Below, in pieces: positions 1 to 64,000 of a stretch of DNA of 64,000 nucleotides. The stretch comes from Clostridia bacterium. GTDB lineage: Bacteria; Bacillota; Clostridia; UMGS1883. The stretch lies in the NCBI GenBank assembly GCA_017411435.1, contig JAFQQD010000036.1, positions 2,938 to 66,937 of the forward strand, in the 5' to 3' direction. Below the pieces are notes generated by a model. The model searched no databases. It had not been told where the DNA came from and saw nothing but the letters and a program-made list of their open reading frames with translations. The translations under genes were made by a program, and so were the position numbers. The number at the start of each line of letters is the position of its first letter. Positions within the stretch are counted from its first letter, which is position 1.

Positions 1-1
1 A

Positions 2-304
2 ATTACAAATCTTATCAGCAACGGAATTAAGTATGGCAACAAATCAGGTCATGTTGCAGTTTCTGCATCAAAGCTTGATAACAAAACACAAATAGTTGTC
101 GCAGATAACGGCGTAGGAATTTCAAAAGAACATCTCGACAAAATATGGACTCGTTTTTACCGTGTCGATGATGTCCGTAATGACGAATACGGCAGCAGCG
201 GTTTAGGTTTATCAATGGTAAAAAGTATAATATCACTCCATGGCGGTACAATTTCAGTAAAAAGTAGTCCGGGCAACGGTACAGAATTTATAATTATACT
301 ATAA
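2..304 (+). CDS. Sensor histidine kinase, C-terminal ATPase domain fragment. The 5' end lies outside the window.
   Basis: Frame 2 reads ITNLISNGIKYGN...DNGVGISKEHLDKIWTRFYRVD...GLGLSMVKSIISLHGG. These are the N, G1 and G2 boxes of a HATPase_c domain. Stop codon at 302-304. Confidence 0.8.
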   Translation: MTNLISNGIKYGNKSGHVAVSASKLDNKTQIVVADNGVGISKEHLDKIWTRFYRVDDVRNDEYGSSGLGLSMVKSIISLHGGTISVKSSPGNGTEFIIIL

Positions 305-310
305 AGCTGA

Positions 311-455
311 CAAATGTTGCTCGCTAAAAAATGCGCAAATTCCTATACGGTAAAAAAGAAGCGTGCCGCTTCACCCATTTCGCGTCCCAACCCAACTTAA
401 AGCCAACATATGTTGCCCGCGATAAAAATGCGTAAATTCCTATACGGTAAAAAAA
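311..455 (+). repeat. Composite copy of an interspersed intergenic repeat family. The arrangement is tail unit, then head unit (gaagcgtgccgcttcacccatttcgcg...), then tail unit.
   Basis: The head is near-identical to sequences at 6230-6308, 7801-7872 and 14921-15000. The tail unit (..tgcgcaaattcctatacggtaaaaaa) is duplicated on both sides of the head here. Confidence 0.7.
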
Positions 456-482
456 CTCGACCTATCAAGGTCGAGTTTTTTG
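456..482. terminator. Bidirectional rho-independent terminator lying between two convergent genes.
   Basis: Stem ctcgacc, loop tatcaa, stem ggtcgag. An A-run precedes it and a T-run follows. Confidence 0.7.
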
Positions 483-486
483 TTTA

Positions 487-723
487 TCAGTCTTCTACGA
501 TGTCAACGATAACTTTCTTTCCTTCTCTGCCTGATGCTGCACGCATAACAGTTCTGATTGCTTTTGCAATTCTTCCCTGCTTGCCGATTACTTTTCCCAT
601 ATCAGAGGGATTAACTCTCAGTTCAAGGAGCTGACTGTCTTCACGGTCGATAAGTGTCACATTAACTTCATCGGGAAACTGAACAAGGGGTTTTACGATT
701 GCTTCAAGAAGTTCCTTCATCAT
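487..723 (-). CDS. KH-domain RNA-binding protein of the YlqC/UPF0109 type.
   Basis: The ORF starts at MMKELLEAIVKPLV, with GGAGAG 7 nt upstream. A GKVIGKQGRIAKAIR KH motif is present. It lies immediately downstream of rpsP, as in the conserved ffh-rpsP-ylqC arrangement. Confidence 0.75.
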   Translation of the reverse strand: MMKELLEAIVKPLVQFPDEVNVTLIDREDSQLLELRVNPSDMGKVIGKQGRIAKAIRTVMRAASGREGKKVIVDIVED

Positions 724-733
724 ATCTCTCCTA

Positions 734-979
734 TTATTCGATGATACCGTTCTTCTTGAGAAGGCTCTTAACTGTATCTGTGGGCTGAGCACCGTTAGCA
801 ATCCACTGCTTAACCTTGTCGCCGTCAACTGTGAATACAGAGGGGTCTGCAAGAGGATTGTAAGTACCTACTTCCTCAATGAATCTGCCATCACGGGGAT
901 AACGAGAATCTGCTACTACTACACGGTAATAGGGAGCCTTCTTTGCGCCCATTCTTCTAAGTCTGATTTTTACTGCCAT
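734..979 (-). CDS. rpsP: 30S ribosomal protein S16.
   Basis: The protein reads [42 protein letters not shown]. The start was trimmed to the conserved MAVKIRL. Confidence 0.9.
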
Positions 980-1023
980 TTCTTTCACCTCATAAAAAAT
1001 TTATATATTTTAATTAATTAATA

Positions 1024-2346
1024 TCAAAAGGGGAATCTCATTCTCTTCATCTTTTTGGGGTCAGAGAACATTTTCATCATTTTCTGCATTTCCTTAAACT
1101 GCTTTAAGAACAAATTTACATCCTGAACACCAAGTCCGCATCCGTCAGCGATTCTTTTTCTGCGGCTGCCGTTTATGATTTCGGGGTTTTCGCGTTCTTT
1201 CTTTGTCATTGAGCGTATAATTGCCTCTGTACGGACAAACTGCTTGTCATCAAGTTTTACGCCGTTTAATTTTGAACCCATACCGGGAATCATTTTTATG
1301 ATGCTTTCAAGCGAGCCCATATTTTTCATTGACTGTAACTGCTCAAGATAGTCGTTAAGGTCAAACTTCTGTTCTTTTATTTTTTTCTCAAGCTCAAGAG
1401 CCTTCTTTTCGTCAAAAGCCTCCTGCGCCTTGTCAATAAGCGAGAGCATATCGCCCATACCCAGAATTCTTGACGCCATTCTGTCTGGATAGAAGGGTTC
1501 AAGGTCAGTGAGCTTTTCGCCCATACCGACAAACTTTATGTTTTTACCCGTTGTTGCGCGCACACTGAGTGCCGCACCGCCACGGGTGTCGCCGTCAAGT
1601 TTAGTAAGGATAATGCCGTCAATTCCAAGCATTTCGTCAAAGCTTGTGGCAACATTTACCGCATCCTGACCTGTCATGGAGTCAACAACAAGAAGTATTT
1701 CAGTCGGATGAACCTCACTTTTTATTTCCTTGAGCTCATTCATCAGCGCTTCGTCAACATGTAGACGACCTGCTGTATCTATAATGACGGTGTCAAAACG
1801 CGATGTATCGCAGTTTTTAACCGCATCAAGTGCAATTTTAACGGGATTTTTCGTTTCAAAATCTGCGTAAACATGAAGTCTCATCTGCTCGCCAACAACC
1901 TGAAGCTGTTTTATAGCGGCAGGACGCTGAACATCACAGCCTGCAAGCATCGGGCGTTTTCCCTGTTTTTTAAGCACACCGCCGAGCTTTGCTGCGGTAG
2001 TTGTTTTACCGGCACCCTGAAGACCTACAAGCATATAAACGGTAGGAGCCTTCGGTGCGACTGCAAGCTTTGACTGTGCACCGCCCATAAGCCATGTAAG
2101 CTCATCACGCACTATTTTAATTATCTGTTGTCCTGCGGTCAGGCTTTCAAGAACCTCACTGCCGGTTGCTTTTTCAAATACACGCTTCTCAAACTCTTTA
2201 ACAACTTTGTATCCTACATCCGCCTCAAGCAGTGCAAAACGCACTTCGCGCATAGCTGATTTTACATCTTTTTCGGATACAACACCCTGTCCGCGTAGTT
2301 TCTTAAAGGTTTCCTGAAGCTTTTCACCCAAAGATTCAAATGCCAT
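1024..2346 (-). CDS. ffh: Signal recognition particle protein Ffh.
   Basis: The 440-aa product has an N domain, a GTPase domain (GLQGAGKTTTAAKL, DTAGR, TKLDG) and a methionine-rich M domain. Confidence 0.95.
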   Translation of the reverse strand: MAFESLGEKLQETFKKLRGQGVVSEKDVKSAMREVRFALLEADVGYKVVKEFEKRVFEKATGSEVLESLTAGQQIIKIVRDELTWLMGGAQSKLAVAPKAPTVYMLVGLQGAGKTTTAAKLGGVLKKQGKRPMLAGCDVQRPAAIKQLQVVGEQMRLHVYADFETKNPVKIALDAVKNCDTSRFDTVIIDTAGRLHVDEALMNELKEIKSEVHPTEILLVVDSMTGQDAVNVATSFDEMLGIDGIILTKLDGDTRGGAALSVRATTGKNIKFVGMGEKLTDLEPFYPDRMASRILGMGDMLSLIDKAQEAFDEKKALELEKKIKEQKFDLNDYLEQLQSMKNMGSLESIIKMIPGMGSKLNGVKLDDKQFVRTEAIIRSMTKKERENPEIINGSRRKRIADGCGLGVQDVNLFLKQFKEMQKMMKMFSDPKKMKRMRFPF

Positions 2347-2702
2347 TACTCTGCTCCTTTAATATTCTGCACCTTACGGAGTATCTCGTCAGCAAGAGCG
2401 TTTATGTCCTTGCTGTTGGAAAGTCTTTTGTTAGTCGATTTAAGAAGATTAGTAAGCTCTTCAACCTCGTTCAGTGCACGAAAGAGGTTTACAAGCTGAA
2501 GCTTTTCCTCCATTTCAGAGATTGTAGCCTCGCCTCTTTTTATAAAGTCGCGCACACCCTGACGGGAGATGTCCATAAGCTCGGAAATTTCGCCAAGTGA
2601 GTAGTCACTGTCGTAGTAGTATTCCATAGCCTCGGCCTGCTTATCGGTAAGAAGTCCTTTATAAATGTCAAGTAATTCTGTATAAATCAGGTTTTTTTCC
2701 AT
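2346..2702 (-). CDS. ylxM: YlxM/UPF0122 helix-turn-helix protein encoded upstream of ffh.
   Basis: The ORF starts at MEKNLIYTELLDIYKGLLTDKQ, with a GGGGGAG ribosome-binding site. Its stop overlaps the ffh start by 1 nt. The sigma-70 region-4-like HTH reads SLGEISELMDISRQGV. Confidence 0.75.
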   Translation of the reverse strand: MEKNLIYTELLDIYKGLLTDKQAEAMEYYYDSDYSLGEISELMDISRQGVRDFIKRGEATISEMEEKLQLVNLFRALNEVEELTNLLKSTNKRLSNSKDINALADEILRKVQNIKGAE

Positions 2703-2849
2703 TAAGGTCTCCCCCTTTTGGCAAGAAATCATCATTTTTAACGCCATTGTAAAGTGTTTGCGCTTTACAACTATTACAGTATACACCGACTTTTGATATA
2801 TGTCAATACTTTTTATGTGTTTTTCTTGTAAAATTTCTTCAAAAAACTC

Positions 2850-2878
2850 TTGCATTTACCAAATGTTTGTGGTATCAT
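2850..2878 (+). promoter_or_regulatory. Putative sigma-A promoter for rpsB-tsf, followed by a structured 5' UTR of about 158 nt.
   Basis: The -35 is TTGCAT, the spacer is 17 nt, and the -10 is TATCAT with an upstream TG. The UTR contains the stems ggcacaa/ttgtgcc and ccttcc/ggaagg. Confidence 0.4.
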
Positions 2879-3037
2879 AATATGGCACAAAAATACGCAC
2901 ACTGCCTGAGTGGCGCCTTGTGCCTTCCATATATAATAGGAAGGTTGGCGTACATATTGACGGTGGTGGAGGTGCTGCCGCATCGCTTTTGACATGGGCG
3001 CGGTGGTGAAAAACTAAATAAATGGAGGTGTTTTAAC

Positions 3038-3769
3038 ATGTCAGTTATTGCTATGAAGCAGCTTTTGGAGGCAGGTGTTCACTTCGGTCACCAGACAAGA
3101 AGATGGAACCCCAAGATGGCGGAGTATATCTTTACAGAGCGTAACGGTATCTACATCATTGACCTTCAGAAAACAGTTAAGAAGATTGAGGAAGCTTATG
3201 ATTTCATCCGCGAAGTTGCAGCAGACGGCGGCGAAATCCTCTTTGTTGGTACAAAGAAGCAGGCTCAGGAAACAATCAAGGAAGAAGCTATCCGCGTAGG
3301 TATGCATTATGTTGATGCAAGATGGCTTGGCGGTATGCTCACAAACTTCAAGACAATCAAGAAGAGAATTGAAAGACTCGCTCAGCTTCACAAGATGGAA
3401 GAAGACGGTACATTTGACCTTCTTCCCAAGAAGGAAGTTATCGGTCTTCGTGGCGAAATGGAAAAGCTTGAAAAGTACCTTGGCGGTATCAAGACTATGA
3501 AGAAGGCTCCTGCAGCAATCTTTATCGTTGACCCCAGAAAAGAAAGAATTGCTATCGCTGAAGCTAAGAAGCTCAACATTCCGATTGTTGCTATTGTTGA
3601 TACAAACTGTGACCCCGAGGATGTTGACTATGTTATCCCCGGTAATGACGATGCTATCCGTGCAGTTAAGCTTGTTGTTTCAACTATCGCTAACGCTGTA
3701 GTTGAAGGCCGCGAAGGTAAGGCAGAAGCTCCTGCAGAGGAAGAAGAAATCGATATCACACTTGAATAA
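3038..3769 (+). CDS. rpsB: 30S ribosomal protein S2.
   Basis: The protein starts [27 protein letters not shown]. The ribosome-binding site is GGAGG. Confidence 0.95.
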
Positions 3770-3793
3770 TATTACGAAAGGAATGTTATTAAT

Positions 3794-4687
3794 ATGAATT
3801 TCACAGCTCAGGATGTTAAAGAATTAAGAGAAAAAACAGGCTGCGGCATGATGGATTGTAAAAAAGCTCTTTCTGAAACAAATGGCGATATGGACAAGGC
3901 TATCGACTTTCTCCGTGAAAAGGGACTTGCTACAGCTCAGAAGAAATCCGGCAGAATTGCATCTGAAGGTATCGTTAAGGCTTACCTTACAGATGATAAG
4001 AAGATTGGTGTTCTTGTTGAAGTTAACTCTGAAACAGACTTCGTTGCTAAGAACGATGAATTCCAGTCATTCGTTGAAGAAGTTGCTAAGGTTGTTGTTG
4101 AGAAGGCTCCCGCTGATGTTGAAGCGCTTAAGGCTCTTCCCCTCGGCGATTCTACAGTAGGAGATGCTCTTACAGCTCTTATTGCTAAGATTGGCGAAAA
4201 TATGAATATCAGAAGATTCTCCAGAATCGAAGGTAATGTTTGCTCATACACGCACGGTGGCGGCAGAATCGGTGTTCTTGTAGAGGCTGAGGCTGCTCTT
4301 GACAGCGAAGAAAAGTATGAAGCAGCAAGAGATGCAGCAATGCAGATTGCAGCTATCAATCCCCTCTACCTTTCTCAGGAAACTGTTCCTGCAGAAGACC
4401 TTGAAAAAGAAAAGGGCATCCTTATGGCTCAGATTAAGGAAGATCCCAAGAATGCTTCTAAGCCCGATGCAATCATCGAAAAGATGATGATCGGTAAGAT
4501 CAATAAGTTCTACGAACAGAACTGCCTTCTTCAGCAGGAATTCGTTAAGGATAACGACCAGAAGGTTTCAAAATACCTTGAATCAAAGGGTGTTAAGCTT
4601 GTAAACTTCGTTCGTTTTGAAAAGGGCGAAGGTCTTGAAAAGAAAGAAGATAACTTCGCAGATGAAGTTGCTTCAATGATTAAGTAA
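3794..4687 (+). CDS. tsf: Elongation factor Ts.
   Basis: The protein starts MNFTAQDVKELREKTGCGMMDCKKAL and runs to ...TDFVAKN. Confidence 0.95.
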   Translation: MNFTAQDVKELREKTGCGMMDCKKALSETNGDMDKAIDFLREKGLATAQKKSGRIASEGIVKAYLTDDKKIGVLVEVNSETDFVAKNDEFQSFVEEVAKVVVEKAPADVEALKALPLGDSTVGDALTALIAKIGENMNIRRFSRIEGNVCSYTHGGGRIGVLVEAEAALDSEEKYEAARDAAMQIAAINPLYLSQETVPAEDLEKEKGILMAQIKEDPKNASKPDAIIEKMMIGKINKFYEQNCLLQQEFVKDNDQKVSKYLESKGVKLVNFVRFEKGEGLEKKEDNFADEVASMIK

Positions 4688-4885
4688 GGCGGATGGCAAC
4701 GCCATCCTTTCGAAGCAAAAGTTTTATTTCATAAAAGCATTCGCTTCGAGAAAAGGGCTTACGCTCGCGCACCGCTCACCGCGGTAGCCCTTGCAAGGTG
4801 TTAAAATCGAGGTGCATGCCCCCGATTTTAACGAATTCCAATATTTAAGGGGCATCCCCTTAATACCCCGATATAATGATGAAAA

Positions 4886-4913
4886 CCCGGTGGAATTTCC
4901 ACCGGGTTTTTTT
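4886..4913 (+). terminator. Rho-independent terminator.
   Basis: Stem cccggtgg, loop aattt, stem ccaccggg, then TTTTTTT. Confidence 0.75.
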
Positions 4914-4923
4914 GTTGTTGCTA

Positions 4924-4952
4924 TTGAAATCTGCGGTATTTGGGTATATAAT
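4924..4952 (+). promoter_or_regulatory. Sigma-A promoter for glyA.
   Basis: TTGAAA, a 17-nt spacer, then TATAAT, about 40 nt upstream of the glyA start. Confidence 0.6.
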
Positions 4953-4990
4953 ATAATCAAGGAAGAATTTTTTACAAAGGAGTTTTATTT

Positions 4991-6229
4991 ATGAATTTTT
5001 TTGATGAACTTCAAAGTTTTGACAATGAGGTTTATGCTGCTTGTAACCGCGAGCTTACCCGTCAGCAGCATAACATTGAACTGATTGCGTCAGAAAACAT
5101 TGTTTCCAAAGCAGTGCTTCTTGCTGCTGGAACAGTGCTTACAAATAAGTATGCCGAGGGATACAGCGGAAAGCGTTATTACGGCGGCTGTATCCATGTA
5201 GACGAAGTTGAAACAATCGCAATTGAGCGCGCGAAGAAGCTTTTCGGCGCAGAGCATGCGAATGTTCAGCCCCACAGCGGTGCTAACGCTAACCTTGCAG
5301 CATTCTTTGCACTTGTTCAGCCCGGAGATACAGTTATGGGTATGAATCTGGCACACGGTGGTCATCTTTCACACGGCTCTCCCGTGAATATCAGCGGTAA
5401 GTATTTCAACATCGTTCCCTACGGCGTTGACGATGAAACAGGTATGATTGATTATGACAAGATGCGCCAAATCGCTCTTGAATGCAAGCCCAAGCTCATC
5501 GTAGCAGGCGCAAGCGCATACTCAAGAACAATTGATTTTGCAAAGTTCCGCGAAGTTGCAGATGAAGTTGGTGCATATCTTATGGTAGATATGGCTCACA
5601 TTGCAGGTCTTGTTGCTGCAGGTATTCATCCCAGCCCTGTTCCATATGCGGATGTTGTTACAACAACTACTCATAAGACACTGCGCGGTCCCCGTGGCGG
5701 TCTTATCCTTTGCAAGGAAGAACTTGCAAAGCAGATTGACAAGGCTGTATTCCCCGGAACACAGGGTGGTCCACTTATGCATATCATTGCAGCAAAGGCA
5801 GTTGCTTTCGGTGAGGCGCTTACAGACGAATTCAAAGAATATCAGAAGCAGATTGTGAAAAACGCAAGTGTTCTTTGTGATGCTCTTAAAGAAGAAGGCT
5901 TCAATGTTGTATCAAATGGAACAGATAACCACCTTATGCTCATCGACCTTTGCCCATTTGATATTACAGGCAAGGAAATGGAACACCGTCTTGATGAGGT
6001 TCATATTACAGTTAACAAGAACGCAATCCCCAATGACAAGCAAAGTCCCTTTGTTACAAGTGGTATCCGTGTAGGCGCTCCTGCAGTTACATCACGCGGT
6101 TTCAAGGAAGAAGAAATGAAAAAGATTGCAAAATGGATGAAGCTTGTTGCTACTGATTTTGAGGCAAACAAGGAACAGATTACAAAGGAAGTTATTGCAC
6201 TTTGTGAAAAGTTCCCCATTTATGTATAA
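4991..6229 (+). CDS. glyA: Serine hydroxymethyltransferase.
   Basis: The 412-aa product carries the PLP-binding motif [14 protein letters not shown]. Confidence 0.95.
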
Positions 6230-6308
6230 AAAGCGTGCCGCTTCACCCCTTTCGCGTTTAGCCTGATTTAATCAAGCAAACACTACTTGCGAAAAAACAT
6301 TCGAATCC
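6230..6308 (+). repeat. Interspersed intergenic repeat, copy B.
   Basis: The core is aaagcgtgccgcttcacccctttcgcg...cttgcgaaaaaac. It matches the elements at 358, 7801 and 14921. Confidence 0.65.
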
Positions 6309-6319
6309 TTTTAAGGAAT

Positions 6320-6357
6320 AAATCTCCGTACATATAAAGTGCGGAGATTTATTTTTT
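6320..6357 (+). terminator. Rho-independent terminator for glyA.
   Basis: Stem aaatctccg, a 13-nt loop, stem cggagattt, then attttttat. Confidence 0.6.
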
Positions 6358-6596
6358 ATGAAATGCTGAAATCGTCAGCCGTAGTAGGCTGATAAGTTCA
6401 GATGCAGAATTATCAAACTGAGTCTACAAGGTGTACGAGGTACTCCGTGGACGAAGTTTGATAATAGTTTGTCGATACAAAAAAAGAAATCCAACGGATT
6501 TCTACCGACAGTTTTTCTTGTCGCCTTGCAATAATACAAATAACAACTTATTCAGACAAATGCTCTGCGCTGAAATCGTCAGCCGAAAAAGAAAAA

Positions 6597-6622
6597 GGTA
6601 CGGAATTTTCTCCGTACCTTTT
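6597..6622. terminator. Bidirectional terminator that ends minus-strand module 1.
   Basis: Stem ggtacgga, loop attttc, stem tccgtacc. On the minus strand it is followed by tttttcttttt. Confidence 0.65.
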
Positions 6623-6646
6623 ATTAGCTCTGAATAGTCTGACCGA

Positions 6647-6826
6647 TTACCAAGACCATGAGGTCTGCATCTCATCGATTGAGTCTGCAATTGTCTGTAC
6701 GCTTGCCTGCTGGAAATTAACCTGAGCGTACTTAGCAGCAACATCCTGAGGTGCGCTTGTTTCGATTACATCAACTGTGTCAAGAGCTAATGTAACGATT
6801 TCGGGTGTGTTATACTTTTTCATCAT
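6647..6826 (-). CDS. 59-aa acidic, Cys-free small protein, copy 1. It is below the ORF-track size cutoff.
   Basis: It starts ATGATG with a GGAGG site 7 nt upstream and lies 17 nt after the stop of the 259-aa gene. The product is MMKKYNTPEIVTLALDTVDVIETSAPQDVAAKYAQVNFQQASVQTIADSIDEMQTSWSW. Confidence 0.6.
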   Translation of the reverse strand: MMKKYNTPEIVTLALDTVDVIETSAPQDVAAKYAQVNFQQASVQTIADSIDEMQTSWSW

Positions 6827-6843
6827 TAATTACCTCCTGAAAA

Positions 6844-7623
6844 TTATTTTTCAATTTTGTCGCCTTTGATTTCTTCAAGCAAATCGCCTTCAGCTGTGTG
6901 AACATCTTCACCCTTCAAAAGGAAAATAGCGTTCGCACCTTTTACAGTGTAACCTGTGCTTTCAAATGCTGCTGCGATTTCAACATCGCCTGTGAGAACT
7001 GTGCCAAGGCCGAGACCTGCAACATCACCTATTGAGTACTTAGTATCGTTCTTTTCGGGATCGCTATCTGCTTTGCTGTTGTCACTAACATGGAAAGCCC
7101 ACCACATCTGTGTAAGGTCGCCTGCTGCAACATTTGTTGCGTTGAGCTTAAGGTAAACAAGAGAACCCTTCGTACCGGGATTAGCTGTACTAACATTTCC
7201 CGCTTTATCGGTTACTTCTGTAATGTCATCGACAACCTGCGCAGTTACCAATGTAAGCTTAGTTTCCTGAACAATCGGGATGTCGTTGCCAACCTTAACT
7301 GCATTTACACCTTCATTAGAAGCGTAACCAGCGTAAATATCGATAGCCGTCACAGAAGCATCTGTGATTTCAGCTTCAAATAATGCTGTGTCTGAAGTTG
7401 CAGCCTTCTGGTCAACAAAAAGGATTGTATCAGTTGTGAAATCATAATCATTATCATGACTTGTGATGATAATTGCAACCTGTTCGCCCTTCGCAACATC
7501 TTCAACAGTAACCTGGACTTTCTTTGCCGAATAGTCGGTAACTTCAGCGGCAGCAAAAGCTACTGTCGAAAGAACGAGGCACATTACTGTGACAAAAGCG
7601 ATTGCTTTCATAAACTTTCTCAT
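6844..7623 (-). CDS. Secreted protein of unknown function, paralog 1. It has a Sec signal peptide and is rich in Thr, Val, Ala and Asp.
   Basis: The N terminus MRKFMKAIAFVTVMCLVLSTVAFA/AAEV has an AxA cleavage site. The ribosome-binding site is GGGGAGG. A strong promoter lies upstream. It is a paralog of the 8142..8864 gene. Confidence 0.8.
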   Translation of the reverse strand: MRKFMKAIAFVTVMCLVLSTVAFAAAEVTDYSAKKVQVTVEDVAKGEQVAIIITSHDNDYDFTTDTILFVDQKAATSDTALFEAEITDASVTAIDIYAGYASNEGVNAVKVGNDIPIVQETKLTLVTAQVVDDITEVTDKAGNVSTANPGTKGSLVYLKLNATNVAAGDLTQMWWAFHVSDNSKADSDPEKNDTKYSIGDVAGLGLGTVLTGDVEIAAAFESTGYTVKGANAIFLLKGEDVHTAEGDLLEEIKGDKIEK

Positions 7624-7718
7624 TTAGTTTTCCTCCCCTTATGTAATATCTTAAATTTTATTCACAGAATATTATATATGTATAAATGTTACTTCCCCAT
7701 TATTTATGCATATATAAT

Positions 7719-7747
7719 ATTATACTATAAACTCAAAGTGATTGCAA
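7719..7747 (-). promoter_or_regulatory. Strong sigma-A promoter for module 1.
   Basis: Read on the minus strand it is TTGCAA, a 17-nt spacer, then TATAAT. An aaaacacttg box lies upstream and is shared with the module 2 promoter. Confidence 0.6.
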
Positions 7748-7800
7748 GTGTTTTCTTGAATTAGCAGAACATATTTTTAATTCAAATGCAGAGAAATAAA

Positions 7801-7872
7801 AAAAGAAGCTCCGCTTCACCCATTTCTCGTTCCAGCTGAATTTCAAACTGACAAATGTAGCTTGCGCGAAAC
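7801..7872 (+). repeat. Interspersed intergenic repeat, copy C.
   Basis: The sequence is aaagaagctccgcttcacccatttctcg...gacaaatgtagcttgcgcgaaac. Confidence 0.6.
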
Positions 7873-7893
7873 AGATTTCTACACAACAAAAAA

Positions 7894-7920
7894 GGCACAG
7901 AGAAAACCTCTGTACCTTTT
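7894..7920. terminator. Terminator that ends minus-strand module 2.
   Basis: Stem ggcacagag, a short loop, stem ctctgtacc. On the minus strand it is followed by ttttttgttgtg. Confidence 0.6.
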
Positions 7921-7944
7921 ATTAGCTCTGAATAATCTAACCGA

Positions 7945-8124
7945 TTACCAAGACCATGAGGTCTGCATCTCATCGATTGAGTCTGCAATTGTCTGTACGC
8001 TTGCCTGCTGGAAATTAACCTGAGCGTACTTAGCAGCAACATCCTGAGGTGCGCTTGTTTCGATTACATCAACTACATCAAGAGCTAATGTAACGATTTC
8101 GGGTGTGTTATACTTTTTCATCAT
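7945..8124 (-). CDS. 59-aa acidic small protein, copy 2. It differs from copy 1 by T17V.
   Basis: About 98% nucleotide identity with copy 1 over roughly 215 nt, from the terminator through the peptide ORF and the 17-nt spacer. The ribosome-binding site and ATGATG start are the same. Confidence 0.6.
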   Translation of the reverse strand: MMKKYNTPEIVTLALDVVDVIETSAPQDVAAKYAQVNFQQASVQTIADSIDEMQTSWSW

Positions 8125-8141
8125 TAATTACCTCCTGAAAA

Positions 8142-8864
8142 TTATTCTTTAACAAGTTCAACTTCTTCGCCATTTACGCTAAGAAGAACCTTTGCGCCTG
8201 TTACTGTGTAGCCTGTGCTATCAAGAGCTGCTGCGATTTCAACATCTCCTGTAAGAACACTACCAAGAGCAGCAACGATGTTTGCGTCTGCTGCAGCATA
8301 CTTTGTAGCTGTTGCTTTTGTATCATCGTTCTCTACTTCGAATACCCAAGCCATACCTTCGATATCGCCTGCTGTAGCATTTGCAACACTAACCTTTAAG
8401 TAAACAACAGCGCCCTTTGTGTCGGGATCAACTGTGCTTGTTTCACCGTCAACTACAGCTTCTGTAATGTCGTTCTTAATCTGAACATCAGACAATGTGA
8501 TTGAGATTTCAACAGCTGCAGTAAGTTCAACATCGTTAGCAACCAAAACTGCACTTGAAAGAGCATTAGAAGCGAAACCAGCGTAAACATCAACTGTTTC
8601 TACATCTGCTGTAATAGCTGTGTTGAATACTGCTGTGCTAGTACCTGCTGCCTTCTGGTCCACGAAAAGGATGTTTTCTTTTGTGAAATTTGCGCCATCC
8701 CTTGTGATGATGATTGCAACCTGTTCACCCTTCTGAACACCTTCAACTGTAACAGCAACTGTCTTTGTTGCGTAGTCTGTAACTTCAACTGCTGCGAATG
8801 CTGCTGTTGAAAGAACTAAGCACATTACTGTTGCGAAAGCGATTGCTTTCATGAATTTTTTCAT
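8142..8864 (-). CDS. Secreted protein of unknown function, paralog 2.
   Basis: The signal peptide MKKFMKAIAFATVMCLVLSTAAFA/AVEV and the GGAGG site match paralog 1. It has the same architecture as 6844..7623 but the mature region has diverged. Confidence 0.8.
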   Translation of the reverse strand: MKKFMKAIAFATVMCLVLSTAAFAAVEVTDYATKTVAVTVEGVQKGEQVAIIITRDGANFTKENILFVDQKAAGTSTAVFNTAITADVETVDVYAGFASNALSSAVLVANDVELTAAVEISITLSDVQIKNDITEAVVDGETSTVDPDTKGAVVYLKVSVANATAGDIEGMAWVFEVENDDTKATATKYAAADANIVAALGSVLTGDVEIAAALDSTGYTVTGAKVLLSVNGEEVELVKE

Positions 8865-8964
8865 TTCGTTTTCCTCCTCTATAAAATAAAATTTAAATTA
8901 AATTAATTTACAAAAAATATGTACGCGAGGGTAAAACTCCCCCTACATCATTTATACATTTAGA

Positions 8965-8993
8965 ATTATACTCCAAACCGATAATAAATTCAA
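8965..8993 (-). promoter_or_regulatory. Strong sigma-A promoter for module 2.
   Basis: Read on the minus strand it is TTGAAT, a 17-nt spacer, then TATAAT, with the conserved upstream gaaaacacttg. Confidence 0.55.
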
Positions 8994-9142
8994 GTGTTTT
9001 CACTAAATTTGTTGTCTAATTTTTATCCAAATGTTGATATGCTTTTTTGTAAGTTTTGACGAAATATTTTTGTAATATTTTTGTTTTAGTTTTTTTCAGA
9101 CTGTTCACCACAATATATAGTGTGGGTTACGCTACAAGTACA

Positions 9143-9763
9143 TTATTTACAACGCACAATGAGTTCACCTTTCACGCCGTTTGGTGCATATGCCGAAACG
9201 ACAGCCTTACCCTTGCCAATTACCTGAAGGTTTCCGTCTTTGTCAACTCTGACAACATCTTTTTTATCACATTCCCACTCGATAGCATCCTTGGAATCTG
9301 AAGGGGTTATGTATGCAATAAGCTGATATGATTTTCCGGACGCAAGTGTTACATCATTCTTGCCGCCGGCACGCACACCAACAACAATTTCTGTAATATC
9401 CGACTTCTCATTACGAACGCGCACAAGGTTTCCGTCTTTATCAGTATAGTCACCATTTCCGTCAACAATTACGCCTACATGAACATACGCCTTTTCTCCG
9501 CGCGCAGTAACCGTTGTGATACCGTTTCCTACAGCAGAGACGGTTCCTTCCGGAGAAACTACCACAACAGATTCATCGTTACTTGACCATGTAAGGTCCT
9601 CTTCTTTTGTTTGCTTTACCTTTATAGTATAACTTTCGTCTTTTTTCATACGGACATGCTTTTCCTTTACGGATATGCTGTTTTCACTACTGCAGGAGCA
9701 TAATACTGCCACGAGCGTCATAACAGCAGCCAAAAAAATCAGCTTTTTCTTCATAAAATTCAT
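9143..9763 (-). CDS. Lipoprotein with two bacterial Ig-like (Big_2) domains.
   Basis: The signal peptide is MNFMKKKLIFLAAVMTLVAVLCSCSS, with a lipobox-like Cys. The Big_2 signatures are ITTVTARGEKAY and GKGKAVVSAYAPNGVKGEL. Confidence 0.7.
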   Translation of the reverse strand: MNFMKKKLIFLAAVMTLVAVLCSCSSENSISVKEKHVRMKKDESYTIKVKQTKEEDLTWSSNDESVVVVSPEGTVSAVGNGITTVTARGEKAYVHVGVIVDGNGDYTDKDGNLVRVRNEKSDITEIVVGVRAGGKNDVTLASGKSYQLIAYITPSDSKDAIEWECDKKDVVRVDKDGNLQVIGKGKAVVSAYAPNGVKGELIVRCK

Positions 9764-9858
9764 CCCCTTTGTAGAATATAGATATTCTTATATATACTAT
9801 ATCACTTTTTTTATCTTTTTTCAACACTTTCAGGTAATTTTGTTGTAAAAATTAAAAA

Positions 9859-9899
9859 GTAGGACAGGGGGTTGGATAACCCCTGCCCTACTTTATTTT
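9859..9899. terminator. Bidirectional hairpin terminator.
   Basis: Stem gtaggacagggg, a 9-nt loop, stem cccctgccctac. T-runs are present on both strands. Confidence 0.55.
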
Positions 9900-9973
9900 G
9901 AATATTGCTTTTGTTATTCCTGTTAAAAATTTCGGAAGTTTCATAACAACTACTTTCAATTAAAGCCCCCCTA

Positions 9974-10123
9974 TCAAATTCGAATCATCGTGCAGCCCAA
10001 AACTATGATCAAGAACCCTTCTATTACCGCAAGGAGCCATGTGGGAAGAATCAATGCGGTAAAAATCCCTGCTATGTAGGCAAGGGTAAAAAGTCCGCAC
10101 GGACGGCAATATCTTTTTTTCAA
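9974..10123 (-). CDS. Candidate 49-aa membrane microprotein with a TTG start. It is not in the ORF track.
   Basis: Starting from TTG, the frame gives KKRYCRPCGLFTLAYIAGIFTALILPTWLLAVIEGFLIIVLGCTMIRI, which has two hydrophobic helices. GAGGGGG lies 9 nt upstream. The ORF sits between the polC terminator and a second terminator. Confidence 0.25.
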   Translation of the reverse strand: MKKRYCRPCGLFTLAYIAGIFTALILPTWLLAVIEGFLIIVLGCTMIRI

Positions 10124-10131
10124 AAATTATG

Positions 10132-10170
10132 CCCCCTCTCAATACCATTGTACGAGAGGGGGCTTTTTTT
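10132..10170. terminator. Hairpin terminator downstream of polC.
   Basis: Stem gccccctctc, a 13-nt loop, stem gagagggggc, then tttttttt. Confidence 0.6.
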
Positions 10171-10172
10171 TG

Positions 10173-13100
10173 TTACATCATTTCAAACATACTTACCTGT
10201 GCGCTTTGCGGAATTCCGTTAAAACAACCAAAGTTTTTCAAAAGTTCAATATGGGTTTCGCTGACACTCGTTCTCTGTTTGAAATCGTCAATTGAGAAGA
10301 ATTTTCCGTGTTCACGGGCATCGGCAATTGACTGTGCCGCACGGTCACCCATTCCGGCGATACTGTTAAGTGCCGGAAGTATCTTCCCATTTATATTAAG
10401 GTATTTTGTCGGATGTGACAGGTAGATATCAATCGGCATAAACTCAATGCCTCGCGCATACATTTCATTTACTACTTCCATAATGGTAAGAGTAGCCTTA
10501 TCACGCGCTGAAGGATTTTCAAGCGAGCGGAGTTCGTGCATTTTGCGAAGAAGATTTTCCCTGCCAGTTGCCATTGTTTCGTAGTCAAATGTATCCGCAC
10601 GGACCGTATAATACGACTGATAGAAAGCAATTGGATGATGCACCTTGAAATATGCAACGCGAAGTGACATTGTAACATATGCAGCCGCATGGGCACGCGG
10701 GAACATATACTGGATTTTATTACACGACTCAATATACCACTCCGGGACATTGTGCTCACGCATCTCTGCCTCATCCTCGGGCTTGAGTTTTTTACCCTTA
10801 CGAACCTGCTCCATGATTTTGAAAGCTCTTTCCGGGGGAAGTTCGCGGTTTATTAGATAAATCATAATATCATCACGGCAACAAATCGCATTTCGAAGGG
10901 TGCATATTCCTTTTTGTACAAGCAATTGTGCGTTATTCGTCCAAACATCCGTACCGTGAGAAAGCCCGGAAATACGGACAAGCTCACCCATTGAAGTAGG
11001 TTTCGTATCCACAAGCATCTGGCGGACAAACTTTGTTCCAAATTCGGGAACGGCAAATGTACCCGTTTCGCTTCCTATATCTTCGGGTGTTACCCCGAGG
11101 GCTTCCGTATTCAGGAAAAGGCTCATTACCGCCTTGTCATCAAGAGGAATCTCTGTAGGGTCTATCCCTGTAAGGTCCTGAAGCATACGAATCATAGTGG
11201 GGTCATCGTGGCCGAGAATATCAAGTTTTAACAGGTTTTCATCAATACTGTGGTAATCAAAGTGAGTTGTTATAATACCGCTCTCCGCCTTTTCAGCAGG
11301 ATGCTGAATGGGCGTAAATTCGTGAATGTCGTGTCCTTTGGGCAGAACAATAACACCGCCGGGATGCTGTCCTGTCGTGGTTTTTACATTCATTATGCCT
11401 TTTTTAAGGCGCTCTACCTCGGCATTATGTACATATTCGCCTTTCTGTTCGAAATATTTTCTTACATAGCCGTATGCGGTTTTTTCTGCTACGGTACTTA
11501 CCGTTCCAGCACGGAAAACATAGCCTTTGCCGAATATTTCTTCTGTATATTTATGAGCGCTCGACTGGTTTTCGCCAGAGAAGTTAAGGTCGATATCAGG
11601 CTGTTTGTCGCCCTTGAATCCAAGGAAGGTTTCAAAGGGGATATTGTGACCGTCTTTCACATACGGAGTACCGCAGACAGGGCAGTTTTTATCGGGCATA
11701 TCGAGCCCCGAGTCATAACTTTCATCATTTGAAAATTCGCTATGTTTACAGGATGGGCATCTGTAATGCGGTTGCAGAGAATTAACCTCTGTAATCTGTG
11801 CGCAGTATGCCAAAAATGACGAGCCGACACTACCTCTTGAGCCTACGACATAGCCTTCTTCACGCGAGTGCTTAACAAGGAGCCTGGCGATGTTATAAAG
11901 GTCGGCGTAGCCGTTACCAATAACACTTTTAAGTTCTCGCTGAAGTCTGTCTTCAACAATGTCAGGCAGCGGGTTGCCATAAAGCCCCTCGGCAGTTTCG
12001 CGGGCAATACGCTCAATATCTTCCGCGCTCCCCTCGATTTTTGGTGGGAAATTCCCCTTGGGAACAGGGCGTATATTTTCAATCATATCGGCGATTTTAT
12101 TGGTGTTTGTAACAACAATTTCATACGCCTTTTCTTCGGGAAGGTACGAAAATTCGTCAAGCATTTCACGGGTTGTCCTGAAGTACAAAGGTGCCTGCAT
12201 ATCGGCATCCTGATAGCCCTGACCTGCCTGAAGAATACGGCGGAAGACCTCGTCACGCTTACGCAGAAAATGCACATCTCCCGTTGCTACAACAAGTTTT
12301 CCGAGTTTATCTCCGATATCTATAATCTTACGGTTAAGCTGGCAAAGTCCCTCGCGGTCAGCCACAGTGCCGTTGCGCACAAGATAGTCGTTGTTTCCTA
12401 TCGGCTGCACTTCAAGATAGTCATAATATGAAGCAATGCGCTCCAGTTCTTCGTCACTTTCTCCGTTCAAAACGGCACGGAAAAGCTCGCCTGCTTCACA
12501 AGCAGAGCCCAGAATAAGCCCTTCCCTGTGAGCGTCAAGAACATCTCGTGGAATGAGCGGTCTTTTATAGAAATACTCCAGATTGGAGGCACTTACAAGT
12601 TTATAAAGGTTCTTAAGTCCCGTGAGATTTTGCGCAAATATAATTATATGATAGCGTTTTGTCTCACGCGTAAGCGGGGAATCCTTTTCGATAAGATATC
12701 CCTCGCAACCGTAAAGTATCTTTATAGTTTCATCGGCAGTGTGGAATGCTTCGGGAAATGCCTGTACACATCCGTGGTCTGTTATCGCTATTGCCTTGTG
12801 ACCGTATTTTATCGCCTGTTTCACAAGGTCCTTTGCGCTGACAACGGCATCCATTGCTGATGATTTTGTATGAGCGTGGAGCTCTACACGCTTTTCCTCG
12901 GCCTCGTCCTTTTCCTTCGGAAGCTCGTAGGGTATAATGTCACGCGCCATAACTGTAAGTTCGTGCGAGAAGTTATCCATCTCCGCCTTTCCGCGAAGAG
13001 CAACCACTCCTGTTTTTTTCAGCGCTTCCGTAACTTCCTCTGTTGCAGCGATGGGCACAAAGCATTTACAAGTAATTGAAGATGTATAGTCTGTTATGTA

Positions 13101-13799
13101 GAAAGAAACTATCGACTTCTTGATTTTTGTAATTTCTCTGGAATCTATTCCAAAAACCTCGCCGCAAATCATGCAGTTTCCTGTGTAATTGTCTATTTCC
13201 TTTATATTTATAAGGTCGTTTACGGGGAAAGGCTTGCCCATAAGAGCACCTTCCGATGCTACGGAAACAATTTTTTTAGGGGCAGGATTTTCCTTAGCTA
13301 TATAGACAGGTTCAAGCTTTTTTTCTACCGTCATTTCATCAACATCAAAAGCAACGGTTTTTTCGAGACCAAACCACTTCTTAAGATTTGCCGAAAGGTC
13401 TTTTCCAATACCCTCGCTTTCAGCAAGGTCAAGGTTTCCGTGACGCAAAAATACTGTAATCTTGTCCTTTTCACAACTTACAATACAGCTGTCGAGAATT
13501 GCACGCCAGAACGGATTCTGCAGCAAAAGAGAATCTATACAGTAATTAACGCAGTCGTTTTCATCTATTTTTTCCGCATCAAAAGAAAGATTCAGCGTAA
13601 AGTTGTGCAACTTATAGCTTTCCTTCACGCTCTTCACAAACTTTTCTACTTCACTATATTCAAATATTGTATCCGAGGTGGCGTCTGCGCTGATGGTTCG
13701 CTCGTTTGCGTCAGCTGAAATACCAAGTATTTTAGCATCAGACAAAGGAGCACTGCACTGCGCATTAGCGAAAGCCTCTCCCAAAGTGTAGTTTTGCAT
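10173..13799 (-). CDS. polC: DNA polymerase III PolC-type alpha subunit that lacks the intra-PHP 3'-5' exonuclease domain.
   Basis: The product is 1208 aa. The PHP start is HAHTKSS...ITDHG. PolC signatures present are GSRGSVGSSF, HPGGVIV, the zinc-finger-like motif CPSCKHSE...CPVCG, and the C-terminal FPRAHAAAYV. An OB-fold region lies near residues 190-290. Only about 17 aa separate the YGCEGY segment from HIIIFAQNLTGLKNL. Confidence 0.9.
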   Translation of the reverse strand: MQNYTLGEAFANAQCSAPLSDAKILGISADANERTISADATSDTIFEYSEVEKFVKSVKESYKLHNFTLNLSFDAEKIDENDCVNYCIDSLLLQNPFWRAILDSCIVSCEKDKITVFLRHGNLDLAESEGIGKDLSANLKKWFGLEKTVAFDVDEMTVEKKLEPVYIAKENPAPKKIVSVASEGALMGKPFPVNDLINIKEIDNYTGNCMICGEVFGIDSREITKIKKSIVSFYITDYTSSITCKCFVPIAATEEVTEALKKTGVVALRGKAEMDNFSHELTVMARDIIPYELPKEKDEAEEKRVELHAHTKSSAMDAVVSAKDLVKQAIKYGHKAIAITDHGCVQAFPEAFHTADETIKILYGCEGYLIEKDSPLTRETKRYHIIIFAQNLTGLKNLYKLVSASNLEYFYKRPLIPRDVLDAHREGLILGSACEAGELFRAVLNGESDEELERIASYYDYLEVQPIGNNDYLVRNGTVADREGLCQLNRKIIDIGDKLGKLVVATGDVHFLRKRDEVFRRILQAGQGYQDADMQAPLYFRTTREMLDEFSYLPEEKAYEIVVTNTNKIADMIENIRPVPKGNFPPKIEGSAEDIERIARETAEGLYGNPLPDIVEDRLQRELKSVIGNGYADLYNIARLLVKHSREEGYVVGSRGSVGSSFLAYCAQITEVNSLQPHYRCPSCKHSEFSNDESYDSGLDMPDKNCPVCGTPYVKDGHNIPFETFLGFKGDKQPDIDLNFSGENQSSAHKYTEEIFGKGYVFRAGTVSTVAEKTAYGYVRKYFEQKGEYVHNAEVERLKKGIMNVKTTTGQHPGGVIVLPKGHDIHEFTPIQHPAEKAESGIITTHFDYHSIDENLLKLDILGHDDPTMIRMLQDLTGIDPTEIPLDDKAVMSLFLNTEALGVTPEDIGSETGTFAVPEFGTKFVRQMLVDTKPTSMGELVRISGLSHGTDVWTNNAQLLVQKGICTLRNAICCRDDIMIYLINRELPPERAFKIMEQVRKGKKLKPEDEAEMREHNVPEWYIESCNKIQYMFPRAHAAAYVTMSLRVAYFKVHHPIAFYQSYYTVRADTFDYETMATGRENLLRKMHELRSLENPSARDKATLTIMEVVNEMYARGIEFMPIDIYLSHPTKYLNINGKILPALNSIAGMGDRAAQSIADAREHGKFFSIDDFKQRTSVSETHIELLKNFGCFNGIPQSAQVSMFEMM

Positions 13800-14845
13800 T
13801 ATAATTCCTCTATTTCCTTCAAAAGCTCATTTACAGCTCTTTCAATGGGGATTTTGCGTATTGTTTCACCGTTTTTGAATAAAAGTGCCTCTCCTTTTCC
13901 GCAGGCTATGCCAATGTCAGCCTCACGCGCTTCACCCGGGCCGTTTACGGCACAGCCCATAACGGCAACTTTAATGTCTTTTTCTACTGCTGATATTTTT
14001 TCGCTTATTTCATTGGCAATGGGAATCATATCAACCTGACATCTGCCACAGGTAGGACAACTTACAAACTGAACTCCTCTGCGCAAATTAAGTGCACGGA
14101 GAATTTCAATACCTGCAACAACTTCCCGAGCAGGCTGAGCAGTAAGCGAAACGCGAAGGGTATCGCCTATTCCGTCAAGCAGAAGACTTCCGATGCCAAT
14201 GCTGTTTTTTACAACACCGCCATATTCTGTCCCTGCCTCAGTCACTCCTATATGAAGGGGATAATCTATCATATCGGCGATTTTTCTGTACGCGCTGACG
14301 GTTGATTCTACGCTGCTGCTTTTTATAGAAAGAGCAATATCGTAAAATTTACAGTCCTCGAGAAGCTTTATATGCGAAAGTGCACTTTCACACAGGGCAT
14401 CGGGCGTAGGCGCACCGTATTTTTTAAGGAGCTCTTTTTCAAGCGAGCCTCCGTTTACGCCAATTCGTATAGGGATATTACGAGAGCCGCACTCGTCTGC
14501 AACCGCCTTTGCGCGGTCGGAAGAGCCAATGTTTCCGGGGTTAATGCGGATTTTGTCCACACCTCCGCGAGCACACTCAAGTGCAAGTCTGTAATCAAAA
14601 TGAATGTCAGCTACGAGGGGGATTTCTACCTGTTTTTTAATCTCGGCTACTGCCTTTGCCGCAGTCATATCGGGAACTGCAAGTCGTACTATATCACAGC
14701 CGGCAAGTGTAAGTTCCTTTATCTGAGAAACTGTTGATTTGATGTCGCGGGTGTCAGTATTGCACATGGATTGCACGCTTATGGGTGCCCCTCCGCCTAC
14801 TAAAACATTGCCTATCTTTATTTGTCTTGAAGTGCGTCTTTTCAT
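13799..14845 (-). CDS. ispG: 4-hydroxy-3-methylbut-2-enyl diphosphate synthase (IspG/GcpE).
   Basis: The protein starts MKRRTSRQIKIGNVLVGGGAPISVQSMCNTDTRD. A C-terminal 4Fe-4S cysteine cluster reads CPTCGRC. Confidence 0.95.
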   Translation of the reverse strand: MKRRTSRQIKIGNVLVGGGAPISVQSMCNTDTRDIKSTVSQIKELTLAGCDIVRLAVPDMTAAKAVAEIKKQVEIPLVADIHFDYRLALECARGGVDKIRINPGNIGSSDRAKAVADECGSRNIPIRIGVNGGSLEKELLKKYGAPTPDALCESALSHIKLLEDCKFYDIALSIKSSSVESTVSAYRKIADMIDYPLHIGVTEAGTEYGGVVKNSIGIGSLLLDGIGDTLRVSLTAQPAREVVAGIEILRALNLRRGVQFVSCPTCGRCQVDMIPIANEISEKISAVEKDIKVAVMGCAVNGPGEAREADIGIACGKGEALLFKNGETIRKIPIERAVNELLKEIEEL

Positions 14846-14920
14846 AAAATCACCTTTTCAAATAAGTATAATTATTTTATCACAAAAACATGAACAGGTA
14901 AAGAGCAAATTTATTCAAAC

Positions 14921-15000
14921 AAAAAGAAGCGTGCCGCTTCACCCATTTCGCGTTCCTTCTGAATTTCAAGCCGACAAATGCTGCTCGCGAAAAAACACCC
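14921..15000 (+). repeat. Interspersed intergenic repeat, copy D.
   Basis: The sequence is aaaaagaagcgtgccgcttcacccatttcgcgttcc...gacaaatgctgctcgcgaaaaaac. Confidence 0.65.
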
Positions 15001-15019
15001 GATTTCCCGCACGAAAAAA

Positions 15020-15045
15020 CACGGTGGCATTGCCACCGTGTTTTA
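15020..15045. terminator. Terminator downstream of the SLH-protein gene.
   Basis: Stem cacggtgg, loop cattg, stem ccaccgtg, with flanking A- and T-runs. Confidence 0.6.
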
Positions 15046-15056
15046 GCTGCGCTTAT

Positions 15057-17858
15057 TTATTTTACGATATAAATAGCCTTTGCAGTGTTACTTACAGAAT
15101 CTGTCGAAATTACAATAATTTCGCTTGAGTTGCCAGCAGATATACTTATGTTATCGTACTTATAGTCTGTTTCTTCAAGGACAATATTTCCTTCTTCGTC
15201 AACTCTGTAAACATTTGTGCTGGAAGAAAGTTTGTATGTGAAGAGTTTTCCTTCTTCCTGCTTAGCAGCATCGTCATAAGATGAGCCCATTGCCTTAGTT
15301 ACACTCATTTGTGTAGTACCTATGATATCGAATGCTTCTGCATATCTGATTTTGAGTTCCCCAACATTTGATGTAACTGTGCTGAAGTACATATAGTCAT
15401 TATTGGGACCTGGTGAATAGAGCATGGAGTCAGCACTTGCATCGTAAACCATTTCGATAACAATTACACCTGTTGCATCTGTGATATAGCGGATGATATC
15501 GCCTTCTGATACATCTGCAAATTCTACAAGCGCATCGTCATCTGCAAATGATTTGAACTTATCCTCTGAAATAGTTACTGTATTTTTATTTGAAGTACCA
15601 TTTGCAAAACCTGTAATTTTCAAATTCGCTCTGTCAATATCTGTTACTACCATATAGGGAGATGTTGCAACAAAATCATATGCGGGGTCAACACCATAGA
15701 TAAGAACCATTGTAGGCTGTTTTGTTCTCTGTTCAGGATCTGCACCGAAGATTTTAACTTCACGGTCGCCTCCTCCTGCAAATGCCTTGGAAGGAGCCAT
15801 GATTGAGTATTCAGCGTCAGAAGTTCTGTTTTCAGGAACAAATATAACCATTGTGGATGATGAAACCTGATAAGCTGTTCCGCCTAACTTAACGCTGCTT
15901 CTGGTTGTAGCTGCTTCACCGCCGTCATTATAGATGAATGTATCATCACTATTTGAGCCGATTGCAGTTGCTTTTACATAGTTTCCGTCAGCATCTTTTT
16001 CTGCCTGTGCAGCGGTATCGATTGCTGCAAGCTCGCCGTCGTTAGTAATAATATATTTTACAGGCTGTGAGCATACTGCTTCTCCGTAAAGAGCCTGAGC
16101 AATTTCTTCAAGTTTTGCCTTTACATCATCATTATCAGTAGATACACCGTCAACTTTTACTTTACTCTTCATGGGAACAAATTCAAAAGTCTTGTCCTTC
16201 TTCATAAGGTTAACTGTATCTTTGTCTGCGTCAACGATATAACCAAGGTCATATTCGCTTGATGTTACGGGGTTGTAGTCAACTGCCGCAATCTGACCTG
16301 TGAAGTCAAGATAGTACTTGTAAGTGTCATTAAGCGCGAAAGGAGCCTTTCCGTTTCCTGAGAAGTCAGCATATTCATTAGTAAGGTAGTATTCTTTACT
16401 GTTGAGAATAACTTTTCTTACACTGTCAATAACTTCATTTACCTTGCCGTTGTATGACTTAGTTGTAACATACATCTTGCTTATGGGGTTACCGCCCACA
16501 CCTTCGGGAGATTCCATAAGATTAATAATATTGTAAGCACGAAGAGAAAGCGAGTCAAATTCTTTCTTTACGCCGTCAACATAAATGATGGGTTTCGCAT
16601 CTGTTGATGAGGGGAATGTGTAATAGCCGCCATCATACTTGAATGTAATCTTTCCTGAAGTTCTGTTGTAGCTGTCTACAGCATGAACTTCATAGCTTGT
16701 GACTTTAGCAAACTTCCTGCCTGATGTTTCAACAAGCTCAATCTTACCGTTTGTAAAGTTTGTATTGAAGTTTTCAATAATATCGCTGTTTGAAGGAATA
16801 TATTTTCCGTTATAGATAACAGTATAGTCTGAAAGAGAAAATGTTGAAATTTTCTTGTTTTCGTTATAGTACTTAACTATACCGTCCTCTACAGGACGAA
16901 TCAAAGAAGCCTCATCAATCAAAGTAATTTTGTTATTTGCCTTTGAAATGGATGTAAGCTGACGGTCAAGAGTATTGTAATACGCAGTTACGCCCTTACC
17001 GATAAGGTCTTCAAAATCAATGCTCTTTGCAAGTTCGGAAGAAAGCTCATAAGTTTCTTCGCCGTTTTCCACTGTTGTTATTTTGATTTCGTTAAGGCTG
17101 ATACCCGCATTTGTTGATTGAATGCCTGTATAGTAAGTACCTGAAACGATACCCTTTACTTCAACAACAGTCTTTTCTTCGTTTTCGCTTGAATCTCCCT
17201 TTTCAACTGTTCCGTCCTCATTCTGCTTAAGCGGAGGAACATCTAAAGCATTGCTTGTAAGAACTGCAACAACGCCTCTTGATGCAGGCTCGGAAATCTT
17301 AGCTGTAATTACACTCTTTGTAATACCGTGCTTGTTAGCTGCTGCGATGTAACCTGCAGACCATGTTGCACTGGGATTTGCAACAATAAGCTTGTTATAT
17401 TCGCTCTGTGCAACTATTTCATATCCAACTGCACAAACGAGCATTTTTACTGCCTGCTCATATGTAACAGGCTCACCTGCACGGAAAGTGCCGTCTTCAA
17501 AGCCGTTGATGATACCAAGATCAACTGCTGCTTTTACATAGGGGCGTGCCCATGCACGAGATTCATCGCTGTCAAGGTCAGAAAAGCCTGTTACTGCATC
17601 TGCGCCAAGCTCTCCTGCAACGCCCTTCATACGGGTTACAATAGCGGCAAATTCCGCTCTTGTGATCTGATTGTCCGGTCTGAAAGTACCGTCTTCATAG
17701 CCTGTGATGATGCCATTGGCAACAAGCTTGTTAACAGCCGTGTTAACCTTTTCATCTTCAATATCACTGAAATCCGCCGCAAATGTACTGATTGACATTG
17801 TTGATACAATCATTACAAAAGCAAGAATCAAAGTGACAATTCTTTTTGTTTTTTTCAT
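15057..17858 (-). CDS. Large surface protein with three N-terminal SLH domains.
   Basis: The signal peptide is MKKTKRIVTLILAFVMIVSTMSISTFA. SLH repeats include FSDIEDEKVNTAVNKLVANGIITGYEDGTFRPDNQITRAEFAAIV. The ribosome-binding site is GGAGAGG. The start was trimmed to aa 20 of the ORF-track call. Confidence 0.85.
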   Translation of the reverse strand: MKKTKRIVTLILAFVMIVSTMSISTFAADFSDIEDEKVNTAVNKLVANGIITGYEDGTFRPDNQITRAEFAAIVTRMKGVAGELGADAVTGFSDLDSDESRAWARPYVKAAVDLGIINGFEDGTFRAGEPVTYEQAVKMLVCAVGYEIVAQSEYNKLIVANPSATWSAGYIAAANKHGITKSVITAKISEPASRGVVAVLTSNALDVPPLKQNEDGTVEKGDSSENEEKTVVEVKGIVSGTYYTGIQSTNAGISLNEIKITTVENGEETYELSSELAKSIDFEDLIGKGVTAYYNTLDRQLTSISKANNKITLIDEASLIRPVEDGIVKYYNENKKISTFSLSDYTVIYNGKYIPSNSDIIENFNTNFTNGKIELVETSGRKFAKVTSYEVHAVDSYNRTSGKITFKYDGGYYTFPSSTDAKPIIYVDGVKKEFDSLSLRAYNIINLMESPEGVGGNPISKMYVTTKSYNGKVNEVIDSVRKVILNSKEYYLTNEYADFSGNGKAPFALNDTYKYYLDFTGQIAAVDYNPVTSSEYDLGYIVDADKDTVNLMKKDKTFEFVPMKSKVKVDGVSTDNDDVKAKLEEIAQALYGEAVCSQPVKYIITNDGELAAIDTAAQAEKDADGNYVKATAIGSNSDDTFIYNDGGEAATTRSSVKLGGTAYQVSSSTMVIFVPENRTSDAEYSIMAPSKAFAGGGDREVKIFGADPEQRTKQPTMVLIYGVDPAYDFVATSPYMVVTDIDRANLKITGFANGTSNKNTVTISEDKFKSFADDDALVEFADVSEGDIIRYITDATGVIVIEMVYDASADSMLYSPGPNNDYMYFSTVTSNVGELKIRYAEAFDIIGTTQMSVTKAMGSSYDDAAKQEEGKLFTYKLSSSTNVYRVDEEGNIVLEETDYKYDNISISAGNSSEIIVISTDSVSNTAKAIYIVK

Positions 17859-17963
17859 AATACCTCTCCTTTGCATCAGGCTTGAGGGTTGACCCTTAAG
17901 CCACGAACTGCACATATGTGCAATTATATTTTACATTGAAATTAATTTTAAGTCAATAGGTTA

Positions 17964-18776
17964 TTATTTTTTAATTGTGTAGTTTTTGGTTTTTCTGCGA
18001 TGTTTTTCCGAAAAATACGCCAAAGCGCAAATTCCTGCTATCACGCACACAAGCGCAATAATCTGCGAAACCCTCATCCCACCGATATAAAGGCTGTCTG
18101 AGCGCATTCCTTCGATAAAGAACCGTCCTACACCATACCACGACAGATAAGTAAAGAAAGTGTATCCGTAAAAAGGTCTTTTCTTATGAAGTTTCGACAA
18201 AATTATAAATCCCGCAAAATTCCACAGTGATTCATAAAGGAATGTAGGATGTACCGGGGCATTACCGTTTATACTCATCCCCCAGGGATAACTGCAGTAT
18301 CCGCCGTATGCTTCACAATTCACAAAATTTCCCCACCTGCCGATAAATTGTCCGATCATAAGTCCAAGACAGCAGATGTCAAAAATTTTAAGAACATTGA
18401 GTTTTTTTACCTTGCAGTAAATCCATGCAGTAAGGACTGCACCTATTACGGCACCGTAGATTGCAATTCCGCCTTCCCAGATTCTGAAAATGGAAGAAAG
18501 GTCATTTTTATAACTTTCCCACGAAAAAATAACATAATATGTACGGGCAAAAACAATTGACACGGGGAGCGCGTAGAGAACGATATCTGTTATCGTGTCA
18601 CTCTTCTCCCCTTCTTTTTTTGCAATATTACTGCAGTAGAGATACGCAAGAATTATTCCGCAGGCAATTATTATGCCATACCAGTGCACTCCGCCTAAAG
18701 GCGGGAAGCCAACTGCAACAGGGTCTATATCAAATGCTATATTAAGTTTGGGAAATGATATGTTATTCATGCTCAT
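17964..18776 (-). CDS. lgt: Prolipoprotein diacylglyceryl transferase.
   Basis: The 270-aa polytopic product has the Lgt signature GQFIGRWGNFVNCEAYGG. Confidence 0.9.
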   Translation of the reverse strand: MSMNNISFPKLNIAFDIDPVAVGFPPLGGVHWYGIIIACGIILAYLYCSNIAKKEGEKSDTITDIVLYALPVSIVFARTYYVIFSWESYKNDLSSIFRIWEGGIAIYGAVIGAVLTAWIYCKVKKLNVLKIFDICCLGLMIGQFIGRWGNFVNCEAYGGYCSYPWGMSINGNAPVHPTFLYESLWNFAGFIILSKLHKKRPFYGYTFFTYLSWYGVGRFFIEGMRSDSLYIGGMRVSQIIALVCVIAGICALAYFSEKHRRKTKNYTIKK

Positions 18777-18788
18777 ATTTCCTTTTAA

Positions 18789-20078
18789 TCATTTTTTAGG
18801 ATTGACAACGGAGAGAGAACACTGAGACTCTATAAAGAGCTCATTGAGTCTTTCCATTGCATCTTCTGCCGTAATCTCTTCACAAATGCGCGGATAATCA
18901 AAAAGATTTACCCCTTTATGGTATGACATCATATATTCGTTACCGAAACTTTCCACATGGTCAAGAATATCCAGGAACTGACCGCAGTAGACCTTTTTAG
19001 CTCTTTCAAACGCTTCTTTATCAAGGCCTTCTCTCTTTGCCTTTTCAAGTGTGGAAAAAATCTCTTTTTCAAGTTCTTTAATATGTTCGGATTCGCCGCA
19101 GAATGCCGCGTAACCGCAACTTTCCTCGTACTCATAAAAGGCACCGAAAGTGGAATTTATTATTCCCTCGTCATACAGTTTTTTGTAAAACTGACTGCTT
19201 TTACCGAAAAGAACCCTCAAAATTGTATTTGTAAGAATTTCTCTTCTTAAAAGTTCATCGCTCTTTCCGCCCTTTTTTACATCCTTGAAGCCCATCATAT
19301 ACATAGGCATGGGAATATCAAATTCCGCCTCAATATATCTCTTGTGCGCTTCTTTCTTCTCCTCGGGGAAAACCTGGGTGATTTCTCCGTGAGGAGCCGT
19401 GTTCTTTATGCATTTTTCCACATATTCTCCGATTTTATTTTCATCAAGGTCACCCACGCAGATAAGAGCCATATTTGACGGATGATAGAAGGTGTTATAG
19501 CACTTGTATAAAAGTTCGGGCGTGGTTTTCATTATTTCTTCCACAGTTCCCGCTATATTTATCCTTACGGGGTGTTTTTCGTACATTGCCTCGAAGCAGT
19601 TATACATGCAAGTCTGCTCTGCATCATCTTCGTACATTCTGATTTCCTGCGCGATAATCCCTTTTTCTTTTTCTACATTTTCCTCTGTAAAATAGGGGGT
19701 CTGCACAAAGTTTAAGAGAATCTCAAGATTTTCGTAGAAGTAGTCGGTACAACTGAAAAGATAGTTTGTAACACCAAAACTTGTAAAAGCATTGGCGTTT
19801 GCACCGTATTTCGAGAAATCGTTAAAGGCGTTTGTGCCGTCAGGCTGTTCGAAAACCTTGTGTTCAAGAAAATGCGCAATTCCGTCAATAACACTTGTAA
19901 CTTCCTTTTCGCCCGGAACTACAAACTGAGTGTTAATTGAGCCATACTTTGTGCTGAAAGTTGCATAGCTTTTCTTGAAACCTTCTTTTTTTATAAGGAT
20001 TACCCTAAGTCCGCTTTTGTGAGTGGCAGAATAAACTGTCTCTCCGAGTGTTTCGTAATGAGTTTTTATAAATTCCAT
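18789..20078 (-). CDS. M16-family zinc peptidase, catalytic subunit.
   Basis: The HxxEH motif HFLEHKVF is present. The ribosome-binding site is GGAGG. Confidence 0.85.
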   Translation of the reverse strand: MEFIKTHYETLGETVYSATHKSGLRVILIKKEGFKKSYATFSTKYGSINTQFVVPGEKEVTSVIDGIAHFLEHKVFEQPDGTNAFNDFSKYGANANAFTSFGVTNYLFSCTDYFYENLEILLNFVQTPYFTEENVEKEKGIIAQEIRMYEDDAEQTCMYNCFEAMYEKHPVRINIAGTVEEIMKTTPELLYKCYNTFYHPSNMALICVGDLDENKIGEYVEKCIKNTAPHGEITQVFPEEKKEAHKRYIEAEFDIPMPMYMMGFKDVKKGGKSDELLRREILTNTILRVLFGKSSQFYKKLYDEGIINSTFGAFYEYEESCGYAAFCGESEHIKELEKEIFSTLEKAKREGLDKEAFERAKKVYCGQFLDILDHVESFGNEYMMSYHKGVNLFDYPRICEEITAEDAMERLNELFIESQCSLSVVNPKK

Positions 20079-21347
20079 TTATTCTGCCTCCTTATCCATA
20101 TAATAAATCGTGTCAAGCTTCATTGATTTTGCCGCTTCTGTAATTTCTTCGCGCGTTACTTTTTCTATGCGCTGTGTCATTTCCTCGATAGAAATATTTG
20201 TACCAAGCAGAATCTGCATTGTGTAATATTCCGCCATTGCGCCGATACTGTCAAGGTTTGATTCATACGCTGTAACAAGGTATTTCTTTGCAAAATCAAT
20301 TTCTTCATCAGTAAATTCGCCTTTTTCCATCAGGGATTGCTGGTTCATAATTTCTTCCTCAGCAGTTTTGAATTTGTCAAATTCTACGCCGCTGCGTACA
20401 ACCATAATTTCCTTGAGGCGGTCAATACTGCTCCCTACATAGTAGCAAAGAGAGAGTTTTTCGCGCACATTGTTAAAGAGCTTGCTTACGGCACTTCCGC
20501 CAAAAATACAGTTATACACGGTGTATACAGGGTATTTTTCACGACCTGCTCCCTCTTTAGTTCGGAAACCCATACAAAGTTTACCTTGCGTTACATCAAG
20601 TCTGTCAGTTACTTTTTTAATTTCAGAAGGTGCGTCTCTGCGCGTTTCCTTTATATCAATTCCTTCTCTTTTGGGAAGGTTTTCGGCAAATCTTTTTGCT
20701 GTACTAAGAGCCTTATCCTCATCAAAATTTCCGCTGAATATTATGTCAATACGGCTTTCGGCAAGGATTTTCCTGTAGTGGCTGTAAAGCTCTTCCTCTG
20801 TTATTTTTTCGAGGTCTTCAATATATCCCATGGGATTTATTCCGTAGGGCTCGTCCTTACACATTTCTTCCTGGAGTCTCAAAACGCTGTATGCACGCTT
20901 GTCGTTTTTCTGCGCAAGAATTGCGTCTTTTATATTCTTTTTTTCAAGTTCTACAATACTTTCTGAAAATCCCTCACCCGTGCCGCTTAAGAACGCAAGG
21001 TCGTAAAGAAGGTTCATAGCACGGTCGAAATTTCCATCTTTTCCGAGTGCCTTATCGCTGACTGTTTCTATACCTATTTTAAGAATCTGCCTCTCGCCGT
21101 ATTTTGAGGCACGCGCTATCATTTCTCCACCGTAGAGATTTTCAAGCTCCTCTGAGATTTTTTGCGCATCGGGGAAATTTTTGCTCTGCATTCTTATTAC
21201 TGCCGATATAAGAGTATTAAGTGTTACCTCCTCGCGGAGATAAGGTCTGTGAATAAGTACAACGGCTCTGAACGACTTAAATTTTTTATCCTGCACTGTG
21301 TAAAGATTTACACCCTTTTTTATCTCGGTTTTAATCATAGGGTTCAT
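20079..21347 (-). CDS. M16-family peptidase partner without HxxEH, likely non-catalytic.
   Basis: It abuts the catalytic M16 gene. The start was placed at MNPMIKTEI, which has an AGGAAGGA site. Confidence 0.75.
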   Translation of the reverse strand: MNPMIKTEIKKGVNLYTVQDKKFKSFRAVVLIHRPYLREEVTLNTLISAVIRMQSKNFPDAQKISEELENLYGGEMIARASKYGERQILKIGIETVSDKALGKDGNFDRAMNLLYDLAFLSGTGEGFSESIVELEKKNIKDAILAQKNDKRAYSVLRLQEEMCKDEPYGINPMGYIEDLEKITEEELYSHYRKILAESRIDIIFSGNFDEDKALSTAKRFAENLPKREGIDIKETRRDAPSEIKKVTDRLDVTQGKLCMGFRTKEGAGREKYPVYTVYNCIFGGSAVSKLFNNVREKLSLCYYVGSSIDRLKEIMVVRSGVEFDKFKTAEEEIMNQQSLMEKGEFTDEEIDFAKKYLVTAYESNLDSIGAMAEYYTMQILLGTNISIEEMTQRIEKVTREEITEAAKSMKLDTIYYMDKEAE

Positions 21348-21394
21348 TCCTTCCTGTATGTATATACTCGTATGCAATATACGAGTATTTTTCT

Positions 21395-21715
21395 TTATTT
21401 CATTGAACTTCTTGAATTGTTGTTATTATTGGTGCCTGTCATATTACGGGTTGCATTTTCCACCCCGTCTACGGCATCCTTTGTTGCGTCTGCTGCACCG
21501 TCTACTACCTCTTCGGTACCATCTGCTACGCCGTCAACAGCATCCTCTACAACATTGTCTTTGCCGTCATTGTTATCGTTATTTTCGTCAATAACTCCAT
21601 CCTTATCTTCCACAACTCCGTCAGCTGCGTCATTTGTGTTATCAGTTGCGTTGTTTCCGCCACAAGCGGTAAAGAGAATCATACATGCTGCCAACAAACA
21701 AATAAGTTTTTTCAT
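21395..21715 (-). CDS. Small lipoprotein with low-complexity acidic (DGV/DAV) repeats.
   Basis: The signal peptide MKKLICLLAACMILFTAC/GG has a lipobox, followed by repeated D(A/G)VDG. The overlapping plus-strand 204-aa ORF is judged spurious. Confidence 0.6.
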   Translation of the reverse strand: MKKLICLLAACMILFTACGGNNATDNTNDAADGVVEDKDGVIDENNDNNDGKDNVVEDAVDGVADGTEEVVDGAADATKDAVDGVENATRNMTGTNNNNNSRSSMK

Positions 21716-21891
21716 AATACTAAATCCTTTCTGTTTTGTGATATATGAGTATTATTTCTCTTTTTTTTATAAATAATCACAAAATACAGAAACATTTTTC
21801 TTATGAGTTTCATAGATTGGTATTGTAGGGTAACGGTTAATTCCTGAACCTACTTTATATAGATTCATTTTTATGAAAAGGAGCTATTTTT

Positions 21892-22014
21892 ATGTGCTTT
21901 GGAAATAACAATGGTTGTGGCTGCGAATGGATCCTCTGGATTATCGTTATCGTAGTTATCCTTAACTGCATCTGCGGTAATAACGAAAATGGCGGTTGCG
22001 GCTGCGGTTGCTAA
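21892..22014 (+). CDS. 40-aa Cys/Gly-rich transmembrane microprotein, YjcZ-like (tiny TM sporulation family). It is not in the ORF track.
   Basis: AAAGGAG lies 7 nt upstream. The product is MCFGNNNGCGCEWILWIIVIVVILNCICGNNENGGCGCGC. A terminator follows at 22079. Confidence 0.45.
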   Translation: MCFGNNNGCGCEWILWIIVIVVILNCICGNNENGGCGCGC

Positions 22015-22078
22015 TCTAACCGAAAAAGACTGGTCCAAACCCGCCTAAAGCGGTAAAATTTCGGCACCTTTCGGTTAC

Positions 22079-22112
22079 CTGTCCGTGGGGATTTTCCTCA
22101 CGGACAGTTTTT
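22079..22112 (+). terminator. Rho-independent terminator. It is convergent with, and overlaps, the rdgB stop codon.
   Basis: Stem ctgtccgtg, loop, stem cacggacag, then ttttt. Confidence 0.6.
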
Positions 22113-22698
22113 AACTGTACTGCTTTTTTTCAAGTTTTTCGGCAAATATCCCAAGTGCTTTTCCGCGGTGGCTGATTTCGTTTTTCTCTTCAGGCGTGAT
22201 TTCTGCCATGGTTTTCCCAAATTTTTCCACAAAGAATACGGGGTCGTATCCAAACCCGTTTGTACCCTTGGGAGCATAGTCGATTTTGCCTTCACACTCG
22301 CCGCGGGCAGTAATGATTCCTTCTCCTGATACAAGTGTAATTGCACAGACAAATCGTGCACTTCTTTTTTCATCGGGGACATTTTCCATATTTTTAAGAA
22401 GAAGTGTGACGCGTCCTTTATCGTCATAACCCTCACCACCGTAGCGTGCAGAATATACGCCAGGTTCTCCGCCAAGGGCATCTACACATAGTCCGCTGTC
22501 GTCAGCGATTGCAGCAATTCCCGTAAGGTCATAAATTGCTTTTGCCTTAAGATAAGAGTTTTCTTCAAATGTTGTGCCTGTCTCCTCAACATCTAAATCT
22601 ATTCCTGCTTCCTCCTGGCTGATGATTTCAAAGCCTTTGAGGATTTCTCCGAATTCACGAAGTTTATTTTTGTTTTTTGTTGCGGCTATTATTTTCAC
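22111..22698 (-). CDS. rdgB: Non-canonical purine NTP pyrophosphatase (RdgB/Ham1).
   Basis: The protein starts MKIIAATKNKNKLREF and continues ...FGYDPVF. Confidence 0.9.
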   Translation of the reverse strand: MKIIAATKNKNKLREFGEILKGFEIISQEEAGIDLDVEETGTTFEENSYLKAKAIYDLTGIAAIADDSGLCVDALGGEPGVYSARYGGEGYDDKGRVTLLLKNMENVPDEKRSARFVCAITLVSGEGIITARGECEGKIDYAPKGTNGFGYDPVFFVEKFGKTMAEITPEEKNEISHRGKALGIFAEKLEKKQYS

Positions 22699-23132
22699 TT
22701 TTCTTCCTCCAGTATCTCGCTAAGCTTTCTGATAAAGCTTTCGGTCTGTTCTTTTGTGCGTTTTGACGGGCCTTTTAATCTTCCGCCTGCATTTCGTACT
22801 TTTTTGGCAATAAAGCGGCTCATCAAAAGAGAGTCAATGTTTTTATCTGTATATTCCATTCCGTTCTGATTTATTATCCGCGCACCTTTTGAAAGTGACA
22901 TCGCGGCTAAGGCATAGTCCTGAGTTATGGCTAAATCGCCCTTTCCAAGCATATTCACAAGGCGGAAATCGGCACTGTCGGCACCTTTTTCAACGACAAT
23001 TGTCATCGCACCGTCTCGCTCGATAGCGTGCGAAGTATCGCAGATAATGATACATTCTTTATTAAATTCTTTGCAAAGCGCGACTGTTTCGTTAACTACA
23101 GGACAGGCGTCCGCATCTATAAATACTTTCAT
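22695..23132 (-). CDS. yaiI: UPF0178 (YaiI/YqxD-like) protein.
   Basis: The N terminus MKVFIDADACPV is characteristic of the family. Confidence 0.7.
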   Translation of the reverse strand: MKVFIDADACPVVNETVALCKEFNKECIIICDTSHAIERDGAMTIVVEKGADSADFRLVNMLGKGDLAITQDYALAAMSLSKGARIINQNGMEYTDKNIDSLLMSRFIAKKVRNAGGRLKGPSKRTKEQTESFIRKLSEILEEEK

Positions 23133-25027
23133 AGGTCCTCAAGCTCCATATTGAGCGATTCCCATTCTTCAAGCATGGTTTCGTGCTCACTTTCTTTTTC
23201 TTCAAGCATCTTGCTCAGCGCAGTTATTTTTTCAAAATCACTTCCTGCACTGTTAATTTCATCGTGGAGATTTGCAATTTCAGTTTCGGTAGTTTCAATA
23301 GATTCTTCAAGGCGCTTTATTTTACCCTCAAGCTTTCGTCTGTCGCTTTGAAGTTTCTTTTGCTTTTGATAATCGTTAGGCTCTTTTTTCGTCTTCGGGG
23401 CTTCGGCAGTCTCTTTAACCGCAGGGGCGATTTTATTTATATAATCGTCATAATTCATATTGTATGAATTTACACTGCCGTTTTCAAAAGCGAGAATTTT
23501 ATCTGCCATTTTGTTAATAAGATAACGGTCGTGGCTGATGATAAATATAGTACCCTCAAAATCTTCAAGAGCCGTTTCAAGCGCTTCTTTAGAACGGATA
23601 TCAAGATGGTTTGTCGGTTCGTCAAGAAGCAAAAAGTTTGCGCCCGTAAGCATTATCTGAAGTAGTGAAAGGCGCGCTTTTTCACCGCCTGAGAGTGTGT
23701 CTGTCATCTTGAACACATCGTCTCCGCGGAACAAAAATGCGGCAAGGGCATTTCGGATTTGTGTGCGGTCCATACGGGGATAGGCGTCCCAGAGTTCGCT
23801 TTCCACATCTTTTCCGCCCGTTATATCGCTTCGGTCCTGGTCATAGTACGCGCAGTCTACATTTGTGCCGAAGAAAACGCTGTTATCGGGGGTTGGAATA
23901 ACTCCTTTTATCATTTTGTAAAGGGTCGATTTTCCACATCCGTTAGGGCCGAGAAGAAATACTCGCTCCCCTCTTTTTATTTCAAAATTCACATCCGAAA
24001 AAAGTTTTTTACCCTCGTATTCTTTTCCGAGATTTGTAACTTTCAGAACATCGTTCCCGCTTTTTCGCGAGGCAGAAAAACGGAAATGGATTTTAGATGT
24101 ATCTTCCTCGGGTTTTTCAAGCGTTTCCTCGAGGCGGTCAATACTTTTCTGCTTATGCTCTGCGGTACGGATATTGCGTTCGCGGTTCCATCTTTTTTGT
24201 TGTTCGATGATGCCCTCGATACGCTTTATCTCCGCCATTGTATTATCGTATTTCCTTTGCATCGCGAGTTTTACCTGCTGCTTCTTTTCAAGGAAAGTTG
24301 AGTAAGAACCCGTGTAGCACGAAATTTTTCTCTGTTCAAGCTCAATAGTTGTATTCGTTACGCGGTCAAGGAAATATCTGTCATGGCTGATTACGATAAA
24401 CGCCTTGTTGGTATTTCGTAAAAAGTCTTCAAGGTATCTTACCGAGTCAATATCAAGGTGGTTTGTCGGCTCGTCAAGGAGCAGGAAATTCGCTTCGGAA
24501 AGAAGGGTGCGCGCAAGCGAAAGCCGTGTTTTCTGTCCGCCAGAAAGCGACGCCATGGGAAGGTTTATTTCCGTTTCTGAAAAGCCAAGACCAAGAAGCA
24601 TACTGCGTGTACGCGCGCGGTATGTAAGCCCTTCTCCTCGTATATATTCGGTATTTAACGCCTCCTGTCTGTTTATGAGGCGCGCGGTATCGCCCTCTCC
24701 CTTTTCAAGCGCAAGGCGTATTATTTCCATTTCTTTTTCTATTTCAAAAAAGCGAGAAAAAACCTCGAGCGTATAGTCATACGCGGTAAGGCTGTCGCTC
24801 GATGGGGGTGTCTGCTCCATGACACCGATACGAAGGTCGGATGATTTTATGATGTCGCCTGTATGGTCTTCTTCGCCAAGTATTGTGCGAAAAAGCGTTG
24901 TCTTACCGACACCGTTGGAGCCTATAAATCCCATCTTTGTAGTATTTTCAATGTTAAATGAGACATTTTCAAAAAGCACTCTTTCTCCAAAGCTTTTTGA
25001 AACTTCTTTAAGCATTAATAAACTCAT
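23129..25027 (-). CDS. ABC-F family ATPase with two ABC domains and a C-terminal coiled coil, and no transmembrane domain.
   Basis: Two sets of Walker A, signature and Walker B motifs are present: GSNGVGKTT, LSGGQKTR and LLLDEPTNHLD. The tail is rich in K and E. Confidence 0.85.
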   Translation of the reverse strand: MSLLMLKEVSKSFGERVLFENVSFNIENTTKMGFIGSNGVGKTTLFRTILGEEDHTGDIIKSSDLRIGVMEQTPPSSDSLTAYDYTLEVFSRFFEIEKEMEIIRLALEKGEGDTARLINRQEALNTEYIRGEGLTYRARTRSMLLGLGFSETEINLPMASLSGGQKTRLSLARTLLSEANFLLLDEPTNHLDIDSVRYLEDFLRNTNKAFIVISHDRYFLDRVTNTTIELEQRKISCYTGSYSTFLEKKQQVKLAMQRKYDNTMAEIKRIEGIIEQQKRWNRERNIRTAEHKQKSIDRLEETLEKPEEDTSKIHFRFSASRKSGNDVLKVTNLGKEYEGKKLFSDVNFEIKRGERVFLLGPNGCGKSTLYKMIKGVIPTPDNSVFFGTNVDCAYYDQDRSDITGGKDVESELWDAYPRMDRTQIRNALAAFLFRGDDVFKMTDTLSGGEKARLSLLQIMLTGANFLLLDEPTNHLDIRSKEALETALEDFEGTIFIISHDRYLINKMADKILAFENGSVNSYNMNYDDYINKIAPAVKETAEAPKTKKEPNDYQKQKKLQSDRRKLEGKIKRLEESIETTETEIANLHDEINSAGSDFEKITALSKMLEEKESEHETMLEEWESLNMELEDL

Positions 25028-26268
25028 TTGTTATCCTCTGTCCTGAACATTCCCAGTTTTTCTGCCATTTTAATTCGTCTTGTAATTATGTCATTTTCTT
25101 TTGTAGCTTTTTCGGTTTTTGCCGTTTCCTTGCCCGAAGTTTTAAGAATAATCTGTATAAATCTGTGCACCCAACCGATGGGGAGTAGTATAGGGTGTTT
25201 TTCCACATAGGAAAAGCGCTCCTTAATTGCTTTTGGAGACGGAAAAATTATCGATAAGAGACTGCGCTCGCTTCTGAAAAGGCGGTACACAAGGTAACTG
25301 AGCGTGCCCTTGCCAGATCTTCTTTTCGTATAGATGCTGAAAAACTGTGCGCGTTCTTTTTCATTTTTCGCGAAAACTCCGCCGATTTCACAGTCTTCTA
25401 AAAGCTCATCGATGCCACTTCCATCACAAATGGCGTCGTCAAATTCCATACCCCAATATTTTACACCTATTCCCTTTATAACACGGATAAGAGTGTCATA
25501 GCCGAGTTTTTTCATAAGAGAATTGTATCTTTCCCAATCTATTCCTTCTTTATATTCCTGCATATAAAGAAGAAGGTCCATCATCTGTCTTACGCCGGTG
25601 GCATCGTTTACAAGGTGCTTGATAAGATGCGCAGAAAGATAGATAAGGTTATCCTGTATGCCGAGGGTATATATGCCGCTCTCAAGACGGTAAAATTCTT
25701 CGTTATAGCGTATTTCGTCATCTAAAATTATGTCGTTTGTGGGTGCGGAATGAAGTGCAACATGCACCTCCATAAGTCCGCCTGTTTTATGATACGCCTT
25801 CATATGGTGGTCGTATTTCGAACGCTCTTCACAATCGTAGCCGAGGCCCGCGAGGATTTTCACTGCTTTTTCCTCATCGTTTGCATCAATCAATATATCC
25901 ATATCACTTGAAACGCGTGTTTCGGGCATAGCGTAAAGACGCGCGATAGTGATACCTTTGAGCACAGCACATTTTATTCCGTTTTCTTCGAGTTTACGAA
26001 GCGAAGAAAGGTTAAACTCAATTTTCTGAATATTGAGCGCAACATTTGAAAGAAAAGTCTTTTCAAGTCCAGTATAAATTTCGGGCGGAATTTTAACTTC
26101 CCCTCTTTCTATTTTGGGGCGCACTCCACTATACACGACATCCCACACTTCCTGCATAAGGGATAATTCGCGCACTTTACTTAAGTTTTTACAATATTGG
26201 GTTTTAACCTCTTTGCCTAGCGCTGATGCACCAAAGAGGAGAAGCATATTTGTAAAATCCTGTGTCAT
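25024..26268 (-). CDS. Uncharacterised nucleotidyltransferase-fold protein.
   Basis: A pol-beta-like motif reads GITIARL...RVSSDMDILID. Confidence 0.55.
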   Translation of the reverse strand: MTQDFTNMLLLFGASALGKEVKTQYCKNLSKVRELSLMQEVWDVVYSGVRPKIERGEVKIPPEIYTGLEKTFLSNVALNIQKIEFNLSSLRKLEENGIKCAVLKGITIARLYAMPETRVSSDMDILIDANDEEKAVKILAGLGYDCEERSKYDHHMKAYHKTGGLMEVHVALHSAPTNDIILDDEIRYNEEFYRLESGIYTLGIQDNLIYLSAHLIKHLVNDATGVRQMMDLLLYMQEYKEGIDWERYNSLMKKLGYDTLIRVIKGIGVKYWGMEFDDAICDGSGIDELLEDCEIGGVFAKNEKERAQFFSIYTKRRSGKGTLSYLVYRLFRSERSLLSIIFPSPKAIKERFSYVEKHPILLPIGWVHRFIQIILKTSGKETAKTEKATKENDIITRRIKMAEKLGMFRTEDNK

Positions 26269-27275
26269 TAGTTTTCTCCGTAATATTCAAAATACCATTT
26301 TGCAAATTTCTTAAGTCCGTCTTCAATTGAGGTAGACGGCTTGAAATCAAAATCACGCTGAAGGTCTGTTACATCGGCATAGGTCTGATAAACATCGCCC
26401 ATTTGCATGGGAAGATATTCCTTCTGTGCGGTTTTGCCGATTGCCTTTTCAAGAGTTTCGATAAAATACATAAGCTTTTCAGGGTTGTTGTTACCTATAT
26501 TGTAAACCTTTGCAGCGTCGCCGTTTTCATCAGGCGCAGGTGGATTTAAGAGCATATTCATAATTCCCTGCACAATGTCGTCAACATAGGTAAAGTCGCG
26601 GTACATATCACCGTTGTTGAAAATTTTGATTGTTTCGCCCTTCATAATTTTCTTCGTGAAAGAAAAATATGCCATATCAGGTCTGCCGTAAGGGCCGTAA
26701 ACAGTAAAGAAACGAAGTCCCGTAGAGGGGAACTTATAAAGGTGGCTATATGTAAATGCCATAAGTTCGTTTGATTTTTTGGTTGCTGCATAAAGACTTA
26801 TGGGGTGGTCAACATTGTCTGTAGTTGAAAAAGGAGTTTTTTTCTGATTTCCGTAAACGGAAGAACTTGAAGCATAAATAAGATGCTCTGTTTTGTGATG
26901 TCGGCACGCCTCTAAAATGTTATAAAATCCGATAATATTGCTTTCGATATAAGCATCGGGATTATCAATAGAATAGCGCACGCCTGCCTGTGCCGCAAGG
27001 TTTACAATAATGTCGGGGGAATATGTTTCAAAAATATTCCAGACAGCACTTTTATCTGCAAGGTTTCCCTTTATGAATGTAAATTTCTCGTATTTGTTAA
27101 GGATTTCAAGTCGGCTTTCTTTAAGAGATACCTCGTAGTAATCGTTAAGATTGTCAAAGCCGATTACCTCCCCACCTTCTTCAAGAATTCTTTTGGACAG
27201 ATGAAAGCCGATAAAGCCTGCCGCGCCTGTAACGAGTATTTTTTTGCTTCCGTCATATTTTGTAAAGTTCGCCAT
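26268..27275 (-). CDS. NAD-dependent nucleotide-sugar epimerase, UDP-glucuronate 4-epimerase-like.
   Basis: Motifs GAAGFIG and YxxxK are present. The start was moved to MANFTKYDGSKKILVTG, which has an AGGAG site. Confidence 0.7.
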   Translation of the reverse strand: MANFTKYDGSKKILVTGAAGFIGFHLSKRILEEGGEVIGFDNLNDYYEVSLKESRLEILNKYEKFTFIKGNLADKSAVWNIFETYSPDIIVNLAAQAGVRYSIDNPDAYIESNIIGFYNILEACRHHKTEHLIYASSSSVYGNQKKTPFSTTDNVDHPISLYAATKKSNELMAFTYSHLYKFPSTGLRFFTVYGPYGRPDMAYFSFTKKIMKGETIKIFNNGDMYRDFTYVDDIVQGIMNMLLNPPAPDENGDAAKVYNIGNNNPEKLMYFIETLEKAIGKTAQKEYLPMQMGDVYQTYADVTDLQRDFDFKPSTSIEDGLKKFAKWYFEYYGEN

Positions 27276-27298
27276 AACTATGCTCCTGTCTATTTTTA

Positions 27299-28429
27299 TC
27301 AAAGGTCGATGCCGTCTGCCGTATGTGTGAAATGGATGCCGAATTTTCCTTCAAGTTGGGGAAATTCTTTAAGATATTTCTGTGTTACTTCATATTTTAT
27401 CTTTTCTTCAAATTCCGGGTTTACAAGCGCCATTGCACATCCCTTGAATCCTGCGCCACTGAATCTCCCACCGTATATCCCTTGGGTTTCTTTCATTATT
27501 TCGTGAATTTTTATGAGCTGAGGAGAGCCCGTCTCATAATTTTTTATACTGCTGTCTCCGCTTTCAAAGGAAAGCTTGCCAAACTCGGCTATATTGCCGT
27601 TTTTCCATGCTTCCTTACCTTTTATAACTCTTTCCATTTCCGAATAATAGTGCGTTGCCCTCTTTCTCCAGTTTTCGGGAAGTGCGTCTTTATAGTTTTC
27701 AAAAATCTCGCGCGGAACATCGCGGAGACGGGTATCTGAAAACTTGCCGTATTCCATACCTGAAAGTGCCTTGAGCATATATGCTGCGCTTTTAAGCTCA
27801 TCAACACGCATATTGAACTGACTGCCGACAAGACTTCTTTCAAGTCCGCTGAAAAATATTGCTATCTTAAACTGTGGCATATTTTTGCTTGCAGGAATAA
27901 GTTCATATGAGTCATCCTTCATATCGATATATAAAAGATTGTTTTTCTTTGAATATATTTCGCACGACTGGTCAAGTTTTCCGCAGCTTACACCAACAAA
28001 TTCATTTTCTGCCCAGAGTGCTGTCATAACCATTTCGTGCCGGGTAAGTTTTATATTATTAACACGGCAAAGTGCATTCAAGAATGCTATTATTACTGCT
28101 GCAGATGAAGATAATCCGCCTATGGGAAGACTGCCTTTTATATAAGCCTTTATTCCATAGGAAAGGTCGTGATTTCTTTTAAGAGAAGCAGTTGCTCCGC
28201 GCAGATAATCTGCCCAGTCATTTTCCTTTACAAGAGCTTTATTTACCTTGAACTCCACTTTCTTTTCAAAATCGCAGCTTTCAAGAAAGACTTTACCGTC
28301 ATCTGTTTTTTCATATTCAATTTCTATTCCTTTATTAATGGCAAAACCGCTTACAACTCCAAACTGATGGTCAATATGCGCACCTAAAGGACACACGCGG
28401 TAAGGGCAAAATGATATTTCTTTACTCAT
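27299..28429 (-). CDS. GHMP-family sugar 1-kinase, galactokinase-like.
   Basis: PYRVCPLGAHIDHQ is GalK-like. The ATP loop reads PIGGLSSSAAV. Confidence 0.7.
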   Translation of the reverse strand: MSKEISFCPYRVCPLGAHIDHQFGVVSGFAINKGIEIEYEKTDDGKVFLESCDFEKKVEFKVNKALVKENDWADYLRGATASLKRNHDLSYGIKAYIKGSLPIGGLSSSAAVIIAFLNALCRVNNIKLTRHEMVMTALWAENEFVGVSCGKLDQSCEIYSKKNNLLYIDMKDDSYELIPASKNMPQFKIAIFFSGLERSLVGSQFNMRVDELKSAAYMLKALSGMEYGKFSDTRLRDVPREIFENYKDALPENWRKRATHYYSEMERVIKGKEAWKNGNIAEFGKLSFESGDSSIKNYETGSPQLIKIHEIMKETQGIYGGRFSGAGFKGCAMALVNPEFEEKIKYEVTQKYLKEFPQLEGKFGIHFTHTADGIDL

Positions 28430-28458
28430 TTTTTCATTTTCCTTTTTTATTATTTATT

Positions 28459-29463
28459 TTAATCTTTTTTCGCTTTAAGAAGTTTTGTCTGCAACCGTTT
28501 TGAAGCAGGAATTTCAACAAATTTGTGAACAAGGTACGCCAAAGCAATCGAAGTGCCAATTGCCAAGGCAACTCCAAAGGGTTGTCCACCCCCCCTATTT
28601 TCCATTTTTTGGATAATGTTATAACCTATTTTTTGATGGATTAAGTAGAGAGGAAATGAAATAGATGCGAAGAAATTTAGTATGCCATCGTATTTGAATT
28701 TTATCCTTTTAACGATGAGAATATATATCAAGGCTGCTATAAAAATTGTGAAGATAAATCTGTTCAGAGGACGCTGAGTGTATTCAATTGCAAAGCATAA
28801 CAACAGGTTAACATATGCAAGATAATCTTTTTTATTTTTGTATATTGCACAAAATGACATACCGATGATGAATGCGCTTGCCCAGTCTGACAAAAGGATA
28901 AGTTTTGCTATGGTGTCTAAAGCGCCGTCTATTCCCAGAGCGGCAAAAAGTCCGTCCTGTAAAATGATAAGTACAAGCCAAATAGTTGACAAAATGGTAT
29001 AATTTCTTTTTTTGAGAAATAATGTGAGGGTTATGATGACATAAAACCACAATTCGCAACGAAGCGTCCAATAAGCACCATCAACACTGGGTATTCCCAC
29101 AAAGCCCTGAAGCATAGTGAAATTAAATATTGTTGATACAAGATCTGTTTTGAAGGGGAAGTTTAAGGCATATGTAACTATGGTAGTAAGTATTATGGCA
29201 ACCCAATATGACGGGTAGAGCCTTGTCACTCTTTTTACTGCAAACTTTTTCGGAGTAAGAGTGTCATTTACATTTGCCACGGTAAGAAATCCGCTGAGAA
29301 TAAAGAACACACTTACTGCCCAGCAGCCCCACCATACTCCGACATGGCTGCTCTCTGCACCCATATTATACAAACTATCAAAATATCTTGTTGTGTAATG
29401 ATAGAGCATAATTAAAATTGCGCCTACGCCTCGTATATAATTGAGTCCGTAATTTTTCTCCAT
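28459..29463 (-). CDS. Acyltransferase family 3 membrane O-acyltransferase.
   Basis: The product is polytopic. The ORF is 334 aa. Confidence 0.65.
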   Translation of the reverse strand: MEKNYGLNYIRGVGAILIMLYHYTTRYFDSLYNMGAESSHVGVWWGCWAVSVFFILSGFLTVANVNDTLTPKKFAVKRVTRLYPSYWVAIILTTIVTYALNFPFKTDLVSTIFNFTMLQGFVGIPSVDGAYWTLRCELWFYVIITLTLFLKKRNYTILSTIWLVLIILQDGLFAALGIDGALDTIAKLILLSDWASAFIIGMSFCAIYKNKKDYLAYVNLLLCFAIEYTQRPLNRFIFTIFIAALIYILIVKRIKFKYDGILNFFASISFPLYLIHQKIGYNIIQKMENRGGGQPFGVALAIGTSIALAYLVHKFVEIPASKRLQTKLLKAKKD

Positions 29464-29487
29464 AACATCACTTTCTTTCAGATTGTT

Positions 29488-30510
29488 TTATCGACTGTGT
29501 TTTTGTGGTATTGTGTTTACTATTTTTCCTGCTATTTTATTAAAGATAATTGCAAGCACAATTGAAACGGGGAATATCCACAAATAATAAGTGTATGGCG
29601 GATAATACAAGAGGTCATAATACTTTAATATACGGGTAATTGCATTATGTACAAGATAAAGCTCCAGAGAAAAGCCTCCGAAAAAGCAGAAGAATTTATA
29701 CATCCCCGTTTGAATCTTAAAACGCTTTATTTTTTCCATTACCCATGTAATTAGAATAATCATAGGTATAGTAATTACGGCATAAACAAATCTGTCATAC
29801 ATGATATTAAGAGTATGCGGAAACGAAGATTGCCACCATAACATCCCAATTAAAACTATTAACGACAATAAAATCTGCCAGCCCTTTATTTCACGGTTTT
29901 CTTTCACTGTGTCTGACATATATATTCCTGTTAAAATGATAGGAATTCTGGAAAGTGCTTTTTCTGAGTAGGTATAGATTCCTTTTTCGACAAGGAAAAT
30001 TTCAAGTGCCACACAGACTATACCCAGCAAAATGAGGTATCTTCGCTCCCTGCGATAGATTTTATAAAGGAGCGGATAAAAAACATACATTGCTGTTGCA
30101 AGGGAAACATACCAGAACGGAACCTTTGCCTTAATCCAGAAATTTATTGCAGTTGTATCAAGGATGAAGCAATGTATTCTTTCAAGTGTAATTCCCGTTA
30201 CACTGTCGCGCCACATATAATAAGGTACGCAAATTATAAGAAACGGTACCCAGAGTCTTATTATTCTGTTTTTGTAAAAATCCTTCAAAGAATTTTTTTC
30301 AATAGAATAACTAAGTCCCACTGCAGAAAGGAACATAAAAATGTCCACACCAATGTTACCAAGGCTCAAAAAACCCCTGAGTGCGCCCTCTCTGGGAACA
30401 CCTACCATAGCGCGGATATGGAAAAACACAATCCATACCGCAGCAAGCCCGAACAGGAATTCCCTATATTTCATTACATCTTTCCAGGTAAATTTAACAT
30501 TTTCGCTCAT
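29488..30510 (-). CDS. Acyltransferase family 3 membrane O-acyltransferase.
   Basis: The product is polytopic. The ORF is 340 aa. Confidence 0.65.
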   Translation of the reverse strand: MSENVKFTWKDVMKYREFLFGLAAVWIVFFHIRAMVGVPREGALRGFLSLGNIGVDIFMFLSAVGLSYSIEKNSLKDFYKNRIIRLWVPFLIICVPYYMWRDSVTGITLERIHCFILDTTAINFWIKAKVPFWYVSLATAMYVFYPLLYKIYRRERRYLILLGIVCVALEIFLVEKGIYTYSEKALSRIPIILTGIYMSDTVKENREIKGWQILLSLIVLIGMLWWQSSFPHTLNIMYDRFVYAVITIPMIILITWVMEKIKRFKIQTGMYKFFCFFGGFSLELYLVHNAITRILKYYDLLYYPPYTYYLWIFPVSIVLAIIFNKIAGKIVNTIPQKHSR

Positions 30511-30513
30511 AAA

Positions 30514-31533
30514 TTATCTTCCGTCATACATTTTTTTGTAGTATTCCTTGTACTCGCCGCTGATAATATTTTCCCACCAGGGCTTATTGTCAAGGTACCA
30601 CTTGATTGTCTTTTTGATACCGTCATCAAACTTTGTGGCCGGTAGCCAGCCAAGTTCTGCGTGAATTTTTGCAGGGTCGATGGCATAGCGCATATCGTGT
30701 CCCTTACGGTCTGTAACATAGGTGATAAGTTCCTCGCTCTTACCGAGTTCTTTTATGATAATCTTGACAACATCGATATTTGCCTTTTCGTTGTGACCGC
30801 CGATGTTATACACCTCACCCACTCTGCCGTTGTGGATTATAAGGTCAATCGCGCTGCAATGGTCCTCAACATAGAGCCAGTCGCGGATGTTAAGACCTTC
30901 TCCGTACACGGGAAGAGGCTTATCGGCAAGCGCGTTTGCTATCATAAGGGGTATAAGCTTTTCGGGAAAATGGAAAGGCCCGTAGTTATTTGAGCAACGC
31001 GAAATTGTTGCAGGGAAGTTATATGTACGGTGGTATGCAGATACCAGAAGGTCCGCCGCTGCCTTTGACGCGCTGTACGGACTTGAGGTATGGATTGGCG
31101 TTTCCTCGGTAAAGAAAAGGTCGGGACGGTCAAGAGGAAGGTCACCGTAAACCTCATCTGTTGAAACCTGATGGTATCTCTTTACCTCGAATTCGCGTGA
31201 TGCGTCCATAAGTACCTGAGTACCAAGTATATTGGTTTTAAGGAACACTTCGGGTGTTTCAATACTTCTGTCCACATGGCTTTCTGCCGCAAAGTTTACT
31301 ACAATATCAAACTTTTCTTCGCCGAAAAGTTTTCTTACAGCCTCGCGGTCTGTGATATCGCCCTTGACAAACTTGAAGTTCTCGTTTTTCATCGCATCTT
31401 CAAGTGTTTCAAGGTTTCCTGCGTATGTAAGGGCGTCAAGACACACCAGTTTATAGTCGGGGTGTTTTTCAAGCATATAATATATGAAGTTACTGCCGAT
31501 AAAGCCGGCACCGCCTGTTACCAAAATCTTCAT
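30514..31533 (-). CDS. rfbB: dTDP-glucose 4,6-dehydratase.
   Basis: The protein starts MKILVTGGAGFIGSNF and carries YSASKAA. Confidence 0.9.
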   Translation of the reverse strand: MKILVTGGAGFIGSNFIYYMLEKHPDYKLVCLDALTYAGNLETLEDAMKNENFKFVKGDITDREAVRKLFGEEKFDIVVNFAAESHVDRSIETPEVFLKTNILGTQVLMDASREFEVKRYHQVSTDEVYGDLPLDRPDLFFTEETPIHTSSPYSASKAAADLLVSAYHRTYNFPATISRCSNNYGPFHFPEKLIPLMIANALADKPLPVYGEGLNIRDWLYVEDHCSAIDLIIHNGRVGEVYNIGGHNEKANIDVVKIIIKELGKSEELITYVTDRKGHDMRYAIDPAKIHAELGWLPATKFDDGIKKTIKWYLDNKPWWENIISGEYKEYYKKMYDGR

Positions 31534-31538
31534 AATAA

Positions 31539-32411
31539 TTACTCCTTTACAAGTTCAAGAATATATTTACCGTAGTCGGTCATTTTAAGTTCTTCGCCGA
31601 TTTTACGAAGCTGTTCTTTATCAATAAATCCGCGGCGATATGCAATTTCCTCGATACAGGAAATGTACATACCCTGAACACTCTGCACGCTCTGTACGAA
31701 CTGGCTCGCCTGAAGCATACCCGAGGGAGAGCCTGTATCAAGCCATGCCATACCGCGGTTAAAGAGTTTAACCTTAAGTGTTCCACGGCGGAGATATTCG
31801 TTATTTACTGCAGTGATTTCAATTTCTCCGCGTGCGGAGGGTTTAACATTCTTTGCAATTTCAATTACGCTGTTGTCATAGAAGTAAAGACCGGGTACTG
31901 CATATTTTGACTTGGGGGCTTCGGGTTTTTCCTCGATAGAAACAACATTGAATTTGTCGTCAAATTCAACTACGCCAAAGGCTCTCGGGTCACTTACGGG
32001 ATAGCCGAAAATTGTCGCGCCGGTATTGTGCTCCATTGCTTCCTTCAGTGTTTTAGTGAAGTGCTGTCCGTAGAAGACATTGTCGCCTAAAACAAGGCAT
32101 ACGCTGTCGTTACCGATGAATTCTTCACCCAGAATAAAAGCATCTGCAAGTCCGCGGGGAGTATCCTGAACCTTGTATGTAAGTTTTATGCCGAGTTTTT
32201 CTCCGTTGCCGAGAAGCTCTTCATACATAGGAGTATCCTCGGGAGTGGATATGATGAGGATATCCCTTATGCCTGCAAGAAGCAGTGTTGAAAGCGGATA
32301 GTAGATGAGTGGTTTGTCATAAATGGGAAGAAGCTGCTTTGAAACTGTTTTGGTCATGGGATAGAGGCGTGTACCCTTACCCCCTGCGAGAATTATACCT
32401 TTCATTTTCAT
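31539..32411 (-). CDS. rfbA: Glucose-1-phosphate thymidylyltransferase.
   Basis: The protein starts [18 protein letters not shown] and carries LGDN. Confidence 0.9.
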
Positions 32412-32417
32412 GTCCCC

Positions 32418-33503
32418 TTATCTTAAAATTATATCGCAAATTTTATTTACATTATCGTCTGAAAGCCCCTCATACATAGGAAGTGTGAGGATATTTTCCG
32501 AGATTTTCTTTGCAATTGGGGTTTCACCTCTAAATTTTCCTTTGTAGCAGGAAAACTCGTTTGTGATGGGATAGAAATACTTTCTTGCAAAGATATCCTC
32601 CGCGGAAAGTTTCTGTGCTATCTCATCACGATTATATTTATACCCGTCAAATAAAACGGGGAAATATGCGTGGTTTTGTGTAACTCCCCCCTGAATGGGA
32701 CACAGTTTGATGCCGTCTACGCCTTCAAGACGCTTGCGGTAGGTTTCTTCGGCAACTTTCCGACTTTCTATGCAGTCATCTATATATTTAAGGTTGCAAA
32801 GTCCCATTGCCGCCTGAAACTCATTCATTTTGGCGTTCGTGCCGACTTCGTCAACACTTTCGGGAGAGGTTATACCAAAATTGCGTAGTGTTGAAATTTT
32901 ACCTTCAAGTGCTTTGTCGCTGTATGTAAGACATCCACCCTCGATGGTGTTAAACACCTTTGTCGCGTGGAAACTGAACATACTGATATCGCCATATGTT
33001 CCTATTCCCCTGCCGCCTATCTTTACACCGAAAACATGTGCTGCATCGTAGATAACTTTAAGATTATGCTTTTTTGCAATGGCTTCAATTTTTTCCACAT
33101 CGCAGACATTTCCGTAAACATGGACGGGGATAATGGCACTCGTTTTATCTGTGATAAGTTCTTCAATCTTGTCCGTGTCGATGGTATATGTATCAGGATT
33201 AACATCACAGAATACGGGGGTAAGTCCGCAGTCAACAATCGCGTGCGTGGTTGAGGCAAAGGTAAACGGAGTTGTGATAACCTCGCCCGTAAGATTGAGC
33301 GCACGGATAGCAATAGTGAGTGCAAGATGTCCGTTTGTAAAGAGAGACACATTATCTGCACCGAGATATGTACCGACCTTGTCCGCAAATTCGTTGTGAA
33401 GCGGTCCCATATTGGTAAGCCATTTTGATTCAAATATTGGTTTTATTGCCTCGCAATACTCCTCGTAGGAGGGCATAGACGAGCGTGTTACATTGATTTT
33501 CAT
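32418..33503 (-). CDS. DegT/DnrJ/EryC1-family sugar aminotransferase, likely forming a dTDP-4-amino-4,6-dideoxyhexose.
   Basis: The start was placed at MKINVTRSS. The PLP-fold motif is FSFHATKVF. Confidence 0.8.
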   Translation of the reverse strand: MKINVTRSSMPSYEEYCEAIKPIFESKWLTNMGPLHNEFADKVGTYLGADNVSLFTNGHLALTIAIRALNLTGEVITTPFTFASTTHAIVDCGLTPVFCDVNPDTYTIDTDKIEELITDKTSAIIPVHVYGNVCDVEKIEAIAKKHNLKVIYDAAHVFGVKIGGRGIGTYGDISMFSFHATKVFNTIEGGCLTYSDKALEGKISTLRNFGITSPESVDEVGTNAKMNEFQAAMGLCNLKYIDDCIESRKVAEETYRKRLEGVDGIKLCPIQGGVTQNHAYFPVLFDGYKYNRDEIAQKLSAEDIFARKYFYPITNEFSCYKGKFRGETPIAKKISENILTLPMYEGLSDDNVNKICDIILR

Positions 33504-33523
33504 CTTATCTTTCCCCTTGTTTA

Positions 33524-34801
33524 TCAAAGTAATCCATAGAACAAAACAATTGCTAACCATGCTGTTATTAACCCTATAATTCCGGTAAGACCGCCAATAC
33601 GCAGATAATCTTTAAATCGATATCCCGCAACCTGAACCATTGTAACAGATGTAGTGGCTGCAGGAGTTGCCATTGCTAAGCTTGCACCAAAAACACACGC
33701 CATTGCCATCGGCATCGGGTTACATCCAATCTCAACAGCCATAGGAACAGCAATGGATGCAAGCATTGCAACAAGAGATCCGTTTGACATAAACAAGGAA
33801 AGTACATATCCGCTTAAAAGGAAAACTGTTACAAGCACCAACGGATTGGCAACACCTTCACCAAGGAGTTCGATAAGCCATGCAATAACCTTTTCCCCTA
33901 CGCCTGAATTTACAAATCCCTTTGCAATACCGATAGCCGCCGCCAAAGTAATAAGCGCAGACCAAAACATATTTTTCAAAGCTGTTTTACCATCCACACA
34001 CTTTGTTATAATGAGTATGAGAGCTCCTGAAATTGCTATAAGACCCAAATCCCAGCCAAAAGGTTGAGCAACAAAGAGAACTGCACAACTCAAAAAAACC
34101 GAAACAGAAATTACTGCATTTTTCTTGTTAATAGGAACTTCTTTAATATTCTTTTCTGTTCCGTCATTTATTTCTTCAAAATCAAAGCATTTAGCCTGTA
34201 GTTTGTACAAGAAGAGCCAATAGCAAGCGCTCATAACCACAATTATTGAAAGTGCTATCGGCAAGGGTTCAAAGAACTCCATAGACTCTGCACCTACAGA
34301 TTTCAAAACATCATTTGCCAATAGCGGCGCCGTACTTCCTGCAAGTGTCGCGGTACCACCAATCAAGCCACCGGTAGCAAGTGTTAAATAGGTGTTCTTT
34401 TTGGTTATTGTTCCGTTTGAGGTTGCTGCAACGGAAGCAATAAACGGCATAAACATCGCAACAAGCGATGCATTCGTCATAAACATAGAAAGAAAAGCTG
34501 CTAACAAAAATACTATCACAACAAAGAGCTTTTCATTTTTTCCCGCGAATTTAGACAAAAATTTTCCTATTTTTCCTGCGACTCCACAATTAAGCAAAGC
34601 ATCAATAATGATAACCATACCAATAACAAGCATAACCGGAGTACTGGAAAATCCAGAAAAAGCTTCTGCCGATGTAAGTATGCCCGCATAAACCATTGCA
34701 AGCATACCAAGAAGCGTAGTCACCGCTACAGGGAAAATTTCAAGTATGTACAACACACAAGTGCAAAGCACTATTATAAGTGCAAGTGTACTTTGTTCCA
34801 T
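33524..34801 (-). CDS. SLC13/DASS-like anion permease.
   Basis: The product is 425 aa with about 12 transmembrane segments in two repeats. Confidence 0.55.
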   Translation of the reverse strand: MEQSTLALIIVLCTCVLYILEIFPVAVTTLLGMLAMVYAGILTSAEAFSGFSSTPVMLVIGMVIIIDALLNCGVAGKIGKFLSKFAGKNEKLFVVIVFLLAAFLSMFMTNASLVAMFMPFIASVAATSNGTITKKNTYLTLATGGLIGGTATLAGSTAPLLANDVLKSVGAESMEFFEPLPIALSIIVVMSACYWLFLYKLQAKCFDFEEINDGTEKNIKEVPINKKNAVISVSVFLSCAVLFVAQPFGWDLGLIAISGALILIITKCVDGKTALKNMFWSALITLAAAIGIAKGFVNSGVGEKVIAWLIELLGEGVANPLVLVTVFLLSGYVLSLFMSNGSLVAMLASIAVPMAVEIGCNPMPMAMACVFGASLAMATPAATTSVTMVQVAGYRFKDYLRIGGLTGIIGLITAWLAIVLFYGLL

Positions 34802-34813
34802 AACTTCTCCTCC

Positions 34814-36124
34814 TTAAGAGTAATTTTCTTCCAGGCTATTAATAACCATGTTTCTGTTTTCTGTATCAAAAATGCATAAATGACTCTGAAAATATTTCAG
34901 TGCATTAAGGAGTTCTTTTCGGGAAGGTGCTGAAAATGCTGTTTTACCAAAGCATTGTACCATTGATCCATCAGGAACAATGACCTCACCCTCTTTTTTT
35001 CTCGGAATGTATACATCTACAAATGGCATCTGTAAAACTTCGTCTTCTTTGGGTAGTTTTGCTATTTTTCCTTCCGAAAGCAAAATATTAAGAAGAGCAT
35101 AACTGTTTTTAAAATCGTTATCATTCAGTTCTTGCAAATTATATCCGGCTAACTTACCTGTCAGTGCGTGGCGAAGAAGCATTTCAACCTGATCAATACC
35201 ACATTCCTGCTTAATGAATTCCTCCTGAAATTTAGCACCGTAACGAAACTGAGCCTCTATAATATAAATACGATCATTCATATTGATAAGTTCAAAACAT
35301 AACAGTCCGTTTTTATATCCGATATTTTTAACAAATTCTTGAACATTCTTACATAAAGTTTGTTTAATAAGTTCATTGCTCTTAGAGGGGAAAATATAAG
35401 CTCCTGGGAGATTCACATTGTCTTTATTGTCATCATTTGCCGGTTTATCACTTGAAGCACAAAAATAAGCTTTTCCATCTTGAATCATAAAATCTGCAAG
35501 GCAATATTCCCCACGCAAATATTTCTCAACAATTACTTTCTTTGATTTGGAAAATTCGAGGCCTCGTAAAACAGCTGTTTTTAAGGTTTCTTCACTATGA
35601 CAAACCGATATTCCTCGTGCACCGCTGTTATCTACGGGTTTTACAATTACAGGATATTCTATAATTTTTGCATACTCATTATCTTCTAATATCTTTTGTG
35701 CATCATATTCATCTATAATTGGAAGTTTTGCCTTTTTACAGGCATCTTTAAACAAAGCTTTATCTACCATAATGTCACACAAGCCCTCAGCTGTGAAGCA
35801 AGGGAGATTTGCCTCTCGACAAAGCCTTTCATAGATATGCAAATGCGAATCAGTGTAAGCCGTAAAAATCCCGTCGATTTTTTCCTTTTTAATAATTTCC
35901 ATCATCGCCGGAATATCAAAAATATTTACAGTATATTCTTTGTCTGCAAAAGTTTTGGCAGGAGCGTCTTCTACCGAATACCAATTAGCGATTACAACAT
36001 AGATGCCTAAATTATGAGCCTTTTCTATAATTCTTTTTGCCAGAATTGTTCCTTCCAGCATCAAAAGTCGTTTTCCTCTCAAATCATTTATTTGCATTTC
36101 ACTTATTCCCTCCATTATACTCAT
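34814..36124 (-). CDS. ATP-grasp domain ligase.
   Basis: The motif IVKPVDNSGARGISV is present. It is a paralog of the 37589..38794 gene. Confidence 0.7.
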   Translation of the reverse strand: MSIMEGISEMQINDLRGKRLLMLEGTILAKRIIEKAHNLGIYVVIANWYSVEDAPAKTFADKEYTVNIFDIPAMMEIIKKEKIDGIFTAYTDSHLHIYERLCREANLPCFTAEGLCDIMVDKALFKDACKKAKLPIIDEYDAQKILEDNEYAKIIEYPVIVKPVDNSGARGISVCHSEETLKTAVLRGLEFSKSKKVIVEKYLRGEYCLADFMIQDGKAYFCASSDKPANDDNKDNVNLPGAYIFPSKSNELIKQTLCKNVQEFVKNIGYKNGLLCFELINMNDRIYIIEAQFRYGAKFQEEFIKQECGIDQVEMLLRHALTGKLAGYNLQELNDNDFKNSYALLNILLSEGKIAKLPKEDEVLQMPFVDVYIPRKKEGEVIVPDGSMVQCFGKTAFSAPSRKELLNALKYFQSHLCIFDTENRNMVINSLEENYS

Positions 36125-36626
36125 CTTTGAGCAATCCCATGAGCATCATATTTTCATATCTCCCATTTTTATAATTCGACTCTCTTTTTAACCCCTCTTT
36201 GATAAAGCCAACTTTTTTGTACAGGCCAATTGCCGCAACATTGTTTTCCAGGACCTGAAGTTCAATTCTTCTGAGATTAAGATTGTCAAACGCATGGTTT
36301 ACCATTGCTCTTACAGCGAAAGTCCCCAAGCCTTTGCCTCGACTTTCTGCATTTCCTATCATAATATGAAGTTCTCCACTACGGTTAATGTTGTTAATAG
36401 AAAGAAGACTTACAAGCCCAAGGACTTTTTTTTCATTTTCATCATCTACAATAGCACATCGCACCGAGTCACTTCTGGTGTGAAGATATTTTGTGTACCA
36501 TTCCCCGTCAACATCTTCATTTATGTATCTATACGGAGCTCCGAGACACGCAATCAGATGTGGGTCATTTCTCCATTTGTTTATGCTTTTTAAATCCTCT
36601 CGTTCTAATTCCCTTAATTTATACAT
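36099..36626 (-). CDS. GNAT N-acetyltransferase.
   Basis: The product is 175 aa with the typical motif A/B region. Confidence 0.8.
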   Translation of the reverse strand: MYKLRELEREDLKSINKWRNDPHLIACLGAPYRYINEDVDGEWYTKYLHTRSDSVRCAIVDDENEKKVLGLVSLLSINNINRSGELHIMIGNAESRGKGLGTFAVRAMVNHAFDNLNLRRIELQVLENNVAAIGLYKKVGFIKEGLKRESNYKNGRYENMMLMGLLKDEYNGGNK

Positions 36627-37582
36627 TTTTGTATAGCCTCCACAACTTTTTTCATTTCTTTTTTTCCATATCTTTGGTCAACCGGTAACGGAAGTATATT
36701 TTCAGCCAAATCGTATTCTAATGAATTTTCCTCACAAACTTCAAAAACATCAGGCCACAATGTGGGAATATATATTTTTTCTGATGCCAGGAGCTTTTTT
36801 ATTTTCATGCCGTCTTCAATATATAGCGGATACATAAACGCTCCATCCGGAATGATTAAATCAAGTTTATTTAGCTCTTTGAATGAATCGTGAAGAAATG
36901 TAAAGTTTGCAGTTCTTCTTTTCACCACAAAATCGTAGTCTATCCCTTTTAACAGATTCTGTGTCAGTTTAGACATATTCTTCATATCCTCATTTTCGAA
37001 GACCTTATTATTTTCAGATGCCTTTTTATAAAAGGTTGATGCGTCTTTTTCATAACGCCCCATTACAAAGTCCATGCGTTCAAAAGAAACATCTGTTTCT
37101 AACGAACTGTCAAGTTTATAGTTTGTATAAAGATATCCCCCGTCTGCTACTCCAAAATACTTTCGGCAAGTGTATATCGTATCCACATTGCCAGCGGGTT
37201 TTTCAAAAAAGTGTTGAGCATTATCTACAATAATGTTTTTATATTTTTCTTTTAACTTCAGTATATCTTCTTTATTCTTTTGCCCATAGTAATTTACTAT
37301 GTAAACATAGGAATCCGGTCCTACGCTGTCAATCAAAGGATTGAAATTTTTATCAATATGATAAAGAAAATACTCCACTTCACACTTTTCACAAATTTTC
37401 CTTACAGACGCACATAAAAAATATGGTAAATATATTTTTTTGATTCTTCGTGCTCTCAGAATATACTCAAGGCAATGTCGTCCGCTATTAAGTCTTATGG
37501 CTTCGTTATGGTACTCTTTGCCATAAAACGCTTCCATTTCCATATAACCGCCTATTTCTTCTTTTAAGCAAGACATAAACAT
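36614..37582 (-). CDS. Hypothetical protein, possibly a divergent DegT-like fold.
   Basis: There is weak resemblance to the aminotransferase fold. The start is uncertain. Confidence 0.35.
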   Translation of the reverse strand: MFMSCLKEEIGGYMEMEAFYGKEYHNEAIRLNSGRHCLEYILRARRIKKIYLPYFLCASVRKICEKCEVEYFLYHIDKNFNPLIDSVGPDSYVYIVNYYGQKNKEDILKLKEKYKNIIVDNAQHFFEKPAGNVDTIYTCRKYFGVADGGYLYTNYKLDSSLETDVSFERMDFVMGRYEKDASTFYKKASENNKVFENEDMKNMSKLTQNLLKGIDYDFVVKRRTANFTFLHDSFKELNKLDLIIPDGAFMYPLYIEDGMKIKKLLASEKIYIPTLWPDVFEVCEENSLEYDLAENILPLPVDQRYGKKEMKKVVEAIQKCIN

Positions 37583-37588
37583 ATCTCC

Positions 37589-38794
37589 TTATTCCAAAAC
37601 TACATTTATCCACTTATCAGAATTATCCATCATATCAAGCATCTGCTGCATGGTATCAAACTTCATCAGAAGAATTCCGAGAGTTGTATTTGCTCCTGTA
37701 AAAGCTTTTATTTCATCGCCGGGATTCTTCAAAATATGATTTTCCACGATATTGTTCTTTTGTACTGCTTCATCAATGACAACTTCTTTAAGAATTCCGT
37801 CTTCAAGGCTATGTACAGCATAATATGCAAAATATCCATCTCCTTCCATTGATGCAGGAGGCTGAATTTCCTCGCCCATGGCAGTACGCACGGAATATTC
37901 CACCAGATCGACACCTGTAGCATATTTTATTATCTGTGGAATATAGTTTCCTCCGTCACGGGGAGCGATTTCCATAAGATATACATTATAATCTTTATCG
38001 ATGCGTATATCAAAATTATAGGTGGTGGACCTCATATCAAGAAGGGTAATAAGACGCTGAATTTCCGAATGAATCTTTTCGTGAACTTCCTTGGGCATAT
38101 TGTATGGAAAGCTTGCAGAAATTGGCACAAACGGATTTACGCATTTGGGATTGAAATGGTCGTTTGCAAAGTATCTGAAAACCAGTTTTCCGTCGATTGA
38201 AAGACCGTCACCCGCAATCTGATAGCCAAATTTTTCTACAAATTCTTCTACGATAATTTTCCCTCCGCGCGAAAAGCTCATTGCGTATTCAAGTTTTTCC
38301 TTTGCATCAGAAACTCCGGAAACCTTGCCGACGCCCTTACTACCTGATGAATCCACAGGCTTTATAATAACAGGAAGCTTGAATACACCTCTTTCAATGT
38401 CGCAAAGTCCCTCTTCCATATTTGAGTAGCCTTTTGCAAGAGGAGTGCAAAATCCGTTTTCTGAAAGAAATGCACGGAACAAATCCTTGTTGCATAGAAT
38501 TTCTACAGATTCATACGGACTTCCCGAAAGTTTCATCTTTTCCGCAACATATGCCGCAGTCGGTGCAGCAGGGTCTGAAGCATATGACAAAATTCCGTTA
38601 ATATTCTCTTTTTTTGCGACATCAAGCACCGCTTCTTTATCAGTTGTACTTACCTGATAAAATTTGTCCGCTATATATTGTCCCGGATTATCCGGAAGAT
38701 AATCACAAAGAACTGTAAAATATCCCAATTCTTTCGCCTTTTCTATAGCTATTATTTGCTGCGCGCTGCCGCCTAAAAGCATTATTTTTTTCAC
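37589..38794 (-). CDS. ATP-grasp domain ligase.
   Basis: The motif VIIKPVDSSGSKGVG is present. Confidence 0.75.
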   Translation of the reverse strand: MKKIMLLGGSAQQIIAIEKAKELGYFTVLCDYLPDNPGQYIADKFYQVSTTDKEAVLDVAKKENINGILSYASDPAAPTAAYVAEKMKLSGSPYESVEILCNKDLFRAFLSENGFCTPLAKGYSNMEEGLCDIERGVFKLPVIIKPVDSSGSKGVGKVSGVSDAKEKLEYAMSFSRGGKIIVEEFVEKFGYQIAGDGLSIDGKLVFRYFANDHFNPKCVNPFVPISASFPYNMPKEVHEKIHSEIQRLITLLDMRSTTYNFDIRIDKDYNVYLMEIAPRDGGNYIPQIIKYATGVDLVEYSVRTAMGEEIQPPASMEGDGYFAYYAVHSLEDGILKEVVIDEAVQKNNIVENHILKNPGDEIKAFTGANTTLGILLMKFDTMQQMLDMMDNSDKWINVVLE

Positions 38795-38798
38795 TATT

Positions 38799-40253
38799 TT
38801 ATATTCCCTTCGTCTTTCTTTGTTTTTTTAAAACATCAATAAGAACATTAAACCCTTTTACCTTGAAGATAACTGATAATCCTAAATACACAATAACTCC
38901 AACTATAATCTGGCATAATAAAGAGAGTACAGCAGGCATCGGAATCATTCCTATCATCATTACGCATATCCACATAATTGCCGCCATAACAAATGATGGC
39001 AAGGTATCTTTTGCAATATCTTTATATGCATATCCAAGAAGTTTTTTATTCTGGTATGCGTTCATCATATTGGAAAGCACCGCCATAAGAAGAAGCACAA
39101 TAATTACTGCATAGATATTTATGAATGATACTGCTACAAGAAGAACTATTGATATAGAACGCTTTATAAGCTCAAACTTCATAAATATATCACTGCGCCC
39201 CATAGAGTTGAACACCTGCATATTGGAATTATTGATGGATGCGAGTGCATAGGTTACACATACAATCTGCATCATAGGAACCGAGGGAAGCCATTTCTCA
39301 GTAAGAATTATTGTTACCAAATTTTTTGCAACTGCAGAGAGTCCTAAAAATATAGGGAATAATATGTAAGCATTCATTGAGAGAAGCGTCTTTGTGATAT
39401 TTTTAAGTTTTTCGCGGTCATCCTGAATCTGTGACATTGCAGGAAACATTACCCCGTCAACTACTTCGGTAACTGTCTTGGAAATAATCTGCGGAAAGCT
39501 TCCTGCACGGTTATAGTAACCAAGCGTCGTTGCAGAAAATCTCTTTCCGACCACCAAAACATACAAATCCTGATGAAGTGTACCTATAAGCCAGCCGACC
39601 GTAAGTTTCCAGCTGTAACTGAAAAGTGATTTAAGTCTTTCGAAAGAAAACTCAAGTGTCGGACGCCATCTTACCATAAATATTGCGCCAAGAGGAAGTG
39701 CAATACCGTTTGCAAGGTTTGCCCAGACAAGACTCCACGGACCAAAGCCTGCGTATGCAAGTCCTATTCCCACAACACCGTAGGTAATTGTTGCAAAGGT
39801 GTTGATTGCAAAGCTCTTCTGAAACTGCATGTTCTTTTTCATTACCGTAATCTGTATAGCACCTATTGCGCTGATTACGATAGAAAGACTCATTATGCGG
39901 AGCATCAGGGAAAGCTCGGGGTTTTTATAGAGTTTTGCGATAAAGGGTGCAGCTACGAAAAGCACCCCGTAGCAGATGGCCGCAATTGCAAACTGCGTAT
40001 AAAAAACGGTAGAGCAATCAAGATCGTCGCTGTCTTTTTTCTGTATTATTGAGTTTCCGAGACCGTTATTTACGAGTGTCTGTGCGATGGATACGAAAAC
40101 GGATAAAATTGCAATCGTACCAAAGTCTTCCGGCATTAAAAGTCGTGCCAGAATCATTGGGGTAACTGCATTTATGAATTGAAGGAAAAATCTCTCGATT
40201 GCCTTCCACTTCATGCCTGAAAAGACTTTTTTCGATAATTCCTTATCTTGCAT
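38799..40253 (-). CDS. wzx: Wzx-type polysaccharide flippase (MOP superfamily).
   Basis: The product is 484 aa with about 14 transmembrane segments. Confidence 0.8.
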   Translation of the reverse strand: MQDKELSKKVFSGMKWKAIERFFLQFINAVTPMILARLLMPEDFGTIAILSVFVSIAQTLVNNGLGNSIIQKKDSDDLDCSTVFYTQFAIAAICYGVLFVAAPFIAKLYKNPELSLMLRIMSLSIVISAIGAIQITVMKKNMQFQKSFAINTFATITYGVVGIGLAYAGFGPWSLVWANLANGIALPLGAIFMVRWRPTLEFSFERLKSLFSYSWKLTVGWLIGTLHQDLYVLVVGKRFSATTLGYYNRAGSFPQIISKTVTEVVDGVMFPAMSQIQDDREKLKNITKTLLSMNAYILFPIFLGLSAVAKNLVTIILTEKWLPSVPMMQIVCVTYALASINNSNMQVFNSMGRSDIFMKFELIKRSISIVLLVAVSFINIYAVIIVLLLMAVLSNMMNAYQNKKLLGYAYKDIAKDTLPSFVMAAIMWICVMMIGMIPMPAVLSLLCQIIVGVIVYLGLSVIFKVKGFNVLIDVLKKQRKTKGI

Positions 40254-41211
40254 ATAATGACCTCAATTTCTTAAAGGCTTTTTTTATGATAGCCTTTACT
40301 AATCTGTAATAAACATTAATGCGCATCTTGAAAGAAATAGATTTCATAACTTCACGCATTTCGCTGCTTTTATAGGTTACGCTTCCGAGTAATTTACCCA
40401 ATTTCACGGTCGCAATACGGCTGCAGATTCTGGGAGATAAGTCGTATTTATAATCAAGATATTTTTCAAGATTTCTTATAATACGCATAAACATATATGT
40501 ATACTCTATTGCGCGCGTTTTTTGAGAATAGGCAAAGCTTGATGTATCATTTGCCCCGGCTATACGATGCGCCGACATTACATCACGAAGAACATATATG
40601 TCACCTGCATCATAAAGCAGTGTAAAAGCAATTAAATCTCCCATGGTTCGCTCCGCATATCGCATTTTGATATACTTTTCGTCATGTATGGGAAATATAT
40701 TTCTTCTGAAAACAGTGCAAGTGTGGACACTATATCCTTCATTTAGCCAATCTCGCATAGTCTTTACAATATCCTTTTTAAGATTCAGTTCAGATTCTAT
40801 GACAGTTACCCCTTCGGAACTAACACTTTTGAAATCACTACACACTGCACTGTATTGAGGATTGTTCTCCAATATATCATACTGCTTTTGTAATTTATAT
40901 TCATCTGTCCAGAAGTCATCACCCTCCAGACTTGCAACATACTTTCCTCGAATCATTTTCTGGACACTTCTGGAATTTCCGCTGGGGCCTACATTTTCAT
41001 CATGCAAAATGAGAACAAGTTTATCGCCGTATTTTTCCTTGTATTCAAGAAGTATCTGACGTGTATTATCGGGAGATGCATCCTCTCCGACAATTACCTC
41101 GTAATTAAAATTCGTTTTCTGCATAAAAACACTGTCAAGCGCCTGGCGTATATAATTTTCATGCTTGTACGTTATGATGGTAACACTTACTGCAATATCA
41201 TTCATTTTCAA
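40243..41211 (-). CDS. Family-2 glycosyltransferase.
   Basis: The motif VTIITYKHENYIRQALDSVFMQ...VGEDAS is present. Confidence 0.85.
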   Translation of the reverse strand: MKMNDIAVSVTIITYKHENYIRQALDSVFMQKTNFNYEVIVGEDASPDNTRQILLEYKEKYGDKLVLILHDENVGPSGNSRSVQKMIRGKYVASLEGDDFWTDEYKLQKQYDILENNPQYSAVCSDFKSVSSEGVTVIESELNLKKDIVKTMRDWLNEGYSVHTCTVFRRNIFPIHDEKYIKMRYAERTMGDLIAFTLLYDAGDIYVLRDVMSAHRIAGANDTSSFAYSQKTRAIEYTYMFMRIIRNLEKYLDYKYDLSPRICSRIATVKLGKLLGSVTYKSSEMREVMKSISFKMRINVYYRLVKAIIKKAFKKLRSLYAR

Positions 41212-42310
41212 AGCCTCCTAAAAAAAGTTCACGGTGCGCTTCGCATTGGATAATGTTTTGCACCATAAGTTTCCTTTCTTCGCTGATTTTCTTTTTATGC
41301 TTAAGTCGATGTCCGCACAGCTTGTTTGCAATTCTGAAAAGCAGACTTACTCCATATATTCTGCTTAAATAAGAGTCATACATTTCTCTTGCAAACTTAC
41401 TGTATTCAGCCTTCACAAATCCATCTTTTTTGATTTCTTTGCTACGAACATTAAATTTTTTCAATATATCCTCATCTTCAGAAATTCCGATGATACCATT
41501 TTTCTTTTCAAGAGGTATATATTCAATACTCGCTTCATCTTCAAGCTTAAGTTCTATCAGGAGAGCATTGTTCCAGTATTCATCGTTTGACGCGCCAACA
41601 AATATGAAATTTCCCTGTCCGTAAACAATTTCGCTTCCGTTATATTCTTCTTTGCATCCTATACAATGACTGTGCTGACAGATGACAAGGTCTGCACCTT
41701 TTTCGCACATCTTTCTGCAAACCTTCTGGAGATTGGGCGAAGGATAGCGGTAATATTCTTTTCCGCCGTGGTAAAGCACGATTACATAATCACACTCTTC
41801 TTTAAGATTTTCTATGTGTTCGAAACTTTCAAGCACATCAAAGGGATTTGCACCTGCAACATTTTCACCGGCAATAGTAAATTCGTGTTCTGCACAAGCG
41901 TATACACCTATTTTTTTATCTTCCTTATTTATTATATAGGGTTTTTGTGCTGCGGAGAGGTTTTCGCCTGCGCCTGTATATGCAATATTGTTCTCACTAA
42001 GCGTTTTAAGTGTGCTATTAAAAGCCTCTTCCCCGTGGTCCATAATGTGATTGTTTGCAAGTGTAAAAAGGTTTACACCAAGTTTTTTGACACCGTTTAT
42101 ACACGATGTAGGCGCAATCAGATTAGGACCGCATTTTTTAATGGGTGCCTCCTTGTCTGCAAGCGGAGTTTCAAGGTTGAAAATGCGAAAATCCGCCTCT
42201 GTGAGTTTCTTTTCAAGATTTTCATCTATGATTGCTTTTATATCACCGCTTGAAAATGCTTCAATATTCGATTTTGTAGGAACTATGTCTGCACCGATGA
42301 GTATTTTCAT
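41198..42310 (-). CDS. CapA/PgsA-family protein, a metallophosphatase-fold capsule-synthesis protein.
   Basis: The motif YHGGKEYYRYPSP is present. Confidence 0.7.
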   Translation of the reverse strand: MKILIGADIVPTKSNIEAFSSGDIKAIIDENLEKKLTEADFRIFNLETPLADKEAPIKKCGPNLIAPTSCINGVKKLGVNLFTLANNHIMDHGEEAFNSTLKTLSENNIAYTGAGENLSAAQKPYIINKEDKKIGVYACAEHEFTIAGENVAGANPFDVLESFEHIENLKEECDYVIVLYHGGKEYYRYPSPNLQKVCRKMCEKGADLVICQHSHCIGCKEEYNGSEIVYGQGNFIFVGASNDEYWNNALLIELKLEDEASIEYIPLEKKNGIIGISEDEDILKKFNVRSKEIKKDGFVKAEYSKFAREMYDSYLSRIYGVSLLFRIANKLCGHRLKHKKKISEERKLMVQNIIQCEAHRELFLGGFENE

Positions 42311-42342
42311 TGGTAAAACCTCCGCAACTTATAATCAAGGGG

Positions 42343-43281
42343 TTATTTTGCTAAATTAAGGTCTATCATACTGCCGAAGAGTTTATCGGTTTCTTCAGGG
42401 AAAGTGGGAGCAAAACCGCTTGAAGAGAAGAAGGTTATCTCGCCAAAATAAATCTTTCCTTCAAGTTGATACAAATCTATTCTTACAAAGGGCATATCCT
42501 TTGAAAGTTTTGCCGCAATTTCAAACATTTCATCAATGCACTCGGGTTTGGGGACACTATACCCTTCGGGTGCTTCGAGTCCGTGCTTATTAATTCGAAG
42601 AAGATTCCATTCCCTGTCAAAATAATAGAATCTAGGATTTCCGGATGCCCTGTCTATACAAGCCATTACACTGTGAATATTTCCTCCAAAGCAGTAGAAT
42701 TTATAGTCTACAAACTGACCGTCTTTATCTTCCATATATTGCTCTGCTATAATGCGTCTTTTTACATTTTTGTAGGGCCATTCGCGTGAAATTATGAAGT
42801 AATCCTCATTTATACCTTTTTTAAGTTCTTTTCTGACCTTATCAAAATCGAGTTTACTCTTATCCTTACAGATACACATACCCGTACCGCTGTTGTGGTT
42901 GCATTTAAGCACAAATCTGTCGGGAAGTGTGTCAAAATCAATATCGTCAGGGCTATCCCACACCCCGAGAAGTGGGATGAGATATTCCTCTCCGAGCTTT
43001 TCCGCAATATACTCTCTTACCGCAAACTTATCTACCATAGTGGTATATTCTTCCTTGCGGTTGTGAATTTTCAACCATTGAAGTTTTTCCGTATAAACTT
43101 TCGGGTTTTCAAGATTGAGTTTCTTTCCCATTATTGCCCAATACTTCATTTTGAGGTATGGCACATCGGGAAACAGGCGGGAGATTTTTTCATTCTCTAA
43201 CAGAGCCTGAAGTACAAGCCTCGGGTTCAAAAATGCTTTCTTCATTTTCAATGCAAGAGTCTTCGGATTCATAAATGTCAC
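42343..43281 (-). CDS. TupA-like ATP-grasp family protein.
   Basis: The motifs FVLKCNHNSG, YKFYCFGG and YFDREWN are present. The start is uncertain. Confidence 0.5.
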   Translation of the reverse strand: MTFMNPKTLALKMKKAFLNPRLVLQALLENEKISRLFPDVPYLKMKYWAIMGKKLNLENPKVYTEKLQWLKIHNRKEEYTTMVDKFAVREYIAEKLGEEYLIPLLGVWDSPDDIDFDTLPDRFVLKCNHNSGTGMCICKDKSKLDFDKVRKELKKGINEDYFIISREWPYKNVKRRIIAEQYMEDKDGQFVDYKFYCFGGNIHSVMACIDRASGNPRFYYFDREWNLLRINKHGLEAPEGYSVPKPECIDEMFEIAAKLSKDMPFVRIDLYQLEGKIYFGEITFFSSSGFAPTFPEETDKLFGSMIDLNLAK

Positions 43282-44593
43282 TCTTTTCTTCTTCTAAAAA
43301 TTCTTTTATACGGTCTTTTTCCTCTTCAAGTTTTTCTTCAGGTTTTTCTTCAAATTCTGCTTCATCCTCTATTAATTCTTCGTTACCTTCGTTTTTCTCA
43401 AACACCCTGTCATTTATCAGGAAAAACGCAAGCAGTATCCAGTGTTGCTTACTGTAATATGTAACAAGCGCAACTTCCATCAAAAGACGGACAATGAAAA
43501 TTGCCGAGAGTGCCTTTCCAGCATCCTGTTTTGAGCTTAAGAGGTTGTTCATTGCAAAGGCGTACGCAAGGTAATAAAGGACAAATCCGATAAGACCGAA
43601 GTCTACCAGAATCTCGATAAAATTATTATGCGAATATGTTCCGTATCCTGAAACGCTGGCATAATTATCTGCCCCATAACCGACAAGAAGTCTCTCCTTG
43701 AATATGCTCCACCCTGAAGCTATCATCTTAAAGCGCGCACGGGAAGAGCTGTCGCCTTCTCCATCTCCTTCAAGAGTTTTTATTGTCATTTCCAATCGAT
43801 GGCTTATAAAATCAAACATCGGAAGTTTTATAACCATCATAAATATAAATATCAGAATTGCGGCAATTACAATTACCTTGTAAAGTTTTTTAAGTCCATA
43901 ACGCTTATAAACAAGGAAAAGTACGCCGATGCACATCATCAGAAGCGCTTTTCTTGAGCCGCTTGACATGGCAAAAAGGAATGACATTGCAATTACTGCG
44001 ATGTGGAATAACTTGTAACGGTTCCTGTAGAGCAAGTAGTAAAATGCTACCATAACCGTTGTCGCATTATACATTCCGAATGTGTTTTCCTGACTGATTT
44101 CTCTGCCAAGCCTTACTCCACCTGCCTGCGACATCATATCAAGCACCTGTGAAAATCCATAGGTATAGATACTGTATGCCACAAGTGAAATTCCGGAGAT
44201 ATAAAGGCTTTTCAAGAGATATTCGTGGGCATCTTCCTCTTCAGCAAAAAGGTTATATGTGAGGAAAAATAGAAGGAAAACCTGCCATACTGTATTCATT
44301 TTTTCAGTAGCATAAAACCGGTTATATGCCCAGAAGGTAGTTGCATACATCCATGTAATTGTCATATATACAACAAGGATATTTTTGCCGATATTAATTC
44401 TCTTTCTTTGCAATAGCGTCAGCGCTGTGAAGCCTGCATACAGGACAAACATGCCGCGTGATATAGCGACAGTATCCAACTTATCCACAAAAACATAGAG
44501 TGATATCATATATAAGACAAAAGAAAGCCTTGCCAACTTTTCAAATAACGGTTTTTTCTTTTTCAAATTTGCTGTGTTTTCCATAAGTTCCAC
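43190..44593 (-). CDS. Wzy/O-antigen-ligase-like polytopic protein with an acidic C-terminal tail.
   Basis: The product has about 11 transmembrane segments. It shares the SGSRKALLM motif with the 44626..45915 gene. Confidence 0.65.
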   Translation of the reverse strand: MELMENTANLKKKKPLFEKLARLSFVLYMISLYVFVDKLDTVAISRGMFVLYAGFTALTLLQRKRINIGKNILVVYMTITWMYATTFWAYNRFYATEKMNTVWQVFLLFFLTYNLFAEEEDAHEYLLKSLYISGISLVAYSIYTYGFSQVLDMMSQAGGVRLGREISQENTFGMYNATTVMVAFYYLLYRNRYKLFHIAVIAMSFLFAMSSGSRKALLMMCIGVLFLVYKRYGLKKLYKVIVIAAILIFIFMMVIKLPMFDFISHRLEMTIKTLEGDGEGDSSSRARFKMIASGWSIFKERLLVGYGADNYASVSGYGTYSHNNFIEILVDFGLIGFVLYYLAYAFAMNNLLSSKQDAGKALSAIFIVRLLMEVALVTYYSKQHWILLAFFLINDRVFEKNEGNEELIEDEAEFEEKPEEKLEEEKDRIKEFLEEEKSDIYESEDSCIENEESIFEPEACTSGSVRE

Positions 44594-44625
44594 CCAAATT
44601 CAATAAAGTAACTGTCTATGATAAA

Positions 44626-45915
44626 TTAACCGATAGTTTCTTCTCCGACTGCCACACTTTCCTCCAAAACGAGATTTTCAGCGCCGGAATATTCTTCTGG
44701 AGATTTATTCTCATTTAAGTTTTTTTCGATGCTTATCAGATAAAATGCCATCATTACCCAGTGAATTTTTCCGTAATATGTAACCATGGCAAGTTCCATT
44801 ACAAATCGCACAATAAAAATGGCAAACAGTGCCTTTCCGGCATCATTTTGAGTTTTCCACAAGTTTTTGAAGCCGTAAAAATAAACCAGATAGTAAAGAA
44901 TAAATCCAAAAAGTCCGAAGTTAACCAGAATTTCAATGAAGTTGTTGTGCGCGTATGTCTTGAACCTTGTAACATTTTTATAGTTGTTTGCGCCATATCC
45001 TGCTACGATACGGTCCTTAAACACTTCCAAACCGCCAACGATCATATTCAGTCTTGATCTTGTGGATGAGTCGCCCTGACCTTCGCCAGTAACAACCTCG
45101 GTGGCACTTTCCATTCGCGATGAAATTGTTTCAAATATCGGAAGTTTCATCGCTGATGAAAATACAACTGCCAAAATTGCCACAACTGCTACAATCTTGT
45201 AAAGTTTCTTCCATCCGTATTTCTTGTAAACCATAATAAGCGCACCGCCTAAAATCATAAGCAGGGCTTTCCTCGAACCGCTTGACATTGCAAATATGAA
45301 AGAAACCACGACCGTTACAGTATGGAATATTTTGAATTTTCTTTTATACAGAAAGTAATAAAAAGCTACCAGAACTGTTGTTGCATTCATCATTCCGAAA
45401 GAGTTTTCCTGATTGATTTCTGCACCAAAGCGTACCGTTCCATCGCCTGCCATAGCGCTGATTACATCTGAAAGTCCGTAAACATAAATACTGTAACCAA
45501 TAAGCACGAGACCTGAAATATAGAGGCTCCTTAAAAGAGAGTCGTGCGCATCACTCTGTTTGGCAAAAAGATTATATGCCAAGAAAAACTGAATGAATAA
45601 CTGCCACATAGTTTTCATCATAACTGTAGCATCGTGCCCGTTCTGCGCCCAGAAAATAGTAGCAAACATCCATGTAAATGCAATATATACTGCCATTACA
45701 TTCTTGCCTATATGTATACTTTTACTTCTGAGTACCGCAATTACTGTAAATACCGCAAATATGACGAATACAGTTTTTGATATCATGACGGTTTCTTCGC
45801 GGTCAACGAAGATGTACAGCGTTATCATGTACAGTGTAAACATAAACTCCGCTATTTTTTGCGATATTCTTTTTTGAGGTTTTATTGTGTTTTCCATATT
45901 TTCACCTGAATTCAA
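44626..45915 (-). CDS. Wzy/O-antigen-ligase-like polytopic protein.
   Basis: It is a paralog of the 43190..44593 gene. Confidence 0.65.
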   Translation of the reverse strand: MNSGENMENTIKPQKRISQKIAEFMFTLYMITLYIFVDREETVMISKTVFVIFAVFTVIAVLRSKSIHIGKNVMAVYIAFTWMFATIFWAQNGHDATVMMKTMWQLFIQFFLAYNLFAKQSDAHDSLLRSLYISGLVLIGYSIYVYGLSDVISAMAGDGTVRFGAEINQENSFGMMNATTVLVAFYYFLYKRKFKIFHTVTVVVSFIFAMSSGSRKALLMILGGALIMVYKKYGWKKLYKIVAVVAILAVVFSSAMKLPIFETISSRMESATEVVTGEGQGDSSTRSRLNMIVGGLEVFKDRIVAGYGANNYKNVTRFKTYAHNNFIEILVNFGLFGFILYYLVYFYGFKNLWKTQNDAGKALFAIFIVRFVMELAMVTYYGKIHWVMMAFYLISIEKNLNENKSPEEYSGAENLVLEESVAVGEETIG

Positions 45916-45939
45916 ACTAAAATGCTGATATCAAAAATG

Positions 45940-47097
45940 TCAGAATTTTCTCCAGACCATTTTGTTTACTACACCTGTGTAGGACTGGATTATTTTCACG
46001 ACCTTGGTCGATACCTCTTCCTCAACATAGTCGGGTACGGGGATTCCAAGATCTTTATTTTTATTCATTTCAACCGCAGTATCAACTGCCTGAAGAAGGC
46101 TTCCTTCATCAATTCCTGCGAGAATAAAGCACGCCTTGTCAAGCGCCTCGGGGCGCTCTGTGCTTGTTCTGATACAAACTGCAGGGAAAGGATTTCCTAT
46201 GCTTGTGAAGAAACTGCTTTCCTCAGGAAGTGTGCCTGAGTCTGACACTACCGCAAAGGCGTTCATCTGAAGGCAGTTATAATCGTGGAAACCAAGTGGC
46301 TCGTGCTGAATTACGCGTTTGTCAAGTTCAAAGCCTGACTGCTCAAGTCTTTTCTTTGAGCGCGGATGGCACGAATAAAGAATCGGCATATCGTATTTTT
46401 CTGCCATTTTATTGATGGCTGTGAAAAGGCTTGTGAAATTCTTTTCTGTATCAATATTCTCTTCTCTGTGTGCAGAAAGGAGAATGTATTTTCCTTTTTC
46501 AAGTCCGAGGCGAGCGTGGATATCGCTCTTTTTGATATCCTCGAGGTTATTGTGCAGAACTTCTGCCATAGGAGAACCTGTCACATAAGTTCTTTCTTTG
46601 GGAAGTCCGCAGTCAGCGAGATAGCGCCTTGCATGCTCGGAATACGCAAGGTTAACATCAGAGATTATGTCAACTATTCTGCGGTTTGTTTCTTCGGGAA
46701 GGCATTCGTCCTTACAGCGGTTTCCCGCTTCCATATGGAAAATCGGTATATGAAGTCTTTTTGCACCGATTACGCTGAGGCAGGAATTTGTATCGCCGAG
46801 CACAAGTACTGCATCGGGCTTTATTTCTGCCATAAGCTGATAGGACTTGGCAATGATATTTCCCATTGTTTCGCCAAGGTCATTTCCTACCGCGTCAAGA
46901 TACACATCGGGGTCTTCAAGTTTTAAGTCACGGAAGAATACTCCGTTTAAGTTATAGTCATAGTTCTGCCCTGTGTGAGCAAGAATTGTGTCAAAATATT
47001 TTCTGCATTTATTGATAACTGCCGCAAGACGAATAATCTCGGGACGGGTACCTACGATTATGAGCAGTTTTAATTTTCCGTTGTCTTTGAATTTCAT
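45940..47097 (-). CDS. UDP-N-acetylglucosamine 2-epimerase, Cap5G-like.
   Basis: The protein starts KLLIIVGTRPEIIRLA. Confidence 0.85.
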   Translation of the reverse strand: MKFKDNGKLKLLIIVGTRPEIIRLAAVINKCRKYFDTILAHTGQNYDYNLNGVFFRDLKLEDPDVYLDAVGNDLGETMGNIIAKSYQLMAEIKPDAVLVLGDTNSCLSVIGAKRLHIPIFHMEAGNRCKDECLPEETNRRIVDIISDVNLAYSEHARRYLADCGLPKERTYVTGSPMAEVLHNNLEDIKKSDIHARLGLEKGKYILLSAHREENIDTEKNFTSLFTAINKMAEKYDMPILYSCHPRSKKRLEQSGFELDKRVIQHEPLGFHDYNCLQMNAFAVVSDSGTLPEESSFFTSIGNPFPAVCIRTSTERPEALDKACFILAGIDEGSLLQAVDTAVEMNKNKDLGIPVPDYVEEEVSTKVVKIIQSYTGVVNKMVWRKF

Positions 47098-48245
47098 TAT
47101 TCTACCACCTCTCCAAAAGTGTCGGGTTTATCGGGGTTAAAACATTCGTTTGCCCACATTACTGTAACAAGGTCTTCACTGTCTGAAAGATTGATGATGT
47201 TGTGCGTATAGCCGGGAAGCATATGCACTGCCTCAATCTTATCGCCTGAAACTTCAAAATTGAGAACTTCGTCAGAGCCTATTTTCCTCTGCTGAATAAG
47301 TCCGCGACCTGAAACAACGATGAAAAACTCCCATTTTGTGTTGTGCCAGTGCTGCCCCTTCGTAATGCCGGGTTTCGAAATGTTCACGCTGACCTGACCG
47401 CACTTTTCACTGCGGATAAGCTCGGTAAAGGAGCCGCGTGCATCAACATTCATTTTAAGAGGGAACGACGCCTTTTCGCGAGGCAGGTATGAAAGATATG
47501 TTGAATAGAGCTTCTTTGCAAAACTGCCATCGGGAATTTCGGGCATTGTAAGAGTTTCGGGTTGATTTTTGAACTTTTCCAGGAGTTCAACGATTTCGCC
47601 AAGGGTTATTTTGTGTTCTGTGGGAACTTTGCAAAATTCGCCTTCGCGGTTTTCCTTGCCCATAATTGCATTTATGATTTCATCTACGACATCGTCAATG
47701 TAGCAAAGAGTCATCATATGAGAAGGGTCATTCACTGTAATAGGCAAATCGTTTGCGATATTGTGACAGAATGTCGCAACGGCACTGTTATAATTAGGTC
47801 TGCACCACTTTCCAAAAAGGTTCGGGAAACGGTAGATAAGAACCTTGACATCGTTTTCCCTGCCGTAATCAAAGAGGAGGTCCTCGCCTGCTTTTTTTGA
47901 CTTTCCGTAAGCGTTATCAAGTGCCGCCTGAATTGAAGAAGAGCCAAGAATAGGCGCTTTATTTCCGTACTTTTTGAGAGAGTCAAGCATTACGGATACA
48001 AAGCCGTAGTTCCCCTGCATAAATTCCTCTTCATTTTGCGGACGGTTTACGCCTGCAAGGTTTACGACAAAGTCTGCCTCTTTGCAGTAGAAATCAAGCT
48101 CCGCGGAGGTTGAGCCGAGGTCGTACTCGAAAATATTTTCTATTTTAAGGTCACGCGTTCTGTCCTTGCCGCTATGTATGTTTTTAAGGTTTGCAACGAG
48201 ATTCTGTCCCACAAATCCTTTGGCACCGGTTACGAGTATGTTCAT
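47097..48245 (-). CDS. Cap5F/FnlB-type reductase.
   Basis: The motifs NLFGKWCRPNYNSAVATFC, LYSTYLSYLP, GQVSVNISKPGITKGQHWHNTK and MWANE are present. Confidence 0.85.
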   Translation of the reverse strand: MNILVTGAKGFVGQNLVANLKNIHSGKDRTRDLKIENIFEYDLGSTSAELDFYCKEADFVVNLAGVNRPQNEEEFMQGNYGFVSVMLDSLKKYGNKAPILGSSSIQAALDNAYGKSKKAGEDLLFDYGRENDVKVLIYRFPNLFGKWCRPNYNSAVATFCHNIANDLPITVNDPSHMMTLCYIDDVVDEIINAIMGKENREGEFCKVPTEHKITLGEIVELLEKFKNQPETLTMPEIPDGSFAKKLYSTYLSYLPREKASFPLKMNVDARGSFTELIRSEKCGQVSVNISKPGITKGQHWHNTKWEFFIVVSGRGLIQQRKIGSDEVLNFEVSGDKIEAVHMLPGYTHNIINLSDSEDLVTVMWANECFNPDKPDTFGEVVE

Positions 48246-48250
48246 AGAGA

Positions 48251-49300
48251 TTAAGCCTCCAAAGATTTAAGTTCGTCCTGAATGTAAGAAAGTTCGAGGA
48301 GTTTTTCCTTAACTGCCTCAACATCTAAAAGGTCTGTATTGTTGGAATTAAATTCGGTCAGGGGGTTTCTGTCCTTATCCCCGTCCTTAAAATATTTGTC
48401 GTAGTTAAGGTCGCGCTTATCGGCAGGCACACGGTAGAAATCGCCCATATCGATTGCATTTGCACATTCCTCGTTTGTAAGGAGTGTTTCGTACATCTTT
48501 TCACCGTGGCGGATACCGATGATTTTGATTTGGCTCTTATTCTCTTTGTCAAAGAGTTCCTTTACTGCCTTAGCGAGCACTTCGATTGTGCAGGCAGGAG
48601 CCTTCTGCACCATAATGTCACCGCTTGTTGCATTTTCAAATGCGAAGAGCACAAGTTCAACCGCCTCTTCAAGTGACATTATAAAGCGTGTCATATTAGG
48701 TTCGGTAATGGTAATGGGTTCTCCCTTTTTAATCTGCTCTATCCACAGAGGAATAACAGAGCCTCTTGAACACATTACATTGCCATAACGGGTGCAGCAG
48801 ATGGATGTTTTTTCGGGAGAAACTGTTCTTGCTTTTGCAACGGCTACCTTTTCCATCATAGCCTTGGAAGTACCCATTGCATTAACGGGATATGCCGCCT
48901 TATCAGTTGAAAGGCAGATTACCTTCTCAACGCCAGCCTCAATTGCGGCGGAAAGTACATTGTCTGTACCGATAACATTCGTCTTTACTGCTTCAAGCGG
49001 AAAGAATTCACAGGAGGGAACCTGCTTGAGTGCTGCCGCGTGGAATATGTAGTCAACGCCGTACATCGCACCTTTGAGAGAATTATAATCTCTTACATCG
49101 CCGATAAAGAACTTGATTTTATTTGCCGCTTCTGGCATCTTTGCCTGAAATTCGTGGCGCATATCGTCTTGCTTTTTCTCATCACGCGAGAAAACGCGTA
49201 TTTCTTTAATATCGGTTTTAAGAAAGCGGTTTAATACTGCGTTACCGAAACTTCCCGTGCCGCCTGTTATAAGTAGTGTTTTTCCTGTAAATAAACTCAT
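48251..49300 (-). CDS. Cap5E/FnlA-type UDP-GlcNAc 4,6-dehydratase.
   Basis: The protein starts LLITGGTGSFGNAV. Confidence 0.8.
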   Translation of the reverse strand: MSLFTGKTLLITGGTGSFGNAVLNRFLKTDIKEIRVFSRDEKKQDDMRHEFQAKMPEAANKIKFFIGDVRDYNSLKGAMYGVDYIFHAAALKQVPSCEFFPLEAVKTNVIGTDNVLSAAIEAGVEKVICLSTDKAAYPVNAMGTSKAMMEKVAVAKARTVSPEKTSICCTRYGNVMCSRGSVIPLWIEQIKKGEPITITEPNMTRFIMSLEEAVELVLFAFENATSGDIMVQKAPACTIEVLAKAVKELFDKENKSQIKIIGIRHGEKMYETLLTNEECANAIDMGDFYRVPADKRDLNYDKYFKDGDKDRNPLTEFNSNNTDLLDVEAVKEKLLELSYIQDELKSLEA

Positions 49301-49320
49301 TCTTTATTCCTCCCGTGTGC

Positions 49321-50508
49321 TTATATATTTTCAATCAAATCGATAAAGTTCTCTTTGCAGATACCGTAGCCGAAGCTCTCTGAGCGCATCTTTGCAAGAC
49401 GCGCGTATTTTTCGCGAAGTTCTTTATCCTCTGTCATACGCTTCATGGCGGTGTAAAGGTGCTCTTCTGCCTCGGTAAGAGCTTCACTTTCCCATTCTTC
49501 CTCATTTTCAAGGGGCGTTGTGATTATGCCAAACTGCGCCTCCTCTACCCCGTTACTTACTGTATCAATGGGTGTATCGGGAGCAAGGATTTCCCTCGGG
49601 CCTGATTTACAGTCTGCCGCAATTATGGGAAGCGAGCATACCATAGCCTCAGTCATAGAATTGGGGAAGCCTTCAAAAAGTGAGGAAAGGACATATATAT
49701 CCGATTTGGCTATGAATGAAAACGGGTTGGGGTGTCTGTCGGTAAGGACTATACTGTCCTCCAGGTTAAACTTTTGTATGAGATTAACTACCTTTTCGTC
49801 TATCTGTCCTACCATAATAAGTGCGGTGTTTTCGTTTTCCCCGTGCAATTTTCTGAATGCTTTTATAAGGTGCCAGTAACCTTTCTGATACATTTGGCGT
49901 CCGACTGTGATAAAGGTTATCTTCCCCTCTGTCTTTGAAAGGTTATAGTCACATTCCTTTTTCATTTGCTCTTCGATTTCAGCTATATCGTAGGGGTTAT
50001 AGATTACTTTCAGTTTTTCTTTCGGGATGTTGTAATTTTTTATATAGAGGTCTTCGATAACTTTTGTAACGGGAACAACTTTGTCTGCCCTTTTATAAAG
50101 CATTTTATAAAGTGCGTTTGTGATTTTGCCCAAGAGACTGCCTCTGTTTTCGGATGCGGAGTAGTTGCGGATTGAAACTGCGCTTTTGCATCCTTTCACC
50201 TTTGACAGAATGTTAACCATATTGGGACTGTCAAGGAAGCTTATAACACAGTCAAGTTTTAATTCCTTCTTTTTCTTTCTGAGTTTTCTTATTCTTTCAA
50301 GAAGGAGTAAAACCTTGGAAAGTGCGCCACTTTTTGCAGGAGCGTCAAGGTTTACAAGAGTTCCGCCGTGGTCGTATTCCATATATGTATCCTCAAACAA
50401 AATTACATAGATGTTATATTTGTCTTCAAGGATTTTGGATACTCTTGACACTACTCTTTCTGCGCCGCCGCTATTAAGTTCGGATATGAGAAGACCAATG
50501 TTTTTCAT
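49321..50508 (-). CDS. Family-4 glycosyltransferase.
   Basis: The product is 395 aa and GT4-like. Confidence 0.75.
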   Translation of the reverse strand: MKNIGLLISELNSGGAERVVSRVSKILEDKYNIYVILFEDTYMEYDHGGTLVNLDAPAKSGALSKVLLLLERIRKLRKKKKELKLDCVISFLDSPNMVNILSKVKGCKSAVSIRNYSASENRGSLLGKITNALYKMLYKRADKVVPVTKVIEDLYIKNYNIPKEKLKVIYNPYDIAEIEEQMKKECDYNLSKTEGKITFITVGRQMYQKGYWHLIKAFRKLHGENENTALIMVGQIDEKVVNLIQKFNLEDSIVLTDRHPNPFSFIAKSDIYVLSSLFEGFPNSMTEAMVCSLPIIAADCKSGPREILAPDTPIDTVSNGVEEAQFGIITTPLENEEEWESEALTEAEEHLYTAMKRMTEDKELREKYARLAKMRSESFGYGICKENFIDLIENI

Positions 50509-50519
50509 AGCGTTATCCT

Positions 50520-51074
50520 TTAATAGTTATTCTTCTTTGCAAGAAGTTCTTTTACTGTTTCTTCGTCAAAACGCATTTTTATAACTTTTGCAGGGATTCC
50601 GCCGACATAGGAAAACGGGGGAACACTCTTTGATACTACTGCACCTGCCGCAACAACTGCACCATATCCGATAGTTACACCTTTTAAGATTGTACTGTTT
50701 GCGCCAATCCAGTTATCACCTTCAAAAATGACATCCTGATCGTCTTCGGGGCGCTTATCACTATCGGTGAAATTTGTCATATAGCGTCCGGGAATATCGG
50801 TAATGTGGTTTCCCGTAACAACCGATACCTGGGGCGCGAACATGACATGGTCACCAACGATGATTTTTGCCCTTGTGGTAAGGAACATACACCGCTCGCC
50901 GATTGAAACATCGTTTCCCACTGATACATTTTCCCATCCGCTGACATCAAAACCGCGTCCAAATGATACATCCTTACCACAGGAGGCCATCATTTTCTTT
51001 TTCATTGGAGTAGCTATGAATTTATTCCACGCTCTGGGAAACAGACTTGCAAATTTGTATATTGCTTTTAACAT
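50520..51074 (-). CDS. Hexapeptide-repeat acetyltransferase.
   Basis: Left-handed beta-helix repeats are present. Confidence 0.8.
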   Translation of the reverse strand: MLKAIYKFASLFPRAWNKFIATPMKKKMMASCGKDVSFGRGFDVSGWENVSVGNDVSIGERCMFLTTRAKIIVGDHVMFAPQVSVVTGNHITDIPGRYMTNFTDSDKRPEDDQDVIFEGDNWIGANSTILKGVTIGYGAVVAAGAVVSKSVPPFSYVGGIPAKVIKMRFDEETVKELLAKKNNY

Positions 51075-51075
51075 A

Positions 51076-52116
51076 TTACGCCTCGCTATAAATTTCTAAA
51101 AGAGTTTTAAGCACGGTTTCGCTTAAATATTCGCGCTTTACTTTTTCAAGATTGTGATGTGCCATTTTTACCCTTACATCCTGGGGTTTTATTTTTTCAA
51201 CTGCATCTTTTATGCTGTCTGAGTCTTTGAGTTTAATGAGAATTCCGCCCTCTTTTTCAATCATATCGGGCACGGAGCCTACGGGGGTGGAAATTATGGG
51301 AAGGCCGCACGCCATCGCTTCAAGGATGACAAGCGGAAAGCCTTCGGAATAAGACGGGAGAATGAGCGCGTCCATATTTTTAAGGATTTCCAAAACCTTA
51401 TCGTGTGATTTTGGTCCAACTTTTATAATGTTTTCCGCATCGCAGTTGCCGAGGAGATTATTCTCATCAGGACCGATGATGTGGATATTGATGTCTTCTA
51501 TCCCCTTTGATGCTTCAAGGAGTTCCAAAACGCCTTTATCCTCGGTCACTCTGCCGACAAAGGCAATGTCTTTCAGTTCTTGCCTTACGCTTGCCTCATC
51601 GACACAAACCTTTTCAATAAAGTTGGGGATGATAAGTGCCTTATCCGTATATTTCTGCGCGAAAGAAAGTGAGTTTGCGTTAAGCGCAAGAATCTTTTTT
51701 GAAATTCGGCAGATTACCTTAAAGAAAAATTTCGCTACGGGGTTATTTACATTCGTGTCAAGATTGCAGTGACAATGATAGATAATATCCGCCTTTTTAC
51801 GAAGGGAGAAAAGTATCACTGTATCCCTGATAAGCCCCATGGTAAAGCACGATGCGTTGTAATGAAGAGTCCTGGTATCCTCAGTTTTGAGAAATGCCTT
51901 TATCTTTTTTTTAATAGCAAGTGCTCTTTTGATTTCGTCTGCTATATTTACTTTTTTATCGTTATTTACCCTTTCTCCGACAATGCCTGAGTTTACGAGC
52001 AAAACCTCACACCCAAGTTGAGGCATCCTTTCCATAACCTCTTGTGTCCACGAGGATATGCCGCCAATCGGTGGGGGAAGCGGAGAAACTAAAATAAGTT
52101 TATTTACACTTTCCAT
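51076..52116 (-). CDS. Family-4 glycosyltransferase.
   Basis: The product is 346 aa. Confidence 0.75.
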   Translation of the reverse strand: MESVNKLILVSPLPPPIGGISSWTQEVMERMPQLGCEVLLVNSGIVGERVNNDKKVNIADEIKRALAIKKKIKAFLKTEDTRTLHYNASCFTMGLIRDTVILFSLRKKADIIYHCHCNLDTNVNNPVAKFFFKVICRISKKILALNANSLSFAQKYTDKALIIPNFIEKVCVDEASVRQELKDIAFVGRVTEDKGVLELLEASKGIEDINIHIIGPDENNLLGNCDAENIIKVGPKSHDKVLEILKNMDALILPSYSEGFPLVILEAMACGLPIISTPVGSVPDMIEKEGGILIKLKDSDSIKDAVEKIKPQDVRVKMAHHNLEKVKREYLSETVLKTLLEIYSEA

Positions 52117-53338
52117 TACACAAATTCTCCATTACGGTCACATACGCACCTGCGCATATTTCTTTTGTTGCGTTTTTCTCAACATATTCGCGAAGGTTTA
52201 TATCCTCTCCTTCGCCGTTTTTCCATTTTGTGTATTTTCTTTCGATTGCGTCTGCCAGAAGTTTAGCATCTCCTGCAGCAACACATTCGCCTGCGTTTGA
52301 TGCACGGAGCATTTCCGCAAGGTCACTTTCTGTATCAAAGGACGCAATTATAGGAGTATTGCACGCCATGATGCTCCAGGTCTTACTCGGGAAACTTGCA
52401 CCGCCTGTTCCCTCTTTACAAGTTATCAGCGAAACATCTCCGAGAGAATAAACCTCGGAAACACGCGATTGAGGAAGAAGCGGGTTTATGATGACATTGG
52501 AAAGACTTTGCGCCTCATTTTTTGCGTCTTCAAAATATGAGCCGCCGCCAAAAATTACGAACTGTATTTCGCGGTTTTCTTCAAGTTCCTTTGCCGCCTT
52601 GAGCACGATGTCTGCACCCTGTGCCGCACCGAAATTACCTGCATAGACTACAAGGAACTTATCTTTATCAACACCGAATTCGTCAATAATTGTATTTTTT
52701 TCGCGTTCAACGGGATAAACATTATCAATGTTAACCCAGTTTGAAATCATTTCTATCTTTTCTGCCGGAACACCTTTGCGCAGAAGGTTCTTTCTGATAC
52801 CTTTGCTGATAGTTACAATCACATCGACCTTTTTATAGGTGTACTTTTCAAGGATTCTTCCTGCGCGCCATATGAGGCTTCCCTCTTTTGTCATTTTTGC
52901 ATTTACGAGAGAGTCGGGGAAAACATCCTGAAGTGAATAGACAATCGAGCATTTTAATTTTTTCTTGAGCATTGACATCAGAAGCCCCTGCGTGGGAGGT
53001 GTGCTTTCGGAAAAAAGCATATCTATACCCTTGTATTTTTTGCCTATCTGATACCCTCTGAAGTTACACCAGAAATAGCGAAATGCTCTCGAGAGAATAT
53101 TACTTTTTTCTTTTGGCACCCAAAAACGCTCAATCTCTATTTTTCCGTCCATGAGTGTTTCGTGCTTTATATGTCGGTACTTTTCCTGGGTTTCTTTATC
53201 AATTCCTCTTTGAGGTATGGGACATATTACTTTTAATTCGTGCCCACGCTCAATGAGAGAATTAATGATGTCGTTTTCAAGATGTGTAAACGCTGTTATT
53301 TCTGGATTAAAATATGCGTCGGGAATTAAAACCCTCAT
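52100..53338 (-). CDS. Family-4 glycosyltransferase.
   Basis: The product is 412 aa. Confidence 0.7.
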   Translation of the reverse strand: MRVLIPDAYFNPEITAFTHLENDIINSLIERGHELKVICPIPQRGIDKETQEKYRHIKHETLMDGKIEIERFWVPKEKSNILSRAFRYFWCNFRGYQIGKKYKGIDMLFSESTPPTQGLLMSMLKKKLKCSIVYSLQDVFPDSLVNAKMTKEGSLIWRAGRILEKYTYKKVDVIVTISKGIRKNLLRKGVPAEKIEMISNWVNIDNVYPVEREKNTIIDEFGVDKDKFLVVYAGNFGAAQGADIVLKAAKELEENREIQFVIFGGGSYFEDAKNEAQSLSNVIINPLLPQSRVSEVYSLGDVSLITCKEGTGGASFPSKTWSIMACNTPIIASFDTESDLAEMLRASNAGECVAAGDAKLLADAIERKYTKWKNGEGEDINLREYVEKNATKEICAGAYVTVMENLCNGKCK

Positions 53339-53358
53339 TTGCTTTTCCTCCGTTAGTT

Positions 53359-54099
53359 TCAGGCAACGGGAAGTTTCTCTTCCTCTGCCTTCTTTTCTGC
53401 GTCCTTGAATTCAACACCGACTACTGCAAGGACGGTCATTATCATAAGTTTTATATCGTAAAAGAAACTGAATTTTTCTATGTACGCGAGGTTGTATGCC
53501 ATTTTGCCGGGAAGGACTTCCTCGACATATGTATCGTCTGCGTTTTCTGCGGCGGAGAGAAGCTTATCCTCATCCTTGTAGAAAATGCTTGCAAGCGATG
53601 TTACGCCTGCCGGAAGAAGGAGTGTGGCGTTCATCTCGTCAGTATATCTGTCAACATACTTCTGCACCTCGGGACGGGTGCCGACAAAACTCATATCGCC
53701 TGTCAATATATTTATAAGCTGTGGTGTTTCGTCAAGACGGAACTTTCTGAGAAATGCACCAACGCGTGTTATTCGGGGGTCGTGGTTTACGGTTACGAGC
53801 GTCCCTATCTTGTCAGCGTTTACAACCATTGTACGGAATTTGAATATGCGGAATATTTTGCCGTAAGTTGTAACGCGCTCCTGTCTGTAAAAGACAGGCC
53901 CCTTTGAATCAAGTTTAATTGATATGGCAAGGATTAAGTATAGCGGTGACAAAATGATAATCGCAATAAGTGCCACTGTGAAGTCAAATATTCTTTTTAC
54001 AATAATACTTGTTTTTCTTTTCTGCAGTTTTTCGTAATATGTACTCACTTCTTCGCTCTGAAGAAAATCGGGGAGTGCGGCATACTTTTTAAGTATCAC
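53359..54099 (-). CDS. Small priming sugar-phosphate transferase of the PglC/WbaP C-terminal-domain type.
   Basis: The product is 246 aa with one N-terminal transmembrane segment and the motif RPEVQKY. Confidence 0.85.
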   Translation of the reverse strand: MILKKYAALPDFLQSEEVSTYYEKLQKRKTSIIVKRIFDFTVALIAIIILSPLYLILAISIKLDSKGPVFYRQERVTTYGKIFRIFKFRTMVVNADKIGTLVTVNHDPRITRVGAFLRKFRLDETPQLINILTGDMSFVGTRPEVQKYVDRYTDEMNATLLLPAGVTSLASIFYKDEDKLLSAAENADDTYVEEVLPGKMAYNLAYIEKFSFFYDIKLMIMTVLAVVGVEFKDAEKKAEEEKLPVA

Positions 54100-54105
54100 T
54101 GTATA

Positions 54106-55314
54106 TCAACCTTTCAGAAGTCTGGTAAATGTTTCCGCCACAAGCCTTGCATCGTCAAGTGTCATTTTCGTATTGAGCGGAAGCGAAATTTCGTTTTCAA
54201 ACTGTGCGTAAGCATTGGGGAAATCCTTGATATCAAAGCCCAGATTTTTATACGCAGTATGCATCGGTAGGGGCTTGTAGTGAACATTGCACATAATGCC
54301 TTCCTCTGCCATCCTTATGATAAGTTCGTTTCTGAACGAGCTGTCTTCCCCATTAAGACGAACAAGGTACAAATGCCCGTCTGAGAGAAAATCTTCGCCG
54401 TGATGGTGGAGATACTGTACATCAAGGCTACTCATTGCCTCGTCATAAATTCCAACGATTTCGTGGCGTTTTTCTAAGATTGAGTCATACCTGTCAAGTT
54501 GAGCCTGTCCGATTGCCGCCATAATGTCGGTCATATTGCATTTATACGCAGGAGAAACGATGTCATATTCCCACGCTCCAACCTGAGTTTTCGCAAGTGC
54601 ATCCTTACTCTGACCGTGAAGTGAAAGGAGCATATATTCGCGGTAAATGTCATCGTTTGAAATGCCGTTGATATTTCTCCAAGTAACTGCGCCACCCTCG
54701 GCAGTTGTAAGGTTTTTTACTGCGTGGAAAGAGAATGATGTAAAGTCAGCAATGCTACCTGCCATCTTCCCTTTCTGCATTGAGCCGAAACTGTGCGCAC
54801 CGTCTGCAAGAACTGCAATTCGTCCCATTTTCTTTTGAATGTCGTTTGACGGTCTGAAGATATTTTTCTTCGATTCCACAACACTGAAGATTTTTTCGTA
54901 GTCGCAGATAACACCGCCGAGGTCAACGGGGATTATGGCTTTTGTCCTGTCAGTTATAAGCTTACCCAGTGCGTCATAATCCATCTCAAAAGAATCCTTT
55001 TTCGTGTCGCAAAGAACAAGTTTTGCGCCGACATGCACTGCAACACTTGCTGACGCTGTATATGTATATGCCGAAGTGATTACCTCGTCCCCTTCGCCTA
55101 TTCCGAGAAGACGCAAAGTAAGTTCCATAGCTGCTGTTGCAGAGTTAAGACATACTGCCCTGTCAGTACCGCAATATGTCGCAATTTCCTTTTCGAACTG
55201 CTTTGTTTTGGGACCTGTTGTAATCCATCCGCTGCGCAAAACTTCTGATACTGCATCTATCTCGGCCTGTGTGATATCGGGGGGAGAAAAGGGAACTTTT
55301 ACTGACATTTTCAT
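54106..55314 (-). CDS. DegT-family aminotransferase, PglE-like. It is the first gene of the locus.
   Basis: The product is 402 aa. The motif is FSFHAVKNLTTAEGG. Confidence 0.85.
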   Translation of the reverse strand: MKMSVKVPFSPPDITQAEIDAVSEVLRSGWITTGPKTKQFEKEIATYCGTDRAVCLNSATAAMELTLRLLGIGEGDEVITSAYTYTASASVAVHVGAKLVLCDTKKDSFEMDYDALGKLITDRTKAIIPVDLGGVICDYEKIFSVVESKKNIFRPSNDIQKKMGRIAVLADGAHSFGSMQKGKMAGSIADFTSFSFHAVKNLTTAEGGAVTWRNINGISNDDIYREYMLLSLHGQSKDALAKTQVGAWEYDIVSPAYKCNMTDIMAAIGQAQLDRYDSILEKRHEIVGIYDEAMSSLDVQYLHHHGEDFLSDGHLYLVRLNGEDSSFRNELIIRMAEEGIMCNVHYKPLPMHTAYKNLGFDIKDFPNAYAQFENEISLPLNTKMTLDDARLVAETFTRLLKG

Positions 55315-55934
55315 TGCCTCATTTCAACAATTTTTGGGCATAATTATACCCATACTATTTTAATATAACATAATATAAGTAGATAGTCAATACAAACTGC
55401 ACTAAAAAAGTGCTGTTTGCATAGGAACATATAGCACTTTTTCACAATTTTTATATATTTTTGTAAAAATCGAAAAAGGCCTTTTTGAGCTCGTTTTTTG
55501 TGTGGCTTTAATTTTAGTTCGTTTTATTCCATGTTTTTATATCATCTAAACACAACTAAAGATTTTTTCTTGTTTTCCTCACGCCTTTTTTTACACAGCT
55601 TAAGCCACACACTCTTTCTTATTAAACGCTTTATATTTCGGATTTTTTACAGTTTAGAAAATTACTCCGTCACCTTTTTAATGCAAATTTCCATATGCTT
55701 AAGGTGAAGATTTTTATTATTTTTTTGTTGTAAAAATTACTGAATTTTCCTGTTTTTTCATTTATCCGGACTTTCGGTAAACTTGCTTTGTTTTTATCTG
55801 GTTCATTCTTTTTCGTTCCTCAAATATCTTTTAGAAATAAACCTTTACTTATTGCGCAAACTGTGGTAATATATATACTGATGTGTTTTAATATCAAATA
55901 GGAAGATTTTTCCAGTACGAAAAAGAGGTATATC

Positions 55935-56939
55935 ATGATTAACGGTAAAAAGGTTATTTTCTCAGGAATTCAGCCATCCAGCGATTCAATTACACTTGGT
56001 AATTATCTCGGAGCGCTCAAGAACTGGGTTTCTCTTCAGGACGAATACAGCTGTATTTTCAGTGTCGTTGATATGCACGCAATAACTGTAAGACAGGAAG
56101 CCGCACAACTTCGTAAGAACACGCTTTCGCTACTTGCCCAGTACATTGCATGCGGACTTGATGCAGAAAAAAATATTATGTTTATTCAAAGTCATGTTCC
56201 TGCACACGCAGAGCTTGGCTGGATACTTAACTGCTTTACGCAGATGGGCGAGCTTAACCGCATGACACAGTTTAAGGATAAATCACAAAAGCACCCCGAA
56301 AACATCAATGCAGGTCTTTACACATATCCTGTTCTGATGGCAGCGGATATTCTTCTTTATCAGACGGACCTTGTTCCCGTAGGTGCTGATCAGAAGCAGC
56401 ATCTGGAGCTTGCGCGCGATATCGCTCACCGTTTCAACACTCTTTACAGCGATACATTCGTAATTCCTGATGCGTATATCCCTGCAAAGAATGCAGGTGC
56501 AAAGATTATGAGTCTTCAGACACCCACTGCGAAAATGTCGAAGAGCGACCCCAATCCCAACGGTTGCATATTCCTTCTTGATAAGCCTGAGGATATTATG
56601 CGCAAGTTAAAACGCGCAGTGACGGACTCTGAGGCGGAAGTTTGCTACCGCGAGGGTAAGGATGGTGTCAACAATCTGCTTACCATCTACTCTACCGTTA
56701 CAGGCAAGAGTATTGACGAGGCAGTTTCTGAATTTGCCGGAAAAGGATACGGCGATTTCAAAACCGCTGTCGGCGAGGCTATTGTTGAGCATCTTCGTCC
56801 GATTCAGGAAAAATATGATGAGCTTATGAAAAACAAGGACTATCTTGAAAGTGTATATAAAAACGGCGCTGAAGCAGCAAACTGTGTTGCACGCCGTACA
56901 ATAACGAAAGCAAAAAAGAAAGTCGGTTTTATTATCTAA
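55935..56939 (+). CDS. trpS: Tryptophan--tRNA ligase.
   Basis: The motifs GIQPS and KMSKS are present. Confidence 0.95.
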   Translation: MINGKKVIFSGIQPSSDSITLGNYLGALKNWVSLQDEYSCIFSVVDMHAITVRQEAAQLRKNTLSLLAQYIACGLDAEKNIMFIQSHVPAHAELGWILNCFTQMGELNRMTQFKDKSQKHPENINAGLYTYPVLMAADILLYQTDLVPVGADQKQHLELARDIAHRFNTLYSDTFVIPDAYIPAKNAGAKIMSLQTPTAKMSKSDPNPNGCIFLLDKPEDIMRKLKRAVTDSEAEVCYREGKDGVNNLLTIYSTVTGKSIDEAVSEFAGKGYGDFKTAVGEAIVEHLRPIQEKYDELMKNKDYLESVYKNGAEAANCVARRTITKAKKKVGFII

Positions 56940-56962
56940 GCAGTTCCAAGGAGTAAAACATT

Positions 56963-58012
56963 ATGAGAAACGATATCCTGATTACATTTATATTGGCATT
57001 TGTAATAACATTTGCCACCACTCCGTTTGTCAAAAAGCTCGCATTCAAAATCGGCGCTGTTGATGTTCCCAAGGACAACCGCCGAATGCATAAAAAACCT
57101 ACTGCAAGACTTGGCGGACTTGCAATATTCTTTGGTTTCATTATAAGCGTTCTGTTCTTTGCCAATGTGGACAAGGAGATTTGGGGACTTATTATCGGCT
57201 GTATTATTATAGTGACGCTTGGAATATTTGACGATATTTACGCACTCAGTGCAAAATTCAAACTCCTTGTGCAGATTGTTGCGGCACTGTGCCCTATTCT
57301 TGCAGGTGTAAGAATCGACTTTATAAGGGTTCCTGCTTTTATTGCAGAGTATGGGTATATAGGACTCGGCTGGTTTGCAATTCCGGTTACATTAATATGG
57401 ATAATTGCAATCACAAACGCAACAAATTTGATTGATGGTCTTGACGGTCTTGCCTGCGGTGTTTCATCTATTTCAGCACTGACTCTCCTTTGTATAGCGA
57501 TTATTGTTGGTGAGAGTGAGGTTGCTTTTGTAACAAGCGCACTTGCAGGTGCGTGTTTCGGATTTTTGCCGTACAATTTCAACCCTGCCAAGCTCTTTAT
57601 GGGAGATACGGGTTCGATGTTTCTGGGGTTCGTTCTTGCGTGCGTTTCCGTTTTGGGACTTTTCAAGGGATATGCAGTAATTTCCCTTGCCGCCCCGATT
57701 CTTGTTTTGGGGCTTCCGATTTTCGATACGGTTTCCGCAATACTGCGCCGCCTTAAGAATCATCAGCCTATTATGGCACCTGACAGAGGTCATCTTCATC
57801 ACAAATTGATTGATGCCGGCTTTTCACAAAAAAGAGCCGTTACAACAATATATGCTTTGTGTCTTATCCTTTGCATTGTTGCAGTAGGACTTATTGCAAC
57901 GGGTGCGATTTCTCTGTGGGTTCTGGCATTAGTCCTTTTAGGATTTGTTTTATTTCTGTGGCTTACTCCCAGAATAATCGATGCGCTCACAGATAAGGAA
58001 GAACACAAGTAA
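56963..58012 (+). CDS. Family-4 undecaprenyl-phosphate HexNAc-1-phosphate transferase of the TagO/WecA type.
   Basis: The product has about 10 transmembrane segments. The motifs NATNLIDGLDGLA and MGDTGSMFLG are present. Confidence 0.85.
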   Translation: MRNDILITFILAFVITFATTPFVKKLAFKIGAVDVPKDNRRMHKKPTARLGGLAIFFGFIISVLFFANVDKEIWGLIIGCIIIVTLGIFDDIYALSAKFKLLVQIVAALCPILAGVRIDFIRVPAFIAEYGYIGLGWFAIPVTLIWIIAITNATNLIDGLDGLACGVSSISALTLLCIAIIVGESEVAFVTSALAGACFGFLPYNFNPAKLFMGDTGSMFLGFVLACVSVLGLFKGYAVISLAAPILVLGLPIFDTVSAILRRLKNHQPIMAPDRGHLHHKLIDAGFSQKRAVTTIYALCLILCIVAVGLIATGAISLWVLALVLLGFVLFLWLTPRIIDALTDKEEHK

Positions 58013-58028
58013 TTTCAGGAGGAAATTT

Positions 58029-59168
58029 ATGATTAAAGTATTTACAGTTTTCGGCACAAGACCTGAGGCAATCAAAATGGCTCCGCTTATTTATGAACTC
58101 AAATCAAGACCTTCTATTGATTGTAAGGTTTGTGTTACCGCACAACATCGCGAAATGCTTGATATGGTTCTCAATCTTTTCGATATCAAGCCCGATTTTG
58201 ACCTTAACATAATGACAGAGCGTCAGACTCTTGCCGGAATCACAACAAAGGCACTTACCGGACTTGAAGAAGTTTTCCGTCAGGAAAAACCCGACATTGT
58301 TCTTGTTCACGGTGATACATCCACCACATTTGCAGGCAGCCTTGCTGCATATTATAATCAGATTAAGGTTGGCCATGTGGAGGCAGGTCTTCGTACTTAT
58401 GACAAATATTTCCCCTTCCCTGAGGAAATAAACCGCCGTCTTACAGGCGTTTTATCTGACCTTCATTTTTCTCCCACAAAGAACAACCGTGCAAATCTTA
58501 TAAATGAAGGTGTCAACCCCGACAGCATATTCGTTACAGGTAACACTGTTATCGATGCATTCAAGACTACAATCAAAAAGGAATTTTCTTTCGAAGGAAC
58601 TCCTCTCGAGGGAATAGATATGGATAAGCGCATAGTTCTTATGACTGCGCACCGCAGGGAAAACCTGGGCGCTCCGCTTGAAAATATCTGCCGCGCTGTA
58701 GCTAGACTTGTCCGCGATTTCCCCGATATAGAAGTTATTTACCCCGTTCATCTCAATCCTGCAGTTCGCGAAACTGCGAATGCAATTCTGGGTAATATTC
58801 CGCGTGTACATCTTGTAGAACCGCTTGATGTTGATGTTCTTCATAACGCAATGAATAAGGCTCATCTCATCCTTACCGATTCAGGCGGGCTTCAGGAGGA
58901 GGCTCCTGCGCTCGGTAAGCCCGTACTCGTTCTTCGCGGCGAAACCGAAAGGCCCGAGGCAGCAGAAGCAGGCACAGTTAAAATTGCAGGTACGGAAGAA
59001 GATATCATTTATTCTCTTGCATCACAACTTCTTATTGATGATGCAGAATACCACAAAATGAGTGTCGCAGTTAACCCCTACGGTGACGGAAACGCATCAA
59101 GAAGAATCGTTGATGCCATCCTTTACCATTTTGGTGTTACAAGCTGCCGTCCTGTCGAGTGGGTATAA
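58029..59168 (+). CDS. wecB: Non-hydrolysing UDP-GlcNAc 2-epimerase.
   Basis: The start was trimmed to MIKVFTVFGTRPEAIKMAPL, which has an AGGAGG site. Confidence 0.9.
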   Translation: MIKVFTVFGTRPEAIKMAPLIYELKSRPSIDCKVCVTAQHREMLDMVLNLFDIKPDFDLNIMTERQTLAGITTKALTGLEEVFRQEKPDIVLVHGDTSTTFAGSLAAYYNQIKVGHVEAGLRTYDKYFPFPEEINRRLTGVLSDLHFSPTKNNRANLINEGVNPDSIFVTGNTVIDAFKTTIKKEFSFEGTPLEGIDMDKRIVLMTAHRRENLGAPLENICRAVARLVRDFPDIEVIYPVHLNPAVRETANAILGNIPRVHLVEPLDVDVLHNAMNKAHLILTDSGGLQEEAPALGKPVLVLRGETERPEAAEAGTVKIAGTEEDIIYSLASQLLIDDAEYHKMSVAVNPYGDGNASRRIVDAILYHFGVTSCRPVEWV

Positions 59169-59171
59169 ATT

Positions 59172-59411
59172 ATGGATAAAGATTCAAAAAAAGAGATTTT
59201 TGAGGCTATAAGTGCCATAACAGGTCTCGGTCTCAGTGTTGTTATATCGTTTCTTTTGTGGGTCGGAATTGCCATGTGGCTGCAAAACAAATACTCGCTG
59301 GGAGATTACATCATGGTTATAGGTGTTCTTCTGGGATTAGGCAGTGGCTCGATGACTTTTTGGAAATTCTGTACCCGAGACGCAAAGAAAGGGAAAAAAG
59401 ATGAAAAATGA
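59172..59411 (+). CDS. atpZ: AtpZ/AtpI-family small membrane protein.
   Basis: The product is 79 aa with two transmembrane segments. Confidence 0.6.
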   Translation: MDKDSKKEIFEAISAITGLGLSVVISFLLWVGIAMWLQNKYSLGDYIMVIGVLLGLGSGSMTFWKFCTRDAKKGKKDEK

Positions 59412-59799
59412 TTCCGTATACAAAGACGCATCAAAGGTGTGTCTTGTAATACTTTTACTCAGCATAGTTGAATTTATAATTTTTTCCGTATTTTTATCGT
59501 TTCGCATAGATATCCTAATAGGTGTAGTGTACGGATGCGCATTTACCTGTGCCAATTTCTTTTATCTTGCCTATTCTGTAAAGAAGAGTCTTGAAAAAGG
59601 TCCTGCTGGAGCGAAGACACAGATGGCAATGAGTTATAATGCACGACTGTTGCTGACTGCGTGTATGGTAATTCTTGCGGCAAAAGTGGAAGCCATACAT
59701 TTCTGGGCGGCTATTATCCCTATTGTTTTCCAGCGAATTGCAACTCATATTGTAAGTATTCAATCCTCGCACAATAAAAAAGGAAGTGAGAATTCTTGA
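59401..59799 (+). CDS. atpI: ATP synthase protein I.
   Basis: The product is 132 aa. Confidence 0.6.
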   Translation: MKNDSVYKDASKVCLVILLLSIVEFIIFSVFLSFRIDILIGVVYGCAFTCANFFYLAYSVKKSLEKGPAGAKTQMAMSYNARLLLTACMVILAAKVEAIHFWAAIIPIVFQRIATHIVSIQSSHNKKGSENS

Positions 59800-60527
59800 A
59801 TGTAAAAGGTCCTGAAATATTATTTGAAATCCCTGTTTTGGGTGGAATCCCGATAACAGAAACAATATTTAACGGATGGCTTGTAGTTGCCGCAATTTCT
59901 ATTGTTTGTTTTTTTCTGGGTCGTAATCTCTCAGTGAGGAACCCTTCAAAAAGGCAGATTGTGGCTGAAAAGCTTGTTTTGACTCTTTCCGGTCTCGTTG
60001 AAAACACTATGGGTAAAAACAATATGTTCTTTCTCCCCTATATTGGTGCTCTTTTTTCATATTCAATTCTCTCCAGTCTTTCGGGGCTTCTGGGACTCAG
60101 AGCACCCACGGGCGATATCAACACAACTGTTGGATTTGCTCTTATAGCATTTTTCCTGATACAGTTCTTTAATATCAAGAATAAAGGCGTTCTGGGTTGG
60201 CTTAAAGGATTTACAGAGCCTGTCGCCTTCCTCACTCCGCTTAATATTATAAGCGAAATTGCAAATCCGATTTCAATGGCATTTCGTCACTTTGGTAACA
60301 TTGCATCGGGAATTGTAATAACCGGTCTCATATACGGAGCGCTGGCAGGTCTTAGCAAAGTAGTTTTAGGATGGATCCCTGTAATAGGTTCTATTCCATT
60401 CCTTCAAGCAGGTCTTCCGGCAATCCTATCAATTTATTTTGATGTATTTACAAGTTTCCTGCAGGCTTACATTATATCCATGTTGACCATGGTATATGTA
60501 GGCAGTGCAAATGAAGCAAATCAATAA
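59796..60527 (+). CDS. atpB: F0F1 ATP synthase subunit a.
   Basis: The gene has a TTG start. Confidence 0.9.
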   Translation: MNVKGPEILFEIPVLGGIPITETIFNGWLVVAAISIVCFFLGRNLSVRNPSKRQIVAEKLVLTLSGLVENTMGKNNMFFLPYIGALFSYSILSSLSGLLGLRAPTGDINTTVGFALIAFFLIQFFNIKNKGVLGWLKGFTEPVAFLTPLNIISEIANPISMAFRHFGNIASGIVITGLIYGALAGLSKVVLGWIPVIGSIPFLQAGLPAILSIYFDVFTSFLQAYIISMLTMVYVGSANEANQ

Positions 60528-60534
60528 TAATTAA

Positions 60535-60819
<285 letters not shown>

Positions 60820-60879
60820 TTGAATCCAGGGCGGAGCAGTGTTCTGCCCTGGGAAAATCTCTATGAGGAGGCGAAGAAA

Positions 60880-61386
60880 ATGGAGAAATTTCAGGAATTC
60901 GTAGCAATTGCCCCGTGGACAATGATTTTCACATGGGTAAACCTTATTATCCTTGTTTTAATAATGAAAAAGCTTCTCTTTAAGCCGGTACTAAATATGC
61001 TGGCAGCACGCGACAAGGAAGTAAACGAAATGTACTCTAAGGCTGAAACTGCACAGAGCAGTGCTGAGGCGCTTGAAAAAGAGTATAGCGAAAAGCTCTC
61101 TTTGGCAAAGGAAGAAGCAGCAAAAATTATGAAGGATGCAAAGCACGATGCTACTCTTCGCGGCGAAGAAATCGTTGGCGAGGCAAAGAAAGAGGCATCG
61201 GCAATTCTTGAAAAAGCACAAAAAGAAATTGAGCGCGAAAAAGAGGCTGCTATAAACGAAATCAAGGGCGATATTGCAAACATAGCAGTTGACATAGCGC
61301 AAAAGGTCATCGAAAAAGACCTTCATGAAAAAGACCACGAAAGGCTTGTAGAAGAGTTCATAGACGGCTGGGGTGAGGATAAATGA
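60880..61386 (+). CDS. atpF: ATP synthase subunit b.
   Basis: The ORF starts at MEKFQEFVAIAPWTM, with a GAGGAGG site. A hairpin at 60826-60855 precedes it. Confidence 0.85.
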   Translation: MEKFQEFVAIAPWTMIFTWVNLIILVLIMKKLLFKPVLNMLAARDKEVNEMYSKAETAQSSAEALEKEYSEKLSLAKEEAAKIMKDAKHDATLRGEEIVGEAKKEASAILEKAQKEIEREKEAAINEIKGDIANIAVDIAQKVIEKDLHEKDHERLVEEFIDGWGEDK

Positions 61387-61922
61387 AATCATTGGCTATG
61401 ACTTATGCACATTCATTGTTCTCTCTCGCTGAGGATGAGGGGCTTGTAGATAAGATTTATGAAGAACTGATAAGTATTTCAAAGATTTTTTCGGAAAATC
61501 CCGATTATGAGGTTCTTCTTGACTCCCCTACTATCCCTGCCGAAAAACGCTTTGAACTTATAGACGAAGCCTTTAATCCATACATGGAGTATGTCACAAA
61601 TCTTATAAAAATACTTTGCGAAAAAAGGCGTATTCATATTCTCCGCGATTGCGTGAAGGAATATGATAAGCTTTACTATGAAAAGCTCGGCATAAAGCGT
61701 GTTACTGCTATAACTGCCACTAAACTGAGCGATGAGCTTCGTGAAAAGCTCATAAAAAAGCTTGAGCAGGAATGGGGAAAAAAAGTCGAGCTTGCCCAAA
61801 AGGTTGACCCCTCTATTCTCGGTGGTATAGTTTTAAGAACTGACAACTCACAGACGGATGCAAGTGTGCGCACAAAACTTGAACAGTTAAAGGCGCAGAT
61901 TACATCCAATGACTTTAGATAG
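61383..61922 (+). CDS. atpH: ATP synthase subunit delta.
   Basis: The product is 179 aa. Confidence 0.85.
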
Positions 61923-61933
61923 AAGGTGAAATT

Positions 61934-63448
61934 ATGCAGCTTAAATCTGATGAAATCAGTAAAATAATAAAAGACCAGATTAAAAATTTTTCAAATAAAA
62001 TTGAGCAGAAAGAAACCGGCTATGTTATAGAAGTTGGTGACGGTATTGCAAAGGTAAAAGGTCTTGACAACTGTATGAGTAATGAGCTCGTAGAGTTTGA
62101 AAACGGTGAAGTTGCAATGGCACTTAACCTTGAAGAAAACCTTGTAAGCCTTGTTATACTCGGTACTGATGCTGAAATCCGCGAAGGCGACATAGTTAAG
62201 CGTACAGGTACGGTTGTGAGCGTTCCCGTAGGCGAAAATATGATTGGCAGAGTTGTAAACGCTCTCGGTCAGCCTATTGACGGCAAGGGCGATATAAAGA
62301 CAACCGAGCGCCGCGCGATTGAATCTCCTGCTCCCGGCATTATTGAAAGAAAATCTGTTAGCGTTCCGCTTCAGACAGGCATCAAGGCTATTGACTCCAT
62401 GATTCCCATCGGTCGCGGTCAGCGTGAGCTTATAATCGGTGACAGACAGACAGGTAAATCCACTATCGGTCTTGATACAATCATCAACCAGAAAGGTAAG
62501 GATGTTATCTGTATCTATGTTGCTATCGGTCAGAAGAAATCCACCGTTGCACAGCTTGTTGACACACTTGAAAAGAGCGGTGCAATGGATTACACAACAG
62601 TAGTTGCCGCAACTGCGAGCGAGCTTGCTCCCATGCAGTATATTGCTCCCTATGCAGGTTGTGCTATCGGTGAATACTTTATGTATCAGGGTAAGGATGT
62701 TCTCGTTATTTACGATGACCTTTCAAAGCACGCGGTAGCATACCGTGCGCTGTCACTTCTTATCCGCCGTCCCCCGGGACGAGAGGCGTACCCCGGCGAT
62801 GTATTCTATCTTCATTCAAGACTTCTTGAACGCGCAGCCCGTCTCTCAGAAGAATACGGCGGCGGCTCACTTACCGCTCTTCCCATTATTGAAACACAGG
62901 CAGGCGATGTATCAGCATACATCCCCACTAATGTAATTTCTATCACAGACGGACAGATATTCCTTGAAACTGAACTTTTCCATTCAGGTGTAATGCCCGC
63001 TGTTAACCCCGGTATTTCTGTTAGCCGTGTTGGTGGTAACGCACAGATTAAGGCAATGAAAAAGGTTGCAGGTACTCTTAAGCTTGCTTATTCACAGTAC
63101 CGCGAGCTTCAGTCGTTTGCGCAGTTCGGAAGTGATCTTGACCCCGATACCAAGGCAAGACTTGAACAGGGTGAAAGAATCGTTGAGGTTCTTAAGCAGG
63201 ACAGAAATGCACCTGTAAAGGTTGAGCATCAGGTTGTAATTATCTATGCCGTTACAAACGGATTCCTTAAAGATATTGCACCCGAAGATATAAGAGAATT
63301 TGAAAAATCCCTTTACGAATATGTGGATAACACATATCCCAAGATTGTTTCAAATATTGCCCAGACAGGTGCTCTTTCTGAAGAAACTGAGGAAATGATT
63401 AAAGAAGCAGTTGCAAATTGCGCAGAAAAATTTCTCAGCCGCAAATGA
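61934..63448 (+). CDS. atpA: ATP synthase subunit alpha.
   Basis: The motif GDRQTGKS is present. Confidence 0.95.
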
Positions 63449-63458
63449 GGTGACATAA

Positions 63459-64000
63459 ATGCCTTCAATGAAAGCAATAAAAAACAGAATAAAGAGCGTT
63501 GAAAATACCCGTCAGATTACAAAGGCAATGCAGCTCGTTGCAACAAGCAAGATGAAAAAGGCAAAGGAACGAATCGAAATGAGCCGTCCTTTCTTTGAAA
63601 TCTTGTCAGAGGCACTTTCTGACATAGCATCGAGCACAAAAGATTTCTCCTCCCCTTTTACTGCCAAGGAAAAGGAAGGGAAGGCTTGTCACATCGTTAT
63701 TGCCGGTGACAGGGGTCTGGCAGGCGGATACAACAACAATCTTTTTAAGTCTATCAAATACAGTGACGGAGATATTATTTTCCCCATTGGCAAAAAGGTT
63801 GTGGAGCATTTTTCAAAGAAAGATGTTTCTATCTTTACAACCGAATATCAGATTGCCGCAGATGTGGGTATAAGCGACTGCAACAGTATCGGCCAGGCTC
63901 TTACTGAAGCATTTTTGAAGGGCGAGTTTACTTCCCTTGATATTTATTATACGGGGTTTGTTAATATTATCTCGCAGATTCCTGCTTCGAAAAAGGTTCT
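63459..64000 (+). CDS. atpG: ATP synthase subunit gamma. The 3' end is truncated by the window edge.
   Basis: The protein starts MPSMKAIKNRIKSVENTRQITKAMQLVATSKMKKA. Confidence 0.9.
   Translation, partial: MPSMKAIKNRIKSVENTRQITKAMQLVATSKMKKAKERIEMSRPFFEILSEALSDIASSTKDFSSPFTAKEKEGKACHIVIAGDRGLAGGYNNNLFKSIKYSDGDIIFPIGKKVVEHFSKKDVSIFTTEYQIAADVGISDCNSIGQALTEAFLKGEFTSLDIYYTGFVNIISQIPASKKV

Follow-up and report, generated by a model that had tools for sequence, protein, structure and literature searches.

A putative leader-bearing peptide gene paired with secreted-protein genes in uncultured gut Clostridia

Introduction

Why would a bacterium keep two nearly identical copies of a gene for a small acidic peptide, each directly behind the gene of a secreted protein, when the two secreted proteins have diverged from each other? 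This question is raised by a locus of a Clostridia bacterium, which we analyzed within a stretch of 64,000 nucleotides (64 kb; hereafter the window). A preliminary description of the letters had proposed that the peptide is either processed, like known signalling peptides, or serves the secreted protein as a dedicated partner. We found such a pairing in no curated family and in no paper, and the arrangement is apparently undescribed.

Results

The locus comprises two modules, A and B, each a two-gene operon in which a large secreted-protein ORF is followed by a small acidic ORF and a terminator. All four genes lie at the coordinates given in the preliminary description, on the minus strand, and have a Big_2 lipoprotein gene, dnaE, ispG and glyA as neighbours. 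Module A encodes a large paralog of 240 aa (8142..8864) and a small ORF of 59 aa (7945..8124), and module B a large paralog of 259 aa (6844..7623) and a small ORF of 59 aa (6647..6826), which differs from that of A only at residue 17 (T for V). Each small ORF starts with ATGATG behind a GGAGG sequence, 17 nt past the upstream stop codon. Thus, the modular layout first described, terminators included, is present in full, and the identity of about 50% given for the paralogs was measured as 53%.

A scan for terminator-like sites found seven, against 2.1 +/- 1.5 expected, and the two strongest (13-14 pairs) lie 3' of the small ORFs on the minus strand: a 14-pair stem followed by a T run in module A (7890..7920) and a 13-pair stem followed by a T run in module B (6593..6622). 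Promoter-like sites on the same strand precede the large genes of module A (8965..8993; TTGAAT, 17 nt spacer, TATAAT) and module B (7719..7747; TTGCAA, 17 nt spacer, TATAAT), with 10/12 matches each. The 17-nt spacer and TATAAT agree with the earlier promoter claim, whereas its "consensus -35" does not, since each -35 box has only 4/6 matches. The scan found eight promoter-like sites against 6.8 +/- 2.5 expected, so promoters as a class carry no significance, and these two are informative only through their homologous positions 5' of each large gene.

We then investigated the large proteins, which are predicted to be Sec-exported, acidic and very fast-evolving, with two beta-sandwich (Ig-like) domains. 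The signal peptide of paralog A, MKKFMKAIAFATVMCLVLSTAAFA/A, is of the Sec type by inspection (basic n-region, hydrophobic core, small residues at -3/-1). In the AF2 model (pLDDT 84), residues 1-19 are unstructured and two all-beta sandwich domains span residues 24-113 and 121-237. Paralog B has the same domain plan and a longer acidic C-terminal tail bearing VHTAEGD. Fold searches returned generic Ig/FN3-like matches only, and family and fold searches revealed no enzyme or toxin fold. In agreement with the initial reading, family searches found no known family for either product, large or small. A cohesin-dockerin pair was considered and rejected: neither a cohesin fold in the large protein nor Ca-binding dockerin repeats in its partner were found. 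In tapA-sipW-tasA operons, a secreted beta-rich matrix protein is accompanied by its own signal peptidase. The present loci are similar in having a secreted beta-rich protein of ~250 aa and, in related clusters, a SipW-type gene. However, the window modules have no peptidase gene close by, TasA operons lack a leader-type small ORF, and TasA is not among the top fold-search matches listed for the large protein.

The product of small ORF A consists of leader-like residues 1-24 (MMKKYNTPEIVTLALDVVDVIETS) and a 35-aa acidic, amphipathic part, predicted to be helical, with a WSW end. It has a computed pI of 4.05 and a net charge of -5.5, with no Cys, no hydrophobic signal sequence and no transmembrane segment, which bears out its earlier portrayal as an acidic peptide without Cys or signal peptide. 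For the isolated peptide, AF2 gave a poor model (pLDDT 61). We collected 90, and then 464, homologs of 56-66 aa in which frame and length are conserved, and W-x-W forms the C-terminal end in 142 of the 144 relatives listed. A chance ORF is not expected to look like this: more than 460 homologs keep frame, length and C-terminal WxW. Frame conservation at related loci had been named as a test of the small ORF, and the comparison indicates a genuine gene under protein-level constraint; neither of the outcomes that the preliminary description had named as refuting it was observed. The tail had been described as SWSW, or likened to a WW motif; the conserved element is instead W-x-W at the free C-terminus, and the codon for x varies among relatives. 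Residues 1-24 are nearly invariant and the middle is variable, residues 25-55 having only 20-35% identity between genomes whose GlyA proteins are 95% identical. In remote relatives, the peptide motif is preserved although the codons differ.

The 5' part of the small ORF also appears to be under nucleotide-level constraint, with frozen synonymous sites: codon identity is 0.94 over the first 24 codons and 0.48-0.64 elsewhere (0.64 for glyA). RNAalifold predicts a hairpin sequestering the Shine-Dalgarno site of small ORF A (8078..8138, minus strand), in which the 5' arm UCAGGAGGUAAU (8127..8138) pairs with AUUAGCUCUUGA (8078..8089, codons 12-16). The corresponding hairpin of small ORF B (6780..6840, minus strand) has its arms at 6829..6840 and 6780..6791. 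Pair counts across the alignment show 98.3% of cells paired, and compensatory changes occur at four pairs, all in the single sequence L032. Such a conserved hairpin suggests translational coupling within the operon: the locked Shine-Dalgarno site of the peptide gene would become accessible when ribosomes completing the large gene unfold the hairpin, and both products would be made in a fixed ratio.

These observations raise the alternative that the element is mainly an RNA, a structured mRNA end that stabilizes or regulates the transcript, with an incidental reading frame. The frozen synonymous sites, the conserved hairpins and a near-identity of the two copies that reaches the spacer and the terminator would all fit it. 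We consider it extremely unlikely, for frame, length and the WxW-stop are retained in more than 460 sequences despite the divergent middle, the codon for x is free to vary, remote relatives preserve the peptide motif in other nucleotides, and the conserved 3' block has no Rfam match.

The near-identical block itself spans -21 to +213 relative to the small-ORF start, with five mismatches in 234 nt (97.9%), and runs from the large-gene stop codon to the first terminator arm (copy A, 7912..8145; copy B, 6614..6847; no strand assigned; repeat D1, 97% between the copies). Three of the mismatches fall inside the ORF (GAT GTA versus GAC ACA, one synonymous change and a two-base V17/T17 codon change), and two between the small-ORF stop codon and the terminator. 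Past the block, the terminator loops and distal arms differ between the modules, partly in a compensatory manner. The differences in this region exceed the "two in the terminator" of the preliminary count. In the five genomes with both modules, each small ORF resembles its counterpart in the same genome most closely (91-99% at the nucleotide level), with shared genome-specific substitutions, whereas the large paralogs group as orthologs across genomes. This pattern indicates gene conversion over ~234 nt, as had been suspected, and the codon identities support the nucleotide-level constraint offered as its alternative in addition. The module duplication would predate the divergence of these species; the large genes would then have diverged, while gene conversion would keep the peptide genes interchangeable.

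Next, we examined the association of the small ORF with secreted proteins. Each of the 46 near-family copies is separated by 13-21 nt from a secreted-protein gene upstream of it, in favour of the earlier idea of a dedicated partner, and by these comparisons the pairing recurs across uncultured gut Clostridia. For every copy, the upstream protein ends in the C-terminal beta-sandwich domain, whatever precedes that domain: L028 (1122 aa, with two GDSL esterase domains), L032 (512 aa), L029b and L030b have only this domain in common with the window proteins. L029a and L030a combine domain 1 with a dockerin, and the small ORF directly follows neither. The tail class of the small ORF tracks the class of the upstream C-terminal domain. 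Between paralogs, this domain is no better conserved than domain 1, and the identities therefore reveal no shared binding surface. The small-ORF tail is mimicked by the last 13 aa of an exported lipoprotein in L042 and L049, which suggests that the peptide acts outside the cell.

Two other kinds of protein partner have to be weighed here. Small acidic cytoplasmic proteins encoded right behind a secreted protein are typical of toxin-immunity pairs, and the adjacency observed fits a protein that neutralizes the secreted protein's activity inside the producer, as barstar and colicin immunity proteins do. We regard this as very improbable. The large protein is made of two Ig-like sandwiches and no enzyme or toxin fold was detected in it; immunity proteins co-diverge with their toxins, whereas here the peptide is homogenized between paralogs that are 53% identical; and the small-ORF N-terminus stays invariant across different upstream C-terminal domains.

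The other is a cytoplasmic escort, or chaperone. It would bind the nascent C-terminal domain and keep it export-competent, or block premature self-assembly, until Sec translocation, with its invariant N-terminus docking on a common cellular component, in the manner of flagellar, type III or LXG-Lap systems. Flagellar FliS and FlgN, type III class I chaperones and the Lap partners of LXG toxins are encoded beside their cargo. Like them, the small ORF is small, acidic and helical, adjoins the cargo gene and is tied to the C-terminal region of the cargo. The peptide's lack of a signal peptide or transmembrane segment, its invariable position directly 3' of the presumed client with a hairpin suggestive of coupled translation, the use of a single peptide sequence for two diverged paralogs and the failure to find maturation or export genes nearby all argue for such an escort. 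On the other hand, those chaperones are folded proteins of 100-150 aa with no link to PqqD-type genes, and their cargos use dedicated secretion machines and lack Sec signal peptides; we know of no Sec substrates with such dedicated chaperones in Firmicutes. An escort leaves unexplained both the same tail on an exported lipoprotein and the PqqD, kinase-like, nucleotidyltransferase and peptidase neighbours of distant relatives, and the tails of remote relatives (7-25 residues) are too short for a folded chaperone. We hold the escort to be a serious though rather doubtful explanation.

The N-terminus recalls precursor peptides. Residues 1-24 resemble clostridial lasso-peptide leaders (K-Y-N-x-P-E-I ... 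E-T-S). In the small-ORF family Y5-x-x-P8-x-I10 is invariant, corresponding to -20 to -15 if cleavage follows Ser24, and 23 of 28 unique sequences have T23-S24 ahead of the variable part, the cleavage site being assumed. Published rumen lasso precursors show a MKAWNTPVIETLEINETAA/GG... pattern (PMC7533575), and the lasso leader rule is YxxPxL at -17 to -12 with Thr at the penultimate position, -2 (PMC10368454). The near-family profile gives only 0-6 bits against real lasso precursors, so the likeness is a resemblance and no proof of homology. The small-ORF family does have the combination of conserved leader and variable core that is generic to RRE-dependent RiPP precursors.

The closest comparison is with lasso precursors such as paeninodin, pseudomycoidin and those predicted in Butyrivibrio and Lachnospira, which belong to Firmicutes split B1/B2 clusters with an HPr-kinase-like enzyme and a nucleotidyltransferase. 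The small ORF resembles them in its N-terminal pattern M-K-x-[W/Y]-N-x-P-x-[I/L]-x-x-L ... E-T-x, with Thr at -2 if cleavage follows Ser24, and its distant relatives likewise adjoin PqqD-family, HprK-like and NTP_transf_5 genes. However, the leader would be 3-4 residues longer (Y -20, P -17 and I -15 versus -17, -14 and -12), and the 35-aa core is predicted to be helical and its gene to be coupled to that of a secreted protein. Lasso cores start with Gly, Ala, Ser or Cys and close a macrolactam ring through Asp or Glu at position 7, 8 or 9; in the window the core reads APQDVAAKY, without Asp/Glu at positions 7-9, and the cores of relatives are inconsistent at the ring positions (some have E8 or D7, many neither). 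A signal-peptidase-I-like gene stands in for B2 in related clusters. No lasso cyclase (Asn-synthetase-like) or B2 protease was present among the Pfam families of the tested ORFs (~15-50 kb of the window) or among the genes listed ~10 kb past each window end, and none was noted among the ORFs of related clusters. In prochlorosin- and Nif11-type RiPPs, one conserved leader serves many cores and precursors are scattered from the enzyme genes. The small ORFs are similar in their hyperconserved leader, variable remainder, several precursor genes per genome and location away from maturation genes, but have no sequence relation to these RiPPs, are tied to a secreted protein and are homogenized instead of diversified.

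A motif derived from the near family was used to gather a wide family from metagenomes, where small ORFs of the form M.KYxxPEI(8 aa)DVITTS occurred at 26 loci. Upstream sequence was usable for 22 of these, and in 20 of the 22 the small ORF lies behind the gene of a large secreted surface protein with SpaA repeats, Listeria-Bacteroides repeats, dockerin, lectin or F5/8-C domains. Maturation-type genes lie beside or near 5 of the 26 loci. L041, L049 and L054 have PqqD, HprK/ScmC-like and S26-like genes, with NTP_transf_5 also in L049 and L054; L045 has PqqD alone; L066 has NTP_transf_5, HprK-like and S26-like genes, and PqqD was not detected there. L067, found independently with the near-family profile, has the order large protein, small ORF, ScmC, PqqD. 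A PqqD-like recognition protein together with modifying enzymes is thus complete only in the distant L041, L049, L054 and L067. The best hits of the cluster PqqD-family protein, below threshold, are lasso B1 chaperones, and the peptidase-like gene of related clusters is of the SipW/archaeal type. PqqD, HprK/ScmC-like and S26-like genes are absent from the window and 10 kb on either side (~84 kb), and from +/-8 kb around the 46 near-family copies. The sole NTP_transf_5 gene of the window (25024..26268) ends a polysaccharide operon and shares 24% identity with those of the clusters. We found neither an export signal in the peptide nor an exporter for it.

The idea of a processed peptide is therefore strengthened by the RiPP-like leader and the PqqD-adjacent distant relatives, while its analogies to ComX and XIP/ComS are not supported: no ComQ-type prenyltransferase, Rgg or RRNPP regulator is found nearby. 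Like ComX and XIP/SHP precursors, the small ORF product is short and acidic, lacks a Sec signal and has Trp near the C-terminus; unlike them, it has a free W-x-W end and a 24-residue invariant N-terminus. ComQ/ComP, Rgg or PptAB context was not seen among neighbouring genes in the window and its 10-kb extensions, and no regulator gene flanks the modules in any of the loci.

A free pheromone, exported as a quorum-sensing or kin cue and merely co-expressed with the surface gene without physical interaction, would still account for the leader and variable core design with its fast-evolving middle. In L041 and L054, two tandem precursors adjoin an AgrC-like GHKL kinase and a LytTR regulator, and an aromatic C-terminus is typical of peptide cues. 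Nevertheless, we judge a pheromone unlikely: the tail varies in class with the C-terminal domain of the upstream protein, such peptides seldom have a helical core as long as 35 aa, near-identical copies in one genome give no signal diversity, and a tblastn search of the window and the Pfam families listed for the genes in its 10-kb extensions revealed neither an AgrC/LytTR-type pair nor an RRNPP/Rgg receptor.

Discussion

The reading that we favour, with a probability of roughly 40%, is that the small ORF encodes a precursor-like peptide with a leader, made in a coupled two-gene operon as the partner of the secreted protein's C-terminal domain. Residues 1-24 would be a leader of the kind bound by PqqD-type RiPP recognition proteins, and the genes of the machinery that reads it would lie in another part of the genome. 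The peptide would be cut after Ser24, possibly be modified near its WxW end, leave the cell and act with the C-terminal domain as a ligand, an anchor or an assembly partner.

A broader proposal, which we put forward tentatively and consider rather doubtful, is an unrecognized two-part surface system of gut Clostridia in which a RiPP-like peptide is the extracellular partner of a class-specific C-terminal domain. A lasso-type leader would be read by PqqD, HprK-like and NTP_transf_5 enzymes may phosphorylate or glycosylate the peptide, and a signal-peptidase-like enzyme may cut it. The carriers would be otherwise unrelated secreted surface proteins without LPXTG, for which the peptide would act as an anchor, a key to assembly or an activating ligand. 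In this picture, the modules of the window would represent a duplicated and highly expressed form of the system that is specific to their lineage.

Gene conversion limited to a 234-nt tract is seen here in a clean natural case, and translational coupling by sequestration of the ribosome-binding site is likely. If the proposed partnership is true, leader-bearing peptides would be routinely paired 1:1 with surface proteins of abundant uncultured gut and rumen Clostridia, and would not arise solely from self-contained biosynthetic clusters. New families would comprise the small ORF, the C-terminal domain and the cyclase-less cluster of PqqD, kinase-like, nucleotidyltransferase and peptidase-like genes, and peptides with a WSW end, possibly with added mass, would be targets for metaproteomics. 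This would link RiPP biology with cell-surface biology, and might explain how the cell retains or activates large adhesin-like proteins that lack sortase motifs.

Two tandem modules with homogenized small ORFs

The preliminary description had placed two tandem modules here, and this arrangement was confirmed; all four genes and both terminators lie on the minus strand. Module A consists of a large gene (8142..8864, 240 aa), a small ORF (7945..8124, 59 aa) and a terminator (7890..7920), and module B of a large gene (6844..7623, 259 aa), a small ORF (6647..6826, 59 aa) and a terminator (6593..6622). A GGAGG site precedes each large gene, as does a promoter-like site with a perfect TATAAT and a 17-nt spacer. 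The -35 boxes had been described as consensus, but only four of six positions match (TTGAAT in A and TTGCAA in B). As a class, promoter-like sites are not more frequent than in shuffled sequence, and terminator-like sites are commoner than in shuffles. Both small ORFs start with ATGATG, 17 nt past the stop codon of the upstream gene. The small peptide has a pI of 4.05, is free of Cys and carries no hydrophobic signal; the mature large proteins are likewise acidic and without Cys.

A near-identical block (7912..8145 and 6614..6847, with 5 mismatches in 234 nt) extends from the large-gene stop codon to the first terminator arm. Beyond it, the DNA of the two modules is about 65% identical, and the large proteins are 53% identical. 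The two-module arrangement occupies the same syntenic place in several genomes, within the shared gene order SLH protein, ispG, dnaE, Big_2 lipoprotein, modules, glyA, tsf and rpsB, and more distant relatives have a single module there. The large proteins cluster by ortholog in five two-module genomes (A-A and B-B 56-81% identical, A-B 44-54%), so the module duplicated long ago. Within each genome, however, the small ORFs are mutually closest, with 98, 91, 96, 94 and 99% nucleotide identity within the respective genomes versus 81-95% between genomes, and genome-specific substitutions are common to both. These comparisons show gene conversion, confined to the small ORF and its immediate flanks, and the earlier proposal of such conversion is thereby upheld.

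Several other features surround the modules. A 32-nt stretch at 6238..6269 is 78% identical to 7811..7842, which suggests that the downstream flank of the ancestral module was copied together with it. The interval between module B and glyA has GCTGAAATCGTCAGCCG as an exact direct repeat of 17 nt (6365..6381 and 6569..6585). The 187 nt bracketed by this pair contain short unsupported ORFs only and a terminator-like hairpin (6485..6503), without an Rfam match, and an Rfam search of 6300..9300 found nothing. Where related loci extend far enough upstream, most have the Big_2 lipoprotein (9143..9763, minus strand, 206 aa, signal end LCSC) as a conserved upstream neighbor of the module. The region 15057..21377 (minus strand), upstream of ispG and dnaE, encodes a 952-aa SLH-domain protein, which is found in related loci too, together with lgt and an M16 peptidase pair.

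The small ORF is constrained at the protein and RNA levels

Database searches yielded 90 and then 464 relatives of the small ORF, every one 56-66 aa long; their sources are all uncultured gut Clostridia or Oscillospiraceae of animals and humans. The ORF is a genuine and conserved gene. Residues 1-24, MMKKYN[K/T]PEIVTLALDxVDVIETS, are near-invariant, and residues 25-55 vary in sequence and length. The C-terminal end is W-x-W directly before the stop codon (x being S, T, Q, H, N or A) in 142 of the 144 listed relatives. The family is narrow, since an exhaustive profile search against 1.84 billion representative proteins returned only 35 representatives. Sequence and profile searches of Pfam, NCBIfam, PHROGs and PDB found no relative. 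An AF2 model of the peptide alone has three low-confidence helices (pLDDT 61). The ankyrin-repeat consensus YNKPEVVALLLDRGADIE (protein P0236) scores against the small-ORF profile, and we judged this to be a chance resemblance between an amphipathic helix plus turn and the peptide. A frameshift or readthrough fusion of the small ORF to the large protein was rejected, because the frame relation varies (+2 in the window, in-frame in the related locus L002).

We compared codons between the window and 12 other loci at positions with an identical amino acid. The fraction of identical codons is 0.94 in small-ORF codons 1-24 and 0.61 in the rest of the small ORF, against 0.64 in glyA, 0.54 in the mature large protein and 0.48 in its signal peptide. 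Codons 1-24 are frozen at synonymous sites. The two Leu codons in this segment are fixed but differ from each other (TTA and CTT), which speaks against simple codon bias. A conserved hairpin (6780..6840 in B and 8078..8138 in A, minus strand) is supported by RNAalifold and pair counting; it pairs the Shine-Dalgarno region, UCAGGAGGUAAU, with AUUAGCUCUUGA in codons 12-16. Its positions are 98.3% paired, and the four pairs changed on both sides all come from one sequence, that of locus L032. A second, weaker alternative hairpin joins codons 10-12 with codons 19-22. The first arm of the Shine-Dalgarno hairpin comes a few bases after the large-gene stop codon, so that a terminating ribosome should open the hairpin; we infer that the small ORF is translationally coupled to the large gene. 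Remote relatives keep the KYxxPEI...DVIxTS motif with other codons, indicating a protein-level constraint independent of the RNA layer. That the locus serves mainly as an RNA element, as the frozen codons and the hairpin might lead one to suppose, is very improbable.

The peptide travels with the C-terminal domain of a secreted protein

The large-protein family has 73 members, none of them annotated; searches of Pfam, NCBIfam and PHROGs gave no family, and PDB profile searches found nothing. These proteins evolve very fast, with mature parts 35-40% identical between genomes where GlyA is about 95% identical. The best-conserved part is the signal peptide MKKFMKAIAFATVMCMLLSTAAFA (8790..8864 and 7549..7623, minus strand), and this conservation is at the protein level only, as its low codon identity indicates. 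Each of the 46 near-family copies of the small ORF (36 unique pairs) has a secreted-protein gene 13-21 nt upstream on the same strand. An immunity protein, a further role that could be considered for a small ORF in this position, is quite improbable.

The upstream proteins of divergent loci reveal which part of the large protein is paired with the peptide. That of locus L028 has 1122 aa with two GDSL esterase domains, and the proteins L032, L029b and L030b have 512, 315 and 299 aa. Only the C-terminal beta-sandwich, with the motifs KMiWaf, GdVxiAAAF and vDAIF, is common to these proteins and those of the window. L029 and L030 carry the first beta-sandwich (domain 1) and the invariant signal peptide on a separate protein (L029a and L030a), fused there to a dockerin, and this protein is not directly followed by a small ORF. 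As the divergent upstream proteins share the C-terminal domain only, the peptide travels with that domain rather than with domain 1 or the signal peptide. Binding of the peptide to the invariant signal peptide was rejected on the same grounds: this signal goes with domain 1, and the small ORF accompanies C-terminal domains that follow ordinary signal peptides. We also looked for an extra-conserved C-terminal domain in the paralogs as a binding surface and saw none, with identities of 0.32-0.57 in all parts.

Distant relatives and their maturation-type genes

The profile search also returned peptides of 32-47 aa that share the N-terminus and have short tails, acidic, Gly-rich or Pro-rich. We gathered this wide family by its motif; a metagenome scan for DNA encoding KY-xx-PEI-(8 aa)-DVITT gave 26 loci. 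Upstream sequence was usable at 22 of them, and at 20 of these the small ORF lies 2-58 nt after the gene for a large secreted surface protein. The surface proteins are up to 1891 aa long, with SpaA-fold repeats, Listeria-Bacteroides repeats, or an N-terminal dockerin together with a C-type lectin; F5/8 type C domains are present at the remote locus L039 and, judged by sequence similarity, at L043. All of the surface proteins lack an LPXTG motif. Their C-terminal regions are specific to each class, and the tails of the peptides vary from class to class. Another lineage (L044, 360..5560) has two tandem modules, with secreted proteins of 728 and 805 aa; behind each of these comes a small ORF of 49 aa that has the same leader and whose tail ends in W-S-x-L-[KY].

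Maturation-type genes are found at 5 of the 26 loci (L041, L049, L054, L045 and L066). L041, L049 and L054 encode a PqqD protein (PF05402, E down to 6e-13), an HprK/ScmC-like P-loop protein and a signal-peptidase-I-like protein, with NTP_transf_5 additionally in L049 and L054. L045 has PqqD only. At L066, NTP_transf_5, HprK-like and peptidase-like genes lie about 5 kb away, and PqqD was not detected there. L041 and L054 also encode an AgrC-like kinase and a LytTR regulator. At L067, which was reached independently via the near-family profile, the order is large protein, small ORF, ScmC and PqqD. In L054 (3337..9199) and L041, two tandem leader-type small ORFs stand beside the HprK/ScmC-like, PqqD and signal-peptidase-I-like genes in a cluster that lacks a cyclase. 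No protein of this cluster reaches the NCBIfam cut-off, and the cluster may be an undescribed RiPP class.

In L042 (3862..4500) and L049 (2775..3317), a low-complexity lipoprotein is encoded just upstream of the small ORF; in L049, the PqqD, NTP_transf_5, HprK-like and peptidase-like genes come next. The last 13 residues of the lipoprotein, DDGLNWSPLVPVE, almost match the tail of the following small ORF, DDGLDWSPLTPVN. Because of this mimicry, the site of action of the peptide is probably extracellular. A cytoplasmic escort or chaperone would suit the missing export signal and the coupling to the large gene. However, it is hard to reconcile with the lipoprotein mimic, the PqqD company of the relatives and their very short tails, and we regard it as doubtful.

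No maturation or export genes were found in the roughly 84 kb that span the window and 10 kb beyond either end, nor near any close relative. A free pheromone, released to act as a signal in its own right, is an unlikely identity for the peptide. The window also contains a ~30-kb surface-polysaccharide operon (25024..55314, minus strand) encoding a Wzx-type flippase, two Wzy-like proteins, GT2 and GT4 transferases, sugar-nucleotide enzymes, three ATP-grasp ligases, PGA_cap and two Acyl_transf_3 proteins. An NTP_transf_5 gene (25024..26268) ends this operon and belongs to the same Pfam family as the nucleotidyltransferase of the peptide clusters, at 24% identity. A place for it in the peptide system was set aside as unproven, given this low identity and its position inside a polysaccharide operon.

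Comparison with lasso peptides and proposed role

PqqD-family proteins are leader-recognition elements in RiPP pathways (PMC10368454, PMC7533575). Lasso leaders have YxxPxL at -17 to -12 and Thr at -2 (PMC10368454), and in Firmicutes and rumen Clostridia, lasso clusters frequently contain an HPr-kinase-like enzyme and a nucleotidyltransferase, which decorate the C-terminal region (PMC10368454, PMC7533575). Published rumen lasso precursors, such as MKAWNTPVIETLEINETAA followed by GG (PMC7533575), resemble the small-ORF N-terminus, MMKKYNTPEIVTLALDVVDVIETS followed by A. However, the small-ORF leader has a spacing longer by 3-4 residues, positions 7-9 of the window core lack a ring-forming acid, neither a cyclase nor a B2 protease is seen at any locus, and the near-family profile scores real lasso precursors only marginally. 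A true lasso peptide was rejected because of the missing ring acceptor and cyclase. The small ORF therefore resembles a leader-bearing precursor and is not a lasso peptide.

Literature searches with peptide strings and gene-combination keywords found no description. As far as the libraries and literature searched show, the small-ORF family, its partner C-terminal domain, the systematic pairing with secreted surface proteins, and the related cyclase-less cluster of PqqD, kinase-like, nucleotidyltransferase and peptidase-like genes are each undescribed so far. The preliminary idea of a processed peptide or a partner of the secreted protein is sharpened and is not settled. Our preferred reading, to which we give a probability of roughly 40%, is that the small ORF encodes a leader-bearing, precursor-like peptide, the putative cognate partner to the secreted protein's C-terminal domain. 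Points against this reading are the motif-based collection of the wide family and the negative search for maturation and export genes, both in the roughly 84 kb covered and near close relatives. Under it, translation of the small ORF would be coupled to that of the large gene, a PqqD-type system with its genes elsewhere in the genome would recognize the leader, and the peptide would act with this C-terminal domain outside the cell.

Follow-up and report, generated by a model that had tools for sequence, protein, structure and literature searches.

Organization of the polC locus and of its product

The window, the whole 64-kb stretch of DNA that we analysed, carries on its minus strand a polC open reading frame that begins with ATG and encodes 1208 amino acids in an unbroken frame. 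The encoded protein is identical to MBQ3022791.1 ("MAG: Clostridia bacterium"). The locus and the gene product comprise the following features, given in the direction of transcription.

14874..14902, minus strand: promoter-like site upstream of ispG (consensus match only)
13799..14845, minus strand: ispG (GcpE), directly upstream of polC and adjoining it
10173..13799, minus strand: polC
13230..13799, minus strand: N-terminal domain, residues 1-190, divergent, with a weak Pfam match to DNA_pol3_a_NII at 85-160 (E=0.056)
12933..13169, minus strand: OB fold, residues 211-289 (PF01336, E=5.6e-6), a beta-barrel in the predicted model
12030..12899, minus strand: PHP domain, residues ~301-590, from Pfam and the full metal-ligand set
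12651..12701, minus strand: 17-residue PHP loop GYLIEKDSPLTRETKRY, site of the ~195-aa DnaQ-like exonuclease in canonical PolC, with the junction at L376/T377
10773..12017, minus strand: Pol3 core (palm, thumb, fingers), residues 595-1009 (PF07733 and PF17657)
10209..10451, minus strand: tandem helix-hairpin-helix DNA-binding module, residues 1117-1197 (PF14579, E=8.9e-14)
10185..10199, minus strand: C-terminal QVSMF, candidate beta-clamp-binding motif of the Qxxx[LF] type
10067..10085, minus strand: terminator-like hairpin ~90 nt past the polC stop (consensus match only)

The ispG stop and the polC start share 1 nt (TAATG), and a GAGGA Shine-Dalgarno motif accompanies them. Co-transcription and translational coupling of ispG and polC are therefore probable. 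Searching the 64-kb window against Rfam returned no matches.

Scoring against curated family models placed the protein well above the cut-offs of NF001688, the NCBIfam PolC equivalog (1515.7 bits, cut-off 873), and TIGR01405 (1407.4 bits, cut-off 1043.45), and all DnaE models remained far under theirs. The Pfam domains follow the PolC-type order, with OB at 211-289, PHP at 306-459, Pol3 at 595-1009 (DNA_pol3_alpha, PF07733, 595-863; finger, PF17657, 866-1009) and HHH_6 at 1117-1197; the OB fold thus precedes the PHP domain, as in PolC and unlike in DnaE, and the C-terminal part carries the (HhH)2 module but no OB fold or CTD of the DnaE type. A sequence-only reading of this DNA had described an intact 1208-residue PolC carrying all the hallmark motifs of the family, and every one of them could be located: HAHT (308-311), DHG (341-343), GSRGSVGSSF (653-662), CPSC (681-684), CPVC(G) (706-710), HPGGVIV (812-818) and FPRAHAAAYV (1033-1042). 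Among 32 aligned sequences, D735 and D737 (PDIDLNF) together with D860 (LKLDILG) are invariant, and by what is established for the polymerase family they are the putative catalytic Asp triad. Equally invariant are the four cysteines of the zinc module (C681, C684, C706 and C709) and residues Q1201 and F1205 of QVSMF, which, again by family precedent, presumably binds the beta-clamp. The fastest-evolving part of the protein is the N-terminal domain (residues 1-190; dN/dS 0.07-0.13).

Structure prediction and a representative search were carried out on residues 190-1208. The predicted model (mean pLDDT 85.3) superposes with TM scores of 0.90/0.92 on 3F2B, the Geobacillus PolC crystallised without its exonuclease (Exo) domain, which had been deleted for that purpose (PMC12592400). 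By curated thresholds, domain order and fold, the protein is a PolC-type DNA polymerase III alpha.

The DnaQ-like exonuclease is missing from the PHP domain

Canonical PolCs (B. subtilis, Geobacillus kaustophilus [Gka], S. aureus [Sau] and Enterococcus faecium; PDB 9QPC) have the same domain order, zinc module and core as the present protein, and alignment with the Gka enzyme gave ~50% identity outside the Exo region. Their hallmark, a DnaQ-like domain of ~195-211 residues inserted in the PHP domain, is absent here; in E. faecium PolC it lies between the third and fourth PHP strands (PMC12592400). Exactly 17 residues separate the PHP ligands E366 and H384, in agreement with the earlier estimate of about 17 residues between the GxE and HxTLLAQN segments, and alignment against Exo-containing (Exo+) relatives opens a clean gap at the loop junction, where those proteins carry 194-200 residues. 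NF001688 matches in two stretches, the second of which pairs query residue 379 with profile position 611 of 1445, so that the Exo region of the profile is apparently skipped. In the predicted model the loop region folds as strand-loop-strand, with block pLDDT values of 94/87/94.

We also considered that the exonuclease motifs might lie elsewhere in the reading frame, which would have contradicted the sequence-only reading. The RNase_T profile (PF00929) had no Pfam match in the 1208-residue protein even at E<=1, and an Exo-insert HMM run against the six frames of the 64-kb window found nothing (best E=0.26, 6 bits), indicating that motifs Exo I-III are located neither elsewhere in the ORF nor nearby.

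Similar proteins have been engineered. Gka-PolC-deltaN-deltaExo (3F2B/3F2C/3F2D) aligns end to end with the present protein (residues 209-1205 against chain positions 20-1030). The Gka and Sau deltaN-deltaExo constructs are laboratory deletions that lack the N-terminal domain and have an incomplete PHP site, whereas the excision in the present PolC is natural, conserved and selected, the N-terminal domain is kept and the PHP site is complete. The engineered S. aureus enzyme polymerises rapidly (kpol 330 per s; PMC3656037), and excision of Exo is therefore compatible with catalysis.

The short loop is a natural architecture that has probably arisen repeatedly

PolCs without Exo were described in 2013-2014 (Timinskas, Balvociute, Timinskas & Venclovas, NAR 2014; PMC3919608). 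According to that study, the insertion is absent in 6% of all PolCs and in 16% of PolC+DnaE1 systems, the Exo-less sequences come exclusively from Clostridia and Negativicutes in which PolC is paired with DnaE1, and they were accepted as PolC on phylogenetic grounds. The protein studied here has the PolC affiliation, the missing insertion and the clostridial source of that subgroup, and resembles its members in having the N-terminal domain, OB fold, uninterrupted PHP domain with a conserved metal site, Pol3 core and (HhH)2 module. We found no essential difference, and the present protein adds one more member to the subgroup, from an uncultured lineage of the ruminant gut. Since the variant is already described and common in Clostridia, the Exo-less PolC is a known kind and not a discovery.

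As the window derives from a metagenome assembly, the short linker could in principle be an assembly or binning artefact or mark a decaying pseudogene, and it is formally possible that the genome contains another polC, which would make this copy redundant. Against an artefact, the identical protein occurs on 5 contigs, and the same architecture was present in more than 100 protein clusters drawn from the NCBI, ENA, JGI and Logan assemblies of different projects (58-100% identity, ~1204-1225 residues, none with PF00929). The Exo-less form is shared by 34 species-representative genomes, that of the cultured Desulfosporosinus fructosivorans among them, and has been independently reported from complete genomes (PMC3919608). 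Against a pseudogene, the unbroken frame is under purifying selection (dN/dS ~0.04-0.05 overall and 0.03-0.04 in PHP) and the gene keeps its syntenic position. Recurrence in independent assemblies, selection and synteny effectively refute both an assembly deletion and a pseudogene, and the earlier proposal of a natural Exo-less PolC is upheld by these same observations and by the PolC-like model. An accessory or horizontally acquired second copy is disfavoured because the ispG-polC slot is shared with Exo+ PolCs (19/30 Exo-less loci vs 24/37 Exo+ loci, and also loci L084 and L085) and the neighbours of polC are chromosomal housekeeping genes. We regard this whole group of alternatives as exceedingly improbable.

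The protein clusters with clostridial PolCs, in keeping with its source, annotated as "Clostridia bacterium", and the nearest GTDB loci, at 82-84% identity, are labelled Oscillospiraceae. The gene is the chromosomal polC orthologue of an uncultured Clostridia bacterium from the ruminant gut. Among 75 GTDB species-representative PolCs, Exo-less forms fall into at least 6 separate clades, which implies recurrent loss, and 100 neighbour-joining bootstraps gave 6-10 changes of Exo state (median 8). A single ancestral loss holds within the close relatives sampled but was rejected on the broader GTDB sample. The loop left at the Exo site varies from 13 to 43 residues among Exo-less PolCs. A split-off Exo gene beside polC was sought with a 43-sequence Exo HMM in six frames of 37 Exo-less loci (534 kb), and none was detected at E<0.01.

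The PHP metal site is complete

The PHP domain carries the full nine-residue metal motif HHDHEH[C/H]DH, as defined in PMC12926913, in the form of H308, H310, D317, H342, E366, H384, C434, D508 and H510. This HHDHEHCDH set aligns with the Taq ligands, is invariant in alignments of 11 and of 32 sequences, and is kept in 76/76 GTDB PolC loci whose PHP region is complete, whether or not they encode Exo. The M. tuberculosis (Mtb) DnaE1 (5LEW) and Thermus Pol III alpha (2HPI) have the same nine ligands in the same order and are the proposed functional analogues, although they are only ~20% identical to the present PolC and their OB fold is C-terminal; exonuclease activity, demonstrated for these two enzymes, is presumed for ours. 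Relative to the 2HPI sequence, the Taq 3E0D chain has Asn at both Asp positions.

The eighth ligand distinguishes this site from those of two canonical PolCs, being Asp (D508, GDVH) here and Asn (GNVH) in the Gka and E. faecium enzymes. With Asp at this position, the present site counts as "active" by the motif criterion and those of Gka and E. faecium do not; its exonuclease activity is putative. Banos-Mateos et al. report that Gka PolC has one ligand mutated, without naming the residue, and tie this change to absent PHP exonuclease activity, and mutation of either D23 or D226 in Mtb DnaE1 inactivates the PHP exonuclease (PMC5636811). The point at which Exo is inserted corresponds in Mtb DnaE1 to a loop lining the PHP substrate groove (PMC5636811), and the loop after the Glu ligand has 17 residues here, 18 in Taq and 29 in Mtb.

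In C. thermocellum, the polC mutation C669Y, which alters the Cys ligand equivalent to C434, yields a ~30-fold mutator (bioRxiv 10.1101/2021.07.30.454558), an effect that could stem from destabilisation rather than from lost catalysis. Because Exo+ PolCs of Clostridia have these ligands too, their conservation does not separate the two classes. The metal site might also be conserved for some other activity or for structural reasons, as Barros et al. 2013 (cited in PMC12926913) argued in the case of the PHP domain of E. coli. Our literature search found no report of a PHP exonuclease activity biochemically demonstrated for any PolC.

Proofreading in cis by the PHP domain is the favoured explanation

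The architecture, its conservation, the selection on the gene, its orthologous position and the intact ligand set were observed here; the PHP domain would in addition be an active exonuclease and the main proofreader. In the mechanism that we propose, the ~195-residue DnaQ-like 3'-5' exonuclease would have been excised from its insertion point in the PHP loop, leaving the 17-residue loop. All other parts of the enzyme are intact, namely the OB fold, the PHP domain, the Pol3 core and Asp triad, the zinc module, (HhH)2 and the C-terminal clamp motif, and it would therefore be expected to replicate DNA actively while tethered to the clamp. The PHP domain, which retains the nine ligands of the trinuclear centre, would then proofread in cis, using the type of metal centre on which Mycobacterium tuberculosis DnaE1 and Thermus Pol III alpha rely for 3'-5' editing. 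We consider it probable, with some reserve, that this orthologous and otherwise intact polC, with its DnaQ-like domain excised, encodes a polymerase proofread in cis by PHP.

Proofreading might instead be provided in trans, either by a standalone DnaQ/epsilon-like protein that binds PolC or by the passing of mismatched ends to DnaE1, whose PHP site is intact in Clostridia. In a 2026 survey the average proteome had more than 3 standalone homologues of DnaQ, and the Exo domain of B. subtilis PolC acts in trans for DnaE3 (both PMC12926913), so that trans proofreading exists in Firmicutes. Neither a DEDD exonuclease nor a dnaE gene was present in the 64-kb window or within ~6 kb of polC at the 37 Exo-less loci (534 kb), which counts only weakly against such a factor, as these genes need no linkage to polC. 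The PHP site of the present PolC is complete, and a trans factor is therefore not required. We judge the trans route unlikely and favour PHP editing over a trans-acting DnaQ on the strength of the intact, invariant nine-residue site.

Another possibility, raised explicitly by Timinskas et al., is that most of the chromosome is replicated by DnaE1 and that the Exo-less PolC is a specialised or auxiliary enzyme for which high-fidelity editing is unneeded; some Clostridia have DnaE1 only and all Exo-less PolCs were clostridial in that survey (PMC3919608). Such a demotion fits poorly with the very strong purifying selection along the whole gene, with the retention of the clamp motif, catalytic residues and PHP ligands, and with the housekeeping ispG-polC position common to Exo+ PolCs. 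Moreover, the C. thermocellum C669Y change in polC alone raises the genome-wide mutation rate, which implies that, in at least one member of the Clostridia, much of the DNA is synthesised by PolC. We consider an auxiliary role quite unlikely.

Editing in cis by PHP would also offer a reason for the repeated losses. Clostridial PolCs normally combine a DnaQ domain with a PHP site that is apparently active, which would render the former redundant there and prone to be lost again and again. Judging from the repeated losses, any PolC with an intact PHP site may be able to do without the DnaQ domain. Extended to the class, the tentative proposal, which we rate a little short of even, is that PolC proofreading in a large part of the Clostridia is the work of the PHP domain and not of a DnaQ-type domain, the latter having been dropped independently at least 6 times as redundant.

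Implications for clostridial replication

The finding itself re-discovers a published variant and changes little. What our analysis adds is evidence for recurrent independent loss of Exo, the range of loop lengths at its site, the ispG-polC synteny shared by both forms, the full PHP metal site in every sampled PolC with a complete PHP region and the lack of a split-off Exo gene near polC. PolCs that naturally lack Exo but have a complete PHP site offer the cleanest test of PHP editing in PolC, and they bear on the division of labour in the clostridial PolC+DnaE1 replisome, a question acknowledged in the Discussion of PMC3919608. They are also relevant to PolC-targeted antibiotics against organisms of the class Clostridia and to the rates at which the abundant Oscillospiraceae, Acutalibacteraceae and Lachnospiraceae of the gut mutate. 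If the PHP domain is indeed their proofreader, Exo-less PolCs would be natural single-proofreader enzymes that offer the first chance to demonstrate PHP editing in a PolC, and they would mark a return towards PHP proofreading, the ancestral state of C-family polymerases.

The window polC encodes an intact PolC without the exonuclease domain

The polC ORF (10173..13799, minus strand) starts with ATG and runs unbroken through 1208 codons, and its protein is already annotated as PolC. Pfam identified an OB fold, PHP, Pol III alpha NTPase, finger domains and an HhH module, and the NCBIfam PolC equivalogs scored 1516 and 1407 bits against cut-offs of 873 and 1043. This confirmed the intact 1208-aa PolC proposed by the sequence-only reading, all of whose quoted motifs were located in the uninterrupted frame:

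residues 308-311, HAHT
residues 341-343, DHG
residues 653-662, GSRGSVGSSF
residues 681-684 and 706-710, CPSC and CPVCG
residues 812-818, HPGGVIV
residues 1033-1042, FPRAHAAAYV

The DnaQ-like 3'-5' exonuclease domain (Exo), inserted into PHP in canonical PolC, is missing. The equivalog match (1445-position profile) falls in two pieces, the second starting at query residue 379, profile position 611. Pfam detected no RNase_T/DnaQ-type domain in the protein, even at E<=1, and MAFFT alignment placed a clean gap at L376/T377, where PolCs with the domain (Exo+) carry 194-200 residues with DEDDh motifs. Both results bear out the absence of the insertion, and the spacing first estimated at about 17 aa is exactly 17 residues between the PHP ligands E366 and H384. 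Exo motifs elsewhere in the ORF were likewise not found, either by Pfam or with an HMM of the missing segment, whose best match across all frames of the window (64 kb) had E=0.26.

The Exo-less gene is natural and holds the canonical locus

An identical protein (MBQ3022791.1, 'MAG: Clostridia bacterium') was seen on several contigs, and NCBI, ENA, JGI and Logan assemblies yielded more than 100 clusters (90% identity) of ~1204-1225 aa, 58-100% identical to the window PolC and with no PF00929. Codon-level comparison with two relatives at 90-92% identity gave dN/dS values of 0.04-0.05 for the whole polC, 0.03-0.04 for the PHP domain and ~0.03-0.05, where estimable, for the junction, values that are approximate because synonymous sites are near saturation, with pN nevertheless far below pS. 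The several contigs, the many like clusters and the low dN/dS rule out an assembly deletion of Exo; a natural Exo-less PolC, as had been proposed, is further upheld by its conserved locus. Since no Exo match exists elsewhere in the ORF or the 64-kb window and the gene is not an assembly artefact, the Exo-less reading stands against both objections.

The AlphaFold2 model of residues 190-1208 (mean pLDDT 85) shows the junction as a confident strand-loop-strand, and superimposes on Geobacillus PolC 3F2B with TM 0.90/0.92. In 3F2B the exonuclease domain 'was removed for crystallization purposes' (PMC12592400), and the equivalent engineered S. aureus PolC is a fast polymerase (PMC3656037); the window PolC is in effect a natural version of this laboratory construct.

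The window is ordinary chromosomal DNA, carrying ffh-rpsP, rpsB-tsf, glyA, ispG, an SLH protein, lgt, two M16 peptidases, an ABC-F protein and the atp operon, together with:

6844-7623 (-), 259-aa protein
8142-8864 (-), 240-aa tandem paralogue of the former
10173-13799 (-), polC
22111-22698 (-), Ham1-type NTPase (Ham1p_like)
~25000-55300 (-), cell-envelope polysaccharide cluster of ~30 kb
55935-56939 (+), trpS

The polC start and the ispG stop share one base (TAATG), preceded by GAGGA; a promoter-like site 5' of ispG and a terminator-like hairpin after polC are consensus matches only. As polC directly follows ispG in 19/30 Exo-less and 24/37 Exo+ species-representative loci, the window polC sits in the orthologous slot, which speaks against an accessory copy.

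Elsewhere in the window, some 8 kb upstream of polC, the Ham1p_like gene encodes a non-canonical NTP pyrophosphatase of the RdgB/ITPase type, an ordinary housekeeping function but relevant to replication fidelity where PolC has no DnaQ domain. The 259/240-aa paralogues (52% identity) both begin with a signal-peptide-like segment, have no recorded Pfam family, are each followed by a 59-aa ORF (15676-15855 and 16974-17153 in the coordinates of locus L001), and also occur after polC in the related loci L084 and L085. The polysaccharide cluster includes two tandem Wzy_C, two tandem Acyl_transf_3, three ATP-grasp, PGA_cap, several glycosyltransferases and sugar-nucleotide enzymes; within it G+C falls to 0.35-0.37 at ~34-38 kb, a hint that this part may be variable or acquired. 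At Rfam gathering thresholds no RNA family was found in the window (1-64000), nor a T-box leader ahead of trpS.

Exo was probably lost repeatedly

The same architecture, sought in related taxa, was also found in a scan of GTDB species-representative genomes, which gave 80 PolC loci, 75 of them in the tree. Among these 75, 34 are Exo-less (PHP loop of 13-43 aa, no Exo HMM match) and 41 Exo+ (loop of 211-217 aa); the 45% share is too high, since the scan ranked loci by their resemblance to a query without Exo. When the 50%-identity representatives were searched exhaustively, ~21 of the 150 top matches were uninterrupted Exo-less ones. Exo-less loci include Desulfosporosinus fructosivorans and others labelled Selenomonadaceae, Syntrophomonadaceae, Limnochordia, Acutalibacteraceae, Lachnospiraceae, Peptostreptococcaceae and Oscillospiraceae; a truncated Faecalibacterium locus, left out of the tree, is also Exo-less. 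Two clostridial-type Exo-less PolCs (L006, L068) lie in bins labelled Ignavibacteriales and Bacteroidaceae, most likely through contamination or mislabelling rather than as PolCs of those phyla.

In an NJ tree built on 873 shared columns, several Exo-less clades interleave with Exo+ ones, and Fitch parsimony counted 6-10 Exo state changes (median 8, 100 bootstrap replicates). Because one site is unlikely to have gained this domain several times over, these changes are best read as repeated, independent losses, a reading that fits the loop lengths typical of each clade; the close relatives of the window protein share a single loss. A search of ~6 kb around polC in 37 Exo-less loci found no split-off Exo gene.

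One Exo-less sub-clade later gained a tandem second OB fold. These sister relatives (P0074-P0097, e.g. P0076 and P0085; 1292-1339 aa) carry it between the first OB and PHP (alignment A1 columns ~545-650); Timinskas et al. had tandem OB domains only in two Lactococcus PolCs (PMC3919608).

The PHP site as a candidate proofreader

The nine PHP ligands (H308, H310, D317, H342, E366, H384, C434, D508, H510) do not vary across alignments of 11 and of 32 sequences and read HHDHEHCDH in 76/76 GTDB loci with a complete PHP region; a 2026 survey from the laboratory of Timinskas et al. defines an 'active' site as HHDHEH[C/H]DH (PMC12926913). The window therefore holds an intact, selected PolC at its canonical locus, with a complete PHP metal site and no DnaQ-type editing.

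We infer that this site probably performs 3'-5' proofreading in cis, like those of Mycobacterium tuberculosis (Mtb) DnaE1 and Thermus Pol III alpha. The complete ligand set argues for this, as do the ~30-fold mutator C. thermocellum polC C669Y, altered at the Cys ligand equivalent to C434 (bioRxiv 10.1101/2021.07.30.454558), and the loop that usually receives Exo: in Mtb DnaE1 this loop borders the groove for the PHP substrate (PMC5636811), and its 17 residues in the window PolC come close to the 18 of Taq. Against PHP editing, we found no literature report of PHP exonuclease activity for any PolC, and Exo+ clostridial PolCs keep the same ligands, whose conservation could be structural.

Position 508 is Asp in the window PolC (GDVH) but Asn in Geobacillus and E. 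faecium PolC (GNVH). Banos-Mateos et al. tied the absent PHP exonuclease activity of Geobacillus kaustophilus PolC to mutation of one, unnamed, of the nine residues, and also state that mutating either of the two equivalent Asp residues inactivates the Mtb PHP exonuclease (PMC5636811); the Taq chain of 3E0D has Asn at both Asp positions when compared with 2HPI.

The 2026 survey notes that Clostridia usually combine three proofreaders that look active: the PHP domains of PolC and of DnaE1, and the DnaQ domain of PolC (PMC12926913). That a standalone DnaQ or DnaE1 proofreads in trans, as raised in the literature (PMC3919608), appears unlikely, and a DnaE1-centred replisome with PolC as auxiliary, raised in the same paper, somewhat less likely again. 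Neither dnaQ nor dnaE lies within the 64-kb window.

Exo-less PolCs have been published since 2013 (Timinskas et al., PMC3919608); that paper counted 6% of PolCs as lacking the insertion, all from Clostridia and Negativicutes, in which PolC occurs together with DnaE1. The present finding is a correct re-discovery, its observation confirmed and its interpretation supported. Its remaining value lies in the recurrent-loss pattern documented here and in the natural setting that Exo-less PolCs offer for testing whether a PolC proofreads with its PHP domain.

Follow-up and report, generated by a model that had tools for sequence, protein, structure and literature searches.

A predicted surface-glycan cluster of a rumen Clostridia bacterium with two separate enzyme sets that probably attach amino acids to the polymer

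The model systems for teichuronopeptide and poly-gamma-glutamate are those of alkaliphilic Bacillus and PgsBCA/CapBCA, the latter with PgsB, PgsC and an anchored CapA. Work of the Raushel laboratory is said to describe the use of phospho-amines in Campylobacter jejuni, followed by a phosphatase. Cj1438 of C. jejuni ligates ethanolamine phosphate or serinol phosphate, and through its C-domain, which amidates C6 of GlcA, TupA-like enzymes are proven as uronic-acid amidoligases (PMC11800379). The peptide epimerase MslH has a one-metal site (PMC10406935) and epimerises a C-terminal residue, and an epimerase role was proposed for CapA (PMC10406935, PMC8179263). In O antigens, N-acetyl-aminoacyl and D-amino-acid amides are known (PMC7685785). 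WbqC, next to dTDP-Qui4N genes, carries the annotation of a glycine transferase (PMC7253198).

The 30-kb cluster described here (25024-55314) lies in a stretch of 64 kb, the window, from a metagenome-assembled genome of an uncultured organism and is known from its genes alone. The analysis assigned domains and folds, looked at the conservation of catalytic residues and at gene fusions, and compiled gene-neighbourhood statistics. Domains were called with Pfam and NCBIfam, the minus-strand ORFs of the cluster (28/28) bear the assignments set out below, and the product is predicted to be a repeat-unit surface sugar polymer. The domain content bears out the surface-glycan locus proposed in the preliminary description, and the domains listed there were matched by the searches: a Cap5E/F/G route to UDP-L-FucNAc, RfbA/RfbB with a DegT aminotransferase for a dTDP-4-amino-6-deoxyhexose, a PglC-like primer with a PglE-like aminotransferase, two tandem Wzy-like paralogues, a CapA/PgsA-family protein, a UDP-GlcA 4-epimerase-like enzyme, a GHMP sugar kinase and a GNAT. 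The ATP-grasp and TupA family assignments also stood, and exactly three ATP-grasp ligases (34814, 37589 and 42343) were found where three to four had been counted. These three genes split into two independent modules, A and B. Overall, we consider it moderately probable that the cluster makes a Wzx/Wzy repeat-unit heteropolysaccharide or protein-linked glycan with two independent cytoplasmic amide-forming decoration modules.

The genes for priming and sugar precursors, with a promoter-like site before them, were as follows.
55362-55390, minus strand: promoter-like site, 48 nt ahead of the first gene
54106-55314, minus strand: DegT aminotransferase, PseC/PglE-like (PF01041, 7.6e-91), first gene of the array
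53359-54099, minus strand: PglC-type small polyprenyl-phosphate phosphoglycosyl transferase (Bac_transf), 246 aa (PF02397, 5e-60)
48251-49300, minus strand: FnlA/Cap5E homologue (TIGR04130 FnlA, 522 bits, under the cutoff of 730)
47097-48245, minus strand: FnlB/Cap5F homologue, WbcJ-like (WbcJ-type reductase, 372 bits, under 500)
45940-47097, minus strand: FnlC/Cap5G homologue, 2-epimerase (wecB-type, 225 bits, over 210)
32418-33560, minus strand: DesI-like DegT 4-aminotransferase (NCBIfam)
31539-32411, minus strand: RmlA (462 bits, over the equivalog cutoff)
30514-31533, minus strand: RmlB (497 bits, over the cutoff)

The promoter-like site (TTGACT-17-TATATT with an upstream TG, 10/12 matches) is a consensus match only, and the count of such sites across the region was not above that in shuffles. 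At the other end, the array continues unbroken into an ABC-F gene (23129-25027), so 25024 is a functional and not a transcriptional border. The first DegT enzyme (NCBIfam PseC, 295 bits, under the cutoff of 423) probably makes the 4-amino sugar for the primer transferase, which has two TM-like segments, and the pair is kept at ~60% identity in three Ruminococcus flavefaciens loci. A retaining 4,6-dehydratase that could serve the primer sugar was absent, which counts against the main reading. From their matches, the FnlA, FnlB and FnlC homologues would form a UDP-L-FucNAc branch and the DesI-like DegT, RmlA and RmlB a dTDP-4-amino-4,6-dideoxyhexose branch.

Assembly and O-acylation would be carried out by the following genes.
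52100-53338, 51076-52116 and 49321-50508, minus strand: three GT4 glycosyltransferases (Pfam, NCBIfam)
50520-51074, minus strand: hexapeptide acyltransferase (Pfam, NCBIfam)
44626-45915 and 43190-44593, minus strand: tandem Wzy_C paralogues (PF04932, 1e-18 and 3e-19)
40243-41211, minus strand: GT2 glycosyltransferase (PF00535, 7.7e-25)
38799-40253, minus strand: Wzx-type MOP flippase (PF13440, 1e-90)
28459-30510, minus strand: two Acyl_transf_3 membrane O-acyltransferases (PF01757, 1e-31 and 1e-25)

The GT4-Hexapep-GT4 block was also found in a Clostridium perfringens and a Cohnella locus. The Wzy_C paralogues are 53% identical over 418 residues, their full length, and are either polymerases or O-antigen-ligase-like enzymes; in related loci Wzy_C is single-copy. 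The preliminary description took the duplication as a hint at two linkages or two polymers. That the glycan is no capsule or wall polysaccharide but is transferred to an S-layer protein, flagellin or other surface protein by one of the paralogues is unlikely. Wzy_C is the O-antigen ligase/O-oligosaccharyltransferase family, the best NCBIfam match of Wzx is an 'O-glycosylation flippase' (284 bits) and one Wzy_C weakly matches a putative O-glycosylation ligase model, but both matches are far under their cutoffs. No chain-length regulator (Wzz/CpsCD) or LCP ligase gene was found in the 64-kb window, which favours protein transfer and was counted against the main reading, and an SLH-domain protein of 952 aa, encoded at 15057-17915, may be taken in the same direction. 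However, the identity between the paralogues suggests that they share one activity, and relatives with a single Wzy_C show the classic GT-Wzy-...-Wzx polymer layout.

Module A and the trio of genes that includes the UDP-GlcA 4-epimerase-like SDR comprised the following.
42343-43281, minus strand: TupA-like ATP-grasp amidoligase (PF14305, 2.9e-65, model positions 1-240 of 241)
41198-42310, minus strand: CapA/PGA_cap-fold protein, MslH-like metalloenzyme (PF09587, 3e-51)
27299-28429, minus strand: GHMP kinase of the galactokinase family (2CZ9 galactokinase, 1.6e-49)
26268-27302, minus strand: SDR, UDP-GlcA 4-epimerase-like (5U4Q, 6e-119; BcUGAepi 6ZL6, 2.7e-50)
25024-26268, minus strand: NTP_transf_5 protein (domain match)

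The TupA-like ligase most likely starts at 43245, which gives 300 aa in line with the gene callers, and shares 61% identity with an 'ATP-grasp fold amidoligase' of C. perfringens. Together with the soluble CapA-fold protein it forms a conserved gene pair: of 58 informative metagenome loci, 43 have TupA on the same strand as PGA_cap and no more than 2.5 kb upstream of it, and in 31 of these 43 (31/58) the two genes abut. Wzy-TupA fusions occur in two loci, and cultured Bacillus and Cohnella carry Wzy-TupA-PGA_cap along with Ugd and an epimerase. TupA co-occurs with UGAepi (Fisher p = 0.0014), and all PGA_cap loci bearing Ugd (10/10) carry TupA. Amidation of uronic acids, which had been proposed for the ATP-grasp enzymes of the locus in general, is supported for the TupA-like ligase, since UDP-GlcA 4-epimerase and Ugd genes accompany module A, but not for AG1 and AG2, which belong to a dTDP-sugar cassette (below). 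The last three genes listed form a translationally coupled trio (25024-28429), in which the SDR is closest to solved UDP-GlcA 4-epimerases and conserves Y149, K153, T178 and R185; Arg185 of BcUGAepi binds the carboxylate (PMC12338863). No solved relative was found for the NTP_transf_5 protein. A UDP-sugar 6-dehydrogenase (UDP-Glc or UDP-HexNAc), which adjoins the epimerase in relatives, was absent from the 64-kb window, and this counts against the main reading, in which a supply of uronic acid is presumed.

The closest solved structure to the CapA-fold protein is MslH (Foldseek E 6e-19 with the AF2 model, pLDDT 86), and in alignments its D8, E47, N87, H88, D91, H181 and H215 fall on residues that serve MslH in catalysis and metal binding; the equivalent of MslH His261 is uncertain, the second alignment stretch scoring 8.6 bits. 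It is proposed from these predicted matches that the protein tailors an amide-linked amino acid, with epimerisation as the favoured reaction. Behind the 61%-identical TupA of C. perfringens, an AlaDh_PNT enzyme fills the PGA_cap slot. Alternatively, the CapA-fold protein could be a metallophosphoesterase which removes phosphate from a phospho-amine ligated by TupA. The calcineurin-like fold, its conserved metal-site residues and the C. jejuni route of phospho-amines followed by a phosphatase (PMC11800379) agree with this, but motif I lacks the canonical His, motif II has Glu as in MslH, the MslH match surpasses that to any phosphatase (3e-9 or worse) by ten orders of magnitude and no phospho-amine-making enzyme was identified beside the TupA/PGA_cap pair. 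This role is improbable, and tailoring of the amino acid is preferred.

The adjacent TupA-like and PGA_cap domains and the UGAepi-like SDR had suggested a teichuronopeptide- or poly-gamma-glutamate-like polymer, a polyuronic acid whose peptide or poly-gamma-glutamate chain would be made or put in place by the homologues of TupA and CapA. This claim was not sustained and is now very improbable. Homologues of PgsB (Mur-ligase-type) and PgsC were absent anywhere in the window, no TM segment or membrane anchor was found in the CapA-fold protein, and in place of a PGA synthetase assembly the locus has a full heteropolymer set of phosphoglycosyl transferase, four glycosyltransferases, Wzx and Wzy. 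In addition, the TupA/PGA_cap pair sits in ordinary Wzy loci of many taxa.

Module B and the genes around it were as follows.
37589-38794, minus strand: ATP-grasp AG2, L-amino-acid-ligase type (ATP-grasp_4, Dala_Dala_lig_C, LAL_C2)
36614-37582, minus strand: X, a divergent DegT-like PLP-dependent enzyme by predicted fold, the module core
36099-36626, minus strand: GNAT N-acetyltransferase, PseH-like (PF13302, 1e-20)
34814-36124, minus strand: second, divergent ATP-grasp AG1 (CPSase_L_D2, ATP-grasp_4)
33524-34801, minus strand: CitMHS/DASS anion permease (PF03600, 2.5e-48; TIGR00785, 135 bits)

The ORF of X, a third DegT-like enzyme of the locus, was missing from the preliminary description. 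X is a member of an unannotated family with 1,410 representative clusters at E≤1e-30, and is fused to GNAT and to ATP-grasp domains in some proteins. Pfam, NCBIfam and PDB sequence searches gave no match. Its AF2 model (pLDDT 87.6) matched ArnB, perosamine synthase, DesV and WecE in Foldseek (E ~1e-12, probability 1.0), and hhalign aligned K141 with the PLP-lysine of DegT and D120/Q123 with its D-A-A-H motif, at a probability of only 23%; the putative homology to DegT rests mainly on the predicted fold.

Both ATP-grasps matched 4DIM (AG2 1e-29, AG1 2.5e-14) and the L-amino-acid ligase 3VOT (1e-18 for AG2), and AG1 is 23-33% identical to its counterparts. Of 80 X loci, 68 contain AG2, which was scored as lying directly upstream of X in at least 57, and in other X loci a WbqC or FemAB-like gene takes its place. 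Downstream of X, AG1 was found in 31/80 and GNAT in 19/80 loci, giving a cassette of [AG2 / WbqC / FemAB-like]-X-[AG1 / GNAT]. The GNAT (TIGR03585 PseH, 75 bits, under the cutoff of 93) is a probable capping enzyme for a free amine. Wzx lay upstream of AG2-X in 53/80 loci, and a DesI-like DegT accompanied X in 67/80, RmlA in 30/80 and RmlB in 28/80; module B is tied to the dTDP-4-amino-6-deoxyhexose branch, not to uronic acid. Since AG1, AG2 and X genes were absent from the 80 TupA/PGA_cap loci, the two modules are independent. It is highly unlikely that AG2, X, GNAT, AG1 and the permease make a small molecule that stays free and has nothing to do with the glycan, for example an N-acetyl dipeptide-like compound. 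The resemblance of AG1 and AG2 to L-amino-acid ligases, makers of free dipeptides, and the presence of a permease might suggest it. Against it stand the flanking genes just named, the exchange of AG2 with WbqC, for which there is a link to Qui4N glycylation (PMC7253198), and the predicted sugar-aminotransferase fold of X. The permease, previously described as SLC13-type and as a possible importer of the acyl or amino donor, was confirmed as CitMHS/DASS; it also follows AG1 in three other loci, and with four loci in which it neighbours an ATP-grasp gene, donor supply is plausible.

For the favoured glycan pathway, we infer all substrates, the reaction sequence and the polymer; the arrangement of the genes is no proof of the order of reactions. 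The PglC-type transferase would prime undecaprenyl phosphate. The priming sugar is probably a 4-amino-HexNAc whose synthesis involves the adjacent DegT, and the three GT4 and one GT2 enzymes would lengthen the repeat unit. Likely sugars include L-FucNAc, a dTDP-derived 4-amino-4,6-dideoxyhexose and GalA/GlcA, the latter by way of the UDP-GlcA 4-epimerase. The unit would receive O-acyl groups, with Wzx as its flippase, and the two Wzy_C paralogues would handle it. In module A, the TupA-like ligase would activate the C6 carboxylate of the uronic acid and join it to an amine, for which an amino acid is the likeliest candidate, after which the abutting CapA-fold enzyme may invert the alpha-carbon of this amino acid from L to D with the free carboxylate kept. 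In module B, AG2 would transfer an aminoacyl group onto the dTDP-sugar at its 4-amino group, X would act on or create a side-chain amine, and GNAT and AG1 would then cap or extend the side chain, AG1 possibly with a carboxylate imported by the permease. The earlier proposal of amide-linked amino-acid decoration is retained as the best reading, and two separate enzyme sets, widespread yet uncharacterised, probably attach amino acids to the polymer.

The region from 25024 to 55314 was filled by 28 tightly packed minus-strand ORFs, and all domain assignments made for it in the preliminary description were confirmed by Pfam and NCBIfam. Where three to four ATP-grasp ligases had been counted, the ATP-grasp genes proved real and exactly three were present (AG1, AG2 and a TupA-like gene). 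They were located in two gene modules:

Module A
42343-43281 (-), TupA-like ATP-grasp ligase (start at 43245 according to gene callers)
41198-42310 (-), soluble CapA-fold protein (PGA_cap)
Module B
37589-38794 (-), AG2, ATP-grasp ligase
36614-37582 (-), X, protein without a Pfam model
36099-36626 (-), GNAT
34814-36124 (-), AG1, ATP-grasp ligase
33524-34801 (-), DASS permease

AG1 and AG2 were closest to the structural-genomics protein 4DIM and the L-amino-acid ligase BL00235 (PDB 3VOT), their closest solved relatives, which likewise have an ATP-grasp fold and a LAL_C2-like C-terminus, whereas the context in the window implies a sugar-nucleotide amine instead of a free amino acid as acceptor. 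A total of 80 genome loci bearing X were fetched from Ruminococcus albus, R. flavefaciens, Faecalibacterium, Blautia, Sellimonas, Selenomonas, Phascolarctobacterium, Treponema and others, and the genes accompanying X were as follows:

Genes accompanying X in the 80 fetched loci
AG2 near X: 68/80
AG2 scored as immediate upstream neighbour of X: at least 57/80
DesI-like DegT near X: 67/80
Wzx near X: 53/80
RmlA near X: 30/80
RmlB near X: 28/80
AG1 directly downstream of X: 31/80
GNAT directly downstream of X: 19/80

In loci without AG2, the slot upstream of X was occupied by WbqC (6/6 tested, E 1e-64 to 1e-72) or, in Dorea, by a FemAB-family protein. FemAB enzymes use aminoacyl-tRNA as the donor of the transferred amino acid. 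The shared position of AG2, WbqC and FemAB therefore indicated a single slot filled by three unrelated types of amide-forming enzyme. In the Dorea MAGs (L036, L047 and L037) the gene order leading to X was DegT, polysaccharide pyruvyl transferase, radical-SAM protein, FemAB-like protein and X, which is a third cassette variant with a radical-SAM enzyme. WbqC is annotated as a putative glycine transferase next to dTDP-Qui4N genes in Shewanella (PMC7253198) and also occurs in operons with a dedicated ProRS and tRNA (PMC10404621).

Judged by its gene context, the module B cassette would attach an N-(acyl)aminoacyl group to the amine at C4 of a dTDP-4-amino-4,6-dideoxyhexose, much like the N-acetylglycyl-Qui4N of E. 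coli O121 and further amino acids found in amide linkage in O antigens (PMC7685785). The dTDP-Qui4N N-(N-acetylglycyl) pathway (Shigella dysenteriae 7, E. coli O121 and Shewanella; VioA and WbqC), in which the sugar amine is aminoacylated and then N-acetylated, has RmlA, RmlB and a 4-aminotransferase in common with the window, and its WbqC was the enzyme found in the AG2 position of the six related loci. In contrast to this pathway, the window has an ATP-grasp in place of WbqC, plus X, a second ATP-grasp and a permease. A literature search turned up no paper that connects ATP-grasp enzymes with Qui4N, viosamine or Fuc4N. By their conserved context, AG1 and AG2 were assigned to the amino-sugar branch and not to uronic acid, and the earlier proposal of uronic-acid amidation by all three ATP-grasps was not supported. 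The DASS permease was found after AG1 in the window and in three other loci (L013, L017 and L071), a placement that fits import of a carboxylate donor.

For X itself (36614-37582 (-)), no Pfam or NCBIfam match at E≤1e-3 (including PF01041) and no PDB sequence match was obtained, and all its database copies were named "hypothetical protein". A word-indexed search produced more than 5,000 homologues, and a profile search over 1.84 billion sequences gave 1,410 representatives at E≤1e-30. The AlphaFold model of X (pLDDT 87.6) matched ArnB, GDP-perosamine synthase, DesV, WlaRG and WecE at E about 1e-12 and probability 1.0 in Foldseek. The profile-profile alignment of X with DegT was weak (probability 23%, E 9e-4) yet colinear across 288 columns; in it, K141 fell on the Schiff-base lysine of DegT and D120/Q123 fell on the D-A-A-H motif. 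K141 and D120 were invariant in the family and aligned with K201 and D172 of the DegT of the locus. The model thereby points to X as a cryptic fold-type-I PLP enzyme with a predicted Schiff-base lysine and PLP-binding aspartate, and transamination or epimerisation at the side-chain alpha-carbon are its candidate reactions. A truncated pseudogene was rejected since the family was full-length and conserved, with invariant PLP residues. Fusions of X with GNAT (P0313, P0316 and P0356) and with an ATP-grasp (P0347, 757 aa) were also identified, and these partners were the same two enzyme kinds that follow X in gene order.

The assembly genes formed a Wzx/Wzy-type set with a PF02397 phosphoglycosyl transferase, a PF13440 Wzx flippase and two PF04932 proteins. 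The latter Wzy_C proteins (43190-44593 and 44626-45915) were 53% identical over their full length and were regarded as a lineage-specific tandem duplication because related loci have one copy. RmlA and RmlB scored above their equivalog cutoffs and the DesI-type DegT scored 321 bits, below the cutoff of 650; a putative dTDP-4-amino-4,6-dideoxyhexose pathway was accordingly represented by RmlA, RmlB and a 4-aminotransferase. The three adjacent FnlABC/Cap5EFG genes, with FnlA (522 bits) and FnlB (372 bits) below their equivalog cutoffs and the 2-epimerase above, point to a probable L-FucNAc route. The first two genes of the array, a PseC-like DegT and a PglC-type transferase, were a conserved pair and imply a 4-amino-HexNAc primer. 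No retaining 4,6-dehydratase was present in the locus, and FnlA may therefore feed both branches. The scanned ORFs of the 64-kb window included neither a chain-length regulator (tyrosine kinase) nor an LCP or WaaL enzyme for attachment, and chain-length and attachment genes may sit elsewhere in the genome. The "O-glycosylation" matches of Wzx and one Wzy_C were weak; together with the lack of a chain-length regulator or LCP gene in the window, they make protein glycosylation a possible fate of the glycan.

The SDR of the window (26268-27302) matched 5U4Q at 6e-119 and the Bacillus cereus UDP-GlcA 4-epimerase (6ZL6) at 2.7e-50; literature on 5U4Q produced nothing beyond the deposit name. In the alignment with 6ZL6, Y149, K153, T178 and R185 were kept and T126 was replaced by Ser. 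In the B. cereus enzyme, Arg185 binds the carboxylate with a Ser/Thr network (PMC12338863). The residues retained by the SDR are thus those of a predicted UDP-glucuronic acid 4-epimerase. The UDP-sugar 6-dehydrogenase Ugd was absent from the window, and Ugd-like ORFs flanked the homologue of this epimerase in 14 loci. Translational coupling linked a galactokinase-like GHMP kinase to the epimerase and an NTP_transf_5 protein; for the latter, no solved relative and no significant PDB sequence match was found. With low confidence, the trio may represent a uronic-acid salvage route in place of the missing Ugd; confidence is low since NTP_transf_5 does not count among the known sugar-1-phosphate nucleotidylyltransferase folds and the specificity of the kinase is unreadable from sequence.

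The TupA-like protein of module A scored 220.6 bits against PF14305 (cutoff 25; model positions 1-240 of 241), and nothing significant was obtained in a PDB sequence search. In GenBank this amidoligase (42343-43245 (-); P0435) is named "glycosyl transferase", a misannotation. A metagenome scan with the PGA_cap alignment produced 80 loci, of which 52 had a TupA homologue. In the 58 loci whose upstream DNA extended for 1 kb or more, TupA was on the same strand within 2.5 kb upstream in 43 and abutting or overlapping in 31. None of the 80 PGA_cap loci had AG1, AG2 or X, which showed that modules A and B are independent. A single ORF (L136:3771-5963 and L154:3771-5963) encoded a Wzy-like membrane protein fused to a TupA-like ATP-grasp domain, which suggests a ligase working at the membrane beside the polymerase. 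Among cultured organisms, Bacillus sp. Marseille-P3661 and Cohnella also had the block GT4-Wzy-TupA-PGA_cap-Wzx, close to Ugd and an SDR epimerase gene. Among the X loci, a homologue at least 50% identical to the window SDR was present in 4/8 with TupA against 3/72 without TupA (p = 0.0014), and all ten Ugd-bearing PGA_cap loci had TupA. In C. jejuni Cj1438, amidoligase activity on GlcA C6 has been proven for the C-terminal TupA-like domain (PMC11800379). Given the co-occurrence with the epimerase and Ugd and the analogy with Cj1438, the TupA-like gene, and this gene alone, is best read as amidating a uronic acid.

The C. jejuni HS:2 locus (Cj1435-1437 and Cj1438) is similar in having a TupA-like ATP-grasp in a surface-glycan locus, a uronic-acid carboxylate as target and companion enzymes that prepare or finish the amine. 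It differs in that Cj1438 carries the ligase as a domain of a polymerising glycosyltransferase, with a HAD phosphatase as partner and ABC-transporter-dependent export, whereas the window ligase is a stand-alone protein of 300 aa with an MslH-like CapA-fold partner in a Wzx/Wzy-type locus of a Firmicute. The C. perfringens capsule locus (L173, CP148694.1) shares the phosphoglycosyl transferase, FnlABC, GT4-Hexapep-GT4, Wzy, TupA and SDR epimerase, but has Ugd, a single Wzy and no module B. At 10001-11948 of this locus, the TupA (61% identical) was followed by an AlaDh_PNT-family enzyme with no PGA_cap in the slot, which fits a slot that holds amino-acid-tailoring enzymes.

The CapA-fold protein is labelled a poly-gamma-glutamate protein in databases, a name corrected here. 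No TM-like segment was found in it (top 19-residue hydropathy 0.91) and the domain started from residue 1. MslH, a lasso-peptide C-terminal Trp epimerase (PDB 8GQ9), was its only solved relative and best structural match, at about 17% identity and from a RiPP cluster instead of a glycan locus. MslH is a Ca-dependent epimerase of the C-terminal residue of a peptide (PMC10406935), and CapA itself has been proposed as an epimerase (PMC8179263). MslH has the catalytic dyads His88/Asp91 and His295/Asp11 and the metal ligands Glu44, Asn87, His259 and His261; seven of these eight residues (all except His261) aligned with D8, E47, N87, H88, D91, H181 and H215 of the window protein, and His261 aligned with Gly183 in a weak 8.6-bit stretch, which makes its equivalent uncertain. 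Once amide-linked to a uronic acid, an amino acid is N-acylated while its carboxylate stays free, and this chemical likeness to the C-terminus of a peptide favours L-to-D epimerisation. Ligation by TupA would come first and the CapA-fold protein would then invert the amino acid from L to D, a tentative reading held at somewhat under an even chance. The main rival is a phosphatase acting on a phospho-amine amide. Against it, the AlphaFold model (pLDDT 86.2) was far nearer to MslH (E 6e-19, TM 0.65) than to phosphatases (3e-9 or worse, TM ≤0.46).

The proposed analogy with teichuronopeptide or poly-gamma-glutamate was not supported. PF09587 and PF14305 are common to the window and to Bacillus PgsBCA/CapBCA and B. 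halodurans TupA/teichuronopeptide. However, the window ORFs of 120 aa or longer had no PgsB/CapB amide ligase or PgsC/CapC domain, the CapA-fold protein is cytoplasmic instead of membrane-anchored, and the polymer would be made from lipid-linked repeat units. A genetic content of heteropolymer GTs and Wzx/Wzy without a PGA synthetase argues against a polyglucuronate-polyglutamate copolymer.

The window originated from a metagenome-assembled Clostridia bacterium of ruminant gut samples (proteins GenBank MBQ30228xx), and identical contigs were found in XIEF21 assemblies. The flanks are housekeeping genes typical of Firmicutes, with a PolC-type polymerase, GcpE, an SLH-domain protein, Lgt and M16 peptidases on one side and trpS, a TagO/WecA-like transferase, MnaA and the atp operon on the other. 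Two ORFs without Pfam match and a small Big_2-domain protein (6844-7623 (-), 8142-8864 (-) and 9143-9763 (-)) adjoined the PolC gene. The SLH protein (952 aa, 15057-17915 (-)) and the TagO/WecA-like and MnaA genes (56963-59168 (+)) hint at a secondary cell-wall polymer anchoring SLH proteins. The G+C content was 0.35-0.39 at 28000-30000, 34000-38000 and 40000-46000 and 0.42-0.44 in the flanking housekeeping DNA, a contrast that would fit acquisition of the decoration and Wzy segments by horizontal transfer. The array continued unbroken into an ABC-F ATPase gene (23129-25027 (-)), whose 4-nt overlap with the last glycan gene (NTP_transf_5) suggests that housekeeping genes are co-transcribed with the array. 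A 13-bp-stem hairpin followed by a T-run (22079-22107), just past the last co-directional gene (Ham1/RdgB), stood alone as a strong terminator-like site behind the 33-kb run of minus-strand genes; the sites in the promoter and terminator scans were no more numerous than in shuffled sequence, and operon boundaries were weakly supported. A divergent intergenic region of 620 bp (55315-55934) separated the array from trpS. No RNA element was detected with Rfam anywhere in the window, the region upstream of trpS included, with no T-box or other family at gathering score in 55315-55934, and a search for trpS neighbours retrieved the same locus alone.

Amino acids in amide linkage, among them D-forms and N-acetyl-aminoacyl groups, often serve as antigenic determinants on bacterial surface glycans. 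To our knowledge, the enzymes that install amide-linked amino acids on these glycans are mostly unknown. The general idea of an amino-acid-decorated glycan was supported by the gene context, with all substrates and products inferred, and what makes the system valuable is its pair of conserved but uncharacterised decoration modules, together with a PLP-enzyme family that lacks annotation. The locus unites two conserved cassettes abundant in gut and rumen Firmicutes, exposes a PLP-enzyme family of more than 1,400 representative clusters with no Pfam model, and gives cytoplasmic CapA-fold proteins a specific role that can be tested. Experiments are feasible in the cultured carriers Bacillus sp. 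Marseille-P3661, Cohnella, Ruminococcus albus and R. flavefaciens and, for the TupA slot, in Clostridium perfringens. The joint reading, in which TupA-paired soluble CapA-fold enzymes are MslH-type L-to-D epimerases acting after ligation and X transaminates or epimerises the aminoacyl side chain, and not the ring, of an NDP-4-aminoacylamino sugar, is considered unlikely to hold as a whole. If true, two uncharacterised and very widespread enzyme families would represent new glycan-decoration chemistry, and the CapA-fold epimerases would explain D-amino acids in bacterial glycans, such as D-allo-threonine.
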